In this document: positions 1 through 64,000 of the stretch, piece by piece
Layout of the letters: every line of letters starts with the position of its first letter
How positions within the stretch are numbered: the first letter of the stretch is position 1
Assembly: GCA_001244265.2 (NCBI GenBank)
Contig: LN717261.1
Span: forward strand, 310,001-374,000
Direction of reading: 5' to 3'
Length of the DNA stretch: 64,000 nt
Source of the DNA: Microbotryum violaceum
Lineage: Eukaryota
Translations under genes and position numbers: made by a program
Notes under the pieces: model-generated
The model's database searches: none
What the model was told of the DNA's origin: nothing
Seen by the model: only the letters and a program-made list of their open reading frames with translations

Positions 1-1005
1 GCGAGCTTGTATTTGCCGTACTTTTCCTTGTACGGCACGGCAGAGGATAGAGTCACCGGGGTGAATTTGAGCGAGGCGATGATGAGGTTGTGGAACACTT
101 TGGGCGATTGGATCTCCCAGCGTGCGCCTTGTAGTGAGGTCTGGTGCGATCCGGTCGTGGCGGCGCATCGGAAGGCGAGCAAGAGTTTCTTGAGCGAGCC
201 GATCGAGCGGGTCTGAGGAGGGAGAAACGTGATCAGTCCAGGGTTCGGACGCCTCAGGCTGACAAGACTAACCTGCAGGATGGATTTCTGCCATTTCCTG
301 AGAATTTCGTGCGTCAAGACGGGTGCTGGCTTCTCCTCCTTTTCGACTTTTTTGCCTCGCCTGTTGGTGTCTTCCTCATCCTCCTCGTCGTCGTCCTCAT
401 CGTGCTTCTCTTGGTCATCGTCGTCCTGCTCATCCTCATCCTCGTTGAACTGGAGCAACTCAGCGTCGTTCTCCTGCAAGTACTTGAAAAAGTCGGGGTT
501 CTTCTCGGCCAAAGCCTTGAGATCGGCGACGTGGGATCGTTTGCACGAGCGTGAAGCGGTCTCGTTGTCGGAATCGGAGCCGAGATTGGACAAGTCGTCG
601 TCTTCGAGGGCGAGATCATCGTCGTCGTCGTCGTCGTGGCCGCTCTGTGGGGGGAATAATGGTTTCAGTTTGGGCAAGGTCACCGAATCGCATTCTGCTG
701 TGACGGACCTGATCATCGTTCTGTAACCCATCGGCGCCCAAGACGTCCTCGACGTCGATCTCATCCTCGTCCTCATCCTCGCTATCCTTGGCTCGGTTAC
801 CCGCCTCTTCATCCAAACTGTCCTCTCCGTCGTCGTTGTCCCCGTCAGCTGGCTTTACCTCGTCAGCCCTCCTGTTCCTCTTGACCTGCCTCCCCTTCAC
901 TTTTTGTCTGAACGCCTTGACCTCGTGCCGTTTCTTGATCTGGCCGGACAAGAGCCCTTTTTTGAGGAACGCTTTCGTCTGTTTGCCTTTGGAGACTTTG
1001 CCCAT
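1..1005 (-). CDS. NOC2: Nucleolar complex protein 2 (5' part; continues beyond window start)
   Basis: ATG at 1005 (MGKVSKGKQTKAFLKKG), basic then acidic N-terminus. After GT-AG introns (~708-645, ~274-213) it reads LKALAEKNPDFFKYLQENDAELLQF and SLRKLLLAFRCAA, matching Noc2 motifs. Confidence 0.9.
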
Positions 1006-1148
1006 CTTGAACCGAGTGGACGGGGATGAATCAAGGAAGGCCGAGTGGGATGGGCTGGAGGAAGGGAGAGCGGAGGAGGAGGGGAGCCGAGTCTGAAACT
1101 CTGAAGCCCGAGCTCGGACGCTTCGCAGCCGGCAAGGCGAGGCGAGGG

Positions 1149-1181
1149 AGGACCCCCGAGAGCCCAGCCGGAGGCGCGTAG
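1149..1181 (+). repeat. Left TIR of P-like element
   Basis: AGGACCCCCGAGAGCCCAGCCGGAGGCGCGTAG versus reverse complement of the right end AAGACCCATGAAAGCCCAGCCTGAGGCGCGTAG. Confidence 0.85.
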
Positions 1182-1515
1182 TGCCGACTGGACAAATTGT
1201 GGGCCTCAGATGGGCCAAAATCGCCAAGGCGCGTAGTCGGGGGTGGACAAATCAGGGTGCGCCGGTGCGGATGGGGGCCTAGGCCCGTAGGTGCCAGTGG
1301 ACAAATCTCGGCCGATTTCAGCTACATTCGGCTTGGTGCGGCAAAGTTTGCCGACCCTCAAGAGCGTGCGGGAGCGCGCGCGAAACACTCTGGGCTATAC
1401 CGAATCAACAACAACGGCTCTAATTGTTCAATATTTGCAATGTAACCTCTTGGCTGGTTGAACGAAAAGTCCGAGTGCGCACGTCTCTTGCCTCCCCCAC
1501 CGCGTCGCGTCGTCT

Positions 1516-4500
1516 GTGCCATCATCGTCATTATCCTACGTTCTCGCTTCAGCCAGCTTCGACGAAATGTATCTAGACGATCCGGATATCGAGCTTCTTG
1601 ACGATGATTTCGAGCGAATGGCACCCTTGAACGTGAGGGTGTCTCGAGCTTCTCGCCTTCCGCTTCGACAGCCCACTGCAGACACCCAGATAACCCAGAT
1701 ACAGCTTTCATGGTCGACAGACGAGCCTCTCGAGTGTGATACTCTTCCTAGGCCGCTCGATGCTTGGACGGACAAGTTCAAGGATCGTGGAGCAATTACT
1801 GCGGCGCGTGAGCAAGGTTACCGGTCAATTGCTATCGCTGGGCACCGGCTGCCTTTCGGTGTCAAAAGGATTTGGCGGCATATAGACTACGCCGAGCGCA
1901 TGCGTTCGATCGTTATCAGTAGCCAAGAGTGGATGAAAACTTATCTGGGTGTCAACATCGAAGATCAGCCTCTCATCGTCAAGGCTCTGGAGGTGCTGCC
2001 GTCATTAATCGTTGAGGAGCAATATACTCCCTCAATGATCCTCGGGTGTAGCGCGTCCTTGCGCACGCTGCTCGATTTCGTCGGTAAGTAGCCATTTTGT
2101 TTGCTTGTTCGATCGCGTGATTGACTGGGACTATTCTTCGTGCTTTTCCTAGGGACAACGTGGCTTGGAGAAACCGCGATGGACGTTGCCATCGCCAGCG
2201 TACTAGCTTCATTGCGAGTAGAAGCGTCGACAGCACCTGACAAGGTGTACGGGGCATTCCCATCCGACCTCATGGCGATTTTGGTCGCGTCAAAAAAACA
2301 TCACCCTGACTCTCCTCAACGTGATGTTCTCGACAAATACACCTTCACATCACCGCGTGTTCCCTAACGAACTCTCGCCGATCTTCGATCTTTCGTTCGA
2401 GCACGCCCTCAATCGATCTGGTTTCTCCCGCTCTGCTTTCGCAATCATTGGGCAATGGCACGTGTTGATGTTGAACAAAGGACATGGTCGGTTTTCAACT
2501 CGCTCTCGAATGTTCGGATCGACGAGATTACTCCTAACTCGGCACTCGCCTTATTTGACTACCTCGAGCTACGAATTCTCAACACTGAGCCGAAGCAAGG
2601 CCGCATGGTTCAACAGGCTGACAGCTTCTCGTGCGGACCAGCGGCTATCAATGTCGTCGAAACCGAACTTCTTTCGGTTCCACCTTTCTCTGCCGGTCGC
2701 GCTCATATCTCTCGCATTCGCCAGTTTCACCGACTAGCAACATTCGCAATCAAATCTCAAGATCTCACCCATGACTTGCCCGCGCCCATTGCCGGCATAG
2801 ACAAGAACGATTTGGACGTTGGTGTGTTCGAGGAGATGGTCGAGATGGTTGACGAGGAGACATGGTCCGAGATATGCTTCAGCTCAGATTCCGAGACGGA
2901 CGACGATTACACCACGGACGACGATTGCACCACAGACGACGAAACTCCGAAGCCGGGGGAATCAATCACAGCACGACGAGCCAGACTAGCCAAGGAGCAT
3001 CTTAAAGACATCGAATACTCGAAGGCTCGCCCCGCAGCATTTGCTGAATTCAAGGCGAAGGTCAAGCAGCTCTGCCCAGGTTCGGACGTGAAGATTGCGA
3101 ATCCCAGAACGGTACAGTGCGGTCGCTGTCGTACATATCACAAGATGAAGACACGGCACGGCGTCACTCGCTTCATGAGGCATATTAATCAAAACCCGCC
3201 GTGCACGAACATGCGCAAGATCGACCACTACTTTGCTGTTCGACCGCCCGCGGAAACGGCTGTCCGGTCGCAAGGCAAAACCCTGGAAGATTCTCCCCTG
3301 TGTCCCGGCCTGACAGGCAAGCGGGTAGAGCGATACCTCTCAAAGAGCTCTGCTCGAGGTGGAGGTGCACCATCTCGGCTAAAGCTCATCAAGAGAAGGT
3401 TCCCAAGACTTGGCAAACGTGTGTGCTGATTCCCTCCGAACGCCGTGAGATCAATAATCTGGAAGCGAACGAGTGGATGTGGGTGAACGATCATTCAGCA
3501 CCTCGAGTGAACAGTATCGACTGTACCAAGATCGGAGTGGAGTCTCAATGTGGAACAAAATCGCAGCCTTGCGCCAAATGCAAGGCACTGCTTCGCACGA
3601 AAGCCTTTCCACAGGCGTTATATCGGCCTCGGGCTGTCGGACCCACAATCAAGTTCACGAATAAACGATTGGCTTCCGTCGACGCTCTGATGTCAAAGGT
3701 TTTCAAGGAACACCAAGGTCTGGAGGAACTCTTGGGGACCAAGGATGGCAAGATCTATCTTCGTTACGCCCAAGGTTTAATTGTCGGCGAGCTTGCTGGA
3801 GCAAATATTCTGAAAGGTATGGCAAAAGTTGCCGTGATCAAGCATAGGCGAAACGCACAAGGCAAGGACATGAGAGGCTATGTGCGAGACGAAGCTTTGC
3901 TCGACTTTGAACACGCGCTGGCTCTGGCATCTCCCACGGCCTTGCGCGTGGTGCAAAAAACAATTGGAGGAATCTCGATGCGCACACTTCAGTAAGTTTC
4001 AGACCTGAGCTATCCGTCACTCCTTCAAGCTACTGACAATCACAAACCTCTCAGACAACACCGAGCCACATTTGAAAAGCCCAGGTTCGGCTTAGATGAG
4101 CCCCACATGCAGCGCGTTGTCCAAAAGATCCTTTCGGATGGAAAGACCTTCAACCTGCATGTCGACGACACGAAACTGCGGCAAGTAATCAAGACAACAC
4201 GGATTTATTCGAAGGACAAGGAGGCGGAAGCTCGCCTGCGCGGCCAGAAAATCTTTCGTCACGAGCTCATTGGCATGGTTGGCCCGCCAATCGTGTATGA
4301 AACCACGCGGGAGCTCGAGGGTATCTTTTGGGGACCGAACCCTCCGATCGCTGGCACCAAAGTCGGTGACTATGTCTGCGCGGCGCTTTGATTGGATGCT
4401 CATTTGCTGGCGCTTCTGTGAATAGGTTCGAGTGTACATGCTTGCACCAAACGATGTCTCTTGCCCAGCCCAATACCTTGCCGCATTCGTGATTGGCGAC

Positions 4501-7367
4501 TCGACGAGCTCATCCGAGGCTGCGGATGAATTGGAATCAGTTATTCAATTCCTTGTCAACGCTGGGCTAGGTCATCTTCTTGCCTCCATCTCGGCGGATG
4601 GGGCGGCAAGCGAAGGCGTCTTGCAGCGCGTCATGGCAGAGCGACTTGGCGGCGATGAGGGGTATACCGGAGAGGGGAACCGTCGGCGAGAGCTCGCACA
4701 TGTCATTCCATCTCCAGGTCCCGACAAAGTCTTCCCAGCCATTCGACTGGCATCCGTTCAAGTGGGCAACACTCCAACGTGCTTCAATCGGGACGAAAAG
4801 CACTTGAGCAAAAATCTCCGCAGCGCGTGCGATTCAGGCGCCAGGGCAATATACGGCCCGGATGCATCGGATATCGTGAGCTGTTGACGCTGCTCGACGT
4901 CGAAGAGTCGACAAGGACCTTGTATCTACGCGATGTGATTGGACGTAATCGTCAAGATGACAATGCGACGCATCGAGCGTTCTCCGAAGCTACTCTCACG
5001 CTTGCTTGCCGACTTCACGAGGACGGCAGAGTCGATGCCGATGCCATCGTCTTCCTCTTTCTCTGCGGCGAGCTTCATGACTCGGTACAAAATAGGTCAT
5101 TTCAGCCGATTGAACGTATCAAGATGCTATTAATGGTTCGTTATACGTTTGAGGGCTCGTTGACCTTCGTGCGCATTCGTCCCGGGTACAACGCGCAGTC
5201 CTTTGTAGCCAAGGAGACCCTAGATGGTATGCGAAAGGTCGTCGATACAAACATCGCCCTTATTTGGAACTACCGCGACTTTTGGCCGGAAGAAGCGTTC
5301 ATACCTTGGCGACATGGTACGGAGATGGTCGAGCATTTTTTTGGCGGTTTGCGCAAACTCGTGCAAGAATTTGATGCTTTAGAATTCCTGCAGGTAAGTC
5401 ATCTTTTGTTTCATGGTTTCACGTGAGCTACTGCTTGTAAAGCTTATATTTTTGGGCCTTTAGTCGGCAAGCAAAGTTACTGCGCTCCTAGGATTGATGC
5501 GAAAGTTCAAAACAGAGACCGCAGGCTCGCGGCAAGGCTACCATCACACGTATGACAGGCTCGACGATCTCGACCTCGTCGCAATGCGGACTCATCCAAA
5601 CGATGAAGAGATTCGATCCACAAGCTTGGTTGCTGCAGGACTTGCAAAAGAGCTCCTTCTTGGTCTTCGAATCTGGGATACCATACATTATCAGAAGTCC
5701 AACCAGGTAGAGGAAGAGATACCGGTCAATGGTGGGTGTCGCAAGCTTGTGGCTTCGTTTTGAGCAAAGCTGATTGATGCCGCCCCTTACAGCTAGTGAA
5801 CCTTGGCATTTCGAGCCCGAGGACACTGAGCCGGTTTCGTACCTCGCTGACCTAGATCGGACCCTCAATGGGATCCGAACCAAAACGTGCCAAGGTCTCG
5901 TCGTGCTGGACCCGAAAGAGCGAAAGTCAGTTGAAAATGCTGTTCGCTCTTTAGCTGCTCTTGGCCTTGACAATGATGCTGCACTGTAAGTTGAGTGCTT
6001 GAGACCTGTGCCAGCCTCATCCAAGCTGATGGTACGTCTCTTTCAATTCTAGGCTTGCCGTTCAGCAGGTCTATGATGAGGCCGATGCTCAAGCAGAGGA
6101 ACGCTTTCTACTCGACGCCATTGAGACAGCAAATGAAAGCTTGCCAGGTCGTGTGGGTTCATTTAAGCAGCAACTGTCTTCTTGCAGAACCACTAAACAG
6201 AACCAGCACTCTCTCACAGGCTCAAATTCTTCGGCTCCCATCCCTTCTGCGTCACGACACTCCTCGTCAGTTTGCGCTTGATCTGAAAAGCTTGATTGAG
6301 CACCGTCGGGCCCATCAAAGTGCCCACCTCAAGGCTGTCCTACTCAAGGGAAGGCACGGCGCCCCCACCTCGACTGCCCAAGATTTCGATCCCACATCAA
6401 AAGCGCAATTGTCCGAGCACGGTGAAGTGCACTCCAGTGTCCTCCGAGGCTTAGTGCAATCAATGGGTGCAGCCCGTCTCGAAGCTGTGTCAGGAGTTGC
6501 GAGGTCCATTCGTTGGACAGGACAAGGGACCTTCAGTCGCTTTTCGACCGCAAACGAGACAGACAACATAGGATACATCGAAGACGGACGTAAAGAAGTG
6601 AGCTACAATCGTGTGCTGTGCACATATCGCCCAGAGAGTGCTCATCAATAATGTTCATTCTTGCCCAGGTACGGATGCAATTGCGAGCAAGGCAATACAC
6701 TGTATTCGCCAAGATCCCAACGTTTGGGTCGATTGACGGAAACGTCACGTCAGCCATGCCTTTGAAAATCGGCTCTCTTGTCTGCTTCGGATTGAAACAA
6801 GGCATCATACCTATCAGTTGTGACGCCAGCAACATAGGAGAAGAACAATTGTCCATTGGACTTGGTTTGTGCATCTCACTGTAGCTAGCTTACTGCTTTG
6901 CAGAGTGACTGACATCGATTTTACCTCTCGTAGTACGTTACATGTATGCCAAGGCCACGTCAAATCATTGTGACAGAGCGGAGACCGACTCCCCCGCATT
7001 ACTCTCGAATGTCGTCCTCCAAGAATTACGAGTTGTGAGCAAGGACCGTTATTCAACGCATATGATTGACGGCACCACTCGCTTCTTTGGACTCGATGCT
7101 CGACAAGTTATTCAATCCTTGGAATCATCCTCAACGCCCGCCCTCACTCTCGCACCCCAGGATTCAGTCGCATACCTCGGGGAGCGTGTCTTCGACTTAA
7201 GCCAGCAGGCTGAGGCAAGGTTCTGTTTTCTTCGACGCTGCAACGGATTACGGAACGCTTCTGTGTCCTTGAATAATCAAATGAAGGGTGTGAAAGATGT
7301 AGGGTCAAAAAGGAAGGCAGCAAGTGCAGGTGAGGAGCCCTCAGCCAAGCAGAACCGAACTGGCTGA
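1516..7367 (+). pseudogene. Spliced, disrupted gene: Ulp1/C48-like peptidase followed by Cys-rich region and P/THAP9-like DDE transposase
   Basis: Protease motifs WLGETAMD, FLPLCFRNHW (His 2446), FNSL, QQADSFSCG (Cys 2632). Transposase motifs HVDDTKLR, SADGAASE, RDEKHLSKNLR, RQDD, TEMVEHFFGGLRK. Frameshifts or stops near 3429, 4391 and 4887. Confidence 0.75.
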
Positions 7368-7581
7368 CACGCGCGCGTGCTCCGCCGATTCGGCCCGAGC
7401 GAAAAACGTCCGAACGGCGTTTTTGCGATTTTTGGAGATGTTTTAGAGCATTTGAAGCAATTCTAGAGCTATTTTTCGAGGCGCGTAGATGGACTGGACA
7501 TTTTGGGGACCTTTTTGGCCGAAAATCCCAAAAAATAGTGGACAAATGAGGTCCAAAATCGGCGATTTTCCCGGATTTTAC

Positions 7582-7614
7582 CTACGCGCCTCAGGCTGGG
7601 CTTTCATGGGTCTT
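7582..7614 (-). repeat. Right TIR of P-like element
   Basis: Reverse complement of 1149-1181 with 5 mismatches; followed by the TSD GGCGAGGG. Confidence 0.85.
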
Positions 7615-7642
7615 GGCGAGGGGCGAGGGGCTTCGACTGGCT

Positions 7643-7701
7643 TTAGGGCTCTTTATTATGGGTATTAGGGCTCTTTGATAGGGCTCCTTAGAGAGCTTTA
7701 G
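7643..7701. repeat. Degenerate tandem TAGGGCTCTTT-like units upstream of RPA49
   Basis: About four copies: tagggctcttt, tagggctcttt, tagggctcctt, tagagagcttt. Confidence 0.5.
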
Positions 7702-7831
7702 CGCCTCTCCGCCTCTCCGCCAGTCTCCGCCTGCCTCCGCGCTTCGCAGCGACCGGCTTCAGCTGGCGCCTCGAGCCGGGCTCGTTCGCTCCCTCTAGCA
7801 TCGCCAGCGCACCCACACTTTTCACCTCACC

Positions 7832-9529
7832 ATGGCGTCCTCGGTGGCTTCGACGTCCAAGAAGCGCAAGTCGAGTACAGGACAAGCGATCGCGGTTGCT
7901 TACCACCGTCCTGAACGAGGCCAAGTCGCTTCCATTCTAGGTCAGTTCCAAGCAGCGCACCCTGTCTAAACCCCCCCTCCTCGTGTGGACTGGCTCACGC
8001 CTATGTCGCTCACCCAGGCATGTTCCCCTCGACTCGACCGTCCCCCTCCACCCCCTTTGACCTCTACACACCGGACGGTCAACCGCCTTCGCTCAGCTCA
8101 GCTCACCTCGTCGTCGCCGAGACGGACGCGATCGAATTCGAGTCGACCACACGTCACCAAGCCCAGGTGCGCCTACTCGACGCCTCCGAGGAAGCCGCCT
8201 CCTATTCCCAGTCGCTCTTGGCTGAACCCGATTCCGCGCAATACCTCATCGGCATCCACGACCCTCTCACCAACTCCCTCGTACTCCACTCGGCCCCCTT
8301 GCACATCTTTCACCCCACCATAAAGTCCCTCAAACCACTCCCCCACGACCCTTCCCATCCCTCCGCGTCTTCCCTCTTCTCCGCGCAACGGGCAGCATTG
8401 GGAGCCACGTTCGGCACCAAGAAGGCGCAACGTCAACTCAACGCCCAAGAGAGGAACAAGCTTTCCGAATCGAGCTACGGCGACTCGGTCCGCTCGAAGC
8501 ACCTCCAATCCCATCTGCAGCAAACAATCGTCGACAACTCGGTGAGTCTACCCGATCGTGCACAGATCGAATTGAGTGCGAATGTCGAGAGAGCGACCAT
8601 TCCGACGTTGGACTTGCACGCGGCCAAGGTCGACGATGTCTATCCGCTCGACGGGATCGTCTCCAAGAACGAATTGGCTTCCATCGGGATCGAGAGCTTT
8701 GTCGACGCTCTTCCCCCTGTCGAAGATAAACCTGTCGAAGAGGAGGAGGAACACCCAACGCCGGAAACACCCAACAGTGCCAACCCTCGCCGACGGACCA
8801 CCCACTCCAAACGCTCGGATCCCCTCAAAACCCGTCTGTCGTTCCTTCCCTTTCGCAAAAGTCGCTTCGTCAACGATCGCGTTCGTCGTCTCCTCTCCTC
8901 TCACTCCGAAGACGTCGCCTCGTCAATCCAACTCGGTAAAAAGGACAAGGAGAAACTCCGTCTCTTGGTCTACCTTTCGATCCTCTTGCAATTCCGTCAA
9001 ACGATCCGATTCGGAGGCACGGCTTCTCTCGCCCGGCCTAAACTTACCGAACGTCTAGGTCCTCTCTTCTCTTCGCCCATCATCATCGATGGTCTGTTGG
9101 AAAAGTTCACCGAATTGCATCGCGGTGGTTTGGGCGGCGGTGCGGAACAGGTCAAGATGAAGATGACGAGTACGATGGAGACCAAGCTCTTGTCGTTCGT
9201 GTTGGTCTTGTGCCTCAGGATTGACAGTTATGCGACCGATGTCGGCATGATCGCGCACGATCTCGGCACCGGCGCAAAGAGGTAGGCTCACCTCGCATAA
9301 GCTTGGTTCTTCCTACAATCAACTGACACGCTCTCCTCTTTCACTCAGGGTTGGCGAGGTGTTCCGTTCCCTCGGCTGTCAACTCCATACCCCTTCCCCT
9401 GCCGAAAGGGAACGTCTCCTCGCCGCCAAAATCGTCAAGACCAGTTCCGAAGCGAAGAGTAGGAAACAGGCCGTGTTGAGGATCCCGCTCGAGTTCCCGC
9501 AGGATACGAGGAACGTGAACAAGCGATGA
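7832..9529 (+). CDS. RPA49: RNA polymerase I subunit A49 (RPA49/PAF53)
   Basis: ATG 7832; introns ~7941-8018 and ~9282-9348. Motifs QYLIGIHDP, RAALGATFGTKKAQR, IPTLDLHAAKVDDVYPL, EVFRSLGC, AVLRIPLEFP; TGA 9527-9529. Confidence 0.9.
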
Positions 9530-9751
9530 TGACGGCGAAGGGGAGGGAGGTACGCTTTGACAGTGCAGCTTTGGTTTTACATAATGCAGGACATCTGTTT
9601 CTCGTGGAGGGTCGCTGCAAAGTGAGAGACTACTGCATTCCATTTCAATAGATTAAAGAGAGAGCAAACCGATTTGCGTCAAAACGAGTGTAGAATGTCT
9701 TTCTAACGCCTCCCCATCCCAACCCAAACAAGAGATCCCACTCCACTCCAC

Positions 9752-12700
9752 TCAGGGGGCAACCAAATACTTGCCCGCCACCACCGCCTTCCTCACCTCC
9801 TTGAACCCCTCCCCCTCCATCTCCACCCCGACCTCACTCAGCAACCTCCCCCTGATCGCCCATTTCACCGCCAAAGGCTGTGCCCAACACTGCGCGTCCG
9901 TTCCCACACTTGCCAACAACTTCTTCTCCTCCGTCGTCGGACCCGATTCGAATGGTTCGGGCAGGCTGAAGATCAACCGATGTGTATCAGCATGCCATTT
10001 CGCCACAGCAGGTTTAGCTTGCACAGTCGAAACGTTCGCCACCAAGGGAACCGAAAATTCGAGATCCCTCAAAGGCTCCTCTTCGTCCTCACCGAAGGGA
10101 CTCGACGAGGAGGAAGGTAAAACGTTGGCTTTGTAGCTGATGATCAACTTCGTTTGCGTCGGTTCGCATTTCCACAACACCTTTACCGAAAGCGGGTTGT
10201 AGCCAAATTCTTGACCGGCACCGATACGGACTTGGTATTTGAGTACGACGACGGTCGAGCCGTGTTGTGCGGCTAGAGCAGGCAGAACTTTGAATTCGCC
10301 GGGGAATCCACCGGCAACTGGGGAGATGTACGTCGTGTTGGGGGTCGCCTTTTCGAATTGGTCGAATCGCGCGATGCGGAAGCGGAGTGGCGAGGCCGCC
10401 GTTGCGGACGAGTCGGCGCGGTAGGATAGATGAACCTCGCCGGTGATCATGACCCGAGTCACTTCACCACCTTTGGAAAGGACGTTCACGGTCTCGACGA
10501 TGTTCGCGCGCAACCGAGGGGAGGCCTCGTGCTCGAAAGGATCGGCCGCACCAACGAAGCGAGACGTTGTCGATATCATTGACATGGCCCGGTCGGACGA
10601 CATCGTAGGTGATCCGACGCGGTTCAACGCCGAGGGGGCAAAGACCGTCGTTGCTGCGGCGGGTGAGGCCGACGACGAGCCCAACGATGTCTCGCGTGAT
10701 TGATGTTGTCGCTCGACGGCTTGGGCCACGGGGATCTCATCGGCGATTATCGGCGAAGTGGCTCCGGAGAGCCCGGGCATCGACGACAAACGGTTGATAT
10801 CTCGACGACCGCGAGTCGTTCGGCGACTCAGACTCGAAGCCGGGCCCGACGAGAGCAGCGTCGATTGCACCTTTTCGAGCGCGGCTTGACGATCGCTTTC
10901 GGCTTCGGTGATGATGGCCGGAGCAAGAGCCACGGCGGGGGCTTGAGAAGAGCTTTGCAAGGGCGCAGCAGTGTCGGCAGCTTCGTCGTCGTCATCATCA
11001 TCCATCAGGTTCGAGCCTTGCGCCGTTCGTTCCCACGGCTGCTTGTCGTAGCCAGCCGGAGGAACCGAGTACCCTTCCTCATCAACAGTCGCGCCATTGC
11101 TGCTCGTCGGTTCTTGTAGTGGCTCGTCTCTACCCGAGCCACTTGCTCCCTGCCCGCCATCCTTGCTACCGCTGCCCATCCTGGCCGACGATGCCCGTCG
11201 GAAGAGGCCGCCGGTACCACCTGGCATTAAGCTATCGCGATTCTGGGTCGACGCCGTGGGCATGATGGGGGCTTGCATCGCACCCGCGCTTGCAGAACCA
11301 CCCATCAGACTGCTCGATCCACTAGCCGTGCGGTCCAACCGGGGGGCATGAGGAGCCAGAAGGGACGAGCGCGTCGCCGCTTCGGGTCGACTAACGACTG
11401 ACGCCGAATCACGAGATTCGATCGACTGACGGTCCGCAGAGCCTCGGTACTGGTTGCTGGTTTCGATAGTACCGTATTTGGAAGAGGCGGCTCCTGACGA
11501 TCCCTTGTCGCGCTTAAAGACCTTTGAGAACTTGAAGCCTCCGCCGGACTTTTTCGGTGCAGCCGGGGAGGGGAGGGGCAGAGGGGCGACGGGAGGGGGT
11601 GCAGATCGAGCATTGGCTAAGGTAGGCCGTTCGATGTCAATCATCAGCTATACAGCCTTTTTATCCTGCGTATCTGGCGGACTCGGCACTCACAAGGAGC
11701 TCGCATTCGATCCTGGGTCTGCGCTGGCGGAGCCAGAGGTGGAGGCGGAGCCTGAATCGGCTCCTCGGCAATAGATTGCTCTCGGATCGCGCCGCCATAC
11801 CCGGATGCACCCGTGGCGGACGTGGCTCCAAACTCGTTCGTGCTTTGAACACCGCTCGCAGCCGCGGATCCACCACCCGAGGCCTTCATGCCTTCTCTCA
11901 AGCTCCAGCCCTGGATCTCGGCCTGTTCATCGACGCCGAGCACGGTGTTGAGCAGACCTTCGCCGGCTTCCATTCGGTCACGCCCAAGATCGGACGTAAA
12001 CGTTCCGGATCGGATGAGAGCCTCCTTGAGGAAGAGCTGGTGCGATTCATCAAGCTTTTGCGAGGTGTCGAGGAAAGCCGGCATAGCCGACTTGAGAGAT
12101 GAACCGAGCGTGGCCAAGTGGGCCTGGGAGGTCAGAAGCTTGGTCGAAGTGGACCCTGCCGGTTTTGTTCCTTGATGGCTAGAAGCCTTTGAGGATGTAA
12201 AGGGAAGCAAATTGTCGACAGGGGCCAAGACAGTGTACGAATTTCGGATGACGGCACGAAGCGGGTGAGACACAGATGAGATGCGAGAGGAGCGGCGGGG
12301 AAGTAACGTAGCGGATGAGGTCAGTCTTAGCCCGGACCCTGAACCAAACATAAGCAATAGAATACTGTGACTGCTACTGACCTTTTGCACCTTGTCAAGC
12401 GTGCTCTCGTACTCTCGGACGGTCGAGCCGAGCGACGCCTCGCCCTCCTGCCAGCGAGCCCACTCTGGCTTGGACAAGCTCTGTCGCAACGGAGTCTCGA
12501 CCTCTTCGACCGTCTTCCTCCTCCACGTCTCGTGCTGCTGGGCCAGTTCATTGACCTCGACCTCGAGACGCACGCGGACGACATGCCATGCTCCGAGTTG
12601 ACGCTGGCGCTCACGGGAATCGAGGCCGAGCTCGTCGATGCTGGCAAAGACCGTGTGCGAGCCCGCCTGGTGCAGTCGAATCGAGAGCTTCTGCAACGAC

Positions 12701-12855
12701 TTGACATATGCATCTTCAACCAATGCCCGCTCGTGGTAGTAGGATGCAAGGTCTTGCGTCAACGCACGAGCGAGCGACAGTCGGGCGGTGACGGCATGGT
12801 ACGGCGCACCGGACCGAGCATTCACGAACGAGTCCTGGTAGATGGTCGACGACAT
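9752..12855 (-). CDS. SYP1: Muniscin (Syp1/FCHo-like): N-terminal F-BAR, Ser/Pro-rich linker, C-terminal mu-homology domain
   Basis: LASYYHERALVEDAYVKSLQKL (F-BAR); ANIVETVNVLSKGGEVTRVMITGEVHLSY, LKYQV, WKCEPTQT and the AGKYLV terminus (muHD). Introns near 12381-12180 and 11690-11650. Confidence 0.8.
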
Positions 12856-13352
12856 GATATGACCGGATATATGGTGGTATCGACAATGGGGACAGGAGTA
12901 GAAGTAGGTCAAGCGGATGCGGCCAGGGCCGTGCGATCGGGATCGTCACGCTCGATGCTCGAAAGTGCTAAGTGAATGCAGTCGACGGGGCCTCAGAAGT
13001 GGGGAAATATGAGGCGGGAGGTGCACCGGCGGGGGGGGGCCGCGGGCTGAGTACAGTGCGATACGAGCTCTGACGGGCACAGGTCAAGTCACTTTGGGGA
13101 TATGCACACTTAGTGCTGGGTTTAAGTGTGCTGGGTTGGGGTCGTGCCCACGTGGTATCGAGCAACCGGAGAAGGTGGACTTGCACGGTGGAGGGCAGGG
13201 GGGCAAGGGAAAGAGCTAAAGAGAGTGCCGGCCGCCCTGATCGGCTGAGCTGCGTCATATGCGCGAATATGGGCGCGCATAGACCGCGTAGATGGGTACG
13301 AGGGGCTGACACCTCAGGCGTACCTTCAAAGTTACAGCCTAGACCGCGCGCG

Positions 13353-13403
13353 CGAGCGCGCCAAAAACCTCGATCCTCAGCGGGTTTCACACTGGGGTCG
13401 GTC
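13353..13403 (+). repeat. Outer half of left inverted repeat of the KDZ element
   Basis: CGAGCGCGCCAAAAACCTCGATCCTCAGCGGGTTTCACACTGGGGTCGGTC is the reverse complement of ~50675-50725 with 2 mismatches. Confidence 0.9.
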
Positions 13404-13959
13404 TAAGCTCGAAACCCTCCACTCTGTGGAGGGGCTTGTACCTCATCGGCGCGTTTGGCTGAGTTGCCTATCGAAATTTGGCCCAGAAAAGTACCACCTT
13501 GCTGTAGCATGGCAAATAAAAACAACCTATACAATCGTTGCAAAAGGGTTACTCTTATTCTATTTTTTCGAGCATATACCCCAAGGGAAGACTCTTGGGA
13601 ATCCTATTCATTGAGCTACAGCGGTGAGAAGTCGTTATTTTCGGCTTGGAGCTGGCTCGCGCACGGACCCAGAGGGACGGTTCTTCGCGCCGACGTGAAT
13701 CAGCCAGCCGAGCCTCACCGGTCTCACCTTCGGTCCACAACGCCAGTCCACGACGTCGCTACCGCCCTCATGATTCACCATGCCCGTACAGACGCCAGCG
13801 CTTGTCAAGGGCACACCTCGTCGGTCTCCATCGATTGAGTTCAGAGAGTCGGCCTTACGATCAGCTTCGAGGGCAAAGCCAATGACATCGAGGGACCATC
13901 AATCAACCAAACAACCCCGAACTGCCTAACCCTCGCTCTCGGGCTGCTCTCGGGCTGCT

Positions 13960-16226
13960 CACTGGAGATCACAATTAACTCAAGAAGATCACGTTGACCC
14001 GATTGAGTTACGCAAGAAGCTCGGACTCCTCTTGGTCGACAAATCTGGCGAGGACTTGAGAAGAAGGAGTAAGTGTGGCAGATGCGTTCGGTAGTGGGAA
14101 ACGCCTTCAGCGGCCTGGAGGAAGGGAAACATGCGCTCCCAACAATGTATGAGTCGACCAATGTCTCCTTACAAAGTGGCGTAATATGCTTCCTCGGAAT
14201 CGACCAAGTTGCGCAGCCGAAAGAGCGATTCATAGAACACGGGAGCCTTTTCCATGTTCACCTTTGCTCGCTGCACAGGGTCAGAGTGCAAGTATCGATC
14301 GAAGACCTTCATGATCGCGACATCGAGTCCAGTGAGGTGGGTTTGTCTGAGCTCGTCAATTTATGTGAGGCCAAGTTCTTGTCTGCATGCATAACAGAAC
14401 GAGCCGTTAGCAGCGCATAACATCAATTTGCCCTTGGCTTTATGTGCATAGTTTGGGACCATATCACTCACAGAAGACAGCTCAACAGCCCCAGTTGAGC
14501 GGTGTCTCGAAGCAGCCTTTCCATCGGGTTGTAGTCCTTGATTTTTTGGGGCTCCGGTCCTTTGCGGCCAAGTAGATTAGCGGTGATGAAAAGCGACCTC
14601 GATATTTCGATCCTTCCAACGGATCCTCAAAGTATCGTCGGTAGATTGCTGCCCCAATGCACCACTGCAAATGAGCCACGCCTGGAACTCTGTAATTGTA
14701 GTCCCTAGTCCATCCTACAGTCGTCGAAACGGAAAGCGGTTCCTACGAAGTGACTCGACAAGCATTGAGGTCCCGCCATCACATCCGAGTATCCATAGAG
14801 AGTCCGCTTCTTCTTTCTCCGAGAGTCCGAGTTGCGTCCGCAGACGGTTGATGACTTTTGCTACATCTGCGGTGGATGTATCGGATTCGTCCATCATCTG
14901 AAGCAAAGTAATGTCGGGTTTTCGGACATCCAGTTGTTCGATTGGCTCTGGTCTGCACCGAGAATCGTGAAGCGTGAGGCCGAGATGAGGAACCAGTCGA
15001 GCAAGCGCTCGATACATCTGGGCGGAAAACCCTGTGGCGAAGGCCTCCTCAGACGCTTCAGCGGGCAAGGGAAGGTTTACATCGACCGGAGGTAACAATG
15101 CTTGATGCGCAATGTATGCTTGAAGGTCGTACGCGTTGGCCACGTCTCCATTCTGAACGTGCGCGTATCCCAAAGTTACATGAAGCGGCTCGGAACGTCG
15201 ATCAAGGTGTTCATCATTGACGTGATGTGCAACGTCGATGTTGTCAAGAGTGACATGGAAGTAGCGGGTTGACCTGATCTCCTTCAGCAACGCCAGATTG
15301 GCCATTGTCAGGCTCAAAGCTGCTCGTCGAGTTGTACGGCGAGAGGTCGTGAAGCCACAGTCGTACAGAAACGTCGTCAACCGATCGTTCGCTCCACAAG
15401 CGAGAGCCATGAGACCGTTGCGATGCTGCATAGCATTCTTTCTTCGGTTACACGCGAAGGCGATCTGACCCATTATCGCGCGACAAAGCTGCGGCAAGTC
15501 AAAAAACGCCATCATCAATTTGACTTTGACCAAGGGGCTGAGCTCAGGCAATAATTACGCACAAATGATACATGTTGCTCCTTGGTAATGAGAAACACCC
15601 CCGTTCTGCATCCGACCCAGAGCTATCCTCTTGAGCGTCCTCCATGTCAACGTCCGTAGAATCCGAGCTGAGTTTGTCGCAGTTTGATTCTTCGACTGGT
15701 GGTGGGTCTCCGCAGTGAGACAAGAGGTTACGGATGTGTCCACTGATGAAAGAGTTGCTTTCGACTGTTGCGTCGAGGCGTGCGTCAATCTGATCAGATG
15801 CCAAGACTTCAGGAGCCATGTCGTGGCTGGAGACGAAGGCGGATTTGGTTCGTTTCATCTCTTTCACAATGATTGAGTCAGATTGTACAGGTAGGATGCA
15901 AGTGTTTAAGAGGCTCTGCCGCGGTCTTGTATACTGATCTGATATGTTGGAGTGTTACCCACCTGGTTGGCGATCCAATCATTGGTTCGGCCTCGTACGT
16001 CTGGGCCATGTTCGCAGGCGAGTTGGAGTTGTATAATGAGATCAAGTACATGCTTGAGCCGGGTCCAATTACTGTTGAAGAGCTTTGGCCTATGATTGTG
16101 CACCCTCGTGTTGCGTTGATGGGCTGAAATACCACGAGAGGTATTGACATAGCGAGAGCTTGTGAAGCCGAAACCGAGCGAATAGATCCGCCTGACGGCG
16201 GCGATCCTGGCGAGTCGTCGAGTCAT
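13960..16226 (-). pseudogene. DUF6589-like transposase, disrupted
   Basis: Motifs NRRKNAMQHRNGL, VTLDNID, GCDGGT, VPGVAHLQW, GDIGRLIHCW..GVSHY; several in-frame stops and frameshifts. Confidence 0.65.
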
Positions 16227-16319
16227 AGCGTCTGCGGTTCCGCGTCATTCGGAGATAAGCGCGGTGTTGCATCGAGAACAAGCGAAGAGCATAGTACCGG
16301 GAAGACGAGTGATGCGGAA

Positions 16320-16381
16320 TGCGACGGGAGAGAAACCGATGCGCACACGCTGCGACGGGAAAGAAACCGATGCGCACACGC
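16320..16381. repeat. 31-bp tandem repeat (2 copies), subterminal in the AcademH-like element
   Basis: TGCGACGGGA(G/A)AGAAACCGATGCGCACACGC x2. Confidence 0.85.
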
Positions 16382-16472
16382 CGAAGTGCGCAAGCCGGCG
16401 GCTGCAGCAGCCGTGCTGCCGCTCGGACCACTCGGGACCATATTGACCAGAGGGAGGGCTTAGTTGAGCTTA

Positions 16473-16526
16473 GGGTTGGTCGCCCAATACCCGGATAGCC
16501 AGGACTCCCAATCCCGGGGCGGTCAA
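16473..16526 (+). repeat. Inner half of left inverted repeat of the KDZ element
   Basis: GGGTTGGTCGCCCAATACCCGGATAGCCAGGACTCCCAATCCCGGGGCGGTCAA matches the reverse complement of 50630-50683 with ~3 mismatches. Confidence 0.9.
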
Positions 16527-17404
16527 CAGCGGCAGATGCATTATACGGACCGACATGACTTCGTTGATCAAGCTATACCCAGTACTCAAAAGCTATGATG
16601 TTTCCCAATTTTAAAATAATGTGGAACACTGGTGATTCGGGACATCTCAACCGCGCAAACTTTTTGGCAGACAGTGGCCGTGGCTTGTGCTACAGGGCTT
16701 ACATAGCTTAGCGCACGTCACGTGTCGGCCGCGCGCCAGCGCAGTCCAGCGCGCGCCCTTTTCGGACGTCCAAGATGCCCCAGTGTTCGCCTCTGCCTCT
16801 TTTCCCCTCGTTGTGCGCGCACTTTTCGACCAGCGTTGTACAAAAGCTGCCCAAAACATATCAGTGAGTTCCAGAGGTGTATGCTCTCTGCCGCGCCGCG
16901 TACGTTTTCCCCGCGACTTTGGCGTTGACCGTCGCTTGCTAATAGCTCAGCTCACCTCCCAGCTGAACTGGCTTGCATGATGTCAGACTAACGTCTGACC
17001 ACCCAAAGCCATCGTACTTATCCCTAGGCTCCTTCTATTTCACCTCTGTTGTGATATTACCTTTCTAGGTGCCTAATCTCCGTTCGATACTGGTCCAAAA
17101 TACACGTACGTCGCGTCGTTCTTGCCCAGCTCAGCCCACGTGACTAGTAGTATACGACAATCGATCGACCCTGGCTTCGATTGCTCCTGCTGGAAGTATC
17201 GACTGACTACTCTCGGACCTGATCTCTTCCTAGCTTCTGAGAGTTCTATCTTCCATGGAAGGCACGATGGATTTCTTGTTCAGTCCCGTCTCAACCGCCA
17301 ACGCGATGCCTGGTCTTTCCATGTCCAATCAGTCTGCGCGTGGCCAGTATCCCAATCCCAGCTCCTGTTCAACATTCGATCAACGGTCTTCAGGCGGCCA
17401 CGAC

Positions 17405-17652
17405 ACATGTAAGGATATATCCTTACACATGAGTTAAGGTCAATACACAACCAAATCTGTTCATCTTGATATTGTAACATCAACATATAACTATTTCTGA
17501 ATGGTGTCTGCAAGGACTACATGATAGCATGTGTATTGCAAGACTTGTAGTGATTCAAAATTTCTGTGTCCTTACCGCACCCTCGTATCCTTACATGTGT
17601 CGACATGTGTAAGGATACGCCCGCGCGCGCATGTGACATGTGTAAGGATACG
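17405..17652 (+). repeat. Left MULE TIR, rich in palindromes and (T)AAGGATA motifs
   Basis: Contains the perfect palindrome TGTAAGGATATATCCTTACA and the near-palindrome TATCCTTACATGTGTCGACATGTGTAAGGATA. Confidence 0.9.
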
Positions 17653-17796
17653 CCTGCGTGCGCACGTGACATGCATAAGAATACGCTCACGCGCAAAGAG
17701 CACTGGCTGCTGCTGGTGAATAATTGACTCTTTCCGCACACCAGTGGTTGTCAAAGTATCGCCATGCCCATTTTGCACTAAGTTTAGTTATACATA

Positions 17797-19698
17797 CTAT
17801 TGCTGACCGCTATCATAGCCCCTACTGTGCACTACATTAGTGATTGACAAGGCCAAAACTTCACTGGACCACTGGGGCACAACTTTGTGAGTCAAACTTG
17901 CCATCAACATGAATGTTCCCCACTGTGATTTTCTCCAGAAGCACTGCACCGCTGGAAAACATTGTAAGAGGAGAGCATCGTCAGCTCTACTGATCTGCTT
18001 TTTGGCGTTCCTGACACTCACTATCTCGCTTTCATGAAAAAAAGCCGACGCATCTTCCATCTTCCAGACACCTTGTCCTTCTTCAAGAGTCCCTTTGGGT
18101 GGTAGACTTGACACTTTAATGCCGATATCGGTAGGATCGGAGGGCTCATGGTATAGACTCCACATTTCGTGCCACTGCCGCGTTAGCATTAGGTTGAAGG
18201 CTTGCAAGAAGTTCAATGACTCCTCTTCTAGCTCGTAGAAAAGAACGGAAACTAATCCGCCAGCGTTCCTGTCCCCTATCGGCCTAGCGAGAGAGCCTTT
18301 GATTGCGTCGAAATGATAGCCTGCGGCCTCTTGCCCGTATCCAACCGTCGCGTTCGTAACGAAATGTGAATTGTTGATGTTGTACACTCCTGACCGAAGG
18401 CGCCAGACCATCTCTGGCATTTGGTCCGAAACACCGAAGCGTAGCTGAGCTGGGGCCAGTGGATGTTCCGGGTAAATATTGTTGATGTTGATCACGATCA
18501 CACGGGGGAGCGAGGTGATTGAAACGAATTGCACGTAAGAGCCTCCGGGGCAATTGCGCTTGTGATGCCGACGGCCTGAGTTCTTTGCCTCTGTGTACAA
18601 TTTCAACGGTTGCCCAACGATTGAGGCGAGGACGTCCGACAACGTTTCCAGCGAATGCGAAGGCAGGTGGAGACTTGAGATGAGAAGGGGCCAGTCAACC
18701 ACAAAATGTCGTCTTGGGGACACCTCAATCTGAATGCAGTTGCAGGCAGTGCAATACCCGGCCCGTTGAAGATGTAATTCGACGAGAGTTCGGTCGGGAT
18801 CATTCAACGTGACAGCGCTTGGCAGAACCGGATGATCGACGGTGAACGAGTGAAGTGTCTCGAGCCAGGTCTGCCGAAAAAAGTGATGATTAGCGTCCAG
18901 TTTTAATCGTCTTGGGAGGGCGGGGTTCGCTAAGTGATTGACTGACTACTGGGCTACTATAACTCCCCGCTTAAATGGAGTTGTAAAATGGCTTCCGCGC
19001 TCTTTCGACATCCCAACCACAGTGGAAATCATCCGTTCTCGTAATTGTGTGTATGCTTCAATGGCGTTCGCCGCCGGTTTCATATCAAACTTTCGAGCCA
19101 ATGCTGTGTATTCGCGAATCGCATCCCATGGCTCGAGTGCCAAATATCGAGGGCGGAGCCTCAACACCATCTCATCGCCAAGTGGAGGAATCACGTAGGC
19201 CCTATGGGTGTTAAGGATATCCAGACACTGCAGCCATGGTTCCAATCCGTTGGCGACCGAGAGCAATGCGATAAGCGTTGAGTCAATCCAGCAAGAATTA
19301 TCGCTCCACGGGCCTTGGATAATGACGACTGGCCCGTCTTCACCTGATCGAAGCCAGAAGTCTGCGTGGAGCTGCACAATCGTGCTACCGAGCGATGTCG
19401 ATGTCGGTGTCTTGGGCGGTGCGAATTTTACCCTTGGTGCAGATCTAGAGTCCTCTGGGAGCTTGTCACTGGTGCGCTCGAGTGACGTCGACGCCCATGC
19501 AGGTTTTGACGTGGCGATTTCTACCTTTCTTGCAGATTTCGATGGCGCCAACCCCGACTTGGATGCAACCATGGACAGGGGAATGTCGAATACGGACGTA
19601 CATGTCCTCTTTGCATCCGATTGTGATTCAGGTTCCGACAAGAGGAAGGCCAATCGTTTTCGAGGTATCCGGTGTTTTCGACCACTGGGGGCTTCCAA
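17797..19698 (-). CDS. USP/C19-like cysteine peptidase domain (probably the 3' part of the MULE gene)
   Basis: Cys-box-like WSDNSCWIDSTLIALL (Cys 19291-19293), CTAC..NCPG zinc-like pairs, SLPRVIVIN, His-box-like GVYNINNSHFVT..YHFDAIKG; probable intron ~18950-18870. Confidence 0.55.
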
Positions 19699-20166
19699 AT
19701 TTCGTGCATTGTGCTGCGCAAGAACTTTGAGACGGAGGATAAATCAGAGCAGGATTTCCGTCAGCTAGGCCTCAGCGCCTCTGCACTCAGTCAACAGTCT
19801 GGGGCGGAGGCGTACGTATTTGGGACAACTCCATTTCTTCATTGAGCGCCCTCACAGCCATAGGGACAACGGGGACTTGTCGCGATGGGCCGCTGAAATC
19901 TGAGCGGGGAGGACTACCTTTCGATTTGGAATTGGACGTTTGATGGAGCTTGATGGAGCGATCCGTCGGGGAATGGCCTCGGATGAATTGCAATGAATTG
20001 AGGGCGTCAATCCAACGTCCTCTGATGATTCGCTCGAACTATGCTTGTCAGATGGCGGGTCAGGAACCTTGCGCTTGTGGGGGTAATCAACACGTGTTGA
20101 GCCCTTTTTGGAGGCCATTGACTGCGCAGTGGGCCCATTGCCCTGCCTTGACCGGTTCTTTGGTTG

Positions 20167-22867
20167 CTACCGGGAACGATTTGACGTGGAAAAAGGTAAT
20201 CTGGTTGATTCGCTCAGTGGTGGTGTTGCAGGACCCTTTGACAGGCCTGAAGGTCCTTGTGGTGACTCAGAAAACCCGATGCCAGCTAGACGAGCAGGTG
20301 CAGCGAACGAGATCGAAGGCTCAGGCATGTTGGCGTCACTGACGTAGGATGAAGGTACCCGATTGCGTGACTTGATCTCTTTTATATGAGCGCGGACGTT
20401 GCCTTGCTCGTGATAAGTGGAACTCCTGACATAGCCGTCTGTTTTCAAAGCAAAGGCGAGAATGGTTTTAGATGAGGATAATGGGTTGGTGGTAACGCTA
20501 TGCCAGGGCCTTACCGGTCGCATGACTTTCAATTCGGTCTATCATTTTCGCGAAGTCGATAAGTCGCATCACCCCTTCCACCGGTCCAAAGCGTTCACCA
20601 CCACATGAATGGATTAGGCGCCAGTGGGAAGATTCCACCGCATTTGTTGTGGTAGCCACGCATCTTTCTGCGGATCCATTGAGTTCCTTGAATACCACAT
20701 TTCGAATCGCCGGTCATGTCCACCATTTGATCCAATTCTCTGACACAGGAAACTCATCGATTGTCCGCTTTGCCATGGACTCAATCGATGCATGGGACTT
20801 CGCGTTGCGCATGGTGTTGACCAGCATTGCAAATCGTTCGCGCTCCGCTTGCGTACTGAGATGTCGGACCCTGAACCTCCTGACCTGCTCAATGAAGTGA
20901 GAGGCGCACCCGCTTGCCGCCTTCTCGCCAATCTGAATAGCCTCTGCAGTCCACTGTGACACCTGATTGGGTGTGACGTTCAAGCGTCCCACATCTGCGG
21001 CCTTGCGTGCCACGTACCAATCCGAAATGGCTTGGCGAAGACCCGAAATCTGCGCGCTTGAATAATCGACAACAAATGTGACTCCGTTGATGATGTCCTC
21101 CACGCTATAATTGGCATCGTCAAGAATCTGGAATAGGTGCGCAAAATGTCGGCGGTAGAAGCCCGATCGCTCGTGGTTGCCGACGGAGTACAGGATCGGA
21201 AACCCGCGACGAGCGCTTGGCGAATAGCAGACCGTGGCGAGCAACACCCAATTCTCGCGAAAGTAGGTGTTGTGAGCGTCGGTAGGCCATCCCAAATTGC
21301 CTTCGACTAGCCGGTCGTCGATCGTTCCGAGAGCCTCGCTTTCATCTGAGGAGCCTGGATGCCAAATGACGTCTCAGAGTCGGTTAGCGAATTGGAGGTG
21401 ATCTTCGACTTCGACCGCGACCCATCGTTCCTGGGTTGCTTCCGAGGGTCGGGATCGTGTATTTGCTCGGCAAGTGGCTGCCCTTGGCGCTGTCCCGGTA
21501 TTTCGATGTACGCGAGGCAACCGGCATTGGCAACAGCTTCAATAGCTGACATCAACGTGTCGGGTAGGGCTCCATTACGCTTACTGTGGCCCACTCTTGG
21601 TGCGTATCTCGAGATTGATCGAGTGCTGTCGAATACAGGGCAAATTTCAGAGGCGGACGGCCGATGACGAGGGTCCTGCGGAAACGCGGTCATTTGTCCC
21701 ATGCGCAGCTCGGCGGCCGATGCTTGTGGAGCGGCTTTACGCAATTGTCGCAGCTCTTCCAGATGTTGCGGGGACGGACGCGACAGCGGAGGCGGAGGAT
21801 GCAAATGGTACCCTGAATGCCAGATATATATTTCCCCCGGGCATTCCTCACGCTGCCCTCGGGCAATCGTAGCGGAGCACAGGATGTGCCTCATCGGTCC
21901 GTTACAGCTTGTGATTGGACACGGCGGTAACTCGTCTGAAGGCCTCTCAACGTTTGGAGCGAGGTGCTTGCGGGTTGCAGCCTTCTTGGGGCGTCCTGTG
22001 ACGAGCTGTGGAGTCTCCTCCTGAAACAACTTCGACTTACTCGCTGTCGACAGCGATGTGTGAGGTCGACGCTTGCCAGGGCATGATTGATCACAACAGA
22101 CGAACACGCCCATGCAACGTCTTTTGCTGTACTTGCTGTACTCGACGCTTGCATCCAAACGCGGGCCTTTCCATCGTCCTTTTGAATCGGTTCGAGATGA
22201 TGACACCGAGAAAGCCCACATGTGTGACAAGCCACCGCTCGAGCTTGGATCCATACGAACAATGAGGACGTCGCCCCAAGTCCCGTTGGGCCGCCAAGGA
22301 TCAAGAACAATCTCTTGTGGGTATGCTTCGAGCATCAGGTCTGTCATCGTTGTCCTTCCTTCACTATATGTTGGTAAATTCGCATGATCTTCACTGTTGA
22401 CGAGCTTGTCATCCGTTGAATCTGGTTCGGTGTTCGGACGTAGATTGCCGGAGATCCTGTCGCTTGGAGATGCTTCACGCTTTTCCCTGACAAGCAAGTC
22501 GTGCTTGGAAGCAGAAGGTGCGCCACTTGAGACAGGGGCATCTACCCGGCGTTGAGGTCTTGTAGTGATGTTTACGAATGGGAGTCGAGCCTTGATGTGC
22601 TCGTAGACCTGTGACAGTTGCAATCAAGAGTCAGCTCAGCGACTAAAGCTCAACGACGTAGAATCCGTCAACTCATGAAGCTATACGCACTCTCAAGGTA
22701 ATGGTTGCTTCTGCTGGCAACGAGTCGATGTCGAGTACGAAGCCGGTCAACCCGAGAACCTTGTCCGAAGAATCGATTGCAGCAGTAAATGCTGTGAGTT
22801 GGTCGTACCGGCAGGAGGCAAGACATGGAGTCAAGTGAGTAGATGATGTAGCCGCATCGTCAATCAC
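20167..22867 (-). pseudogene. MULE DDE transposase with GCM-like zinc DNA-binding domain, disrupted
   Basis: GCM-like KRRCMGVFVCCDQSC..RP..CPITSC..HILC..HSGYHLHPPP; catalytic core TDAHNTYF, VVDYSSAQ, GCASHF, TTNAVESSHW. Stops at 21307 and 20714; further 5' exons are likely up to ~24500. Confidence 0.8.
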
Positions 22868-24872
22868 CCAGTAGTCGAAGCAGGAGTCCTCTGTACAAAG
22901 GCACAGATAAGTCGCCGAATTAAATGGTTAGTAACTGGCTGAGTGGCCTGTCAACATTGCTTGGGAACCGATCTAATCTTGTCTTGCATACCTTGGAGAG
23001 CCAGGCCAGTTAGCTCAGCAACCTCTTCCAACATATCTCATAGATAGACAAAACAATGTCCTGTCTCCGTGAAGTTGATGGACACCAACAGCGTAAATAT
23101 CATCGGCACGTTAGTCGCCAAGAGAGGTTTTAAGGAAACCTCAGAGTTGACCATCATCACTAAGAAAAGCAAGCGGACAATATCAATTTTCAGTGAAGCC
23201 GTTTGTTAAGCAGGCTGGGAGAGCACATCTTGATGTAAAAGTGCACCACCTATAGAGGTGGCAGCGGTAGGATGATACGCAGCGCAGTGTCGGAACCGAT
23301 AGTTGAGGAACAAGTGAATGAAGAAAAGATAAACCAGGGAGTCTGCTTTGCGAAGGCATAGGCCCACGCGCAAGACTATAATCCACTTAGACACTAAGTC
23401 TAATCCACTGCCTTAAAACCAATCGAGCCTCCGGGCGCGCGCCTCGCCTCGTTACCGATGGCCTACCATCTAGACAACACATGTGGCGTACCTTCAAGCT
23501 TAAGAGTCGTATGTTGATGCTTGGGAGGAATGGAGCTGTCCTTTGGAATAGCCTTGGGTTGTGAAACGCTTAGACAGGAGAGGTTCGGAGCTAATGCTGG
23601 TGAAAGCGAGCCGACTTGGAGGGTAGAAGCGGAATTCACACTCTCAACACTGCTTTGACTGCGCAGCGACGGCCAACCGGGATCGCTGTTCTGGGAGCAC
23701 AGGAGAGGCATTGTTGACTTCTCTTGCTTGATGGTGTGGTGGAAGGGAGTGTTGTGGGCGAGCCGAGTGGAACAAGGTGAGTCATTGTCATGGTCGTCCT
23801 TGTGATCGTTGTGCTTATCGTCCACATAATTGTCACAGTTCTCCTCGCAGTCCTCTGCGGACTTGATGTGATTAGGCAAGTCGCTTGTACGATCGGTGAT
23901 AGGAAATCTCCTGTTGGAGTCGGGGATTTCGATAGCCGCGGTGCGAACACCGTGCAGGTCAATGCTTCAGCATGAAGGTCGCCAGAATTGTCCTGAGGAT
24001 GCGCTGAGTTTGCCGACTCGGGGGCCGACTGGCCGTTTCCTTTCCTGATTCGACGATTGGTTCCTACCGTTTGTTGTGGGAAATTAGTGGGGTCTGCGGT
24101 CCAGAGGGACTTATGGTCTTAGCAGTGGCGCGGGCGCGCGGGTGTTGTGCGGGGGCCGGTAGAGGCGGCAGAGGCGGCTGGTTGTTTACATGAGATTGCG
24201 TCTTTTTGGCCTAGCTGTATTTTCTCTCTTCTCCACCACGCACTCGATATCACATCTCGCCTAGTCGCTCTGTTACAGTTGATTGACCTTTGGCGACCCA
24301 TTATCTCACAATAGGTCATCCATCGACGCCACGTAACTAGAGACGCTCCTACAACAACACCGTTGATTGGCGTTTGATGCTTGGGACTTTGAATCTCGAC
24401 TTGGGAGTCCACCATTGGGGCCGGTCTCCAGCTCCAGAACGAGTCCGAGCCCAGGGCCCGGCGTCACGGTCGGGAAGTTGGCGGTTCCGCAATCTCATTG
24501 ATGAAAGATTTGAGTCCGTGCCTCCTGGCACAAAGCTGGAGGTCGCAATTGGCTGGTTCGCAAAAGTCAAACAGTGCCACGGTGTTGACGTCGATGGGCG
24601 GTGTGGGGACAATTAGGTGAACAAACGTGAACAAAGGCTTCGAGCTGAGTGCGCCTCCTGTCGTTCCACATGCCACGTGCGCGCGCGGGCGTATCCTTTT
24701 ATTTTTATTTTTATTTGATAGACTTCATTAACAGCATACTTATATTAATACCTAGAAATCTTCGGAAAAGTCGGAGGGAATGCTGTTACGCACACTGGCA
24801 GAAGCCAGTAGTGTAGGACTCATTGACCCTGAACCAGGATCAACCATACCCACTAAAACCCCCTTTGGTGTC

Positions 24873-27800
24873 TTACAGAGACACTAGGCGACCCTTGGAC
24901 TCCTGGATAGAGGCTCGAAGCCCCTCGAACTCTGTTTCGGTGATCGGTTCCAAAAGATCCGACGAGAATCGACGACGGCGACAGAGCTTCCAGATTGAGT
25001 GAAAGAAGAGGACTCGTAGTTCGACAAGTCGACGTTCCGAGCGAGACACGACCGGGCATACAAAGTCCACAAAGACTGGGTGGGGGGTCGGGGACAGAGC
25101 AGACCAGAGGCGCCGGGCAAATGTGCAGCCAACCGCGACGTGAACCAGGCACTCGGGTGCTTCCGAGAGGCACATCACACAGGAGGTAGATCGATTGTTG
25201 GGATGTGGGCTGGTTGGGGAGGCGACTTGGCTTCCCGGATGGAGGGAGCCCAGGGAGAGAAGGTGGCCGGTATCCTCGGCGTCCGAGTGAACCCGGCGAA
25301 CCTTGCGCAAAGCCTTCCACCAAGCGTTCCAGCGTTGCTCAGGCAGATCGAATACCTTCTGGTGTCCCTTGGGGAAGATAGGGGGGAAGATGAAGACTTG
25401 GTGGCGTTGGAACGCGTTCACAAACGAAGACGGGGTCATCACCTCGCCATCGGGCCCTCGAAAAAGCGTCGGGTTTACCGAGAGTTGTATTCCGTGACCC
25501 GCTGGGAAATAGAGTACGTGCGTCGCCCATTGCTCGAGGTTCTGGCTCTTGGAGAGTTCCGGGGGATTAAGCGTGGTCACCAACGCCCAGGCTTCGAAGT
25601 ATCGGACCCAACGAGCAGGAAGAAGTTTTGTCGTTTTTCTCACCGCATGGTCCCACTTTGGGGGAGGATGGCAAAAGTATGCCCACCAGATCCAAATCCA
25701 AGGGCAACGATGCTGGTTGGGGGCCGGTCTGGACAAGGTGAAAGGGGTTGGTTCGTTTGGTGCCTGGAGGCGGATGCGGATGTCGAGGAGGTGGCGTGTG
25801 AAGCAGCCGTCCGGGGCCCGGAGCTGGAAGACCCACTTCGCGTGATCGATTGCTAGACGCCGAGGCAGATCAATCAAACCGAAGCCGCCGTGATCAAGAG
25901 GGGTGCAGAGGCGCGACCGGGAGACCTTCGGACGTCGCTGAGTACCGTCCGAAGCTCGACCGTGAATGGCGAGCATGGCGGCCTCCTCGATCTCCTTGAC
26001 AACGCTCTTGGGGGCGGGAAGAAATCGGCTGTAGTACAAGATCTTTGTGTAGCAGTAAATGTTGATGATCGAACACTTGGCTGCATATGGGAGATCGTAC
26101 ATCGGAATCGAGCGTATCCGAGCGATGGTCGAGGCCTTGACATCTTCCCAGCCCGCATCCTCGGCGATCTCCACCCCGACCTGAATACCAAGGTAGCGAA
26201 ACTGCGAATCGCTGAGACGCCAGGTCCCGAGATCTGGGGCGATCGACCGATCCCGAAAAGCTCCAAGGGGGTAGAGGAAAGATTTGACGATGCTGAGCTT
26301 GCTGGCACTTGCCCGTTCGTAAAGCTCGATCGCCTGATTGAGGTGGTCGAGGTCCGAGAGGTTGTGGAGTGCGCAGCAAGCGTCGTCGGCAAAAAGGAGT
26401 TCGCGAACGTTTTGGAGGCCCGCAATATCGATGCCCTTGACTCTCAATCGAATCTAACAGGCAAAACCTTCGATCGCCAGGACGAAGAGAGACGGAGCCA
26501 AAGGATCACCTTGCCGAACGCCCGACAGGATGTCGAAAGTGGCAGAGAGCCAACCGTTGAGGAAGATCGAGGCAGATTGGTTGGTGTAGGTCGCTCGGTA
26601 CCATTGGCGGGCTTTGGGGCCGAGGCCAACGGCGCAGAGGACTGCATCAAGGTACGGGTGGGAAAGACGACCGTAAGCCTTTTCAAAGTCCATCACCGCT
26701 AGCATGCCAGACACGGGTGTTGAGCCCGGAAGTCCAGGGTCCATGAGACATTGGACCTCAGCGATGTTCGTGCCGATCCAACGGTTCGGAACAAAGCCAC
26801 GTTGGGTTGGGCCGATCAGGGACTCGAGCAAGGGAGCGAGGCGCTGGTTGTGGGCTTGCGAGATGATGCGCTCGTCCGCATTGATGAGCGATATGGGGCG
26901 TTTGTTCGAGAGCTGATCCCTCTCGCCGCGTTTGTGGATGAGATGGATGTGGGCGGTGTTGCGGGGAAGAGGTCCAGGCTGACGGGCCTCGGTGGGGATC
27001 GAGTTGATGACGTTTCGAAGAATCGGACCAGTGGCCGGCCACGTAGCGCGATAGAACTCAACCGGGAGGCCGTCAGGCCCTGGCGAAGAGTTCGACTTAC
27101 ACGCCGCTTGAGCCTTTGTCATCTCCTCCAACGGGTACGCTTCCTCGAGCTTGAGTGAGTCCGCGGGGAGAGGCGAGTTGAAGCGAGGCCGTCGATGATC
27201 GCCTTCAGGGCCGCGTCATCGATGGGGCGGTCCTCATAGACCCGCTCGAAGTAGTCGCTGGCCGCTCCAAGCATCGAATCAGGGTCGGAATGAACAACAT
27301 CGTTGACCGTGAGCGAAGGGATCAGGTCGGATGCTCGCACTTTGCGCAGGCGGATGAAGATGGAAGAGGGACCCGCCAGAGATGGGTCGAGGCGGGACCG
27401 CAGGGCCGCGCCGTAGCGCGAGTGGTCAGCCCTCTCTTGCTCCGACCCGCCACGACGGAACCGAGCGAAAGTCCGGGCCAGAGCCTGCAGCTCGGGCAGC
27501 AGGCGGTGTTTGGTGGACGTCCAAGCTGCTGGTGGATCGTTGGGCGTCTGGAGGAGGGCTTTGTTGTAAAGGGTGCGGACAATGGAGGTGAGGTACTTGC
27601 AGGTCGCGTCGCCCTCGATCACGTGCAAACCTAGCTTGAATTTGCCCGGACCGATGTCGATTGCGCCCGGCACTTGGAACCGTGCCACAACCATTGAGTG
27701 CGTCGATTTGAGGACAGGAGCCCAAATTTTGTGATCATGGAAGAGGTCGACCCAATCAGGCGAGACATAGATGCGGTCAAGGCGACGGCACGTGCCGAGC

Positions 27801-28443
27801 GCTGAGCGATTCGTCGTGGCTCGTCCTTTGGGATGATGGAGCCGATAGGCGTCGAAAAGATTGTTGGCCGTGGCAAGGTCGCGCATCTCCTGACCCCCAT
27901 AATTCGTTCCGTTTTGGTTCTCCGAATCGAGGGGCTGGGACTCAACACAATTCCAGTCCCCCCCTACTAGGAGCGCAGGCGGCGAGGGTTCGTCACGTAC
28001 AACTTGTCGGAGGGCGGTGCTGAGGTGTGAGAGGAAGCGTTTTTTGTCTGGCTTGTCGGAGGAAGGCGCGTATATTGATACAACCCGGACTTTTGAATCA
28101 CCCACACAAAAGGTGGCGTCGGTGACTCGGTCCGGGAAAGAGAAAGAGGCACGAAGGGTGTTTGGAGGCGACTCGGGATCAAAAGTAATGACCACGGAGT
28201 CGCTCTTCCAAAGTATGGCAGTGTTGTTGAAAGAAAGAGAGCGGAGAGCTTTAAGTCTTGACACTCCTGAGTCCACTGGGCCACCCTTTCGGGGGAAGGT
28301 CGGCCAGTTTTGCTCAGGAGAAAGACGTCGGCGTTATGGGAGTGGAGATTGGAGAAAAGAGAGGCACACTTACGGTCTTCATTGATTGACTGCACGTTGG
28401 CAGCAACAAAAGATACGTTTGGAATTTTAGTTGTGCTCATCAT
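24873..28443 (-). pseudogene. LINE ORF2: AP endonuclease, reverse transcriptase, C-terminal Cys/His finger
   Basis: AANVQSIN, SIYAP, GGDWNCV, RRLDRIY, SPGPDGLP, RPISLIN, DFEKAY, GVRQGDPLAPSLF, LFADD, YLGI, GGFGL, CVMC..H..C. Frameshifts near 28260 and 27130; stop at 26454. Confidence 0.92.
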
Positions 28444-29650
28444 CTTGGTCCATAGCGTCTTCCACGCCCTTAGGAGGTGCTTCTTGGTCTTCGGCTTCTT
28501 CGTCGGCCTCGTCGTCGGTGTCGGCGTCATCGGGTCGGGCTTTGGGCGCGGCTGAGGGCAAAGGCGTGGGCGAAGACGGCTCGGGGATCGGCTCGGAGGC
28601 AGGGCTGGGGGGCAGGAGGAGTGGCAGTTTTGCAAGGGAAATTGAAGGAGAACTCGGGGCGGGCATTCTTCCACAGAGAATCGGGCTGAGCTCTGTTGGA
28701 CAGGTCTTCAGTCTGGGCAGCCAGATCCTGTTCCACTCGACGTTTTTTGGTCGTGCGGTCGTGGGCGGAGGCCGGGGAGATCGACTTGGACACGGCGGCG
28801 GGGGCGGCGGTGGTAACGGTGGAGGCTTGCGGGGCATGTGACGTGGGGGGTCCCTGGGGGCTCGACGCATGACGGGCCGCGCAGTGCTGGGTGGCGTGCG
28901 AGCCGGGGCGACGGGGCAATCCTTACGGACGTGAGCCGCGGAACGGCAGAAGACGCAGTGGCGCATGCCACCGGTGATCCTCAGTGGGATTCACTCAGTG
29001 ACACCGTCACGAGCAATAGAAAGTGAGGCAGGGGGCAAAACATCTACATCCTTAAGGGCAAGGATAAAGTCGTACACCCCAGAGATGTGTTTCGTCTTTC
29101 CAATGTATTGGATGCGACGACGGAGGACCGTGCCGTAGGCAGCGATCTGCTCATCGAATAGGCAGAGGCCCTCGGGGTCGGAGAAAAAGCCCGTAAGGGT
29201 GCATTGTACAACACCTCCTCTAGTAGAGCTGTACAGCTTCTCGACTTTGCACAGAGTCTTGCCAACAGTGAGGCCGTTGGCCACCAGGGTGTCGAGATCG
29301 GCGGCCTTGGGAAAGCGGAGGCCGCGCTGACCCTTGATGACGCATGGCATTGCGCCGGTAAGGCCAGGGTAGTATTTGTCAAGCGCGAGGAGGACTTGCT
29401 CGACCGAGGTTGAGGGTGGGGTGTTGATGATGACACAATTCTCGATGTTGTGCATCAGTGGATGGGCGGCGACGGCAGTCGAGGCGTTGGCGGTGGCGTT
29501 TCCGTGCTTCGCAGCGGAGCGGGCGCCGACCGCGGCGGAGTATGATTTGGTGGTGGTGGCGGGGGCTTGGCCGGGGGGATCGGGAGGGTCAGGGCGAAGA
29601 GGTGGTATAGCAGCATGGCTGGCGTTGTTGGTGTTGTTGTTGTTGTCCAT
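28427..29650 (-). pseudogene. LINE ORF1 (gag-like, CCHC zinc knuckle)
   Basis: One frame broken by a single TGA at 28991; CVFCRSAAHVRKDC knuckle; acidic tail overlapping the ORF2 start. Confidence 0.85.
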
Positions 29651-29830
29651 CCAATAGGAGTTTCCTTTTTCAAGTCGGCGACGACCTAAAAAAGGTGAGA
29701 CTCCTTTCGGTGGAATGGGAAAGATTCAATTCGACGCGAAGTCAAATTAGGTTGTGGATGTAAAGTTTGCAACTAGCAAATGACCTAAGCTCGGTTATAA
29801 ATCTCACTGCTATAGGTGCTTGCCCGAGCA

Positions 29831-30062
29831 ATCCTTACACATGTCGACACATGTAAGGATACGAGGGTGCGGTAAGGATACGGGAGGTGCGGTAAGGACA
29901 CAGAAATTTTGAATCACTACAAGTCTTGCAATACACATGCTATCATGTAGTCCTTGCAGAGACCATTCAGAAATAGTTATATGTTGATGTTACAATATCA
30001 AGATGAACAGATTTGGTTGTGTATTGACCTTAACTCATGTGTAAGGATATATCCTTACATGT
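29831..30062 (-). repeat. Outer part of right MULE TIR
   Basis: Reverse complement of 17405-17626 with one extra 20-bp subrepeat. Confidence 0.92.
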
Positions 30063-31185
30063 ATACAAGCCGTTTTGCGCGCCCGCAACTCGTCTAGCCT
30101 CGTTCATGCGCGACACACGCGAGCTCACGCGCGACACTCGCGCGGACTCACGCGGCCGCCTTCTTCCGCACACACACGTCGCCCCCACGTCAACCTTGTC
30201 CAGTCATTCCCCGCTTTCATAACGACTCTGTTTCACTCAAGAGTCAAAAGCTTTCAATTGCCATCATGAGAAAGTTAGATGGCATCATTTTGACTTGGGA
30301 GAGGGAGTTGGCCGCCAAGGGTGCAGGTACGTTGCAAGCTGGGAGCTCTTTGTCGAGTCTTTGAGCCCTCCTGATTCGGGCTGGATCAGGTGCAGAGGTT
30401 CTTCTAATGCTGATATTTGATACATTTGCTTCTGAGTTTTGGGAACAGCGACCTTCACGCTGCACCAGCACCGCTCGCTACGTCACCTCAACGGAACGTC
30501 GTCGCTGGACGGAGCATATACGATTTGGACATGCTCGATGTATAATCAAGTTCTCAAGTTGTACGACAAAGCAGGACAGGATGCAATTCAGGACACGTTG
30601 CCCTCCAAAACAGGTTGATCCGTCTGATTGATGGAACCGCGGACCTCTCGTCATGGGTCAATCGAGCCTAGCACCTTCAAGCTCAGGAGGCAGAACCACA
30701 CCTCAAGAATCGCTCTCTCGCCTTTGCGGAAGGACAGAGGCGGAAGGAAGGTACTGTCACCCCTCTCGCTACAAAGCTCCCTTCTTCACGACACACTCAG
30801 TCGCCGCGCACGCCCCTCAAGTCAGCCATGAGCAACGCCAACAACCCGCATCCGGAGGCATTGCCTTCTTCCGCAGAAGCAACTATCTCACCCTCTAACC
30901 GCCCGCATCCAAACCTCATTTGTGAGTCAAAGCATTCAGAGTAGCTGGGCGTCCCCAGCGCCGGCCGACTGTCTAGCTTGCGTGCTCACCTTGCGTTCTT
31001 CAGTCCGTGGCAGCGGCGCTGAGTTTTTCAACCCTCCGCCAGCTCTTGCCGCCCACGCCCCACTTCCCCACCCCATTCATCAGTTCTTTATGCAGACGCC
31101 CGCTCCGTAACCCACCCCGAACTTTTATCCTCCTGCTCACGCATCACTCGGATATTCCCACCCTGGACCCAATTACATCCCGCAT

Positions 31186-34100
31186 TTGCCTCCTCCACAT
31201 CAACCCTATGCCCCCCCTCAGCCGTACCATCCCATGATGCATCATCAATACGACCTATCTCCTCTCCAGTCATTTACGTCCCACCGACATCCGCCACTCC
31301 CCTCAGCAAATATTATGAATCAGCCTCCGTTTGTGCCGCACCCGATCGCCCAATATCCCGTGCCCAACCCGCACATCCCCTCCCAACTCGACTTGATGGG
31401 TCCGGATTCCCAACTGGCCAACCACCACGCGACCGCCCTTGCCCTTGCTACTGTTCCTCCATCAGCTTCCTCGACTGCATCCCCTTTACTACCGCGTCCA
31501 GCCGTTCCCACTCAGTCTCAGCATGCGGCCACACCCGTCACTACCGAGTACGCCTCGACTTCGCCGTCTTCGCAGGCTTTCCCAAGGCCACTCCCTATCC
31601 CAGTACTTCAATCATCTGAGCATTCATCGCAAGCAGCACCGCATCTTCAATCGCGACCCCAATTGGCTGAATCTACTCCGTGGCGAAACTCTGTTGTTCC
31701 CGCTGACAATCCGAATCCGAGGCCGAATCACGCGCCTCAGAACCCCCAGCCCTTCTTCGATGATATACTTGATCGCGTGACTCGGCCGATACTTGGACGT
31801 ACCTCCGGCTCCACTAGCGCCAATTGACGCCCGAGGGTTGCCGCATCGTCGCGCCTTTCCAATCGAATCAATCCAATTGCCCCAGTTGATACAATGCGAC
31901 GGTTGCACGACGATTTCACCGCGCAGTGCAGGGGCAGGCCGTCTCAAGAACAAGCCAATCTGCTCCTGACTGATGCGCGCTTCAAAGGCCTTTTGTTCCA
32001 CGGACGGGTTTCCCAACTGTCTGACCCTCAGGCAAAGCCTTCGGGCAGGAGTGGTTGCGATGTTACACCCCTATTCCTAGCCAATGTGAGTGCGCCGCTA
32101 TGACATACTTCTTTGATGCTTAAAACTAGTTCCCTGATGTCTTATTAAGCCAACAGTCCGATGAAGACAACGACGGCAACAGAGCGAGCCCGGTTCTTTT
32201 TCCTAGGTCTGGGTTTGACACAATCGTCAACATGGAGTGCGCATCCAAGGCCCCGGTCAGAATTCCGAAGCATTGGACCACCGATCGTGAGGCAATGACT
32301 GCCGTTGCCGTAATTATTGAGTCTTTGCCAGCGTTGGCTGTGAGTCATTTGCTACGCCTTTATGGAAAACATCCATAATCCTTTTGTTGTAGTACTGACA
32401 TCCTTGTACTTTTGAACAGTTTCATCTTGACCGAGCGGCGTTCAATTTGGAAAGGGATTGCACGCATTTGCAGGACTACTTCATCGTTGCCAGGGCTTCG
32501 TCCGAGCGGATCGAGGGGAAGTCGTGCTTCGTCTCTAGAGACAACGCGAATCTTAAGCCTCTTTCTCTTTTCCCACACAAGAGCTCGGCAGAAGCCTCGG
32601 AGCTGGCCACCATCCTGTCTCACAGGCCAATCACCTTTGGGGAGCCAAACTCTAAGCGTCGTGTCTTGGCGTTGTGTGAGCCACGTCATTCAGGACTGGA
32701 CTACATCATGGTAGCAAGAGCCACTAAACTGATTCAGCTTTTCTTTCATCCTTCTTGCCAGACCCGACGGCACAGCAGCACACGTTTGGAATAGGTTTTC
32801 CCTTCAGTGCACTCAATATGGTGGTATGTCACGCTACAACCGCAGTAATTTATAGTACCAGTCCACTGCAGACACTAATGGGATGTTCCTTTCTCTGTCA
32901 CAGCCCGGCGACTGCTATGCTCCAGACGGCGGCAACGGCGACAACGGCAACAATGGCATCAACGGCGACAACGGCAACAACGGCGACAACGACGATGACA
33001 ATCCGATGTGTGCATCTTTGTTGCATCCTCCTTCCACCAACACCTCAAATGATCGTGATCGGGAGCCCACAGCTCTTTCATCAGACCGAGACCTAGCCCA
33101 AGGTGTCACCAACCACTCTCGTGCTGGGAATTCAGCGGACCCTATCGCGCAAGCAAGCACTGATTTTGACCTTGAAGCCGACATGGATGATCTGTTGCCT
33201 CCATTTGGTTCTACTGGCCGGGGAGAAATACAAGAGGATCACACCCAATCAAGGACTCGCCGCCGAGCTCAGAGCCATGACTCGCCTTCCATAAGGTCGA
33301 GCCACTCTCGAGAGATGGAGGACACCGACAGTTCCGAGGATGACCAGTATTCGTATCCTCGTCGCCAACGCCCGCGCCATCGGAGTCCAAGTCTCATGCG
33401 CTAAACTTCCCCTTCCGGAGACCGTCAAGCAGGTAGTCGTGTGATCGCCGCGTCGGAGAGTGTTACCACAATCACGCACTTAGGCAATGCTTCTTCTGTT
33501 CGTCAACTCGAGGCTTGTGATCCGTATGTAAGCCATCTAGGCTGACATGTGAATGCGACTACTTTCCACAGTTGCCTGCGATGCCTCCTCTGCGCGACGG
33601 CGGTTATAGCGACCGTGACTGGGTGGCTCTTTCAGATTGTCTGCGAGCCAATGTGAAACGCACCCGCCGGGAATCTGAACCCCACATCTCAACACTCTCA
33701 CACTGCTTTCATTACACCTCTCCAACACAAGAATTCAACTCGCAGCATCTCTTCAATCAGTTCAGGAAATGGCTCTCGAAAATCTCGACCGTGGACATCG
33801 TCTCGAAGCAATCCCGATTCACCGTAGCGTGGGAGTGAGTGCTCGCATCATGTCTGCATACCGCTCAGCTCTGTGACACCTAACTCACTGAAATATTCTT
33901 TCAGTCTCCCTGGCATCCAGATCGATGAAGACTTGAGCATGACCTGTGGTTTCGCACCTTTGTTGCACCTTATCAATGGAACCCTCAGCCATCTTCACAT
34001 CTTCCGACAACGTCTTCAACCCCTCACTCGTTGGGTCCACGGCGCGGAAGGATGGAAAAGAGGGTAGCACATTGCTCTACATTTTTAATGACGACCTGCC

Positions 34101-35511
34101 GGCCGAAATTTGGAATCAAGAATGCGTTGAGGAGCGGATGCAAGAGGTACTCCGACTCCTTGCCCTGGCCTTGGTTCACCTCGAGACGTGGCCCGATCAC
34201 ATCCACCCGCACATGATTTTGTGAGTGTGCAACATCATCAAGTGTGTCCCTTTTCAACAACGAATTGACCGCCCACACTGGCGCCTTTTTACTCGCTCTG
34301 TTGCAGGTTCCTTCTTGATGCCGCAGCTCAGAGCGCCAAAAGCTCAGAGGACTCATTCAAAATTGATGACCTGGTCGAGTGGGTCTGTCCCAACCTTCTG
34401 GCCCGGGTCTGCCGCATTTTGCGCACCAGTCCCACATTGGTCAAAGACATGGATGAATACACGCGAATTCAAGTTCTTGGACTCTACGGCAGGGCCAAGT
34501 TCACAAATATGGTGCGTCTCAGACTCGGCTGGTGTTGACTGCGTCGTGTCTTTCTTCAATCTTGCTAACACCACTCCATGGACTCTATGCGCTTCCAGGG
34601 TGAGAGCGAAGTGTCGGAGAAAGACTGGACTCTCTTAGAAGAGTCTCGAGCAAATCGGTCACTTCTTGGGGATTTGTATCGGAATCGAGTTCTGGGCAAG
34701 ACCGCAAAAACCCTAGCCCAGCGAACCGACATTTACTTCAGACTTTCGCGTTGTACACGAACTGTGACGGACGTCCTGTTGGTATGTGCTAATCCATGGT
34801 CATCTATAGATCCCAGGCGGTTTTGGTTCTAACATGCTTATGTATCACATTGCAGGGCCTACATTCAATGGCAGAGTCGCAGGATCTAACCCATTACGCA
34901 ATGCTGTGCAATATGCGCGCCTGGCCGCCGTCAGCCGATCGTTCTTTCAAGTTCACGAAGGAGACTTACCAAGTTGAATGGTGCGGGGCTTCTCAAGCCG
35001 ATATTGCTGGACCAAGTAGTCGACCCTACAATGCACTTCCCGCAAGAATCCGAGGAATGGGTGAGGCGGTTCTACTCAAGGCGCTCGAGTCGATGTCAAG
35101 CGAGGAGGCAGTTGGCTTCTGCAAGATTGCCCACCCAACGCACGGATTTCCAGTTGCTGATCAGAATGATAACGTCAAGGTGAGTGTCCAGTGGCTGTCT
35201 TCCTAACCCTGCTGGTCACGGGAAACATCCTGACCCACAACAGATGACTCACTCCACTCGCTGCTCTGCTCGGACTGCAGTTTGTCGTGCACTGGGAGAA
35301 GTGTGGCTGCAATGGGCTTGCCTCCCGCTCGGTAGTGCCATTGGGGCACATCTTACTTCAGGCGTGCCTGGGACAAGTGCATTTGAGTCTGAGAACTTTG
35401 GGTGACCTGCTAAATACCACACCACAGGAATTCAGACCAGCTTTGGCGGCGGACGTCAAACTAGCTCTTGTTGCCTCCGCCGGAGTGGATGTGACATTCA
35501 ATGCCGGATGA
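31186..35511 (+). pseudogene. Multi-exon cargo gene, Pro-rich N-terminus and degenerate HECT-like C-terminus
   Basis: Exon fragments with GT-AG boundaries; LLALALVHLETWPDHIHP (N-lobe-like), ILLQACLGQVHL (Cys 35365-35367), terminal TFNAG* with Phe at -4. Exon model uncertain. Confidence 0.4.
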
Positions 35512-35530
35512 TGACGTGCAATTTCAACCA

Positions 35531-37253
35531 TCACTCAAGCAGTTGCTCCATAGCACGCACACTCTCCAACCATCTGTCAACCGCTGAAGCATGCCATCGC
35601 TCCGTCATCCGCCGCTGGAGCGCTTCAAGACCTTCGGGATTATTGAGAAATGGCGAGCGTTGACTGTGCAAGTCAACATGACTTCTCACTTCCTCTCCAA
35701 ACATGTTGTTGTTTGCGTTGCCTGCTTGTTCCGTCGACTCCGGAATGTGCAGGTTCTCGTCATAGATACCTCGGCCTCCGTTTTGAATGCTGCCGGACCA
35801 GAAGAGTTGGTTTGGTGTGGATCGCTGCTCTGTGCGAAGCTTGTGGTTGTTCCAAACATCTTGACACCATGCCAGGTCCTTGTTGATATCATCGAGAAAT
35901 AGGAACTCCAAGAGCCACACATGTCGGGAGAGCTCGATGTTGAGGCCATGCTCGTCTTCCAGATGACGAAAGCGGTGTAGCCACGCATTGAGAACGGATT
36001 TCTTCAGGTCACGCCAGAACCTTTCAATTCGTTGGTTGTGTGGGGACCTGAAGATTGTGGGGCCGCAACATGACTATGATCAGCGTTGGAGACAGCAACC
36101 TGGGGCCTAGGACGGGTCATGGTGCGGTGACTTACGTTCCCCAAAGGTAAGATCCGCGCCCAAGACCGCGAACGGCTTCCATCATTGCAGCCACTTGAAC
36201 GTTCTCTCCCCCGCTATCTCCTCTGACTCGAGACGGAACTGGGTAGAGTGCAATAGCGTCTTGGAAGACGCTCAGTACCGTGCTTGCCCGATTATTCGAA
36301 GATGCTCTGACCCCAGCAAGGACGCGGGAGTACCCGTCAATGAATCCATGTATGACAATGCCAAACGAGATGAGCGCATGTTGGCCATCGTGATGCCACA
36401 GCGCGTTCGGCCCCGCCACATTGTACCTGCGCCTCATCACCGGGTGATTCGCATGTACGTGACGGCGAAGCGGACGCGTGCGCTGGATCGACGCTCGAAG
36501 TGCTTCTCGGGGAACGTCGATACCCCGAGCCCGGAGTGCACCTCCCACTAGTATTTCGCCCAAGCTTGTTTCGTGATCGAGTATCTCCATCACGAGACGA
36601 TCGAGTTCGGCATCGGGGAGGAGGGTCCGGACCCTCGTGCGCTCGAAGGGTTGTCGCACTTGTTGATCAACGATGGCCTTTCGTATGGTCCGTCGAGAGA
36701 CCCCAAACAGCTTCGCAATTTGTGTGGTACCAGGATTTTGCTCATGAGCAGCTTGTCATAAGAGTCCCGGGTCTACTTCAAGTTGCGGTCGGCCCCGTGC
36801 CCCACTTCGCACAGACGTGACGAAGCTGCTAAATCCTACCAGCATTCGCGCGGCCAGCCCCTGCCGGCGACTTTCCTAATCAGACCGGCGTGAACGTGGC
36901 TGAGACAGTCGTGTCGGTGGCCGCGCTGATTTGCGCTGAAAGAGATGACAGTAAAGAGTCGAAATGCTCAAGGCCAGTCGTCTCTTCTTGAGGATCGAGA
37001 GCACCCACTTGGATCGCTTGTTGGAACTGCGCTCGGTTTGACGCGAGGCGCTCGTGGCACTCGAGGAGGCGATGACGATCACCATCACAGTTCGCAAGGG
37101 CGTACAGGGCTTTCTGCACGTTTGCTGACCAGGTTGACGCAAGTGAATGCAAGTCGATGGCCGTTCCGCGCTCTTCCATGGGTTAGCATCCATCGGATCA
37201 GATGCGGTGTCAGCTGTCAGGTGTTTACGAGGGAGGTCTGCGTCCACATCCAA
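35531..37253 (-). pseudogene. IS3EU-type DDE transposase/integrase
   Basis: HTH TQIAKLFGVSRRTIRR; RRRYNVAGPNALWHHDGQH, IHGFIDGYSR, PSRVRGDSGGEN, (intron) SPHNQRIERFWRD, WNNHKLRT. 5' part has stops and frameshifts. Confidence 0.85.
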
Positions 37254-37316
37254 GCCCGAGCTCGAAGTTGCTCCAGCTTGGCAGTAGCTTATGTAAGCTC
37301 AGATACTACTGGTTAA

Positions 37317-37595
37317 TGTGAGATTGACAACCTCCTGTGTTTCCTTCTCGCATCATGTCTCCTTTTCTCGGTCTCGTTTTACTTCCTTTGACCTGCCTTT
37401 CACACCTTAGCTCTCTTCCTTTCTGGGCTGGGTCCGTGCGCCTGACACAGGTGGCTGGCCCAGCTGCGCGCTCACCTGAGCCAACTGGCTCCGCGCTTCT
37501 CTTTCTCCTGCTCAAGCAACTTCTTGGTCTGGTCTCCTTGGTCCGTCGATCAGAGCCTTACCACCGCTTGAGCAGGTGTTCGTCGCAACTCCATA
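37317..37595 (+). repeat. Copia-1 5' LTR (TG...TA)
   Basis: Direct repeat of 42100-42376; differences seen are a 2-bp indel and one G/A. Confidence 0.97.
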
Positions 37596-37607
37596 GGTTA
37601 TGAGCCC
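37596..37607 (+). other. Primer-binding site GGTTATGAGCCC (internal tRNA-iMet, half-tRNA type)
   Basis: Directly after the 5' LTR; same type as the Ty5 and Drosophila copia PBS. Confidence 0.85.
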
Positions 37608-37632
37608 AACGAGCTACCAGGGCGGCCACCCC

Positions 37633-40600
37633 ATGTCCGCCCTTGCCTGTCGATTTTTTTTTTCGCGCCCTTCGCACGGCCCAGCCTGGCCCGGCGCTCC
37701 GCACGACTCCGCATGCCTGCGGCCGACGACACTGACGCGGCCGGCGATACCAACTCCGTCGGCCCCACCACGACGCTCGCGGTTCCCCACCGCGCCCACC
37801 CACGCAGGTTGCAGCCTTCGCCGCTTCCGACCTCCTCCGCGACGCCAATGGCTATCAGGACTGGGTCCTCACGCTGTGCTCCCGGCTACCGTCCGACGTC
37901 CTCGACTATCTCCAGTCCGGCGTCCCTCACCCATCCTGGCCACCGTCCTATGTCCCCCTGTGGGATCATTACGCCCGCGCCTCCATCTGCGCCGCCGTCG
38001 ACCCCCGGATGGTTCTTCCCGGCCTCGCCCGATATTTTGGCGATCCTCACAGCGGTCACAAGATTTGGGTGGCTCTGCGCACGCGACACGGTGCCGTCTC
38101 GGCAGTCGACCTTCTCCCTGTCGTCTCTCGGCTCTTCAGTTCCGAACCCATGCCAGACACTTCCGACGCGTTCCTCCAGTTCCGCGATCGATTCGAGAAC
38201 GACTCCCGCCTCCTGAACGACTCCAAGGTCACGACGGATTCTCTACTCGCGTCCCACTTGCTTGCCCGGATGCCCCCTTCTCTTTCCGCCTGGCGTACGA
38301 CCTTCGTCAACTCTCAGGGTACGTCCAGTACACTACCCCCGCGGCCGAGATCCTCGACCGTATTTATCGTGAGATCAAGGCTCGCCCGGTCGACTCACCT
38401 GCCGTCGCTGTTGCTGCCTCCCAACAACGCGCCCCTCACGGACCCTGCCCAACCCCTCCTGTCGCAAGATGCACTGGCTCAGGGATTGTCCCGACACCGC
38501 CTGGGCCGCCGCCTTCCGTGCCCGCAAGGCTTCAGCCATTGCAACTTCCCGAGGTCACAAGAAGGGTTCCCAAGCCGTCGCCTCCCCGCCGTCGCCGAGA
38601 TGCCCGAGCCAGCCACATTCACCGCTTGTCTTCTCGCCACGCCGTCAGCCTTTCCCAAGTCGGCTTGGCTCCTCGACTCTGGGGCCAATCGACACATGGC
38701 GAACGACAGCAAGCTCTTCTCGACGCTCCGCCCATTCACCGGTCCACATGTCGCTGGAGTTGCCGGCTCCCTTCCGTCCACCGGTTGTGGCTCTGTGCGC
38801 CTATCGACCCCAGCTGGCCCTGTCGTGGCGACCGATGTCCTCTTGGTGCCCTCCCTACCGTGCAACCTGCTCTCCGTTCGGCGCTTGGATCGTCTTGGGT
38901 TCAGCATCTCCTTTGGCTCCGGCTGCGCTAAGATCAGCAACTCCTCTGGCACCGTCGTTGCCACTGCTCAAGCCGTTGTGAATGACCTGTACGCGTTGGA
39001 CGTCGCACCCTCACCCTGTATGCCCAATGCCCTCCTTGCCACCCCTCACAGAGTTCCCTTGCTGACTCTGCACCGTCGCTTCGCGCATTTACCCATTGCG
39101 CAACTCAAGAACGTCGTGCAGAACGGCTTGGTCACTGGGGTGGATTGGGTATATTCAGGGGAAGAGGTCCGGTCTTTCAATTGCAATGCTTGTCTCGCTT
39201 CCAAAGCGCACGCCCTTCCCTTTGCTCGTTCCGAGTCCATTGCGTCTGGCCGTCTGGACCTTGTCCATGTCGACGTTGCCCAGATGCCTCGAGCCAGCTT
39301 CGGCGGACATCGCTACATTCTCGTGATCATCGATGACTACACCCGTAAACAATGGTGCATCCTCCTCGCTTACAAAAGTGACGTCTTCCACCGTCTCCGC
39401 GACTGGATCCTTGAGGTAGAGAACGCCACGGGTGATCGAGTCAAAACCATTCGCTCTGACAATGGTGGCGAGTTCACTCTGCGCAATTTTGTTGACTTCT
39501 GTTTGGCCAAGGGTATCCGTCGCGAACTCACTATCCCGTACACGCCTCAACAAAACGGACGTGTTGAACGCGCAAATCGGACCATTAAAGAGGGTATCCT
39601 TGCGTTGCTCTACTTGGCCGGTGCTGATACATGTCTCTGGGCCAAAGCTGCCAGGTACTTTGTGCATTACAAGAACTTGATGCCCCATGCGGGCATTCGT
39701 GGGGACATACCTGACACTCGCTGGCATGGTGTTGCACCGGACATTTCATCACTGCGTGCCTTTGGCTACCGCGCTTGGCACTGCCTCCCCTCGGTTAAGC
39801 GCACCGACCTCGACCCCAAGGCTATGCCACTCATATTCGTCGGGCTCGACGACCACGCGAAGGCGTATCGTCTATTTGACCCGGCTACACGCAAAATCAT
39901 CCTCAGTCGCAATGTTGTCTTTCGCGAATCTGAGTTCCCTGCCCCGCAACCTGTGGCCGACACCCAGACTGGTGCCACCCCACTTCCTGTGGCCGCCGAC
40001 ATTTACCCTGACCAGGTAGACCACTCTGAGCCTTTGCCCGTTGCTCCCCTCGCTCTCTGACGCCTCGCGCCGAGCTTCCTGGACCTGTGCCCGCTGCCTC
40101 TGACCAAGGCCTGCGCCGTCCCTCCCCGGCCCGTGACATCCCTGACCAGGACTCACGTGCGCCTCCTGCCTCTGACCAAGGCTCCCCCCCATCCCAAGCT
40201 GGTGACCACTTTAACCAGGACTCTCCAACCTCCTGTGCCTCTGACCAGGGCAGCTCTGACTCGGCCACCTCCATGCCCTGTCCATCACCGCAACCGGTAG
40301 CTCCATGTCCTTTGCCTGCGCCGCCCTCGCCTGCTCAATCCGTATCGGCCGACCCCATCAACCTCTTGCCACGCTCGGGTGATGTTGCTTCCATCTGCCT
40401 TGCGCAGGATTTCCCTGACGACCTGGATGCTGCGCTTCACTCGCCTTTGCCCGTCGCCTACCTCGCCTCTGGAGCCGCTGCTCTGCTCTCCACCTCGCTC
40501 GCTGACCCGTCGGAACTGATCGCACCTGCCTGGGACCCTCCTCACTGGCGCGCTGCGATGGCAACCCCGCAAGCAGACGAGTGGCGTCTCGCTGCCCAGG

Positions 40601-42081
40601 CCAAATTCGACTCGCTATCCCGTGATTTCTCGGCCTTCACACCCATTGATGAGTCTCTCGTGCCCGTGGACTCTAAGGTTCTCGGTTCACGCTTTGTCTT
40701 CCGCACGAAATGCGACCAACACGGCCGTATCAAGTCTTACAAAGGCCGACTGGTTGCTCGCGGTGACTCTCAGCGTTCAGGCATCGACTTCGACGAGACC
40801 TTTGCACCCGTTGCCAAGTTCACCTCCATTCGCGCACTCCTGGCCCTTGCAGCCGCTCATGGGTACCACATCCACCAGGCTGACATCGACAAGGCCTATC
40901 TCCACGGTAAACTGGACACACCTCTGTACATTCGCGTGCCCGAACGAATCTACATGCCCGGCAAGGTCCTCCAGCTGCACCGGTCCCTCTACGGCTTGCG
41001 CCAGGCTGGACGTATCTGGAACGACGAGATCGACTCCGCTTTGTCGGCTCTTGGCTACGTCGCCACGGAGTCTGACCACTGTGTTTATGTCCGAACTGCC
41101 GGTGATGAGCGCCACTATATCGCACTCTACATCGATGACTTGCTCATGATCAGCCCTTCCCTCCCAGAGATCGAGCGTACCCTCCAGGGCCTCGAGCAGC
41201 GCTATGGTGTCAAACGCCTAGGTGAGGCAGAGTACGTCCTTGGTATCCAGATTCGGCGTTCTGCCGATGGCGCCATCTCCCTCAGTCAAGAGCAGTACCT
41301 CAAGGACGTCCTCGCTCGTTTTGGTATGTCCGATGCCCACCCTGTCGCCACGCCCATGCAGGCCGATCTCCGCCTCGAAGTCGAGCTTCAGCCTAGCCCA
41401 TTCCCGGATCGCACTCGGTACCTGCAGGCAATCGGCTCCCTCATGTACGCATCGACCGGTACTCGCCCCGACCTGGCCTACACCGTCGGTTACTTGGCTC
41501 GGTTCTCTCAGTCACCATCTGCCGCTGCCTGGGGCGCTGTCAAGCACACTTTTCGCTACCTCGCTGGCACTCTGTCTCACGGCCTCCGCTACGCTCGCGG
41601 GGATCCAGCGCCCTTGGTTGGCTACTCCGACTGCAACTGGGGTGCTTGCGTCCTATCTTCAAAGTCGACCATGGGTTACACCTTTGTCTTCGCAGGCGCG
41701 GCCGTCTCGTGGTCATCTCGCCTCCAGTCCCGGGTTGCTGACTCTACTTGCAACACCGAGTACCTTGCCTTGTCACATGGTGGCAAGGAGGCTATCTTCC
41801 TGCGTCAGCTCTTTGGTGAGCTTGGGCTTCCTTCCTCCCGACCTGTCCTCATCTATGGCAACAACCAAGGTGCCAATGCTCTCACCAAGAATCCGGTTTT
41901 CCACGCTCGCACTCGGCACATTCGTCTCCACGAACACTTTGTCCAGGATATGGTCTCCCTGGGCAACAACAGTGTCCAGTACATCGCCACCAGCAAGATG
42001 ACGGCCAATATCTTCACCAAGGCTTTGTCTCGCGATCTGTTTGCTCGGCATTGCAGTCGACTTGGTGTCTGCTCTCCCTGA
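37633..42081 (+). pseudogene. Copia-1 gag-pol
   Basis: WLLDSGANRHM, HRRFAH..CNAC, VHVD, IRSDNGGEF, QQNGRVERANR, YKGRLVARG, SLYGLRQAG, LYIDDLL, GYSDCNW, IFTKAL. Frameshifts in gag; TGA at 40058-40060. Confidence 0.95.
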
Positions 42082-42099
42082 TACTCGAAGTCGGGGGGG

Positions 42100-42376
42100 T
42101 GTGAGATTGACAACCTCCTGTGTTTCCTTCTCGCATCATCTCCTTTTCTCGGTCTCGTTTTACTTCCTTTGACCTGCCTTTCACACCTTAGCTCTCTTCC
42201 TTTCTGGGCTGGGTCCGTGCGCCTGACACAGGTGGCTGGCCCAGCTGCGCGCTCACCTGAGCCAACTGGCTCCGCGCTTCTCTTTCTCCTGCTCAAGCAA
42301 CTTCTTGGTCTGGTCTCCTTGGTCCGTCAATCAGAGCCTTACCACCGCTTGAGCAGGTGTTCGTCGCAACTCCATA
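42100..42376 (+). repeat. Copia-1 3' LTR
   Basis: Direct repeat of 37317-37595, preceded by a G run. Confidence 0.97.
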
Positions 42377-43278
42377 GTTAAGAGCCACTAGTAGTACGAT
42401 CAAACAACTAGTACTTGAGGTCAAGCATTGGGTGATCATGTTTCTGTGGCTTTCCAAGTTGAATAACGATTCTGCTGCTGCATACCAAGACTCTTGGCCC
42501 TGACAAATAATTCTCTGGAACGAGCCCTTAGCTCTCTGGATCTCTGAAACTCAACTTTGGAGCCGGAGTGCCTAGCCCTGAGCCTCGAACGCTTCGACAG
42601 CCACACCAACCCAATACACCATAGCAATGTCACTATTTACAAGTACATCAAGACTTAGCAATCGAAGCAAACGCCCTCCTGCCATGAAAATGAGATACAC
42701 ACCGCGGAGTAAAAAGGCAATCCTCCTCGGGTCGGTTGTCGCGCAAGTAGAAAAAGCCGCGAGCGTGAGAGCGCGCGCATCTGCGATTCTGCGAGCGTGA
42801 GAACTGTTTGGGAGCGCGCGTAAGCAACTTCCGAGGCGCGCAAATCGTAAAGAGCGGGGAGTGCGGGGTTCGGAATTTAGCTATGAAAATTGAAAAAATT
42901 GAAATCATTTTTCGGGTTTATTATTTATTTTTGGAGAGAAACCAAAAAGCGCGTAAGTTGAGTAGGTTGCGCGCGCATGAGCGCGCATGAGCGCGCTGTA
43001 GCGCGTATAATGCCTTGTCCGTGCGTGGATACGGCGGGGCGAGCGAGTCTAACAGTGAGCGAAACGCGCGTGGACCGCCAATAGGGGCCAGAAACAGATC
43101 TTTTTCCTGGAAAGCGCGCAACTCCGCAGGTTCCAGAGCGCGTTAGAGACCAAAAGTGCGTCCAAGAGTGAATGAAGCGCGTATGAAGGCCTTTTGGCGC
43201 GCAATTGCACGATTGTCGGCGCGCGTACAAACGAATTGTAACGCGCAAGTAGGGGCCGGGCGCGCAAATCCATTTGTT

Positions 43279-46200
43279 GCCCAAACGGCGGCCCATAGAT
43301 CTCTACGTCGATTCGGTCCCGCTCGCCGACCACATACTCGACGACTCGTTGTCGCCCGAAGAATCTAGGGAATTGCATCTTGATGCTCGTGCATCTTACC
43401 TCATCATTCGATCTCTCGATCCTGCCAACAAGTCGTTGATCAGCAACTGCTCCACGGCGAACCAGCGCTGGGATGCTCTGCGCACCTATCATCTAGGCGA
43501 GCGCAACTCGCAAATTGCCTTGATCTTGGGGCAACTTTCAAGGATGCTCTATATGGGTGAATCTTCGATCTCCTTGGAAGATCATATGATCAAAATTCGC
43601 GACCTCAACCTCAAGGCGAAGCAACTTGGCTACCCGAGGTCAAACACCGAAATCGCGTTTCAAATGCTGAACTCGGTAACGGATCCCAAGTGGGCAAACA
43701 CAATTGAGGCTTTATCCCTCACCAGCGACCCTACATCGACCAAGATAATAGCACGTATAAAGGAGCGTGAAGTCACTTTCGCGCTCACAAACCGCATTCA
43801 AGGCGGAACGTCTCTTCTTCTTCCCAACGACCCCGCAACCGTTCAGACTGTTGCGGCCAACTCTGCTTCGGATCCCAAGGGATCGCGCAAGACGGGGAAG
43901 AAATCTCGGAACAGGCGCAAACCTACCGACACTTGCACTCGATGCAATGGAAAAGGTCATTGGGCCTGCGACAAGGAATGCCCCGGCAAACGCCCTGAAT
44001 CTGTCGCATCGGTCAATGAAGGACATAATTCCAAGTCTGGTCCTCCTTCCCTTTTTGTAGTTGGCGCTCACGTTGCACGTGAAATGCCAACAGCCTCTTC
44101 GTCTCGTTATTCTACGGCTCTTGCCACTGCGAGAGATCCCACTTCAAAGCTTGAGTGGGTTGGCGACTCTGGAGCCATTCGCCATCTGATCGGCGATCGC
44201 TCCCTCCTTCGAACCTTCATTCGAGATCCCATTGCCGTTCAAGTTGCGGATAGTTCGATCCAAGAAGTCGAAGGCTATGGTGAACTCTCCGTTACTACCA
44301 AAGAAGGCAACATTATCGACTTCAAGAACGTCTACTGTTTGCCTGGAGCATATTTGGCCCTCATCTCGTTCTTTTCACTCTGTGATAACGGATTCGAGCT
44401 TTGTATGATGGATGGTGGTAAGACTATTAGTGTCTACTTGGAAAACAAGTTTGTCTGCGCTACCGAGCGCGACACCGCCTACTACTTTGATTTCACCATC
44501 TACAACAAACCCGTGGCTGTTGTCACGCGCGCTTCGGCTGGTGCTCCGCTTATGTGGTGGCATCGTGTCTTTGGTCATCTTTCACCTCACACCATTCTCA
44601 ACATGGTATCTACCAAGATGATCGTCGACATCAAGATCTCGGATGAAACGATTCACGACTGCGAGACCTGCATCGTTGCGAGCTCTCGCGCTGCACCGTT
44701 TCAACATGTCAGTCGTGAGCCGACCGAGGTTCTCTACCGCGTCTTCATCGACCTCGGTTTTGTCGATGTTCCAGATCGCAAAGGACGATTTGTCTATCTT
44801 GTCATCGTTGATCAACTTTCCTCGATGAAATGGACTTATCCCTTGACTTCCAAGTCCGCTGCCGAAGTTCTCCAGGTGTTCTGTCGCTTTCAAGCTCAAG
44901 CGGAACGCGTCACCGGCAAGACTATCAAGTTCGTTCGTTCGGACAACGGCGGGGAATTCCTCAACCGGTCTTTTGAAGCGGAGTTTACTCGACTTGGTAT
45001 CACCCACAAGTTCACTGCTCGCTACACCCCCGAACAAAATGGCAAGGCTGAATGTGCAAATGGCTCGCTCTTTGCTATGGTGCGGGCAATGCTCAAGGAT
45101 GCTGGACTTCCAGGCTCTTACTGGTCCTATGCTCTAGATATGGCAACTTTCATCGCCAATCGCATGCAGCATCCTCGCTTCAAGAAGAAAACCATCTTCG
45201 AGATCTTCTATGGCAAGAAACCGAGCGTCGGCCATCTCCGACCCTTCGGTGCTATCGCCTTCGTGCTCTTGCCTCGTCAGCTGCGTCGCAAGCTTGACGA
45301 TCATGCCAAGAAGGGCATCTTTGTAGTATATTCCGGCGAGTACAACTACATGGTTCTCGTCAACTACACTACCTCTCCCAGGGTCCTCATATCTTGTGAC
45401 GTCACTTTCATCAACTCGCTTTCTGAGGTTCCTTCCGCTCCGGCCGACGTCGATCGTGATCCGGAACACTTTGCAGTTGAGGAGATCTTCGAATACGACC
45501 TCGTCCCTTAACTTCGTGACATTCGACTTGATCCTGCGTATCTTCCAGTGCAGGACGGTCCTCTCGCGCCGGCTCCCAGGCACGCTCCCGATGATCCGGC
45601 TCAGCCTCAGGGTCCCTCTGATGCTGCGGAATTGGTCCAAGACAACGTCGACGATGATGATGTGATCATTATCGGTGAACCCGTACGTGCAGAATCTCCT
45701 CCTCCGCCTGAAGACGAACTCGAGGATCTTGTCCCTCAAGTTCCGAACGATGGCTACAAGTATCGAGCGTACAACATCGGTCGCAATCCTGGTCGATTCG
45801 AGGATGTAAATGAAGAAAACATCCTTCCTCCTGGCTCTCGACGCGTTGCAGCTCGTCTTGCGGTGGGGTCCAGCGAGGCTTTCTCTGATCCACCCGAACT
45901 CATCGCATCTGTCTCTCCTAATCACGCTCCACTCCCTTGATCTTACTCCGAGGCTATGGCTTCTGTCCATGCTAAAGAGTGGCAAGCGGCTACCGATAAG
46001 GAGGAGATCGCCAAGTTCATTTCTATGGGTGTTCTTAAGGTGGCAGCTCTCCCTCCTGGTGCTCGTGCACTTGGAACCAAGTGGGTCTACACGTACAAGG
46101 AGGCTGTATCTGGCGTGATCATTGGCTGGAAAGCTAGACTTGTCGTTCAAGGCTTTGGTCAACGCAAGGACATTGATTACTTTGACATCTTTGCTCCTGT

Positions 46201-47497
46201 CTCGTCGATCTCGACGATCTTATTCCTGGTCGCTGTCTCTTCGGCTCTCGGATTGCATCTGGAGCAATTCGACTACGAGTCGGCTTTCCTCAACGGCGTC
46301 ATGACTGAGGATGTTTACATCAAGACTCCTCAAGGTTGGCCCGTACCAGTTTCTTCTGGCGCTCTCAAGCTCTTGAAGTCAATTTACGGAACCAAACAGG
46401 CACCTCGACAGTGGAACGAAGCGCTAAATTCGCTGATGAACTCGCACGGCTTTACTCGTTCCAAGGTTGATGCTTGCCTCTATTTCAAGTTCTCTGGCAA
46501 GTCTTCCATCTTCATCTCTATCTACGTGGATGATGGACTCGCTGCGTCGAACGATCAAAACTTCCTCAACTCGGAGATTGATGCGTTCCATGCGGTTTAT
46601 AAGCTCAAGCGTCTTGGTCCTGCCAAGGTGTTCCTCGGTCTGGAGATAGCTCGTTCAGAGCACTACATCTTCGTTCACCAGTCGAAGTATATTTGCGGGC
46701 TTCTTGAGACGTACGTGTTCACAACTACGTCCAAACGCGGTGTACAGACGCCTATGGAGGACAAAGACCAGAAGACTTCTTCACTCCCATTCGACGATAT
46801 TACTCTCTATCAGTCGGCTGTGGGAGCTCTTCAATACGCGGCTCAACGCACTCGTCCCAATATCACCAAGGCTGTGCGTGCGGTGGCGAAGCGTGTCGCG
46901 GCTCCTTGCGAAGGTGATTGGATCGCTGTCAAGCGAATCTTCCGTTACCTTACCTCCTCGATCGATTATGGACTTCTGTACGTATCCTCGAGCTCTACTA
47001 CCTTTGAGGTTTACTCCAATGCCTCGTGGGCCAACGACTGGGAAAACGTCAAGTCTGTGGGAGCCTACGCCGTCATTCTTGCTGGTGCTGTAATCAGCTG
47101 GCAATCGAAACAAAAATCGATCGTCGCGACTTCGACTACCGAGGCCGAGACTCTTGCAACTTCTGCTGCGGCTAAGGAGGCCGTTGGGCTCCGTCAATTG
47201 GCTGCGGAATTTCGCATCCCTCAAGGTTCTGCTACTTTGATCCATGAGGACAACGAGGTGTGCATCTCTATCGCACGCAACCCTGCTCATCGTGGTCGTA
47301 CTAAGCATTGGAACGTCCACCACTTCTACGTTCGCAAAAGGATTGAGGTCAGCGATATTCTACTCAAGTACTGTCCGACAGATCTCAACACGGCCGACGT
47401 CCTCACCAAGGCTTTACCCAGAGCAAAGTTTCTCAAGCATCGCGGTGGACTTGGTATGGTGTCGCTAGCTTCCTTAGCATGTGGGAGTGTCGTATGA
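43279..47497 (+). pseudogene. Copia-2 gag-pol
   Basis: CTRCNGKGHWACDKEC, WVGDSGA, WHRVFGH..CETC, VRSDNGGEF, WKARLVVQG, KSIYGTKQA, IYVDDGL, ADVLTKAL. Breaks at ~45511 and 45940. Confidence 0.93.
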
Positions 47498-47762
47498 GTG
47501 ATGCAGGCGGAAGCTAGGCACGCGGGTGCTTCGGCTGGGGTGCGGGCGCACAGCTGAGGGTTGGCTGAGGCCAGGTGGATGGCTGGATTAGGAAGGAGGT
47601 TCGCTTAGCAACAGAGGCTTTTCTTAGTTACATCTTGGGGCTACTCTCTTGTTCTTCTTCTCGTCACTTGATCTTACAACTTTGTGGTCCTGACTTTGGC
47701 ATGTTATCACAACGCATCTCTGCGCCGCTTCGGAGCGCGAGACTATCAAATTCACAACAACA
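43279..47762 (+). mobile_element. Second, unrelated Ty1/Copia element (Copia-2), 5'-truncated
   Basis: Starts inside gag; no 5' LTR or PBS seen. Putative 3' LTR from TGTCGT at 47488 to ACAACA at 47759 or 47762. Confidence 0.9.
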
Positions 47763-48374
47763 TTTACCTTTGGCCCCTATCATGGTCTGAACCTCGCTCT
47801 CCTGAAGGTGCGGATGACTCGAGGCATGAAGAGCCTATGTTGGGGAGCTAATAGGGAACTCGTGGTCCGTTTAAAATACTTGACATTTTTGGCCTCCAGA
47901 AACCGGCAAAAAGTGCAGTGGTACCCCTTGGCGATTTTGGCGATTTTCGATTTTGGCGATTCTGAGGGTGGAAGCAGAAAAACCCTACAGGGTAGCAGAA
48001 AACCCTTCTCTTGTGCCACGTAAGGTATAATGAGATGAGATCGAACTGGTCGAAGGCAAGAAGAGGTGCCGAATACTGTGTCTTGGGGTGAAACGCGTGG
48101 GTGGCCGATTGCAAATTAGATCTGGGTAAGGGTGGGAGCAAGCGCCGAGTAATTACGACATGTTTAAAGCGCAGGATTAATCTATTTAACCTGCAGTAAG
48201 TGATACCTGGACGCCTTCGCCATCGGTGCAGCCGAACTTGTTGGGAAAAAGTTGAGGGTCCAGCTCGACTTGACAGGGCCATTGATGCGCGAAAGCGCCA
48301 AGACACTTGTGGCAAATTCTAGACGGGGGGCAATTTAGGCACTAACTAGGGCTCATTTAGGCACTAATCATCTC

Positions 48375-50339
48375 TCTACACAGGGCGAGAAACGAGTATG
48401 TTCAGACGATTCGACCGACCACAAGAGAGAATTAGATACCTATACGCGCCTTCTGTAAGCGATGCTTGAGGTTGCAGGCAATGTTTTACAAGACCCCAAT
48501 TCTGGCTTCGGGCTGTTCTTGTTCTGAGACGTGCTTGATCAGAGCCAATGCATAGTACAGCCTACAATGTCGAGCCACCCCCAATGAGGAGGACAGAAAT
48601 TAAACACTGCAACGATCTTGCGAAGATGGTACCGTCATACGTACGTACCGCCGCTCCTCTCAAGGTTGGACGTCTCGGAAACCGCGTTATGCCGACACAC
48701 GCACGCCACAAGAGCCGCGTCGATTTTCCCGGCCAGAGCTTCTCAGCGCCATCGTCAGCAATTTTCTAAGATTCTGTGCATGCCTGTAAGTGGAGGTGTT
48801 AGAGGATTAGGGCAGAGCAGGGTGTTCTATGGACTATCAGGCTGAGCAACGTACCTTCTTGGACGGTGTCGGCGCCCGCTCGACCGCCTCTTTCATTTCC
48901 TGCCGCGCTGATGAACAAGTCCGGCGTGGTCGCTTGTGGGTCATACTTGGCTGCATGGTTGCGCCATTGCTGAAAGCTTCCATCATGCGCGAACAAATGA
49001 TCAAGTGTAGGTGCCCGGTTTGGCAGCTTCAATGTGTTGGTCCAAATTCTGCAGGACACTTGTCAGCAAATGAACCCTTTATGTGGAAGAGGCGATTGTC
49101 GGATCCGGTCTCGTGTGCGGCCAATGCTCGGAACTCGTCGAGCTGCTCGTTGCTATTGTGATCGAGGCTCGCGACCCTAGAGAAGTGCGCATGCAGGGGA
49201 CTAGATTGGCACCGTCCCACACAAGACTCATGAATCGCGCTGAATTTGACCTCAATTTACAAACTGATGAGACGCCAGCCCACCTGAATCCCCCCATCCG
49301 CATCTTCCACAATGATCATCTATCCCTTGGGTCATCCCATCAACGGACGAGGGATCAACAACCCAGCAAGATTCGACCATTTGTAGAGCTTGGAATGCGA
49401 AAGCGGTCTCAAGGCAGTTGCACTCATAAGCCAGTCTGAGCCAGTCGTTCGGCGTATGTGATTAGGGGATCACCACTAATGGATCAGGGACAGACAGAGA
49501 CCTCGTGGGGAAAGCCTGTGCCAAATGGAGCCATTGAAAACACAGGATCCCCGTTCCCCAGCAGATAAAGCTGAAGAAAGATTCGGAAGTGCTTACGACT
49601 GGTGGCGCCATGGACCAGAATGGAAAGGACATGTGTGCCTTTGCGGTCGCGCGGCGGCGGGGCCACCTCGTCGGCGATCCTTAATCCGTTCTCGACCTCA
49701 ATGATGCGCGGATTGAGATGCGATTTTGGGCACGCCACAAACGACATGTACTGCACCCAGAGTCGAGGTCGTGCCTGCTTGCTGAATGCCTCCTCGCGCA
49801 CAAGGAAAGCGAGGTATGTCCTGTCCACCCTTTCAAAGGTATGAATGAGGGTGACGATGGGATGGAGCTCATTCCTGAGGCGGTCCAGCGTTATCTGAGA
49901 CATGTTGCGTGAATCGTAGGCGTGCAGTCGGCAGGGTTCGAGGATAGGAGGAAGTGTGCGTTGGCGAAAGTTTTGTTCTAACCACCATCACCTTCGTGCA
50001 TGGCTCTGTCGTCGAGATCTGAGTGTTCTCCGGCGCCGTCATCCTCGTCTACCCCAAAGTAGTCGCTATACTCGAACGCAGCGGCAGCGAATGCGGATGC
50101 CGGGTCCGGTAAGAGTGGGACTAGGGGAGTGGGAGTCTGTACCGAATTCGACGTCGATGATGATAAAGCTGATGATGCGGTGGGTCTTGGTCTATCGAAA
50201 CGGTGTCCACTCCACCAAAGGGATCGTAGACCTTGACCTTGGCGCAGGTTGGAGCACACGACGCGCTGGGCTGATCGTTTAGGTCCTGCGGCCTCAGCTT
50301 GCGTGGTCTGAACTGTCCAGGGATGAAACGGCGAGTCAT
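48375..50339 (-). pseudogene. KDZ transposase (CxC1-like) 5' remnant
   Basis: Minus-strand reading across introns and frameshifts gives ADKCPAEFGP, LFAHDGSFQQ..PDLFI, ACTES*KIADD, LVACVCRHN..NLERSG, LYYALAL, IGVL*NIAC. These follow the KDZ consensus order CPxCFG, DGNF, CRHD, SGE, YDIxC. Confidence 0.8.
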
Positions 50340-50629
50340 CGTGTCGGAAGATCCAGTGTCGATGTACGGCTGCCGCTCGCGATGTGGAAGGAGACGAACA
50401 GGCACGTGTGGTTTGTGCGCGACTGGCCGTTGGTCGCGCGACTTCGATCACGGGTTGCACGTGACCGTGAAGCACCTGGCGCAGGGTGGCAGACTCAGCT
50501 CGGAGGCCACGAGACTCTGACAAGACGAATATAGTCGAAGTGGCATCACATGGCAGCTTGGGAAGTATTTTTAGGGGCTTGGATCCATCGCACCAATCTC
50601 GTAGTTGGACTACACACACTGCTTTCCCC

Positions 50630-50725
50630 TTGACGGCCCCGGGATGGGGAGTCCTGGCTATCCGGGTGTTGGGCGACCAACCCCAGTGTGAAACCCGCTG
50701 AGGATTGAGGTTTTTGGCGCGCTCG
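50630..50725 (-). repeat. Right inverted repeat of KDZ element (uninterrupted)
   Basis: Reverse complement equals 13353-13403 joined to 16482-16526. Confidence 0.9.
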
Positions 50726-51543
50726 TAGGGTGGCTGAGTCGGGCTGAGTGCGGCAGGTTGCAACCCCGGCGCGCGCCAAAAATAATCGCCGCCGTACATC
50801 GTAAATATTATGGTACCGTCCACCGTTGCTCGAATCACTCAAAAAAGATAGCAAGAACGAGCCAAGACATGTACGAGGTGAAACGATAATTCAGGCGAAG
50901 ATCCCTTCGATCGGCGATTCCGACAGCCGAGCTGGCATGGCCACCGTGGTCGTGTTCATGCTGACGCTTGACCGTCGTGACCGACAGTTCGCTTTCACCG
51001 AAGACTCCCCCCGTCCTGCCGACGTGCACGGATCCCCTTTCTGAGCATGTCCATTCGAGGGATCGGCGGCAGCTAAAGTTGATCTGGCCCGGTTACCCTT
51101 CCCTCACCCGCGATCCACATCAGTGTTTCTGCAAACCTGTGCGCTGGGCCTGGTGGAGTCTTGAACGCCTTCGATCAGCTCAACAGGGGACCCTCTCTCG
51201 ATCACGACTCATCATTTCCGACTCCTCGAGTCAGGACTCATCGGCTCCCGTCGTTTGGACCAGGCTGGGCGCATCAGATCGGCTCCTCAGGGAAGAGGAT
51301 TGGTCATAGTGCTGGTCACTTTTCAGGCGGGTAATCGTGTTGGTTGTACTCACTCAGCATTCGCAGCAGGTCAAAGCACCGCCGGTCAGTGTTTTAACAG
51401 ACGCTCACGGCGTCCGGGAACTCGGCTCGACGGCGGCGGTACGACATTGAACCGAACGCTATACTGACACTTAGTTTCTGCTATCGTCTTATCTGCAGTG
51501 TCCCAGAAATTGATACCAGATACTCGGCACATCAACACTCAAG

Positions 51544-54500
51544 ATGTCGCCATCTGGAAGTTCGGTGAACTCAGCAACGGAGGAGACGACGAACGCTTCG
51601 CACGGACGAGCGCCACACACAGCCGAATTGCCGATCATCGATGACGGCATTGCTCCCCAGTCTGAATCTATTCCGAACTCGTCTGACACACTCGAGCCTC
51701 AAGCTGGATCTCACCATGACCATGGTCTGGTCAACCCCTTGGTACCACTCGACTTCCTCGCAACATCAGCGTCTCGGCAGCATCAGCATCTTGCAGCACT
51801 CAACTTCGCAAGACGGCAAACGGTTTCCACCGATCCTACCCATCGATCGAGTTTCGCATCGTCGACTAGCTGTGAATGTTTACCCGAAGAGGACGAGCGT
51901 GGACCCGGCGCCTTCTCCAGCACTATTCTCACCATCCGGACAAGTGACCTCGAAAGGGATAACGAAGAAAAGTGCACGACAACTTCCGACAGCACTCGTT
52001 TTGGGAATCGTGAGAGAGCGCTCAGTGGTGCATCGGTCAACTCTACCGTTTCTATGGACTCAGCACCGCGTCGTCCCCGCCCCTCCACTTCAAGGAAACT
52101 GTCAACAGCAAGCTTCACCAGCGCTCGCCATCCATCACTCGGGCTGGAAGGGTTTCAGATTTTCAATATGGTGGGACCGGGATCAGCTACCTCGTCTCCT
52201 TACGGCTCTCCGCGTTTGAGAGCTTCGAGCCCTCTCAGCCGCCCCCAGAGCGCTACGTCCCTGGATGAGGAAGAGATTTTGCGGCGTCAAAAGAGACGGT
52301 GGACGATCGCCGAGGAGTTCCGAGACTCCGAGCGGGCCTATCTTGCTACGCTGGAGATGATCGACACTGTGAGTTCGTGCCTGACCGTAGACTCAACAGC
52401 CGAGCCTGTATTAACCTGTTACCTTGCAGGTATACTACCAACCTCTGTGTGCGGCTCTACCCGCCGAGGCGATCCAGTTGCAACGCCGAAGCACCGGGAC
52501 AACCGCTGCGGAACCATCAGCCGACGCGTCGACGAGTCTGATGTCCTCAGCACAACCTGCAAGCTCCTCATCCAGCGTCTCTGTTGCTGCCTCGGTGTCT
52601 TTCAAGACTACGGCACCCGTCGTCGGTCGTCACATCATTAAAGAGATCTTTTCCAATTTCGGGGATATCCTCAACCTCTCTCGCGTCGTGCTCGCCACCC
52701 TCGAAATTAGTATACCCCCCCGAGCATCGATCCCCGTGTCTCTACGTTCTATGCATCTATCTTCTACGACTCTCGCTTCATCCTCTGACTGGGATACGTC
52801 TAGTCGTCCTTCTGACGGTCGCCGAGGCGGGCTTGGACAGAGCGGGGATACTCCAAGTGCAATAGCCGCAAGCCCCCCGAAAAAGGGACTTTTCGAATCT
52901 CCGTCACTAGAACAACTCCCCTCGAAGCAACCTACATCTGTTTCTGGTCAGAGGGCAAATCTCCGTCGACAGTCCTCGAGCCACCGCCGATCTACGCCAC
53001 CTCGAGATATTGGCTGCTCTCTGCTCCCTGTCCTTCCCTACCTCAAGCAGTACTCGATCTTCGTCTCGAACTTTGCCGCCGCACTTGCTCGACTGTCATC
53101 ACTGGAAGCCCCTGATGGAACCGGAAAGTCTGTCTCATGTCCAGACGATCGAGCTCGTTGGCAAGTTTTCATCACCGAGGATGGTCGCGGGAACGACGGT
53201 CGGGCACGAGGTCTCGGTCTCAGTGGGTTGCTGCTCAACATCGTGCAGCGGATCCCACGGTATCGACTACTTCTTAAAGATCTGATTCGATTCACGGAGT
53301 GGGATCACCAAGATTATGGGGCACTGGAGAAAGCGTTCGCTCTGGTCGATGAAGGCAAGTAAATGCCAATGAAATGGCTGCGCAGTGGATTTGAGCTGAC
53401 TCGCTGGAAGCGGACCTGCTTCCCTTGCAGTCGCATCCCATCTGGAGGCCCAGATCCGGTCCCATGATTCCGATCTCGAGCTTGTGCACCTGCAACGAGC
53501 TTTTGCGAATCTCGACTTTGCACTGCTCGAGCCTGGCAGACGGTTGGTGAAGTCGGGCAAGGTGCATAAGGTCGACCACAAAAACAACAAGCAGCCGTGC
53601 CTCCTCCTTCTTTTCAACGACATGCTCATCTGTGCAAAAGACTCTTCTTCGGCTGAAGAAGTTCAAGCCGCCACCTCGAAAGGGTTGGGCACAGCTTCCA
53701 AGTGGGCCACGAGCGTCTTGCGAATGGAGCATCGATTCACCTTAGAAACCTTGACGGTTCTGGTGGTCGATGACAGTAGCACTTCTACGACCCTCGCCAA
53801 TCCGGCAACATTCCGATTCCAGCTCGTCAGTCCCGAAAGGAGTTTCACCGTCTGCGTCTGTGAGTCATACGTGGACTGCGACCGCGCACCTTTCTGATGC
53901 TAATGTGATGCTCTCCAGCCTCACCTGTCACCAAAACTGCCTGGATCGATGCCATTCGCCTCGCTTCTTCCCGTCTTCTTGAAGCGCGGCAGTCGCTTCA
54001 ACGCAGCCTACGACTCGGTCGTACTCACGATCGTCGCGTCTCAGTGCCCTCCTCCCTGTTCACCCCGCCCGCATCGACCCTGTTGCCTCACCCAACGTCG
54101 CTGGGAGTGATCCCCACGACCCCTCTGGCATTCCAAGACGTAACCGCAGAGGAATCAAAACACGCACAGCAAGATTACTTCAATTTAACCCCACGAATGC
54201 CTCTGAATGAAGTCGAAGCTGTTGACGCCTCACCACCCTCTTGTTCAATGAATGTTATCGTCCGAGTCCAAGACTACACAGCACCAGTCTGGATATCCGA
54301 TGCGTCAGCGACAAGATGTATGCGATGTTGTGAGCTGTTTGGGCTGTGGAGGAGGAGACACCACTGTCGGTTGTGCGGACTGGTCGTTTGCTGGAGGTGC
54401 TCACAAAGGGTTTGTCCGCTGCGCGGTCATCTCTCTCGTGCTTACCCTGACAAGATTTAGCTTGTGTTCGAACAGGAGGTAATCTTACCCGGTCAACAAG

Positions 54501-54802
54501 AACAGATCGCACGAACATGCGAACTCTGCTTCACATCCATTACCTCAACCTCAACCTCATCCCAAACCCCTTCCAACCCCCGTATATCAGAGACAGCTCC
54601 CAATCTAATCCTCCAAACTCGCGCCATAGACAACGAGGAAGAGCGTATGGAAAGCCTCGTCTTGCCTTCGTCCATCATTGCCCATTCCTCGGTGGTGCGT
54701 CAAGTTGGGGGGACGGTCAAGATGAAGAGGAGATTGACGAGCTTGTTGACGAGGGGAAAGGAAGGTGAGACGATGGGTGCGGCGCCAAAGCGAGGTGCTT
54801 GA
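51544..54802 (+). CDS. Dbl-family RhoGEF with DH-PH-FYVE architecture (FGD-like); 5' exons may extend to ~50940
   Basis: DH: IAEEFRDSERAY, IFSNF, LLNIVQRIPRYRLLLKDL. PH: LLEPGRRLVKSG..LLFNDMLI. FYVE: WISD..CMRC..RRHHCRLCG..C..CELC. Several GT-AG introns. Confidence 0.88.
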
Positions 54803-55348
54803 TGCGCTGTGGTAAATTTGGTCCAGGTTGCTTGTCAATAAAATATAGTGTCAACGATAAATTACCACTTTCTGGACTAGACCGAAATTGCGATGCTTGC
54901 CACCGAGCTTGAAAAATTGCAAGTTGAAACGGGGACGAAAAAAATGTAACGCTCGCCCCAGCTTCATCTACGACTGCAATAAAGCACAAGCACACAACCG
55001 TATAACAAAGAATAAAGACAAAGGTCAAAAACCATGAGAAAAAGAGCAGCTTATGTCGTTTGACGGCGCGAGATGCGAGATTCCACGAATGAACGGCGAG
55101 ACATGACTGCTGCGACGACGATAAAACGAATTTTGATGATGCGAAGAACAAATAACGACGGACAGCAAGTGAGTTGAGATAGATATCGAAGTGTCGACTG
55201 ACTGAACGCCCACTGAGGTGAGGACCCTTTGGATCGGTTTCCGCTCCTCCGCCTCTTCCACTGTAGCCACTATACCATCCGAACCTTCCTGTCTCCAAGC
55301 GCTCTGACATGGGTTCGTTTCCTCAAGTCTTCTGTTCCAATCAGTCGA

Positions 55349-57541
55349 CTAAGGACGACGACCGAAAAGAGACGACATCTGCGACTGATGCTGTTCCGAA
55401 GACGACGACGAATAGTACGACGTAGCGCCAGGGAAGGTTTGCTGATGAAGTGGTTGCGGTTGATCGTTTTGGCGATGGTTGACATCAGAGGAGGACCGCG
55501 CTCGAGCCGCTAGACCCATGTGAAAGCCTTCGCTCCACTTTGCGTCGAGCATCGCGTCCGAGACGGGGGTGGAGAAGGACGTCTGAGGAGGGAGGACGGG
55601 AACAAGGGGCGTCAAGGGGGCCAGCACTTGACGACGTGTGGGGCTCGGTGCGGCCGCGAAGAAGTTCGGGGGTGCCGAGGGGAAAGGCATCGGAGGAGGA
55701 GGAGGTGGAGGAACGACTTGGTTGAGGGGTGAAGTATTGTAGCTCGTCAAAGAAGGCAGTATCGCATGAGCACTCCTCGAGGAAGGAAGATGGGAAGGAA
55801 GATGGGTGTATGCTGAGATGAGCGGTGGTACGTCCTGGGCGGCGACCGCCGAAAGCATCGGCATGGAGCGGCTCGAGGAATACGATTGAGCGTAAACAGT
55901 TGCAGGATTACTCTCAATTTGCGTATTGAATTCATTGCTAAGCGATTGAGAGCGATGGATCGTGATCGAGTTGGCCAAGTCATGCGCGAAGGGGAAACAG
56001 CGCAGGCAGATCTTGCGACGGCGCCAGTTCTGCACATCATCTGCTCGTCAGTAGGTTCAAATCATGTCGCCGCGGTGAAGAGGAAAGAGTCTCACCACGA
56101 AACCACATTCGCACGTCCAATCGCCTTGCTGACGCTGCATCGGACCAACATTGCCCGTGTTGATGATTGGAGCCTGGTTCACTGACGTCGACTCTGCGGG
56201 CGCAAGTTGGCCGATTCGAGGGATACGACCGCCATGAAGTCGAGCGATGCGGTCGGTATCGAATGGGTTCAAAGGGTAAGGTGTGTTCAAGTTGGAGTCA
56301 CCGTCACTGCCCAGCATCGATGCGACAGGCACGAGCGAGCGCAGGGGGCTAGCTTGAGAGCCACCACCGCTCGAGTCCGACGAGCTGGGCACGCGACAAG
56401 CTGAAGCTTGCGATCGAATGGGTGTTGTGTACGCAGGTACGCCTATGACATCACCGAAGGTCTCCTTCCGAGTGTTTGAAGGCGGAGTACCAACGCTTGA
56501 GTGAGAGCTCTGATTCAAATGAGCACCGGATAGCTTTCCAGGCGACGCAAAGGAAGAATTGTGCCCCGCACGAATAGGTTTGGCGGGTGACCTGGGCAAT
56601 GAGAAGTTGGCGGGTCCATTTGAGCCACTTTCAGAGTCGTAGCCTGGCCTCCAAGGTCGCTTTTCTTGGTCTGTAATCATCTTCGGAAGATCGGGCTCGG
56701 CGGATGGGAGTACTTCGTTGTGGTGATGTCGAAGCGAGCGAAAAGAAGACGAAGGGGGGTTGTACGGGGCGGCCGCCGCAGCAGAAGCACGAGGAGGTTG
56801 AACCTCATCGAATTGTAAATACCTTGACGAGGTAGCTCTTGAGGGCAAGAATTCGCTGAAGGTAGGGAAAAAGGAAGGTGGTGTTGGCTTATGGGAAGAT
56901 ATGGAGGTATCGAGGAACGAAGTATCACTTCCGCGCGAGTCGTCGAGGATCGAGGACAGTGGCGTCGAGAAGGACGAGCTCGAGTTGGGCCACGTCGGGA
57001 AATGTTCGGACGACGGAGTCGAATTGACGATTGAAATGGAATCTCGAGAAGGGGTAGTTAGGGATCGTGTGGCTCGATTGGCACCGTTTCCACCCAAGAT
57101 GGCAGCGACCGGTGAACTCCAGTCCGTCTTGGTCGAAACGCCCTGGCACTGGAACAGACCAAACTCCGAGATCGCATCGCGTGCTTGCGCATCGGCGTAT
57201 CGAACTCTACTCGCATCTATGGTCTGCTCACGGAGCTTTTCAGAGCCATTCGAGTGTCTTTGACCGAGCTCGGACGAAATGAAGGGGTCGAGCTCGCGGG
57301 GTGGCTCCGAGTCAAAAGTAGGGAAAGGAGAGCCTGGAGGCGCTTGGGCCGCCGCCGGTGCCCGCGATTGCGGAGCGGCACGCGAAGTCGTCGACGTTGT
57401 CGAAGCCGATCGAGCACCGACGGCGGCGGTCGTCGAGGTGGACGAGCTTGAGGCCAACTGATGCAACCAACGATGGACGGGTGGACTAGGGGGTGGGAAG
57501 CGATAAGGAGAGTTATCGCACTGCAAGGAAGGAGGAGGCAT
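55349..57541 (-). CDS. Low-complexity protein with one RanBP2-type zinc finger
   Basis: QGDWTCECGFV | NWRRRKICLRC joined across an intron at 56095-56030; start codon uncertain. Confidence 0.7.
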
Positions 57542-59004
57542 CGTCGTGGTCGCCGCTGATGGAGCGACAATGGGCTCTGAAGCGGGGTTAGTCAATTGAA
57601 CGATCGAGTCGAAGCAGCGCTGATGCGCTGATGACAGCGAGCTCGGTACTTGCTTTGGGCAATAACACGGATCGAGTCGTGTCCAGGCGGTTGGGAGGTG
57701 AGCAGCGGCCACAAAAAGTGAGACTGGGGTGAATCGGCAAGAGATTGCGGTAGAGTAAGATGGCGGCCGAGGGTGCGGAGGGTCGATTCGCCGTGGCATG
57801 AACGGTCCCGAGGAGCCCGACGCGGATCGCGTGGAGAGAGGGGGCCTGTGCACCGGGCTCTATATTCACCGCCGGAGTGACCCAATTCTTTTTTCAAACA
57901 TGATGGGGTTGATGCCCTTCATTATTGTGCGACTGACTACGACATTACAAATTAAAGATAGCGCTGCGATGAGCACCGGAAACGTTGCTCTGGCTTAATG
58001 AAATCGTAGGGGCTCCGCTGATCATGCCGACTTGAGCCTGTTCGAGCTAAGTGTATGCACGGGTACGGTCTGCTGACATTTCCGCACCTTTTCCATGCAT
58101 GTTATTCGGCCCCTGCTGCGCTCGATCGGAACAACATATGAGAGAGCGCCGACGGGGGTGCTGGCCTGAGGCTCCCTCAGGGGTGAAGACGGTGACGGAG
58201 GAGCTCGGGTCGGCGATCGCCGCTGAGCGCTGAGCGCTGATCGTTAGCAGCTCAGTCTAGGGCTGAAATCCTGACGTGCGAACCGCCAGGATCCAATATA
58301 CTCTCTGGGAAGTTAGATACCGTATAAAGACACGTTTTCCGTCCAGTTAGTTCAGGTTCAATTACAGTGACTCCTGCACGCGCCGGATTATATGCTCAAG
58401 TCGAAGCTCCGAGTCAGCCTCCCCGACGCTACAGCCTTTGCCGAATCGCCTACGAACATGTTTTCCAACGTCAGGAACACGTGGAAGCGGGCACATGTCA
58501 TTCTGTGCGACCATCGGTACTCGCCATGAGCCATGTGGATTGCATTCAAGCCACCACACACCGACGCATGCAGTCTACTACAGTGATCGATCCCACTGCC
58601 ACTGACCGTGTTGGTGAGGGGCGCGACTCACTCAGCGCCGTCCCACTCGTGCCAAACGATAGGGCTGCCGGTCGTTGGTTGTTTCGGAGACGGTGCCTCT
58701 CGGGCAAAGAGTCTTAACACACCTGGCCCTGGCTGGCCGGTCGGCAGGCCCAGAGGCACGCGCCCGGCCCAAAGCCATCCAGAGCTGCCCTGCCCCAGAG
58801 CCCGGCCCCCGCGGCACGCTGCGGCAGGTAAAAGCAGGTAAAGGCTTGTAGAGGCTGGTAAGCTGAAGCGCGCCTCGGATTAGCTTCTTTGCTTTCATTC
58901 GTATCACCTTCAACTCGGCTCGCCTCCGTGTTTCGACTCGATTCTGTCCCACCACACCACCTACTCCTTTCCGCTCCACCCTATCTAGACCGTACTTTCG
59001 CAGT

Positions 59005-61415
59005 ATGCGGTTTTCTCTTTTGGTTACGGCCGCGCTCTACGCCGCCGCTCGAGCGAGCTCCGTGATTGACTTGACCACGGCCAACTTTGACGAAGTGGCC
59101 AAGGGTGACTTGTCCTTGATCGAGTTCTTTGCCCCCTGGTACGTGATCATTCGGAATGTGTTCCATCGTCTACTCGACGCTCGCGGTGCGATCGAGGCGT
59201 TGCAGGATGCTGCACGCTGTGAGACATCGTCGACGGTTGGAGCCAAAAGTGGCGACGTGGCAATTCCTTCGGCGGCTAGCACGTGGCAGCAACGTTCATG
59301 GAGTCTGCTGCACCGTGCTGATGATACGTCCTGATGAAAGCGCACTCGATACTGACATCGTGCCGTTCCAACTGTCGATCCTATGCACACCCAGGTGCGG
59401 TCACTGCAAGGCTTTGGCACCTCACGTAAGCTCCCCCAGCTTTGCCCTACGAGCCTCCCTGCCTGCCGGACTCGTGCGCGCGCGCCACACTTGGGCTTCC
59501 TTCCCGAGCCAAACTTCGTTCGCGCGCACCCAAAGACGGCCAAGCCGACCAGCGCACAGCAACCACTGCCGCATTGCCACAATCCCGCAGAACGCTCGCT
59601 GACCAAGCCCGAATCGTCCTCCTGTCCTGTCCGCCGTCCGCCGTCTGCCTCGCGTACGCCTCCCGTCCGCCGTCTGCCTCGCGTACGCCTCCCGTCCGCC
59701 GTTTCGTCCTCTCTCTCCTCTCCCACCCACAGTACGATGAAGCATCCGACATCCTCGCCAAGCACGGCGTCGTACTGGCCAAGGTCGACTGCACCGTTGA
59801 AGCCGAGCTCTGCACGTCCCACGATGTTTCGGGCTACCCGTAAGTTGAACCGGGTCACTATGACCGTTAATATGGCCGAACGAGCGCGCCATATGGCCCC
59901 TTGTCCGTGCTTTGGAGTGTAGCTCTAGACCTCACCCTAGATCACGAGGCTTACATCGTGTACGCTCCTGGCTTCACAGCACACTCAAGGTCTTCCGCAA
60001 GGGTGAATCGTCCGACTACGGTGGAAGTCGCAAGACCGATGGTATCGGTACGTTCCTCGCACCTAAAGTTACACTTGCTCTCGGATGATCAAGCAGAATC
60101 TGCAATACTGACTTCTGCATCGTCCCCTTGCTTGTTTCGAACAGTCTCTCACATGAAAAAGTGAATTCAATCTCCACGGCCTTCACGGTGTGCACAAGTC
60201 GTACTGACTCTTTCTTCGCTCTCAGGCAACTTCTTCCCACAATTTCGGATGTCACCGCCTCGACCCACGACGAGTTCTCCAAGGCTGACAAGCTTGTCTT
60301 CATCGCTTACATTGCTGAGGATGACAAGACGAGCAAGGAGGTTTTCACCGCCTTCGCCGAGTCCCATCGCGACGATTATCTCTTTGGTCTCTCCCATGAT
60401 GCCGAGAAGGTCGCCGGCGTGACCCCGCCTGCCGTTGTTCTCTACAAGACCTTCGACGAGGGCCGCAACGACTTCACCGACAAGCTCTCGTCCCAGGCAC
60501 TCGATGCGTTCGCCAAGGAGCACACCGTCCCCATTCTCGACGAGATTTCGCCCAACAACTTCGCTATGTACGCCGAAGCGGGCATTCCTCTTGCTTACAT
60601 CTTCATTCCCGATGATCACAAGAAGCGCAGCGAGATCACCAAGTCGATCGAGCCCATCGCCCGCGAGCACAAGGGCAAGATCAACTTTGTCTGGATCGAT
60701 GCCAACAAGTTTGCTGACCACGCCAAGTCGCTCAACCTCCTCGAGCCTACGTGGCCATCGTTCGCCATCCAGAACCTCCAGGAGATGACCAAGTTCCCAC
60801 TCGACCAGTCCAAACCCGTCGACCACAAGACCATTTCGGCCTTCGTTCAGGACTTCCTTGGTGGCAAGATCGCCGCCTCGATCAAGTCCGAAAAGGTCCC
60901 CGCTTCGCAAGACGAGCCCGTCTTTGTGCTCGTGGCCGACCAGTTCGAAGAGGTGGTCGCCGACAAGTCAAAAGATCTCCTCGTCGAGTTCTACGCCCCG
61001 TGGTGCGGCCACTGCAAGAAGCTCAAGCCCACTTGGGATGAGCTTGGACAGAAGTACGCCGGCGCCAAGTCCAAGGTCACTATCGCCAAGTTCGACGCGA
61101 CCGGAAACGACGTCCCCGCCTCGGCTGGCTTCCGCGTCTTGGGCTTCCCCACCATCAAGCTCCGCGCTGCCAACACCAACGAATGGATTTCGTACGAGGG
61201 TGATCGCACGCTTGAGTCCTTGGTCGAGTTCCTTGAGTCTAACGCGACCAACGACATCAGCGCCGCTGATGAGCCCGCCGTAGCTGGAGGGGCTGCTAGC
61301 GAACAGACCGTCATCGCTGACCACCACGACGAGCTTGTGAGTTGTATTCTGGATCGTCTTTCTCCCTCCGAGAGGCACACTGACACCTCCTGCCTTGCCT
61401 TTGCCCATGTAGTAA
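59005..61415 (+). CDS. PDI1: Protein disulfide isomerase
   Basis: Signal peptide; FFAPW|CGHCKALAP across intron 1; second active site FYAPWCGHCKKL; GFPTIKL; C-terminal HDEL with the TAA stop lying after a final intron. Confidence 0.95.
59634..59702. repeat. 29-bp tandem repeat (~2.4 copies) in PDI1 intron 2
   Basis: CCGTCCGCCGTCTGCCTCGCGTACGCCTC repeated. Confidence 0.85.
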
Positions 61416-61619
61416 TTGTCTGATGTCGTGTAATGCATTTGACGTGTCTGTTGGGCCATCCTCGTGGTTAGGAAGCGTCGCTCGATAGGCGCTCGGACCT
61501 GACCCGAGGAGTGGATTAATTGAGTGTGCAAGATAAAACATCGAGTTTCCACTGAAAATTGCAGAGAGACACATGTGCGAGTGAGAGGATCGTACTTTGC
61601 ATTCTCAAGAGTCAAACTC

Positions 61620-64000
61620 TCAGGCACTAGCGCCAGCTACACATTTTTCCAGCCCTCGCCAATCGACCAACGACTGCTCGTTCACGTCCGGCGCACCGCA
61701 CCCCCTCAATGCATCCAAAACGTGTCGAACGAAGGTGGCGTAGCTGTCTCGACTACGTTCGTTGGTGATGGCCTGAGAAATTGGAGAATAAAGGTCAGGA
61801 ACGCACGCGCTTCGCAGAGGGAATGAAAATAGTGAACCGACCGCGAGATGATCCTTCATCGATGCGAGCATGGCACGAAACAAGTTGAGGATCATGGCTC
61901 GGTTCAACGATGATTTTGGTCCCGCAAAGAGTGGCGGGTTTGCGTTGGATGCGACGAGATGTCGTGCAGCGCTTTTGAAGACGCCTGTGAGCATTCCACG
62001 GTCGACTAGCTGGGTCAGCTTCGTTCAATGCAGCGCGAGAAGGAGGGACTCACTGCGAAGGATATCGAGACGACGTTCGTCGATGGTATGCTCATCGAGC
62101 TCGAAGCGACAATCCTCGTTGCGTTCGAGCAGGATTTGAGCGTCCTCGAAGAGCGGCGAGACCGGCTCGGCGTTGAGCAAGCGCGAGGTGAGGATGTGCT
62201 CCGACGAGAGGGAGTAAGCGACAATGGTTTGGAACCAGATCTCCAGAATGTCATCCTGGAACAACTGCAATTTGAAGCGAATGGCGTCAGTTTTGGTGCC
62301 GATTCGTTGATCATCGTGGGGAGACGTGGACTGACCGAGTAGGCATCAGGCTCGTGACGTAGGATCAGGATAGCGAGTAGGAGACCGATCGTGCGTCGAC
62401 CTATAGGATCGACGACCCGTTTCCACGACTGATCCCCGTAGCGTAGGTAGCCGCTCCAGTCCTACATGAGAAGCGCCGTAGGTCAAGGCTAGCACCACCA
62501 ATGTAGATGAGGGGCACTCACGACGAGATCGTGTTGAACCATGACAGCAACGCATCTAATCCATGTCTCAACAACCTGCTGGGCGTAGGCAACCCGATCG
62601 CCGACCGTAGGGCCTCTCCATTCTGTCGACCCAAAAATGTTGGATACCAAGCGAAAGAAAGCCGGAGAGAGCTCGCTTTTAATCATCTGTGAAACGACAT
62701 CGTCTCAACACGGGCTCTCGAAAGCTCAGGGAACTTTCGCATCACTCACCTGAGCAAACCCTGCATCCTTCCTCTTGAACAGGTCACGATCGTCGCCGCC
62801 CTCCCGGGCCGTAGTCGACTCGACCCCCAGCATCGCGTTCAACGCTGGGTCCTCAAAGTCCATATCGTCGAACATGCCAAACTCATCCTGGCTGATCCCG
62901 GCATCGGCATCGGTTGCCGCGAGTGGAGTGGTCGCATTGATTCGAGGCTTTGCCCTGGCCCGTAGATCGAGGAAACAGGCCACCGTGCGGACGATCTCGA
63001 GGCCTATCATGGGATCGAGCGCAAGCGGCGATTCGAGTAGCAAAGAGGTCCATGCTGGAGTAGAAAAGCGCCGTCTCGTCAGCGAGGCGTTTCGTGGGTT
63101 TAGAGCAGATGTGGAGCCGTAGACTCACCGGACCCGAGCAGGCACAGCTCAGGGAATGTGTTCTCGTCTTTGACCGTCGACCTCAGAACGAGTTGGATCG
63201 ATCGCAGAACCATCGTCAGCAGCACAGCTCGATGCCATAGTGGATCGTTGCCTGTCGGTCGGGGCAGATTGCCGGCTTTGCGACCCAGCCCTCGGATGTC
63301 GATGCGCCTTTGCTTCTCAATGTCGATGTACTCCTTCTTGAGCTGAGTCGTGATCGACCCAAACCACATAGCAGCGGGTGCAAGGTCAAGATCATGGGCT
63401 TGGAAGGCGAGCATAAAGTACAGCACGGCGCGCACGTTGATGCGACGAGCTTCTTCATCCACTTGCGCAAAATCTATTATACGGCGTGCTTGATCAAGGT
63501 ACTGCAAAGCCAGGTTCGAGGCGGGTTGAGCGGCAGCGACGAGTCGAGCAAATGTGATGAGGAGACTGTAGTGGTTGACCAAGGTCGAATGGGACCGAAG
63601 CAACTCAGGAGACGCACGGGTCCATGCTTGCGAGGTCATGGGCGTCAGGCGCGAGAAGAGTCGAGTCAGTTGGCGGAACTCTCCGGAGGCGACGGCTGCT
63701 CGTGATGCATTGGTGATGAGCTTGAGCATGATAGAGAGCGCTGTATCATCTTTTGGATGAAGCACAAGCGCTTTCGTCGAGTTAAACTGGTCGGGGTGCT
63801 GTAAGAATATGGCGAAGTCACCGTGGGTCTCGATCGACAAATTCGCCAGGCGGCGAGCGTTGAGAATATCGTACAGCTTGGGGAGCACGTCGCTGCGTTG
63901 GTCAATCTTCCAATTCCATCGATTGACGAAGACGAGACACCGGGCGAAGAGCGTCCAGACGTAGCGATCCCGACGGGCGATGGCCGTGTTAGAAAGTGCA
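61620..64000 (-). CDS. MMS22: Mus7/MMS22-family DNA repair protein (3' part)
   Basis: DRYVWTLFARCLVFVNRWNW..LYDILNARRLANLSIE..FL..DDTALSIMLKL..LVNHYSLL resembles the fungal Mus7/MMS22 core; multi-exon; starts beyond the window. Confidence 0.7.

What the first reader, a model, noticed from the sequence alone, without database searches (positions are those of the whole stretch)
1149..37253. Three unrelated DNA transposons each carry a different ubiquitin/SUMO-system enzyme (Ulp1, USP, HECT)
Seen: the P-like element has a Ulp1/C48-like His..Gln..Cys set, the MULE has USP-like Cys and His boxes, and the IS3EU-like element has a HECT-like C-terminus. Established: plant MULE and CACTA elements carry Ulp1 domains, and SUMO/ubiquitin pathways take part in TE silencing and protein turnover. 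Inference: transposons in this genome have convergently acquired Ub/SUMO erasers and writers, possibly as an anti-silencing or transposase-stabilising toolkit. Three different pairings within 36 kb suggest a genome-wide pattern.
Basis: partly seen in the sequence, partly recalled or inferred. Interest (0 to 1): 0.85.

Follow-up and report, generated by a model that had tools for sequence, protein, structure and literature searches.

The report
Fungal transposons carrying ubiquitin/SUMO enzyme domains
In a transposon-rich stretch of an anther-smut fungus genome, one DNA transposon clearly encodes a SUMO-protease domain, a second encodes a probable deubiquitinase-like domain and a third unit may encode a very divergent ubiquitin-ligase-like domain, which extends a known habit of transposons more than it reveals a new principle.

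Summary
The window is a Microbotryum transposon nest (protein hits 83-99% identical).

1. Element 1149-7614 has 31-nt inverted ends and a candidate 8-bp target duplication. Its one long gene contains a Ulp1/C48 domain, which Pfam scores above its cut-off. The gene continues into a P-element-like transposase, a call that rests on language-model features only. This pairing is confirmed.

2. Element 17405-30062 is MULE-like, with ~245-nt inverted ends and a LINE nested inside. Its gene ends in a ~400-aa Cys/His domain found only in Microbotryum. The motif order is USP-like, and the Cys motif weakly hits PLpro and OTULIN catalytic sites. Pfam UCH, profile searches and AlphaFold2 gave no confirmation. 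I rate a deubiquitinase-like protease as likely, with the fold unproven.

3. At 30.3-37.3 kb an IS3EU-type integrase gene abuts a convergent 1085-aa ORF. Its C-terminal part is HECT-like by language-model features and motifs read by eye, but not by Pfam, PDB searches or fold prediction. No inverted ends were found, so it is not shown to be transposon cargo.

All three window copies carry stops or frameshifts. Transposon-borne Ulp1, OTU, C19 and VTD proteases are already published. A HECT-type cargo would be new.

The parts
1141..1148 (.). candidate 8-bp target-site duplication GGCGAGGG, left of element 1; its partner is at 7615-7622
   Evidence: Read directly. The flanks are GGCGAGG-rich, so chance is not excluded.
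1151..1181 (.). left terminal inverted repeat of element 1 (element span about 1149-7614)
   Evidence: 31 nt, 87% complementary to 7582-7612.
7582..7612 (.). right terminal inverted repeat of element 1
2155..2724 (+). Ulp1/C48 cysteine-protease domain. The N-terminal half (TTWLGETAMD...) is read by eye. An in-frame TAA lies at 2365-2367. The catalytic half at 2416-2724 carries His, Asn (in place of Asp), Gln and Cys.
   Evidence: Pfam PF02902 at 24.1-27.3 bits against a cut-off of 20.7. Intron 2084-2152 and the TAA were read.
3423..7364 (+). remainder of the same gene: zinc-finger-like region and P-element/THAP9-like transposase, with introns and a frameshift near 4858
   Evidence: The 1375-aa model P0005 (90% identical) maps to 2455-7364. 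Language-model neighbours carry the P-element transposase families PF21787, PF21788, PF21789 and PF12017 at scores 0.83-0.95. Pfam itself found none at E<=1.
17405..17648 (.). left long terminal inverted repeat of the MULE-like element
   Evidence: 17405-17594 matches 30062-29872 at 98.4% over 191 nt, and 17569-17616 matches 29878-29831 at 100%; 17611-17648 matches 24661-24698.
29831..30062 (.). outer part of the right inverted repeat of the MULE-like element; the inner part is at 24661-24698, split off by the LINE
24699..29830 (-). LINE (reverse transcriptase and endonuclease) nested in the right inverted repeat. It has a T-rich tail at 24699-24716, and ATCCTT stands on both sides.
   Evidence: Pfam RVT_1 and Exo_endo_phos. 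Junctions read.
19657..23154 (-). MULE-like transposase gene region: zinc-finger-like CMGVFVCCDQSCPGKRRPH and a DDE-like core. It is broken in the window by stops at 23040 and 20716 and a frameshift near 21325.
   Evidence: The 1034-aa model P0015 maps here. No Pfam MULE hit; the only weak hit is GCM at E 4.2.
18208..19386 (-). Cys/His deubiquitinase-like (USP-like) domain. Cys codon 19291-19293, His 18364-18366, Asp 18307-18309. The in-frame TAG at 18946-18948 lies in an intron of the homologous gene models.
30828..35203 (+). large ORF corresponding to the 1085-aa model P0007. Premature stops at 31825 and 33402 fall inside gap-free alignments.
33572..35511 (+). HECT-like C-terminal region. 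Two candidate last exons: 35281-35508, open, reached by an AAG|GTGAGT...CAG| splice read by eye; or the frame used by models P0008/P0009, which holds a TAG at 35333-35335 in the window.
   Evidence: Language-model search. Sequence reading. No Pfam, PDB or fold support.
35534..37182 (-). IS3EU-type integrase gene: N-terminal exon 36880-37182, HTH plus core 36135-36755, a 61-nt gap between ORFs read as an intron, and core 35534-36073. Its stop codon lies 19 nt from the end of the open + strand exon.
   Evidence: Pfam rva_4 at E 5e-35 and 3.1e-25 with contiguous profile positions 2-97 and 98-189, plus weak HTH hits..

Best explanation
The region is a nest of decaying mobile elements in a Microbotryum genome. 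Three units with different DDE-type transposases each encode an extra domain that is, or looks like, an enzyme of the ubiquitin/SUMO system.

1. A P-superfamily element (1149-7614) has a single gene. It starts with a Ulp1/C48 protease domain and runs on into a zinc-finger region and a P-like transposase.

2. A MULE-like element (17405-30062, with a nested LINE) has a transposase gene that ends in a lineage-specific domain of about 400 aa. The domain has an invariant Cys, His and Asp. Its motif order matches USP-fold deubiquitinases: Cys box, helical stretch, CxxC...HKxxC, 'SLPRV', His box, 'LFYE'.

3. A low-copy unit (about 30.3-37.3 kb) has an IS3EU-type integrase gene and a convergent large gene whose last 430 aa or so may be a very divergent HECT domain.

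Inferred mechanism, not shown: the protease domains are delivered in cis with the transposase. They would remove SUMO or ubiquitin from the transposase itself, or from chromatin and repair factors at the excision or integration site. That would protect the transposase from turnover or blunt SUMO/ubiquitin-dependent silencing. A HECT-type ligase would instead mark a host restriction or repair factor.

The copies in this window are no longer intact. The stated confidence refers to the structural reading: at least two of the three extra domains are real Ub/SUMO-type enzyme domains encoded within transposons.
For: Organism: best protein hits are Microbotryum models at 83-99% identity.

Element 1:
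- C48 scores above Pfam's cut-off.
- It has 31-nt inverted repeats and a candidate 8-bp duplication.
- One 1375-aa model joins the C48 half to the transposase.
- P-element transposase families dominate the named language-model neighbours.

Element 2:
- The inverted repeats are 98.4% identical.
- The 1002-aa model P0001 joins the transposase core to the Cys/His domain.
- A second subfamily at about 45% identity (P0004, P0010, P0012) keeps Cys, His and Asp, and 133 columns are invariant in alignment A4.
- The Cys motif hits the catalytic-Cys position of PLpro (Pfam PF08715 positions 106-122, E 0.016-0.066).
- It also aligns with OTULIN over the stretch containing 'DNYC' (E 0.24).
- Summed contig depth over the domain (735-973 in run X1) is not lower than over the transposase part (557-699). 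Both are about 9-15 times that of the neighbouring unit.

Element 3:
- rva_4 integrase at E 5e-35 and 3.1e-25.
- 25 of 30 language-model neighbours of P0007 residues 640-1085 are HECT clusters, score 0.92.
- By eye, and set against HECT motifs I recall rather than against any call, there is an N-lobe-like start (FTVAWDLPGIQIDED...FNPS), a C-lobe-like 'SEEAVGFCKIAHPTHGFPV', and an open last exon ending ...QACLGQVHLSL...VTFNAG with Phe at -4.
- The two genes end 19 nt apart.
- Rust-fungus IS3EU elements are reported to carry a second gene in the opposite orientation (PMC12730594, passages).
Against: USP reading:
- Pfam UCH or UCH_1: 0 hits at E<=1 on the 11 sequences scanned whole and 0 at E<=10 on fragments.
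- The family profile against 1.84 billion representatives found 8 proteins. Five are the family itself and three match only through the chimeric N-terminus of P0003. None carries a USP family.
- The profile and the whole protein against PDB sequences gave 0 hits at E<=10.
- The AlphaFold2 model is unusable (pLDDT 29.6).
- The PLpro hit disappears with the P0002 variant of the motif and with the subfamily-2 fragment.
- The OTULIN hit points to a different fold, OTU.

HECT reading:
- No Pfam HECT hit at E<=1 or E<=10.
- No HECT chain among the PDB sequence hits.
- The AlphaFold2 model is poor (pLDDT 40.5), and Foldseek gave nothing at E<=0.001.
- The language-model hit shares 162 features, below the 170 that the tool says is typical of true family members.
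- The position of a catalytic Cys is ambiguous. In the frame used by published models the window has a TAG immediately before the Cys.

Element 3 as a transposon:
- No inverted repeats and no TAYGG/CCRTA ends were found.
- Only one contig at 90% likeness or more covers it in each of runs X1, X8 and X18, so mobility and cargo status are not shown.

MULE call: there is no Pfam MULE hit and no target duplication.

C48: Asp is replaced by Asn, and a TAA interrupts the domain in this copy.
Confidence: 0.6

Rival explanations
1. Only the Ulp1 domain is a true Ub/SUMO-system enzyme. The MULE-borne Cys/His domain and the C-terminus of the 1085-aa ORF are fast-evolving lineage-specific domains of other or no enzymatic function. 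Their resemblance to USP and HECT motifs is chance or pattern-seeking.
For: Every family-level test failed for both domains: Pfam, PDB sequence and profile searches, the search of 1.84 billion representatives, and the folds. By the tool's own figures, language-model hits of 0.9 or more occur for 4-10 in 100 shuffled proteins. The PLpro and OTULIN hits have E 0.016-0.24 on fragments that I chose after seeing the motif.
Against: The weak hits are not random families. Both hits for the Cys motif are ubiquitin-directed clan-CA proteases, and both fall on their catalytic-Cys stretch. Cys, His and Asp are invariant across two subfamilies only about 45% identical.
Confidence: 0.25
2. The HECT-like gene is not transposon cargo. 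It would be a low-copy host or orphan gene family next to which an IS3EU-type integrase element, or a remnant of one, happens to lie.
For: No inverted repeats or IS3EU-type termini enclose the pair. Each of runs X1, X8 and X18 has a single contig at 90% likeness or more over most of 30323-36844, and X1 and X8 bridge both genes in one contig of 6522 and 6504 nt. The segment 36854-37316, at the integrase 5' end, has higher depth (112 against 64.8 in X1), so the two genes may not share one copy number.
Against: At least three distinct gene models 94-97% identical to the M. lychnidis-dioicae model P0006 sit on different contigs of M. silenes-dioicae, as expected of a repeat. The 3' ends of the two genes are 19 nt apart. 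Published rust IS3EU elements carry an oppositely oriented second gene. The ORF is decaying (stops at 31825 and 33402), as repeats do in this genus.
Confidence: 0.35
3. The extra domains are passively transduplicated fragments of host genes (Pack-MULE-like capture) with no function for the element.
For: MULEs are known to capture host fragments (search listing only). All three window copies are damaged.
Against: Recent capture from a host Ulp, USP or HECT gene would leave strong Pfam matches. Instead the domains are highly diverged and, for the Cys/His domain, found only with the element family. Two MULE-linked subfamilies at about 45% identity keep the motifs, which argues for long retention. 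The domains are fused in frame to the transposase in gene models.
Confidence: 0.1

Closest known systems
Ulp1-bearing Mutator elements of plants, hydra and lancelet (KI-MULEs) and Ginger1 transposases with C-terminal Ulp1 or OTU domains (Bao et al. 2010, PMC2836005; passages read)
   Same: A DDE transposase and a SUMO/ubiquitin-directed cysteine protease are encoded within one DNA transposon, often as one protein.
   Different: Here the Ulp1 domain is N-terminal on a P-like transposase in a basidiomycete. I found no paper describing that pairing. The MULE-like element here carries a USP-like Cys/His domain, not Ulp1.
Trichomonas vaginalis protein combining transposase_11 with Peptidase C19 (cited in PMC2836005; passage read)
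   Same: A ubiquitin-specific-protease-type domain fused to a DNA transposase.
   Different: That case is recognised by standard domain models. The Microbotryum domain is not recognised by Pfam UCH, and the transposase superfamily differs.
Helentron/Helitron-encoded OTU and VTD deubiquitinases (Erven et al. 2022, PMC9741609; passages read)
   Same: Transposon-borne deubiquitinases, proposed to protect proteins needed for transposition from degradation.
   Different: Those are rolling-circle elements, and VTD activity has been shown biochemically. Nothing is shown here.
IS3EU elements of rust fungi carrying an alpha-kinase gene opposite to the transposase, some with a TET/JBP gene (Kojima 2025, PMC12730594; passages read, supplements closed)
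   Same: Same subphylum (Pucciniomycotina), an IS3EU-type transposase, and a second large gene in the opposite orientation.
   Different: The published elements have TIRs over 30 bp ending TAYGG..CCRTA and 6-bp duplications, and none of these was found here. The second gene here shows no alpha-kinase or TET/JBP Pfam hit and is HECT-like at best.
Drosophila P element / THAP9 transposases
   Same: 31-nt inverted repeats and an 8-bp duplication (canonical values recalled, not from a call). Language-model neighbours carry the P-transposase RNase-H and GTP-binding families.
   Different: No THAP domain and no Pfam P-transposase hit at E<=1. There is an added N-terminal C48 domain.

Membership tests
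Peptidase C48 (Ulp1/SENP) | match to the family profile above the curated cut-off | tested here: met
   PF02902 scores 24.1, 27.3 and 25.9 bits against a cut-off of 20.7. Only profile positions 84-203 of 217 are matched.
Peptidase C48 (Ulp1/SENP) | catalytic His, Asp, Gln (oxyanion hole) and Cys at canonical spacing | tested here: inconclusive
   His (NHW), Gln at -6 and Cys (QQADSFSCG) are present. The position 17 residues after His is Asn, not Asp, both in the window and in P0005. The spacing rule is recalled from yeast Ulp1, not taken from a call.
Peptidase C48 (Ulp1/SENP) | SUMO or NEDD8 isopeptidase activity | not testable with these tools
   Needs biochemistry.
P-element superfamily | short terminal inverted repeats and an 8-bp target duplication | tested here: met
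   31-nt TIR at 87%. GGCGAGGG stands on both sides, though in low-complexity flanks.
P-element superfamily | P/THAP9-type RNase-H transposase with a GTP-binding insertion | tested here: inconclusive
   Pfam found none at E<=1 on P0005. Language-model neighbours at 0.83-0.95 carry PF21787, PF21788, PF21789 and PF12017.
Mutator-like elements (MULE) | long terminal inverted repeats | tested here: met
   About 245 nt, with 98.4% identity over 191 nt.
Mutator-like elements (MULE) | 9-11 bp target duplication | tested here: not met
   The flanks ggccacgac and atacaagcc differ.
Mutator-like elements (MULE) | MULE/MURA-type transposase domain | tested here: inconclusive
   No Pfam MULE, DBD_Tnp_Mut or SWIM hit at E<=10. 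The only weak hit is GCM at E 4.2. D..D..CxxH-like motifs were seen by eye only.
Ubiquitin-specific protease, C19 (USP/UBP) | match to UCH or UCH_1 profiles | tested here: not met
   0 hits on the 11 sequences scanned whole at E<=1 and 0 on six fragments at E<=10.
Ubiquitin-specific protease, C19 (USP/UBP) | Cys box and His box with a catalytic Cys/His/Asp(Asn) triad | tested here: inconclusive
   Motifs are present and invariant in two subfamilies. They depart from the consensus I recall: there is no Asn at -5, and the motif reads SHF or EHF where USPs have GHY. The Cys motif hits PLpro (a USP-fold protease) at E 0.016-0.066 and OTULIN (OTU fold) at E 0.24.
Ubiquitin-specific protease, C19 (USP/UBP) | thumb-palm-fingers fold | tested here: inconclusive
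   AlphaFold2 pLDDT 29.6, so no usable model.
HECT E3 ligases | match to the HECT profile (PF00632) | tested here: not met
   0 hits at E<=1 on P0006-P0009, 0 at E<=10 on three C-terminal fragments, and no HECT chain in the PDB searches.
HECT E3 ligases | bilobal HECT fold | tested here: inconclusive
   AlphaFold2 pLDDT 40.5. Foldseek's best E was 0.85, with no HECT chain among the rows shown. Language-model features place 25 of 30 neighbours in HECT clusters.
HECT E3 ligases | catalytic Cys about 32-36 residues from the C-terminus, and Phe at -4 | tested here: inconclusive
   There are two competing last exons. One is open in the window, with a Cys 47 residues from the end and Phe at -4. The other (models P0008/P0009, 'LPPARKC') has a TAG before the Cys in the window. 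The HECT rule is recalled, not taken from a call.
IS3EU/GingerRoot | IS3-like DDE transposase without an HHCC finger and with an N-terminal HTH | tested here: met
   rva_4 at E 5e-35 and 3.1e-25, rve at E 1.2e-5, and weak HTH hits. The family features come from PMC10045372 (passages).
IS3EU/GingerRoot | TIRs with TA..TA (TAYGG..CCRTA) termini and a 6-bp duplication | tested here: not met
   There is no inverted repeat between 30063-31200 or 16400-17404 and 36700-37316 or 42380-44000. No TAYGG occurs in 29901-31500 and no CCRTA in 36501-37400. The ends may be lost or lie elsewhere.

The most novel reading that the evidence does not exclude
Microbotryum DNA transposons of three unrelated superfamilies have each recruited a different catalytic module of the ubiquitin/SUMO system. 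That would include the first transposon-borne HECT-type ligase (a 'writer'), paired with an IS3EU-type integrase, and a USP-fold deubiquitinase so diverged that only the element family carries it. This would point to an arms race over SUMO/ubiquitin-dependent control of transposition in a fungus that otherwise relies on RIP-like mutation.
Probability: 0.25. Interest if true: 0.75.

Novelty: new variant of a known kind. Interest (0 to 1): 0.5.

Why it matters
Transposon-encoded SUMO and ubiquitin proteases are widespread, but their role is unproven. Here one genome offers two or three different enzyme types on different transposase backbones, and related species hold apparently more intact copies (P0004, P0005, P0010). 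That makes a compact system for asking what these domains do for an element: stabilise the transposase, counteract silencing, or steer repair.

A HECT-type ligase as transposon cargo would add a ubiquitin 'writer' to what has so far been a list of 'erasers'. I found no paper describing this.

The two orphan domains also show that standard domain annotation can miss such cargo entirely.

Tried and rejected
- No whole genome is held for the window, so no census of copies was possible.
Foldseek on the first gave only meaningless rows with E of 0.85 or more. I ran no fold search on the second.
- PDB sequence and profile searches gave nothing relevant for the whole domains.
- The profile search of 1.84 billion representatives returned only the family itself, plus three artefacts caused by the chimeric N-terminus of P0003 in my alignment A1.
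- Two metagenome scans found no relatives: 531 pattern matches and 64 pattern matches, none confirmed.
- I tried to obtain true USP sequences through the control genomes of the genome search, using a lambda locus as a handle. The controls are prokaryotes and nothing matched, so I built no USP or HECT reference profile. With such shallow query alignments it would hardly have exceeded Pfam's sensitivity anyway.
- No RNA holder was listed for 30063-37316. All four runs laid were contigs that behave as DNA, so splicing and expression remain untested.
- The 64-nt skip at 36817-36882 in one run has no intron-like ends, and I took it for an indel.
- The few differences listed between the window and the contigs (22 sites classified) are an incomplete sample: 438 rows were not shown. 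I drew no dN/dS from them.
- Three differences between the window and P0008/P0009 in the last exon all fall in one codon phase. With three sites this is not significant, and I dropped it.
- Supplementary tables of PMC12730594, which may list accessory genes of IS3EU families, could not be read.

Full report
**Setting**

The window has about 55% G+C and no N. Its best protein matches are gene models of Microbotryum silenes-dioicae, M. saponariae and M. lychnidis-dioicae at 83-99% identity. It is therefore an anther-smut fungus genome.

Pfam scans of stop-to-stop ORFs give this map:
- host genes: RNA polymerase I A49 (7915-9282), a Syp1-like muniscin (9755-12945), RhoGEF-FYVE, a protein disulfide isomerase and Mus7;
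- a DUF6589 element, a LINE and two Copia elements;
- the three units of the finding.

No whole genome is held.

**Element 1 (1149-7614, + strand)**

- *Ends.* repeat finder gives 31-nt inverted repeats at 1151-1181 and 7582-7612, 87% complementary. GGCGAGGG stands at 1141-1148 and again at 7615-7622. This fits an 8-bp target duplication, although the flanks are rich in GGCGAGG.
- *Gene.* One gene runs from about 1462 to 7364. A 1375-aa M. silenes-dioicae model (P0005, 90% identical) maps to 2455-7364 across several introns.
- *C48 domain.* Pfam Peptidase_C48 matches 2416-2724 above its curated cut-off: 24.1 to 27.3 bits against 20.7.
- *Catalytic residues.* His (NHW), Gln and Cys (QQADSFSCG) are present. 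The residue 17 positions after His is Asn, not Asp.
- *N-terminal half.* The N-terminal half of the domain (TTWLGETAMD...) follows a GTAAGT...TAG intron at 2084-2152. In this copy an in-frame TAA at 2365-2367 separates it from the catalytic half.
- *Transposase.* Pfam finds no transposase family in P0005 at E<=1. The language-model search of residues 300-1375 gives, besides unnamed basidiomycete clusters, only P-element transposase families (PF21787, PF21788, PF21789, PF12017) at scores 0.83-0.95.
- *Damage.* The window copy also has a frameshift near 4858 relative to P0005.

**Element 2 (17405-30062, genes on the - strand)**

- *Ends.* BLAST of the left end against the window shows that 17405-17594 is the inverted copy of 30062-29872 (98.4% over 191 nt). 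Also, 17569-17616 matches 29878-29831, and 17611-17648 matches 24661-24698. The element therefore has inverted repeats of about 245 nt.
- *Nested LINE.* The right repeat is split by a LINE at 24699-29830 (Pfam RVT_1 and Exo_endo_phos; T-rich tail at 24699-24716; ATCCTT on both sides).
- *Target duplication.* None is visible.
- *Transposase.* Models P0015 (1034 aa) and P0001 (1002 aa) map to 23154-17998. The transposase part has no Pfam MULE hit; the only weak hit is GCM at E 4.2 on the zinc-finger-like stretch. 'MULE' thus rests on the long repeats and on motifs read by eye.
- *Damage.* In the window this part is broken by stops at 23040 and 20716 and a frameshift near 21325.

*The Cys/His domain of element 2.* The ORF 17800-19743 holds the claimed boxes. 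Its single in-frame TAG (18946-18948) lies in a stretch that the homologous models splice out.

- *Distribution.* The domain has relatives only in Microbotryum. The word-based search found 4 proteins. The profile search of 1.84 billion representatives found 8, of which three are artefacts of a chimeric row in my alignment.
- *Subfamilies.* There are two subfamilies at about 45% identity. The second (P0010) also starts with a MULE-like N-terminus. They share 133 invariant columns, including the Cys of QGPW..xSCW.DS.L, the His of [SE]HF and the Asp of YHFDA.
- *Motif order.* The order is Cys box, helical stretch, CxxC...HKxxC, SITSLPRV, W.L.S.V....HF, YHFDA, LVSVLFYELE. This is the order I recall for USP domains.
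- *Objective tests that did not confirm it.*
  - Pfam UCH or UCH_1: 0 hits on the 11 sequences scanned whole at E<=1 and 0 on fragments at E<=10.
  - PDB: 0 hits at E<=10 with the whole protein and with the profile.
  - AlphaFold2: pLDDT 29.6.
- *Positive signals, all weak.*
  - The Cys motif hits Pfam CoV_peptidase (PLpro, a USP-fold deubiquitinase) at its catalytic-Cys positions 106-122, with E 0.016-0.066 in three overlapping window fragments.
  - It also hits OTULIN at E 0.24, aligned over the stretch that contains 'DNYC'.
  - The P0002 and subfamily-2 variants of the motif give no hit.
- *Reading.* I take it as a clan-CA, deubiquitinase-type protease. I put USP-like architecture at about 55%, OTU-like at about 15%, another clan-CA fold at about 10%, and no protease at about 20%.
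- *Depth.* Summed contig depth over the domain is as high as over the transposase part, and about 9-15 times that of the next unit in run X1. So the domain belongs to the multi-copy family. The tool warns that such depths are not copy numbers.

**Element 3 (about 30.3-37.3 kb)**

- *Integrase.* On the - strand, 36135-36755 and 35534-36073 match Pfam rva_4 at E 5e-35 and 3.1e-25. The profile positions are contiguous (2-97 and 98-189). The 61-nt gap between the ORFs reads as an intron. There are weak HTH hits upstream. This fits IS3EU/GingerRoot transposases as described in PMC10045372 (passages).
- *Large ORF.* On the + strand, a 1085-aa model (P0007) maps to 30828-35203. Shorter models (P0006, P0008, P0009) cover its C-terminal part.
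- *Tests that find nothing.* Pfam finds nothing in any of them at E<=1. The PDB searches find no HECT chain. AlphaFold2 gives pLDDT 40.5, and Foldseek gives nothing at E<=0.001.
- *Language-model search.* For P0007 residues 640-1085 it returns its own basidiomycete cluster first. After that come HECT clusters for 25 of 30 hits, at score 0.92 with 162 shared features. The tool's own calibration makes this a lead, not proof.
- *Motifs by eye, against HECT motifs I recall.*
  - The region starts like an N-lobe (FTVAWDLPGIQIDED...FNPS...).
  - It has a C-lobe-like SEEAVGFCKIAHPTHGFPV...VKV.
  - A consensus splice (AAG|GTGAGT ... CAG|) leads into an open exon, 35281-35508. That exon reads ...QACLGQVHLSL...VTFNAG*, with Phe at -4.
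- *Alternative last exon.* The M. silenes-dioicae models use another frame (..CLPPARKCDWG..). In the window that frame carries a TAG just before the Cys (35333-35335).
- *Damage.* The large ORF is broken upstream by stops at 31825 and 33402.
- *Estimate.* I put true HECT homology at about one half.

*Is the HECT-like gene cargo of the integrase element?*

For:
- The two genes converge, with 19 nt between them.
- The gene family has at least three copies in M. silenes-dioicae.
- Rust IS3EU elements carry an oppositely oriented second gene (PMC12730594, passages).

Against:
- No inverted repeats or TAYGG/CCRTA ends were found between the MULE-like element and the Copia LTR that starts at 37317.
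- In runs X1, X8 and X18 only one contig at 90% likeness or more covers most of 30323-36844. X1 and X8 bridge both genes in single contigs of 6522 and 6504 nt. X1 may be the source of the window.

The question stays open.

**Comparison with what is known**

- Ulp1 domains on Mutator and Ginger1 transposases, OTU on Ginger1 and Helitrons, and a C19 domain fused to a transposase in Trichomonas were listed by Bao et al. 2010. They already proposed a role of the ubiquitin pathway in transposition (PMC2836005, passages).
- VTD and OTU deubiquitinases of Helentrons were described by Erven et al. 2022 (PMC9741609, passages).
- TIR elements make up only about 0.42% of Microbotryum genomes, and a RIP-like process mutates repeats there (PMC10502011, passages). 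That fits the damaged copies seen here.
- I found no paper on HECT domains in DNA transposons or on a Ulp1 domain on a P-like element in fungi. These searches cover only the held library.

**Verdict**

The kind of system is known. The particular pairings, and above all a possible HECT cargo, would be new variants.

Noticed in passing
window 13353-16526 and 50630-50725: 13353-13403 and 16473-16526 both match the reverse strand of 50630-50725 (96% and 94%), overlapping there by 9 nt. This looks like a filled and an empty site, for an insertion of about 3.1 kb at roughly 13404-16472. That insertion carries the DUF6589 ORF (14718-15554, -) and has a 9-bp duplication.
   Followed up: partly
window 24699-29830: A LINE (RVT_1, Exo_endo_phos) is inserted inside the right inverted repeat of the MULE-like element. 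ATCCTT stands on both sides, and a T-rich tail lies at 24699-24716. Its summed contig depth is the highest of the stretch (1700-12400 in run X1).
   Followed up: partly
window 37317-42386 and about 43253-47494: Two Copia elements. The first has LTRs at 37317-37606 and 42100-42386 that are 98.3% identical, and it begins directly beside the integrase gene's 5' region.
   Followed up: partly
window 30063-30322: This 260-nt segment lies between the MULE-like end and the single-contig region. Contigs of all four runs break at 30323, and the bin depth implies that it is several-fold repeated. Its nature is unknown.
   Followed up: no
window 36817-36882 and 36854-37316: One run (X18) has a contig that skips 64 nt at 36817-36882, without intron-like ends. 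The segment 36854-37316, which holds the integrase N-terminal exon and upstream sequence, has about 1.7 times the depth of the rest of the unit in run X1.
   Followed up: no
window 21310-22623 (-): The MULE-like protein has two Cys/His clusters (CMGVFVCCDQSCPGKRRPH and CPITSCNGPMRHILC) upstream of the core. They resemble WRKY/GCM1-type fingers, but the only Pfam signal is GCM at E 4.2.
   Followed up: partly
window 7915-12945: Two apparently intact host genes (RNA polymerase I subunit A49 and a Syp1/FCHo-like muniscin) sit between the P-like element and the DUF6589 element. The nest is therefore interspersed with housekeeping genes.
   Followed up: no

Follow-up and report, generated by a model that had tools for sequence, protein, structure and literature searches.

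Known KDZ elements and transposon nests

The closest described systems are the KDZ (Kyakuja-Dileera-Zisupton) elements of Cryptococcus, called KDZ1, KDZ2, KDZ3 and KDZx1, for which terminal inverted repeats (TIRs) of 139–241 bp, lengths of 6.4–11 kb and extra open reading frames (ORFs) are given in the cited accounts (PMC12810828; bioRxiv 10.1101/2024.08.15.608186). Target duplications are reported there as 4–8 bp for the Cryptococcus elements and as 8 bp for Zisupton (PMC12810828; PMC12730594). In Microbotryum, nested copies over 10 kb and a TCG-directed hypermutation have been described by Duhamel et al. (2023; PMC10502011), the main text of which contains no occurrence of the terms KDZ, Zisupton or Kyakuja. 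No description of KDZ elements in Microbotryum was found in the literature searched, and the Microbotryum DNA transposons with inverted ends have so far been counted only as a small unnamed class.

An inverted repeat at the borders of a transposon nest

The window (the whole stretch of 64,000 nt of Microbotryum violaceum DNA that was analysed) holds a 96-bp inverted repeat with 5 mismatches that encloses 37 kb (13353–50725; Table 1), in agreement with the original prediction of a repeat of about 95 bp around the interval between the SYP1 and RhoGEF genes. The repeat is far beyond chance: BLAST of the window against itself gave E = 1.8e-16 for each half of the left arm, and with up to 3 mismatches allowed the 51-nt outer half is matched twice in the window, with no match of any kind in 100 dinucleotide-preserving shuffles. 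The outer 51 bp of the two arms are 96% alike, both mismatches being TCG/TTG or CGA/CAA sites, and the two left-arm halves share 9 bp on the right arm (50675–50683). The 3-kb insertion that had been proposed to interrupt the left copy corresponds to an element with the termini TAAGCTC...GAGCTTA (7-bp TIR), bordered by GGGTCGGTC and GGGTTGGTC and flanked by a 9-bp target duplication (13395–13403 and 16473–16481); its 3,069 bp, the duplication and these ends together indicate that the left arm was truly split by insertion. Pfam DUF6589 reached 49.4 bits on the ORF at 14718–15554 and 77.5 bits when the frame was read through.

Table 1. Features of the window, with strand and the evidence for each
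Feature	Position	Strand	Basis
SYP1-like gene (F-BAR/FCH and muniscin mu-homology domain), left flank	9755..12945	-	Pfam FCH 28.7 bits, muHD 145 bits
Left arm, outer half, candidate KDZ-family TIR	13353..13403	+	51 nt, 2 mismatches to 50675-50725
DNA element with DUF6589 coding remnant, 3,069 bp, inside left arm	13404..16472	-	Ends, target duplication, Pfam
Left arm, inner half	16473..16526	+	54 nt, 3 mismatches to 50630-50683
Segment beside left arm, 878 bp, possibly KDZ-family element interior	16527..17404	.	Ratio as in transposons
Long-TIR element, 12,658 bp, MULE-like by lead only	17405..30062	-	TIRs, tblastn of P0033/P0035
Non-LTR (LINE) retrotransposon in right subterminal part of long-TIR element	24699..29830	-	Pfam RVT_1, Exo_endo_phos
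P0039-like pseudogene, multi-copy Microbotryum family	30828..35203	+	tblastn of P0039, 95-100% identity in most exons
DDE integrase-like remnant (rva_4 / rve core and HTH), two frames	35531..36755	-	Pfam rva_4 121.4 and 89.5 bits
Copia LTR retrotransposon 1	37317..42386	+	Pfam rve, RVT_2, SH3_retrovirus, Pol_BBD
Repeat segment, high public-contig depth	42387..43255	.	Depth in X1 379-592 vs 56.5 for single-copy flank
Copia retrotransposon 2 (gag, integrase, RT)	43256..47487	+	Pfam Retrotran_gag_2, rve, RVT_2
Repeat starting with TG after purine run	47488..48213	.	Loose contig ends before 47488
KDZ transposase remnant	48214..50339	-	tblastn of P0004/P0021, own HMM, Pfam KDZ 25.3 bits
Right arm, contiguous	50630..50725	-	Pairs with both left-arm halves
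RhoGEF gene with PH and FYVE domains, right flank	51544..54457	+	Pfam RhoGEF 64.3 bits, FYVE 50.1 bits

Word-7 BLAST found no extension of the arm similarity beyond its sharp outer or inner edge, and inward of the arms the sequences differ, 878 bp at the left arm being unlike 730 bp at the right. As the similarity ends at 96 bp, the arms behave as two different ends of one element, a pattern that fits both ends of a single element rather than one end present twice. Within the 64-kb window, BLAST of the window against itself gave no further partner for either arm, so that the two are each other's only match.

Each arm marks exactly where transposon material gives way to the single-copy flank of a gene (SYP1-like on the left, RhoGEF on the right), and the putative start codons lie about 500 bp and 820 bp away, respectively. 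A reading frame with a GTGAGT intron is seen in the sequence of the SYP1-like gene (putative ATG at about 12855); the RhoGEF gene has single-copy depth in public contigs, and a 22,048-nt contig of the public set X1 matches 50676–56000 with 0 differences. Everything between the arms is transposon material: the sole long gene-like stretch (30828–35203) is a pseudogene of a multi-copy family, which bears out the claimed absence of host genes, and the ratio (TTG+CAA)/(TCG+CGA) is 0.73–1.72 for all segments between the arms versus 0.47–0.71 for six host-gene segments. The segment beside the left arm (16527–17404) has no Pfam or KDZ match, and its ratio of 0.97 is like that of transposons and unlike that of host genes.

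Outside the arms, no target-site duplication longer than 2 bp is present (CGCGCGCG closes the left flank, TAGGGTGG opens the right one); with arms still 95% identical, most of an 8-bp duplication should have been preserved. These unmatched outer flanks are what would be left if the arms came from two separate insertions of one KDZ family and were brought together by an inversion or by ectopic recombination between copies; the block would then be a chimaera, and SYP1 and RhoGEF need not be ancestral neighbours. Recombination partners do exist, since the family is multi-copy (at least seven M. silenes-dioicae contigs, raised contig depth), and the missing C-terminal half of the transposase and the further nest elements without duplications also fit; but a breakpoint inside the element must leave both outer ends at the gene flanks, at ordinary promoter distances, and the window holds no trace of a second KDZ body, so that an origin from two insertions seems rather unlikely to us.

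Elements between the arms

The long-TIR element has TIRs at about 17405–17616 and 29831–30062 that are 98–99% alike, and it contains the coding remnant (23154..17998) of a 1,500-aa Microbotryum multi-copy protein. This protein family (P0031–P0037) has no Pfam domain; the Atlas feature MULE PF10551 (score 0.91) is a lead only, no Pfam MULE match was obtained, and no target duplication was seen for the element, the expectation for a MULE being 9–10 bp. The LINE inside it is recognised by RVT_1 (55.1 bits, 26457–27215) and by Exo_endo_phos at 22.7 bits, under the cut-off of 24.5 (27122–28333); it has an A-rich tail (24699–24716) and a possible, weak 6-bp duplication, ATCCTT. The P0039-like family (about 1,085–1,148 aa) has no Pfam domain, Atlas giving leads only, and the pseudogene contains 6 stops across 11 aligned pieces, with paralogues on four M. 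silenes-dioicae contigs.

Integrase precedes reverse transcriptase (RVT_2) in both Copia elements. An LTR pair was found only for the first (290 bp, 98.3% alike), which shows no 5-bp target duplication; the second has no recognisable 5' LTR, and loose contig ends of X11 lie before its start at 43256. The repeat segment between them gave no Pfam match among its four stop-to-stop ORFs of 90 aa or more. The absence of target duplications at the long-TIR element and Copia 1 shows that the nest was rearranged, which weakens arguments from parsimony.

The original prediction counted at least six nested elements of five superfamilies; the number of elements stands, while the superfamily names of the DUF6589, long-TIR and P0039-like elements come from leads only. 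Nesting itself is clear, by target duplication, for the DUF6589 element, weak for the LINE and not clear elsewhere.

The KDZ remnant and its copies

In tblastn, a full-length KDZ protein of Microbotryum intermedium (P0004, 757 aa, Pfam KDZ 196 bits) aligned through residues 1–592 to 50339..48207 on the minus strand, in several frames (E 7e-116), nearly the same span as the remnant that had been proposed just inside the right copy (48375–50339). It comprises the N-terminal ~590 of 757–931 residues with several frameshifts and is cut off, roughly at the midpoint, after ..TDGEG; its N-terminal end starts 290 bp from the right arm and it reads inward. Our own HMM, built from 10 KDZ proteins, matched 7 ORF pieces (E 1e-13 to 4e-6, profile positions 111–544 of 1009), and Pfam KDZ (PF18758) applied directly to the window gave 25.3 bits, just below the cut-off of 26.6. 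The profile comparison suggested for the remnant was thus positive for KDZ through our own HMM and negative for CxC1: no CxC match was found in six frames of 47500–50801 at E up to 1. P0004 and P0021, the closest full-length relatives, likewise gave no match, and CxC1 was found in 6 of 12 scanned relatives at E up to 0.001 (five of the six above the Pfam cut-off). The C-terminal half of the transposase (profile positions 545–1009) is nowhere in the 64-kb window by tblastn or our own HMM; DNA must therefore be missing from the interior, which is more than insertions piled on one another and cannot be rebuilt by peeling them off.

Gene models of the remnant family are present on at least seven contigs of M. 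silenes-dioicae (C001, C028, C003, C030, C007, C012, C026) and at two loci of M. saponariae. All close relatives retrieved from these two species are decayed gene models of 290–311 aa or shorter fragments, with no intact cognate transposase among the relatives retrieved from close species, and identity to the near-full-length KDZ family found in M. silenes-dioicae (cluster of P0009) is only 40%. The truncation junction (48213/48214) is common to two M. silenes-dioicae loci together with the non-KDZ residues ..GEGVQVSLTAG, and to two M. saponariae loci with ..GEGVQI; this sharing indicates that the KDZ remnant was copied along with sequence to the left of its junction. A contig of X14 carries the KDZ frame beyond the truncation point (..GEGCERLWSSL), which shows that one lineage has a less damaged copy. 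Copies of a truncated KDZ derivative, made after truncation and including foreign sequence beyond the junction, lie at several loci of at least two named species of Microbotryum. It is doubtful that they mean that KDZ transposases of this genus move, or moved until recently, non-autonomous and even composite elements in trans; if so, the 37-kb block would be the largest of a class of KDZ-bounded composites, a route for moving transposons and cargo.

More than one copy exists of the KDZ remnant and, with it, of the right arm, at least for the inner part of this arm. In public contigs, depth is raised continuously from 47488 to the right arm (~50676), a 933-nt contig of X11 lies on 49742–50676 at about 4 times single-copy depth, a single-copy contig of X1 begins at 50676, and contigs reach only to about 50705 within the right arm. 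With 31-letter words, these contig ends suggest a further copy that is identical up to 50705. Neither a second full copy carrying both arms nor an empty site was seen, the public contigs being compared at the right-arm side only.

The left limit of the raised depth is a repeat boundary: 5 contigs of X1, 5 of X5 and 4 of X11 have loose ends just before 47488 (agreement about 0.5), and at least five different left flanks occur among public contigs, so the repeated KDZ-derived unit could be only 3.2 kb. If the KDZ-derived part were limited to 47488–50725, with the left arm an unrelated solo end or a fragment of another copy and the rest independent intergenic insertions, the unlike sequences before the boundary and the junction shared with its following residues at two loci in each of the two species would be accounted for. 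We regard this as unlikely: the 96-bp unit has no inverted counterpart at 47488, and the TG that follows a purine run there comes where the pol frame of Copia 2 finishes, as expected of a 3' LTR. In X14 the depth is 408 over 47394–47847 versus 48 in the next bin, so that two repeats of different abundance abut, and two truncated copies facing each other from the nest edges would be less economical than one element. The repeat at 47488–48213, whose right edge is the truncation junction, probably represents all or part of a 3' LTR belonging to Copia 2.

Origin and present state of the block

The most economical reading, to which we give slightly better than even chances, is that the arms are the TIRs of one old KDZ-family DNA transposon with both ends in place. 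The idea that one KDZ insertion seeded a landing pad for transposons thus finds support in the arms at the gene-flank borders, the KDZ remnant inward of the right arm and the lack of other partners, and none in the outer target duplication or the transposase C-terminal half, the absence of which counts against it. In such a single-element history, a KDZ DDE transposase would once have bound the 96-bp ends and pasted the element, probably a non-autonomous deletion derivative already on arrival or soon after, into the divergent promoter region of roughly 1.3 kb between the SYP1-like and RhoGEF genes. The DUF6589 element, the long-TIR element with its LINE, the P0039-like and integrase material and the two Copia elements would later have inserted inside, where they may have survived because the interior was selectively neutral and the two promoters were not. 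Deletions and TCG-directed hypermutation would then have erased the target duplication, most marks of the individual insertions and the C-terminal half of the transposase. A promoter-flanked insertion can in this way turn into a sink for later insertions, both neighbouring genes staying intact.

Today the 37-kb block is most likely an immobile fossil, an ordinary transposon nest, and nothing indicates an effect on the host or present mobility. The original prediction also held that the block, if its ends still function, could move as a giant composite element, which we find highly improbable, even with the outer 51 bp of both ends in place, a truncated derivative of the family copied to several loci after truncation and the less damaged copy in X14. 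An insertion breaks the left end 51 bp from the tip, the resident transposase survives as a half with frameshifts, its close relatives are decayed and the near-full-length family is distant, and no part of the block's outer junctions was seen in a second copy (public contigs, right side). With the left end split and no intact cognate transposase seen, movement of the 37-kb block is unsupported.

Comparison with known systems

The locus and the Cryptococcus KDZ elements, as these are described, share a basidiomycete host, a KDZ transposase, long TIRs (here the candidate 96-bp ends) and a large size with extra ORFs of unknown function. The Cryptococcus elements are intact, 6.4–10.9 kb long, carry CxC1 and were caught transposing, with target duplications, whereas here an N-terminal half is frameshifted and neither a CxC1 match nor a target duplication is present; the ends are 37 kb apart because other transposons lie between them. 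In Microbotryum, the 96-bp arms would be the first candidate for the ends of a KDZ-family transposon. Repbase Zisupton and Dileera elements (e.g., Zisupton-1_PGr of Puccinia graminis) have a Pucciniomycotina host and the same transposase superfamily, and differ, in the same account, by 8-bp target duplications and, in some, TET/JBP dioxygenase genes (PMC12730594), none of which was seen here in Pfam scans.

As in the nested clusters described from Microbotryum, later elements lie within earlier ones between intact genes (PMC10502011). What sets the locus apart from them is its probable outermost layer, a DNA transposon that can be identified from two short ends alone; the nest is otherwise ordinary. 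Nested transposon clusters are classic in maize intergenic regions, and Ds of Ac and dSpm are non-autonomous internal-deletion derivatives of DNA transposons. Unlike Ds and dSpm, the copies of the KDZ remnant may stem from either transposition or segmental duplication, and the sequence beyond their junction may be LTR-derived; the likeness lies in an internally cut transposase gene and in one deletion junction common to copies at several loci.

The inverted repeat and its split left arm

The 37-kb transposon nest between the SYP1-like gene and the RhoGEF gene is bracketed by two copies (arms) of a 96-bp inverted repeat. Its outer half at 50675-50725 is the reverse complement of 13353-13403 (51 nt, two mismatches) and its inner half at 50630-50683 is the reverse complement of 16473-16526 (54 nt, three mismatches), each with a BLAST E of 1.8e-16 when the window is compared with itself. 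At up to three mismatches the outer half occurs at two places only in the window, and 0 of 100 shuffles gave any match, so that the repeat proposed in the original prediction is real. The right arm consists of 96 contiguous bp and the left arm is interrupted by 3,069 bp, the insertion that had also been proposed; it is flanked by a 9-bp duplication (GGGTCGGTC / GGGTTGGTC) and has the inverted termini TAAGCTC...GAGCTTA, as would be left by a DNA transposon inserted into a left arm that was once contiguous. The edges of the repeat are sharp on all four sides, with no extension outward or inward. Both mismatches of the outer half (2 of 2) are of the TCG/TTG or CGA/CAA type with the mutated state on the right arm; hypermutation of the TCG/TTG type has been reported for Microbotryum (PMC10502011). 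A target duplication at the arm edges was sought by eye over several offsets and lengths of 2-10 bp and nothing beyond a trivial CG was found. A metagenome scan with a 37-letter pattern from the repeat returned 0 matches. Positions 50711-50722 (TTTTTGGCGCGC), at the right arm's outer tip, have a 12-nt inverted partner at 50771-50782, 48 bp farther out in the host flank, which is probably due to chance in GC-rich simple sequence since the BLAST E is 0.46.

The KDZ transposase remnant

Pfam places the KDZ domain below its threshold of 26.6 bits, with 17.7 bits in a 1,100-aa frame and 25.3 bits for 48189-48560 read through. P0001, the closest gene model, was used as a query against 1.84 billion representative proteins and retrieved 18 proteins with E <=0.001; the KDZ domain was found in 11 of the 12 that were scanned with Pfam. 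Among them are full-length KDZ proteins of M. intermedium, namely P0004 (757 aa, 196 bits), with P0021 (931 aa, 196 bits) in the same cluster. The minus strand from 50339 to 48207 matches residues 1-592 of P0004 with an E of 7e-116, the alignment being spread over at least three frames, and a profile of 1009 positions built from 10 full-length KDZ proteins matches seven ORF pieces within 48189-49987 (E 1e-13 to 4e-6, profile positions 111-544) and nothing elsewhere in the window, where the next best E is 0.64. A KDZ transposase remnant just inside the right copy, as predicted, is therefore real. It is oriented inward from the right arm and starts 290 bp away; it has frameshifts, its C-terminal half is missing, and CxC1 gave no match in it. 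Judged by sequence, the block is assigned to the KDZ superfamily through this remnant. Two other KDZ tblastn matches, at 33545-33925 and 19771-21232 (E 0.4-2), were not confirmed by the KDZ profile and were rejected because both regions are assigned to other families. The ORFs of the region have 90-100% identity with proteins from M. silenes-dioicae and M. saponariae, and nothing closer was found elsewhere, which places the window in the anther-smut genus Microbotryum.

Elements nested between the arms

Features between the arms of the inverted repeat
Feature	Position	Strand	Description
DUF6589 element	13404-16472		3.07 kb; 7-bp inverted ends; 9-bp target duplication
878-bp stretch	16527-17404		between left arm and long-TIR element
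Long-TIR element	17405-30062		12,658 bp; terminal inverted repeats ~210 bp, 98-99% alike
LINE	within long-TIR element		RVT_1 55 bits; A-rich tail 24699-24716
P0039-like pseudogene	30828-35203	+	family of ~1,085-1,148 aa
rva_4 integrase remnant	35531-36755		Pfam match
Copia 1			LTRs 290 bp, 98.3% alike
Repeat	42387-43255		869 bp
Copia 2			without 5' LTR
Repeat	47488-48213		right edge is the KDZ junction
KDZ remnant	48214-50339	-	decayed KDZ transposase

The 3,069-bp insert contains a DUF6589 coding remnant (Pfam 49.4 bits; 77.5 bits when read through), and this domain of unknown function is thereby placed within a cut-and-paste transposon; in the literature searched, a single paper mentions DUF6589. 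The unit also has a 31-nt tandem pair at 16320-16381. The protein encoded by the long-TIR element is decayed and belongs to a family found in Microbotryum only, whose members have 749-1,561 aa and no Pfam domain; the sole family lead, an Atlas score of 0.91, hints at a MULE-like element. No target duplication was found at the ends of the long-TIR element; 33-nt tandem subterminal repeats lie at 17602-17700. A Pfam search of the minus-strand frames of 17405-24700 and all six frames of 30063-35533 gave no credible match, the best ones, Phage_P2_GpU (E 0.09) and DUF6485 (E 0.37), being taken as chance. The LINE has an endonuclease match of 22.7 bits, under the cut-off, and a possible, weak 6-bp duplication (ATCCTT); this and the 9-bp duplication of the DUF6589 element are the only insertion footprints in the nest.

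In most of its exons the P0039-like pseudogene shows 95-100% identity with P0039, and it has six stops within 11 aligned pieces. Its family (P0039, P0040, P0043) is multi-copy in Microbotryum, with paralogues on four M. silenes-dioicae contigs, and has no Pfam domain; Atlas places it with large basidiomycete hypothetical-protein clusters (0.94) and gives a weak lead to a HECT ligase (0.87). The pseudogene and the rva_4 integrase remnant lie tail to tail and may be one element. In M. silenes-dioicae, the four contigs with P0039-like models and the seven with KDZ-remnant models have 0 in common, which speaks neither for nor against a cargo relation because pseudogenes often go unannotated. No alignment was found for an LTR pair of Copia 2, nor between Copia 1 and Copia 2 at the DNA level. 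The ratio (TTG+CAA)/(TCG+CGA) is 0.73-1.72 in every inner segment compared with 0.47-0.71 in six host-gene segments, and the flanking SYP1-like (FCH, muHD) and RhoGEF-PH-FYVE genes look intact. The predicted number of further elements between the arms, at least six, holds, and their distribution over five superfamilies is plausible, part of it coming from leads.

Copies in public sequencing runs and a shared truncation

The region 47500-53500 is present, in whole or in part, in 18 of 19 public sequencing runs (five studies, three coded organisms), and contigs from four runs were compared with 42400-56000 at >=80% likeness; run X19, with a share of 0.00, was left out. A contig of 22,048 nt from run X1 matches 50676-56000 with 0 differences, so the right junction is also found in separately obtained data from this species. 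Behind 50725, X1 and X5 have a sole loose end (contig sequence running off the window) among those listed, and its sequence equals the left flank of the window in reverse complement; it is thus the left arm aligned on the right arm and no third copy. Contigs from the flanks of additional copies would have only ~30 letters in common with the arm, and their absence carries no weight. Run X14 has no listed piece over 50726-51014, a gap that is not counted as evidence here. On the KDZ remnant, contig depth is about four times that of single-copy sequence (218-230 versus 56.5 in X1, 20.6 versus ~5 in X11), and one of these contigs, 933 nt long from X11, extends into the right arm as far as 50676. 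In X1 the single-copy contig begins at 50676, 30 letters ahead of the mutated site 50706, which with 31-letter words would imply that another copy is identical through 50705. The raised depth and the contigs running into the right arm suggest that there are several copies in which the KDZ remnant is joined to most of the right arm; the expectation that KDZ relatives carry the repeat at their ends is thus borne out by contigs for close non-autonomous relatives, an answer that does not extend to intact ones.

The KDZ frame in the window stops at the junction ..TDGEG/VQVSLTAG, which is also present in two M. silenes-dioicae models on different contigs (C001g00415 and C028g10457), and two M. saponariae models (Chr5-3, Chr1-3) read ..TDGEGVQI; at this point the intact M. 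intermedium proteins have ..TDGEGCERLWSSL. The same junction at several loci indicates that the truncated form was copied after truncation, and either transposition in trans or segmental duplication could have been the route. An X14 contig, from a lineage 2.4% different in the RhoGEF gene, departs from the window at 48214 with a loose end that reads GEGCERLWSSL on the minus strand, carrying the KDZ frame past the truncation point common to the other copies, and a longer copy is thus kept in at least one lineage. The repeat border at 47488 has unlike left flanks in the contigs (5, 5 and 4 among the loose ends listed), and a 30-letter consensus of the loose ends before it was not found in the window even with nine mismatches allowed. 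The border is a TG after a purine run, where the Copia 2 pol frame ends, and would fit the start of a 3' LTR.

One element or several

We lean towards reading the arms as the two ends of one KDZ-family element, since they are the sole partners of each other within the window, lie exactly at transposon/host borders and are alike over 96 bp only, as expected of two different ends. The KDZ elements described in basidiomycetes, with their long TIRs, bodies of 6-11 kb and extra ORFs (PMC12810828; bioRxiv 10.1101/2024.08.15.608186), also favor this reading. Against it stand the lack of a target duplication around the arms, expected to be 8 bp (PMC12730594; PMC12810828), the missing C-terminal half of the transposase, the insertion footprints found only for the DUF6589 element and, weakly, the LINE, and contigs that suggest a possible 3.2-kb unit. 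Two other readings are that the block is a recombinant of two KDZ copies, which is unlikely, and that arms and interior are unrelated fragments, which is slightly less likely still. The single KDZ element of the original prediction accordingly holds for the repeat, the remnant and the border positions and falls short on the target duplication and the missing half of the transposase.

The further suggestion that the block could move as a giant composite finds no support: its left end is interrupted, the transposase it carries is a pseudogene of about half length, and those close relatives that were retrieved are decayed models of 290-311 aa or shorter fragments. A second, near-full-length KDZ family, the P0009 cluster (90% identity), has 10 members (P0009, P0022-P0030), nine of them from M. 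silenes-dioicae; seven of these nine measure 982-1,111 aa and lie on different contigs. This second family appears to have been active recently and has only 40% identity with the KDZ remnant.

Comparison with known systems

In its main text, PMC10502011 reports that M. intermedium had no annotated TIR elements; this species has the KDZ transposase proteins P0004, P0005, P0006 and P0021 (up to 931 aa, 196 bits), and KDZ elements may have been missed by the annotation used there. In architecture the block is like Cryptococcus KDZ1-3 as described in PMC12810828, but unlike them it has no target duplication and no CxC match. Nested transposon clusters have already been noted in Microbotryum (PMC10502011), and the block is an ordinary cluster of this kind, from which the gain is modest: a candidate KDZ terminus and evidence for the multiplication of a truncated derivative.
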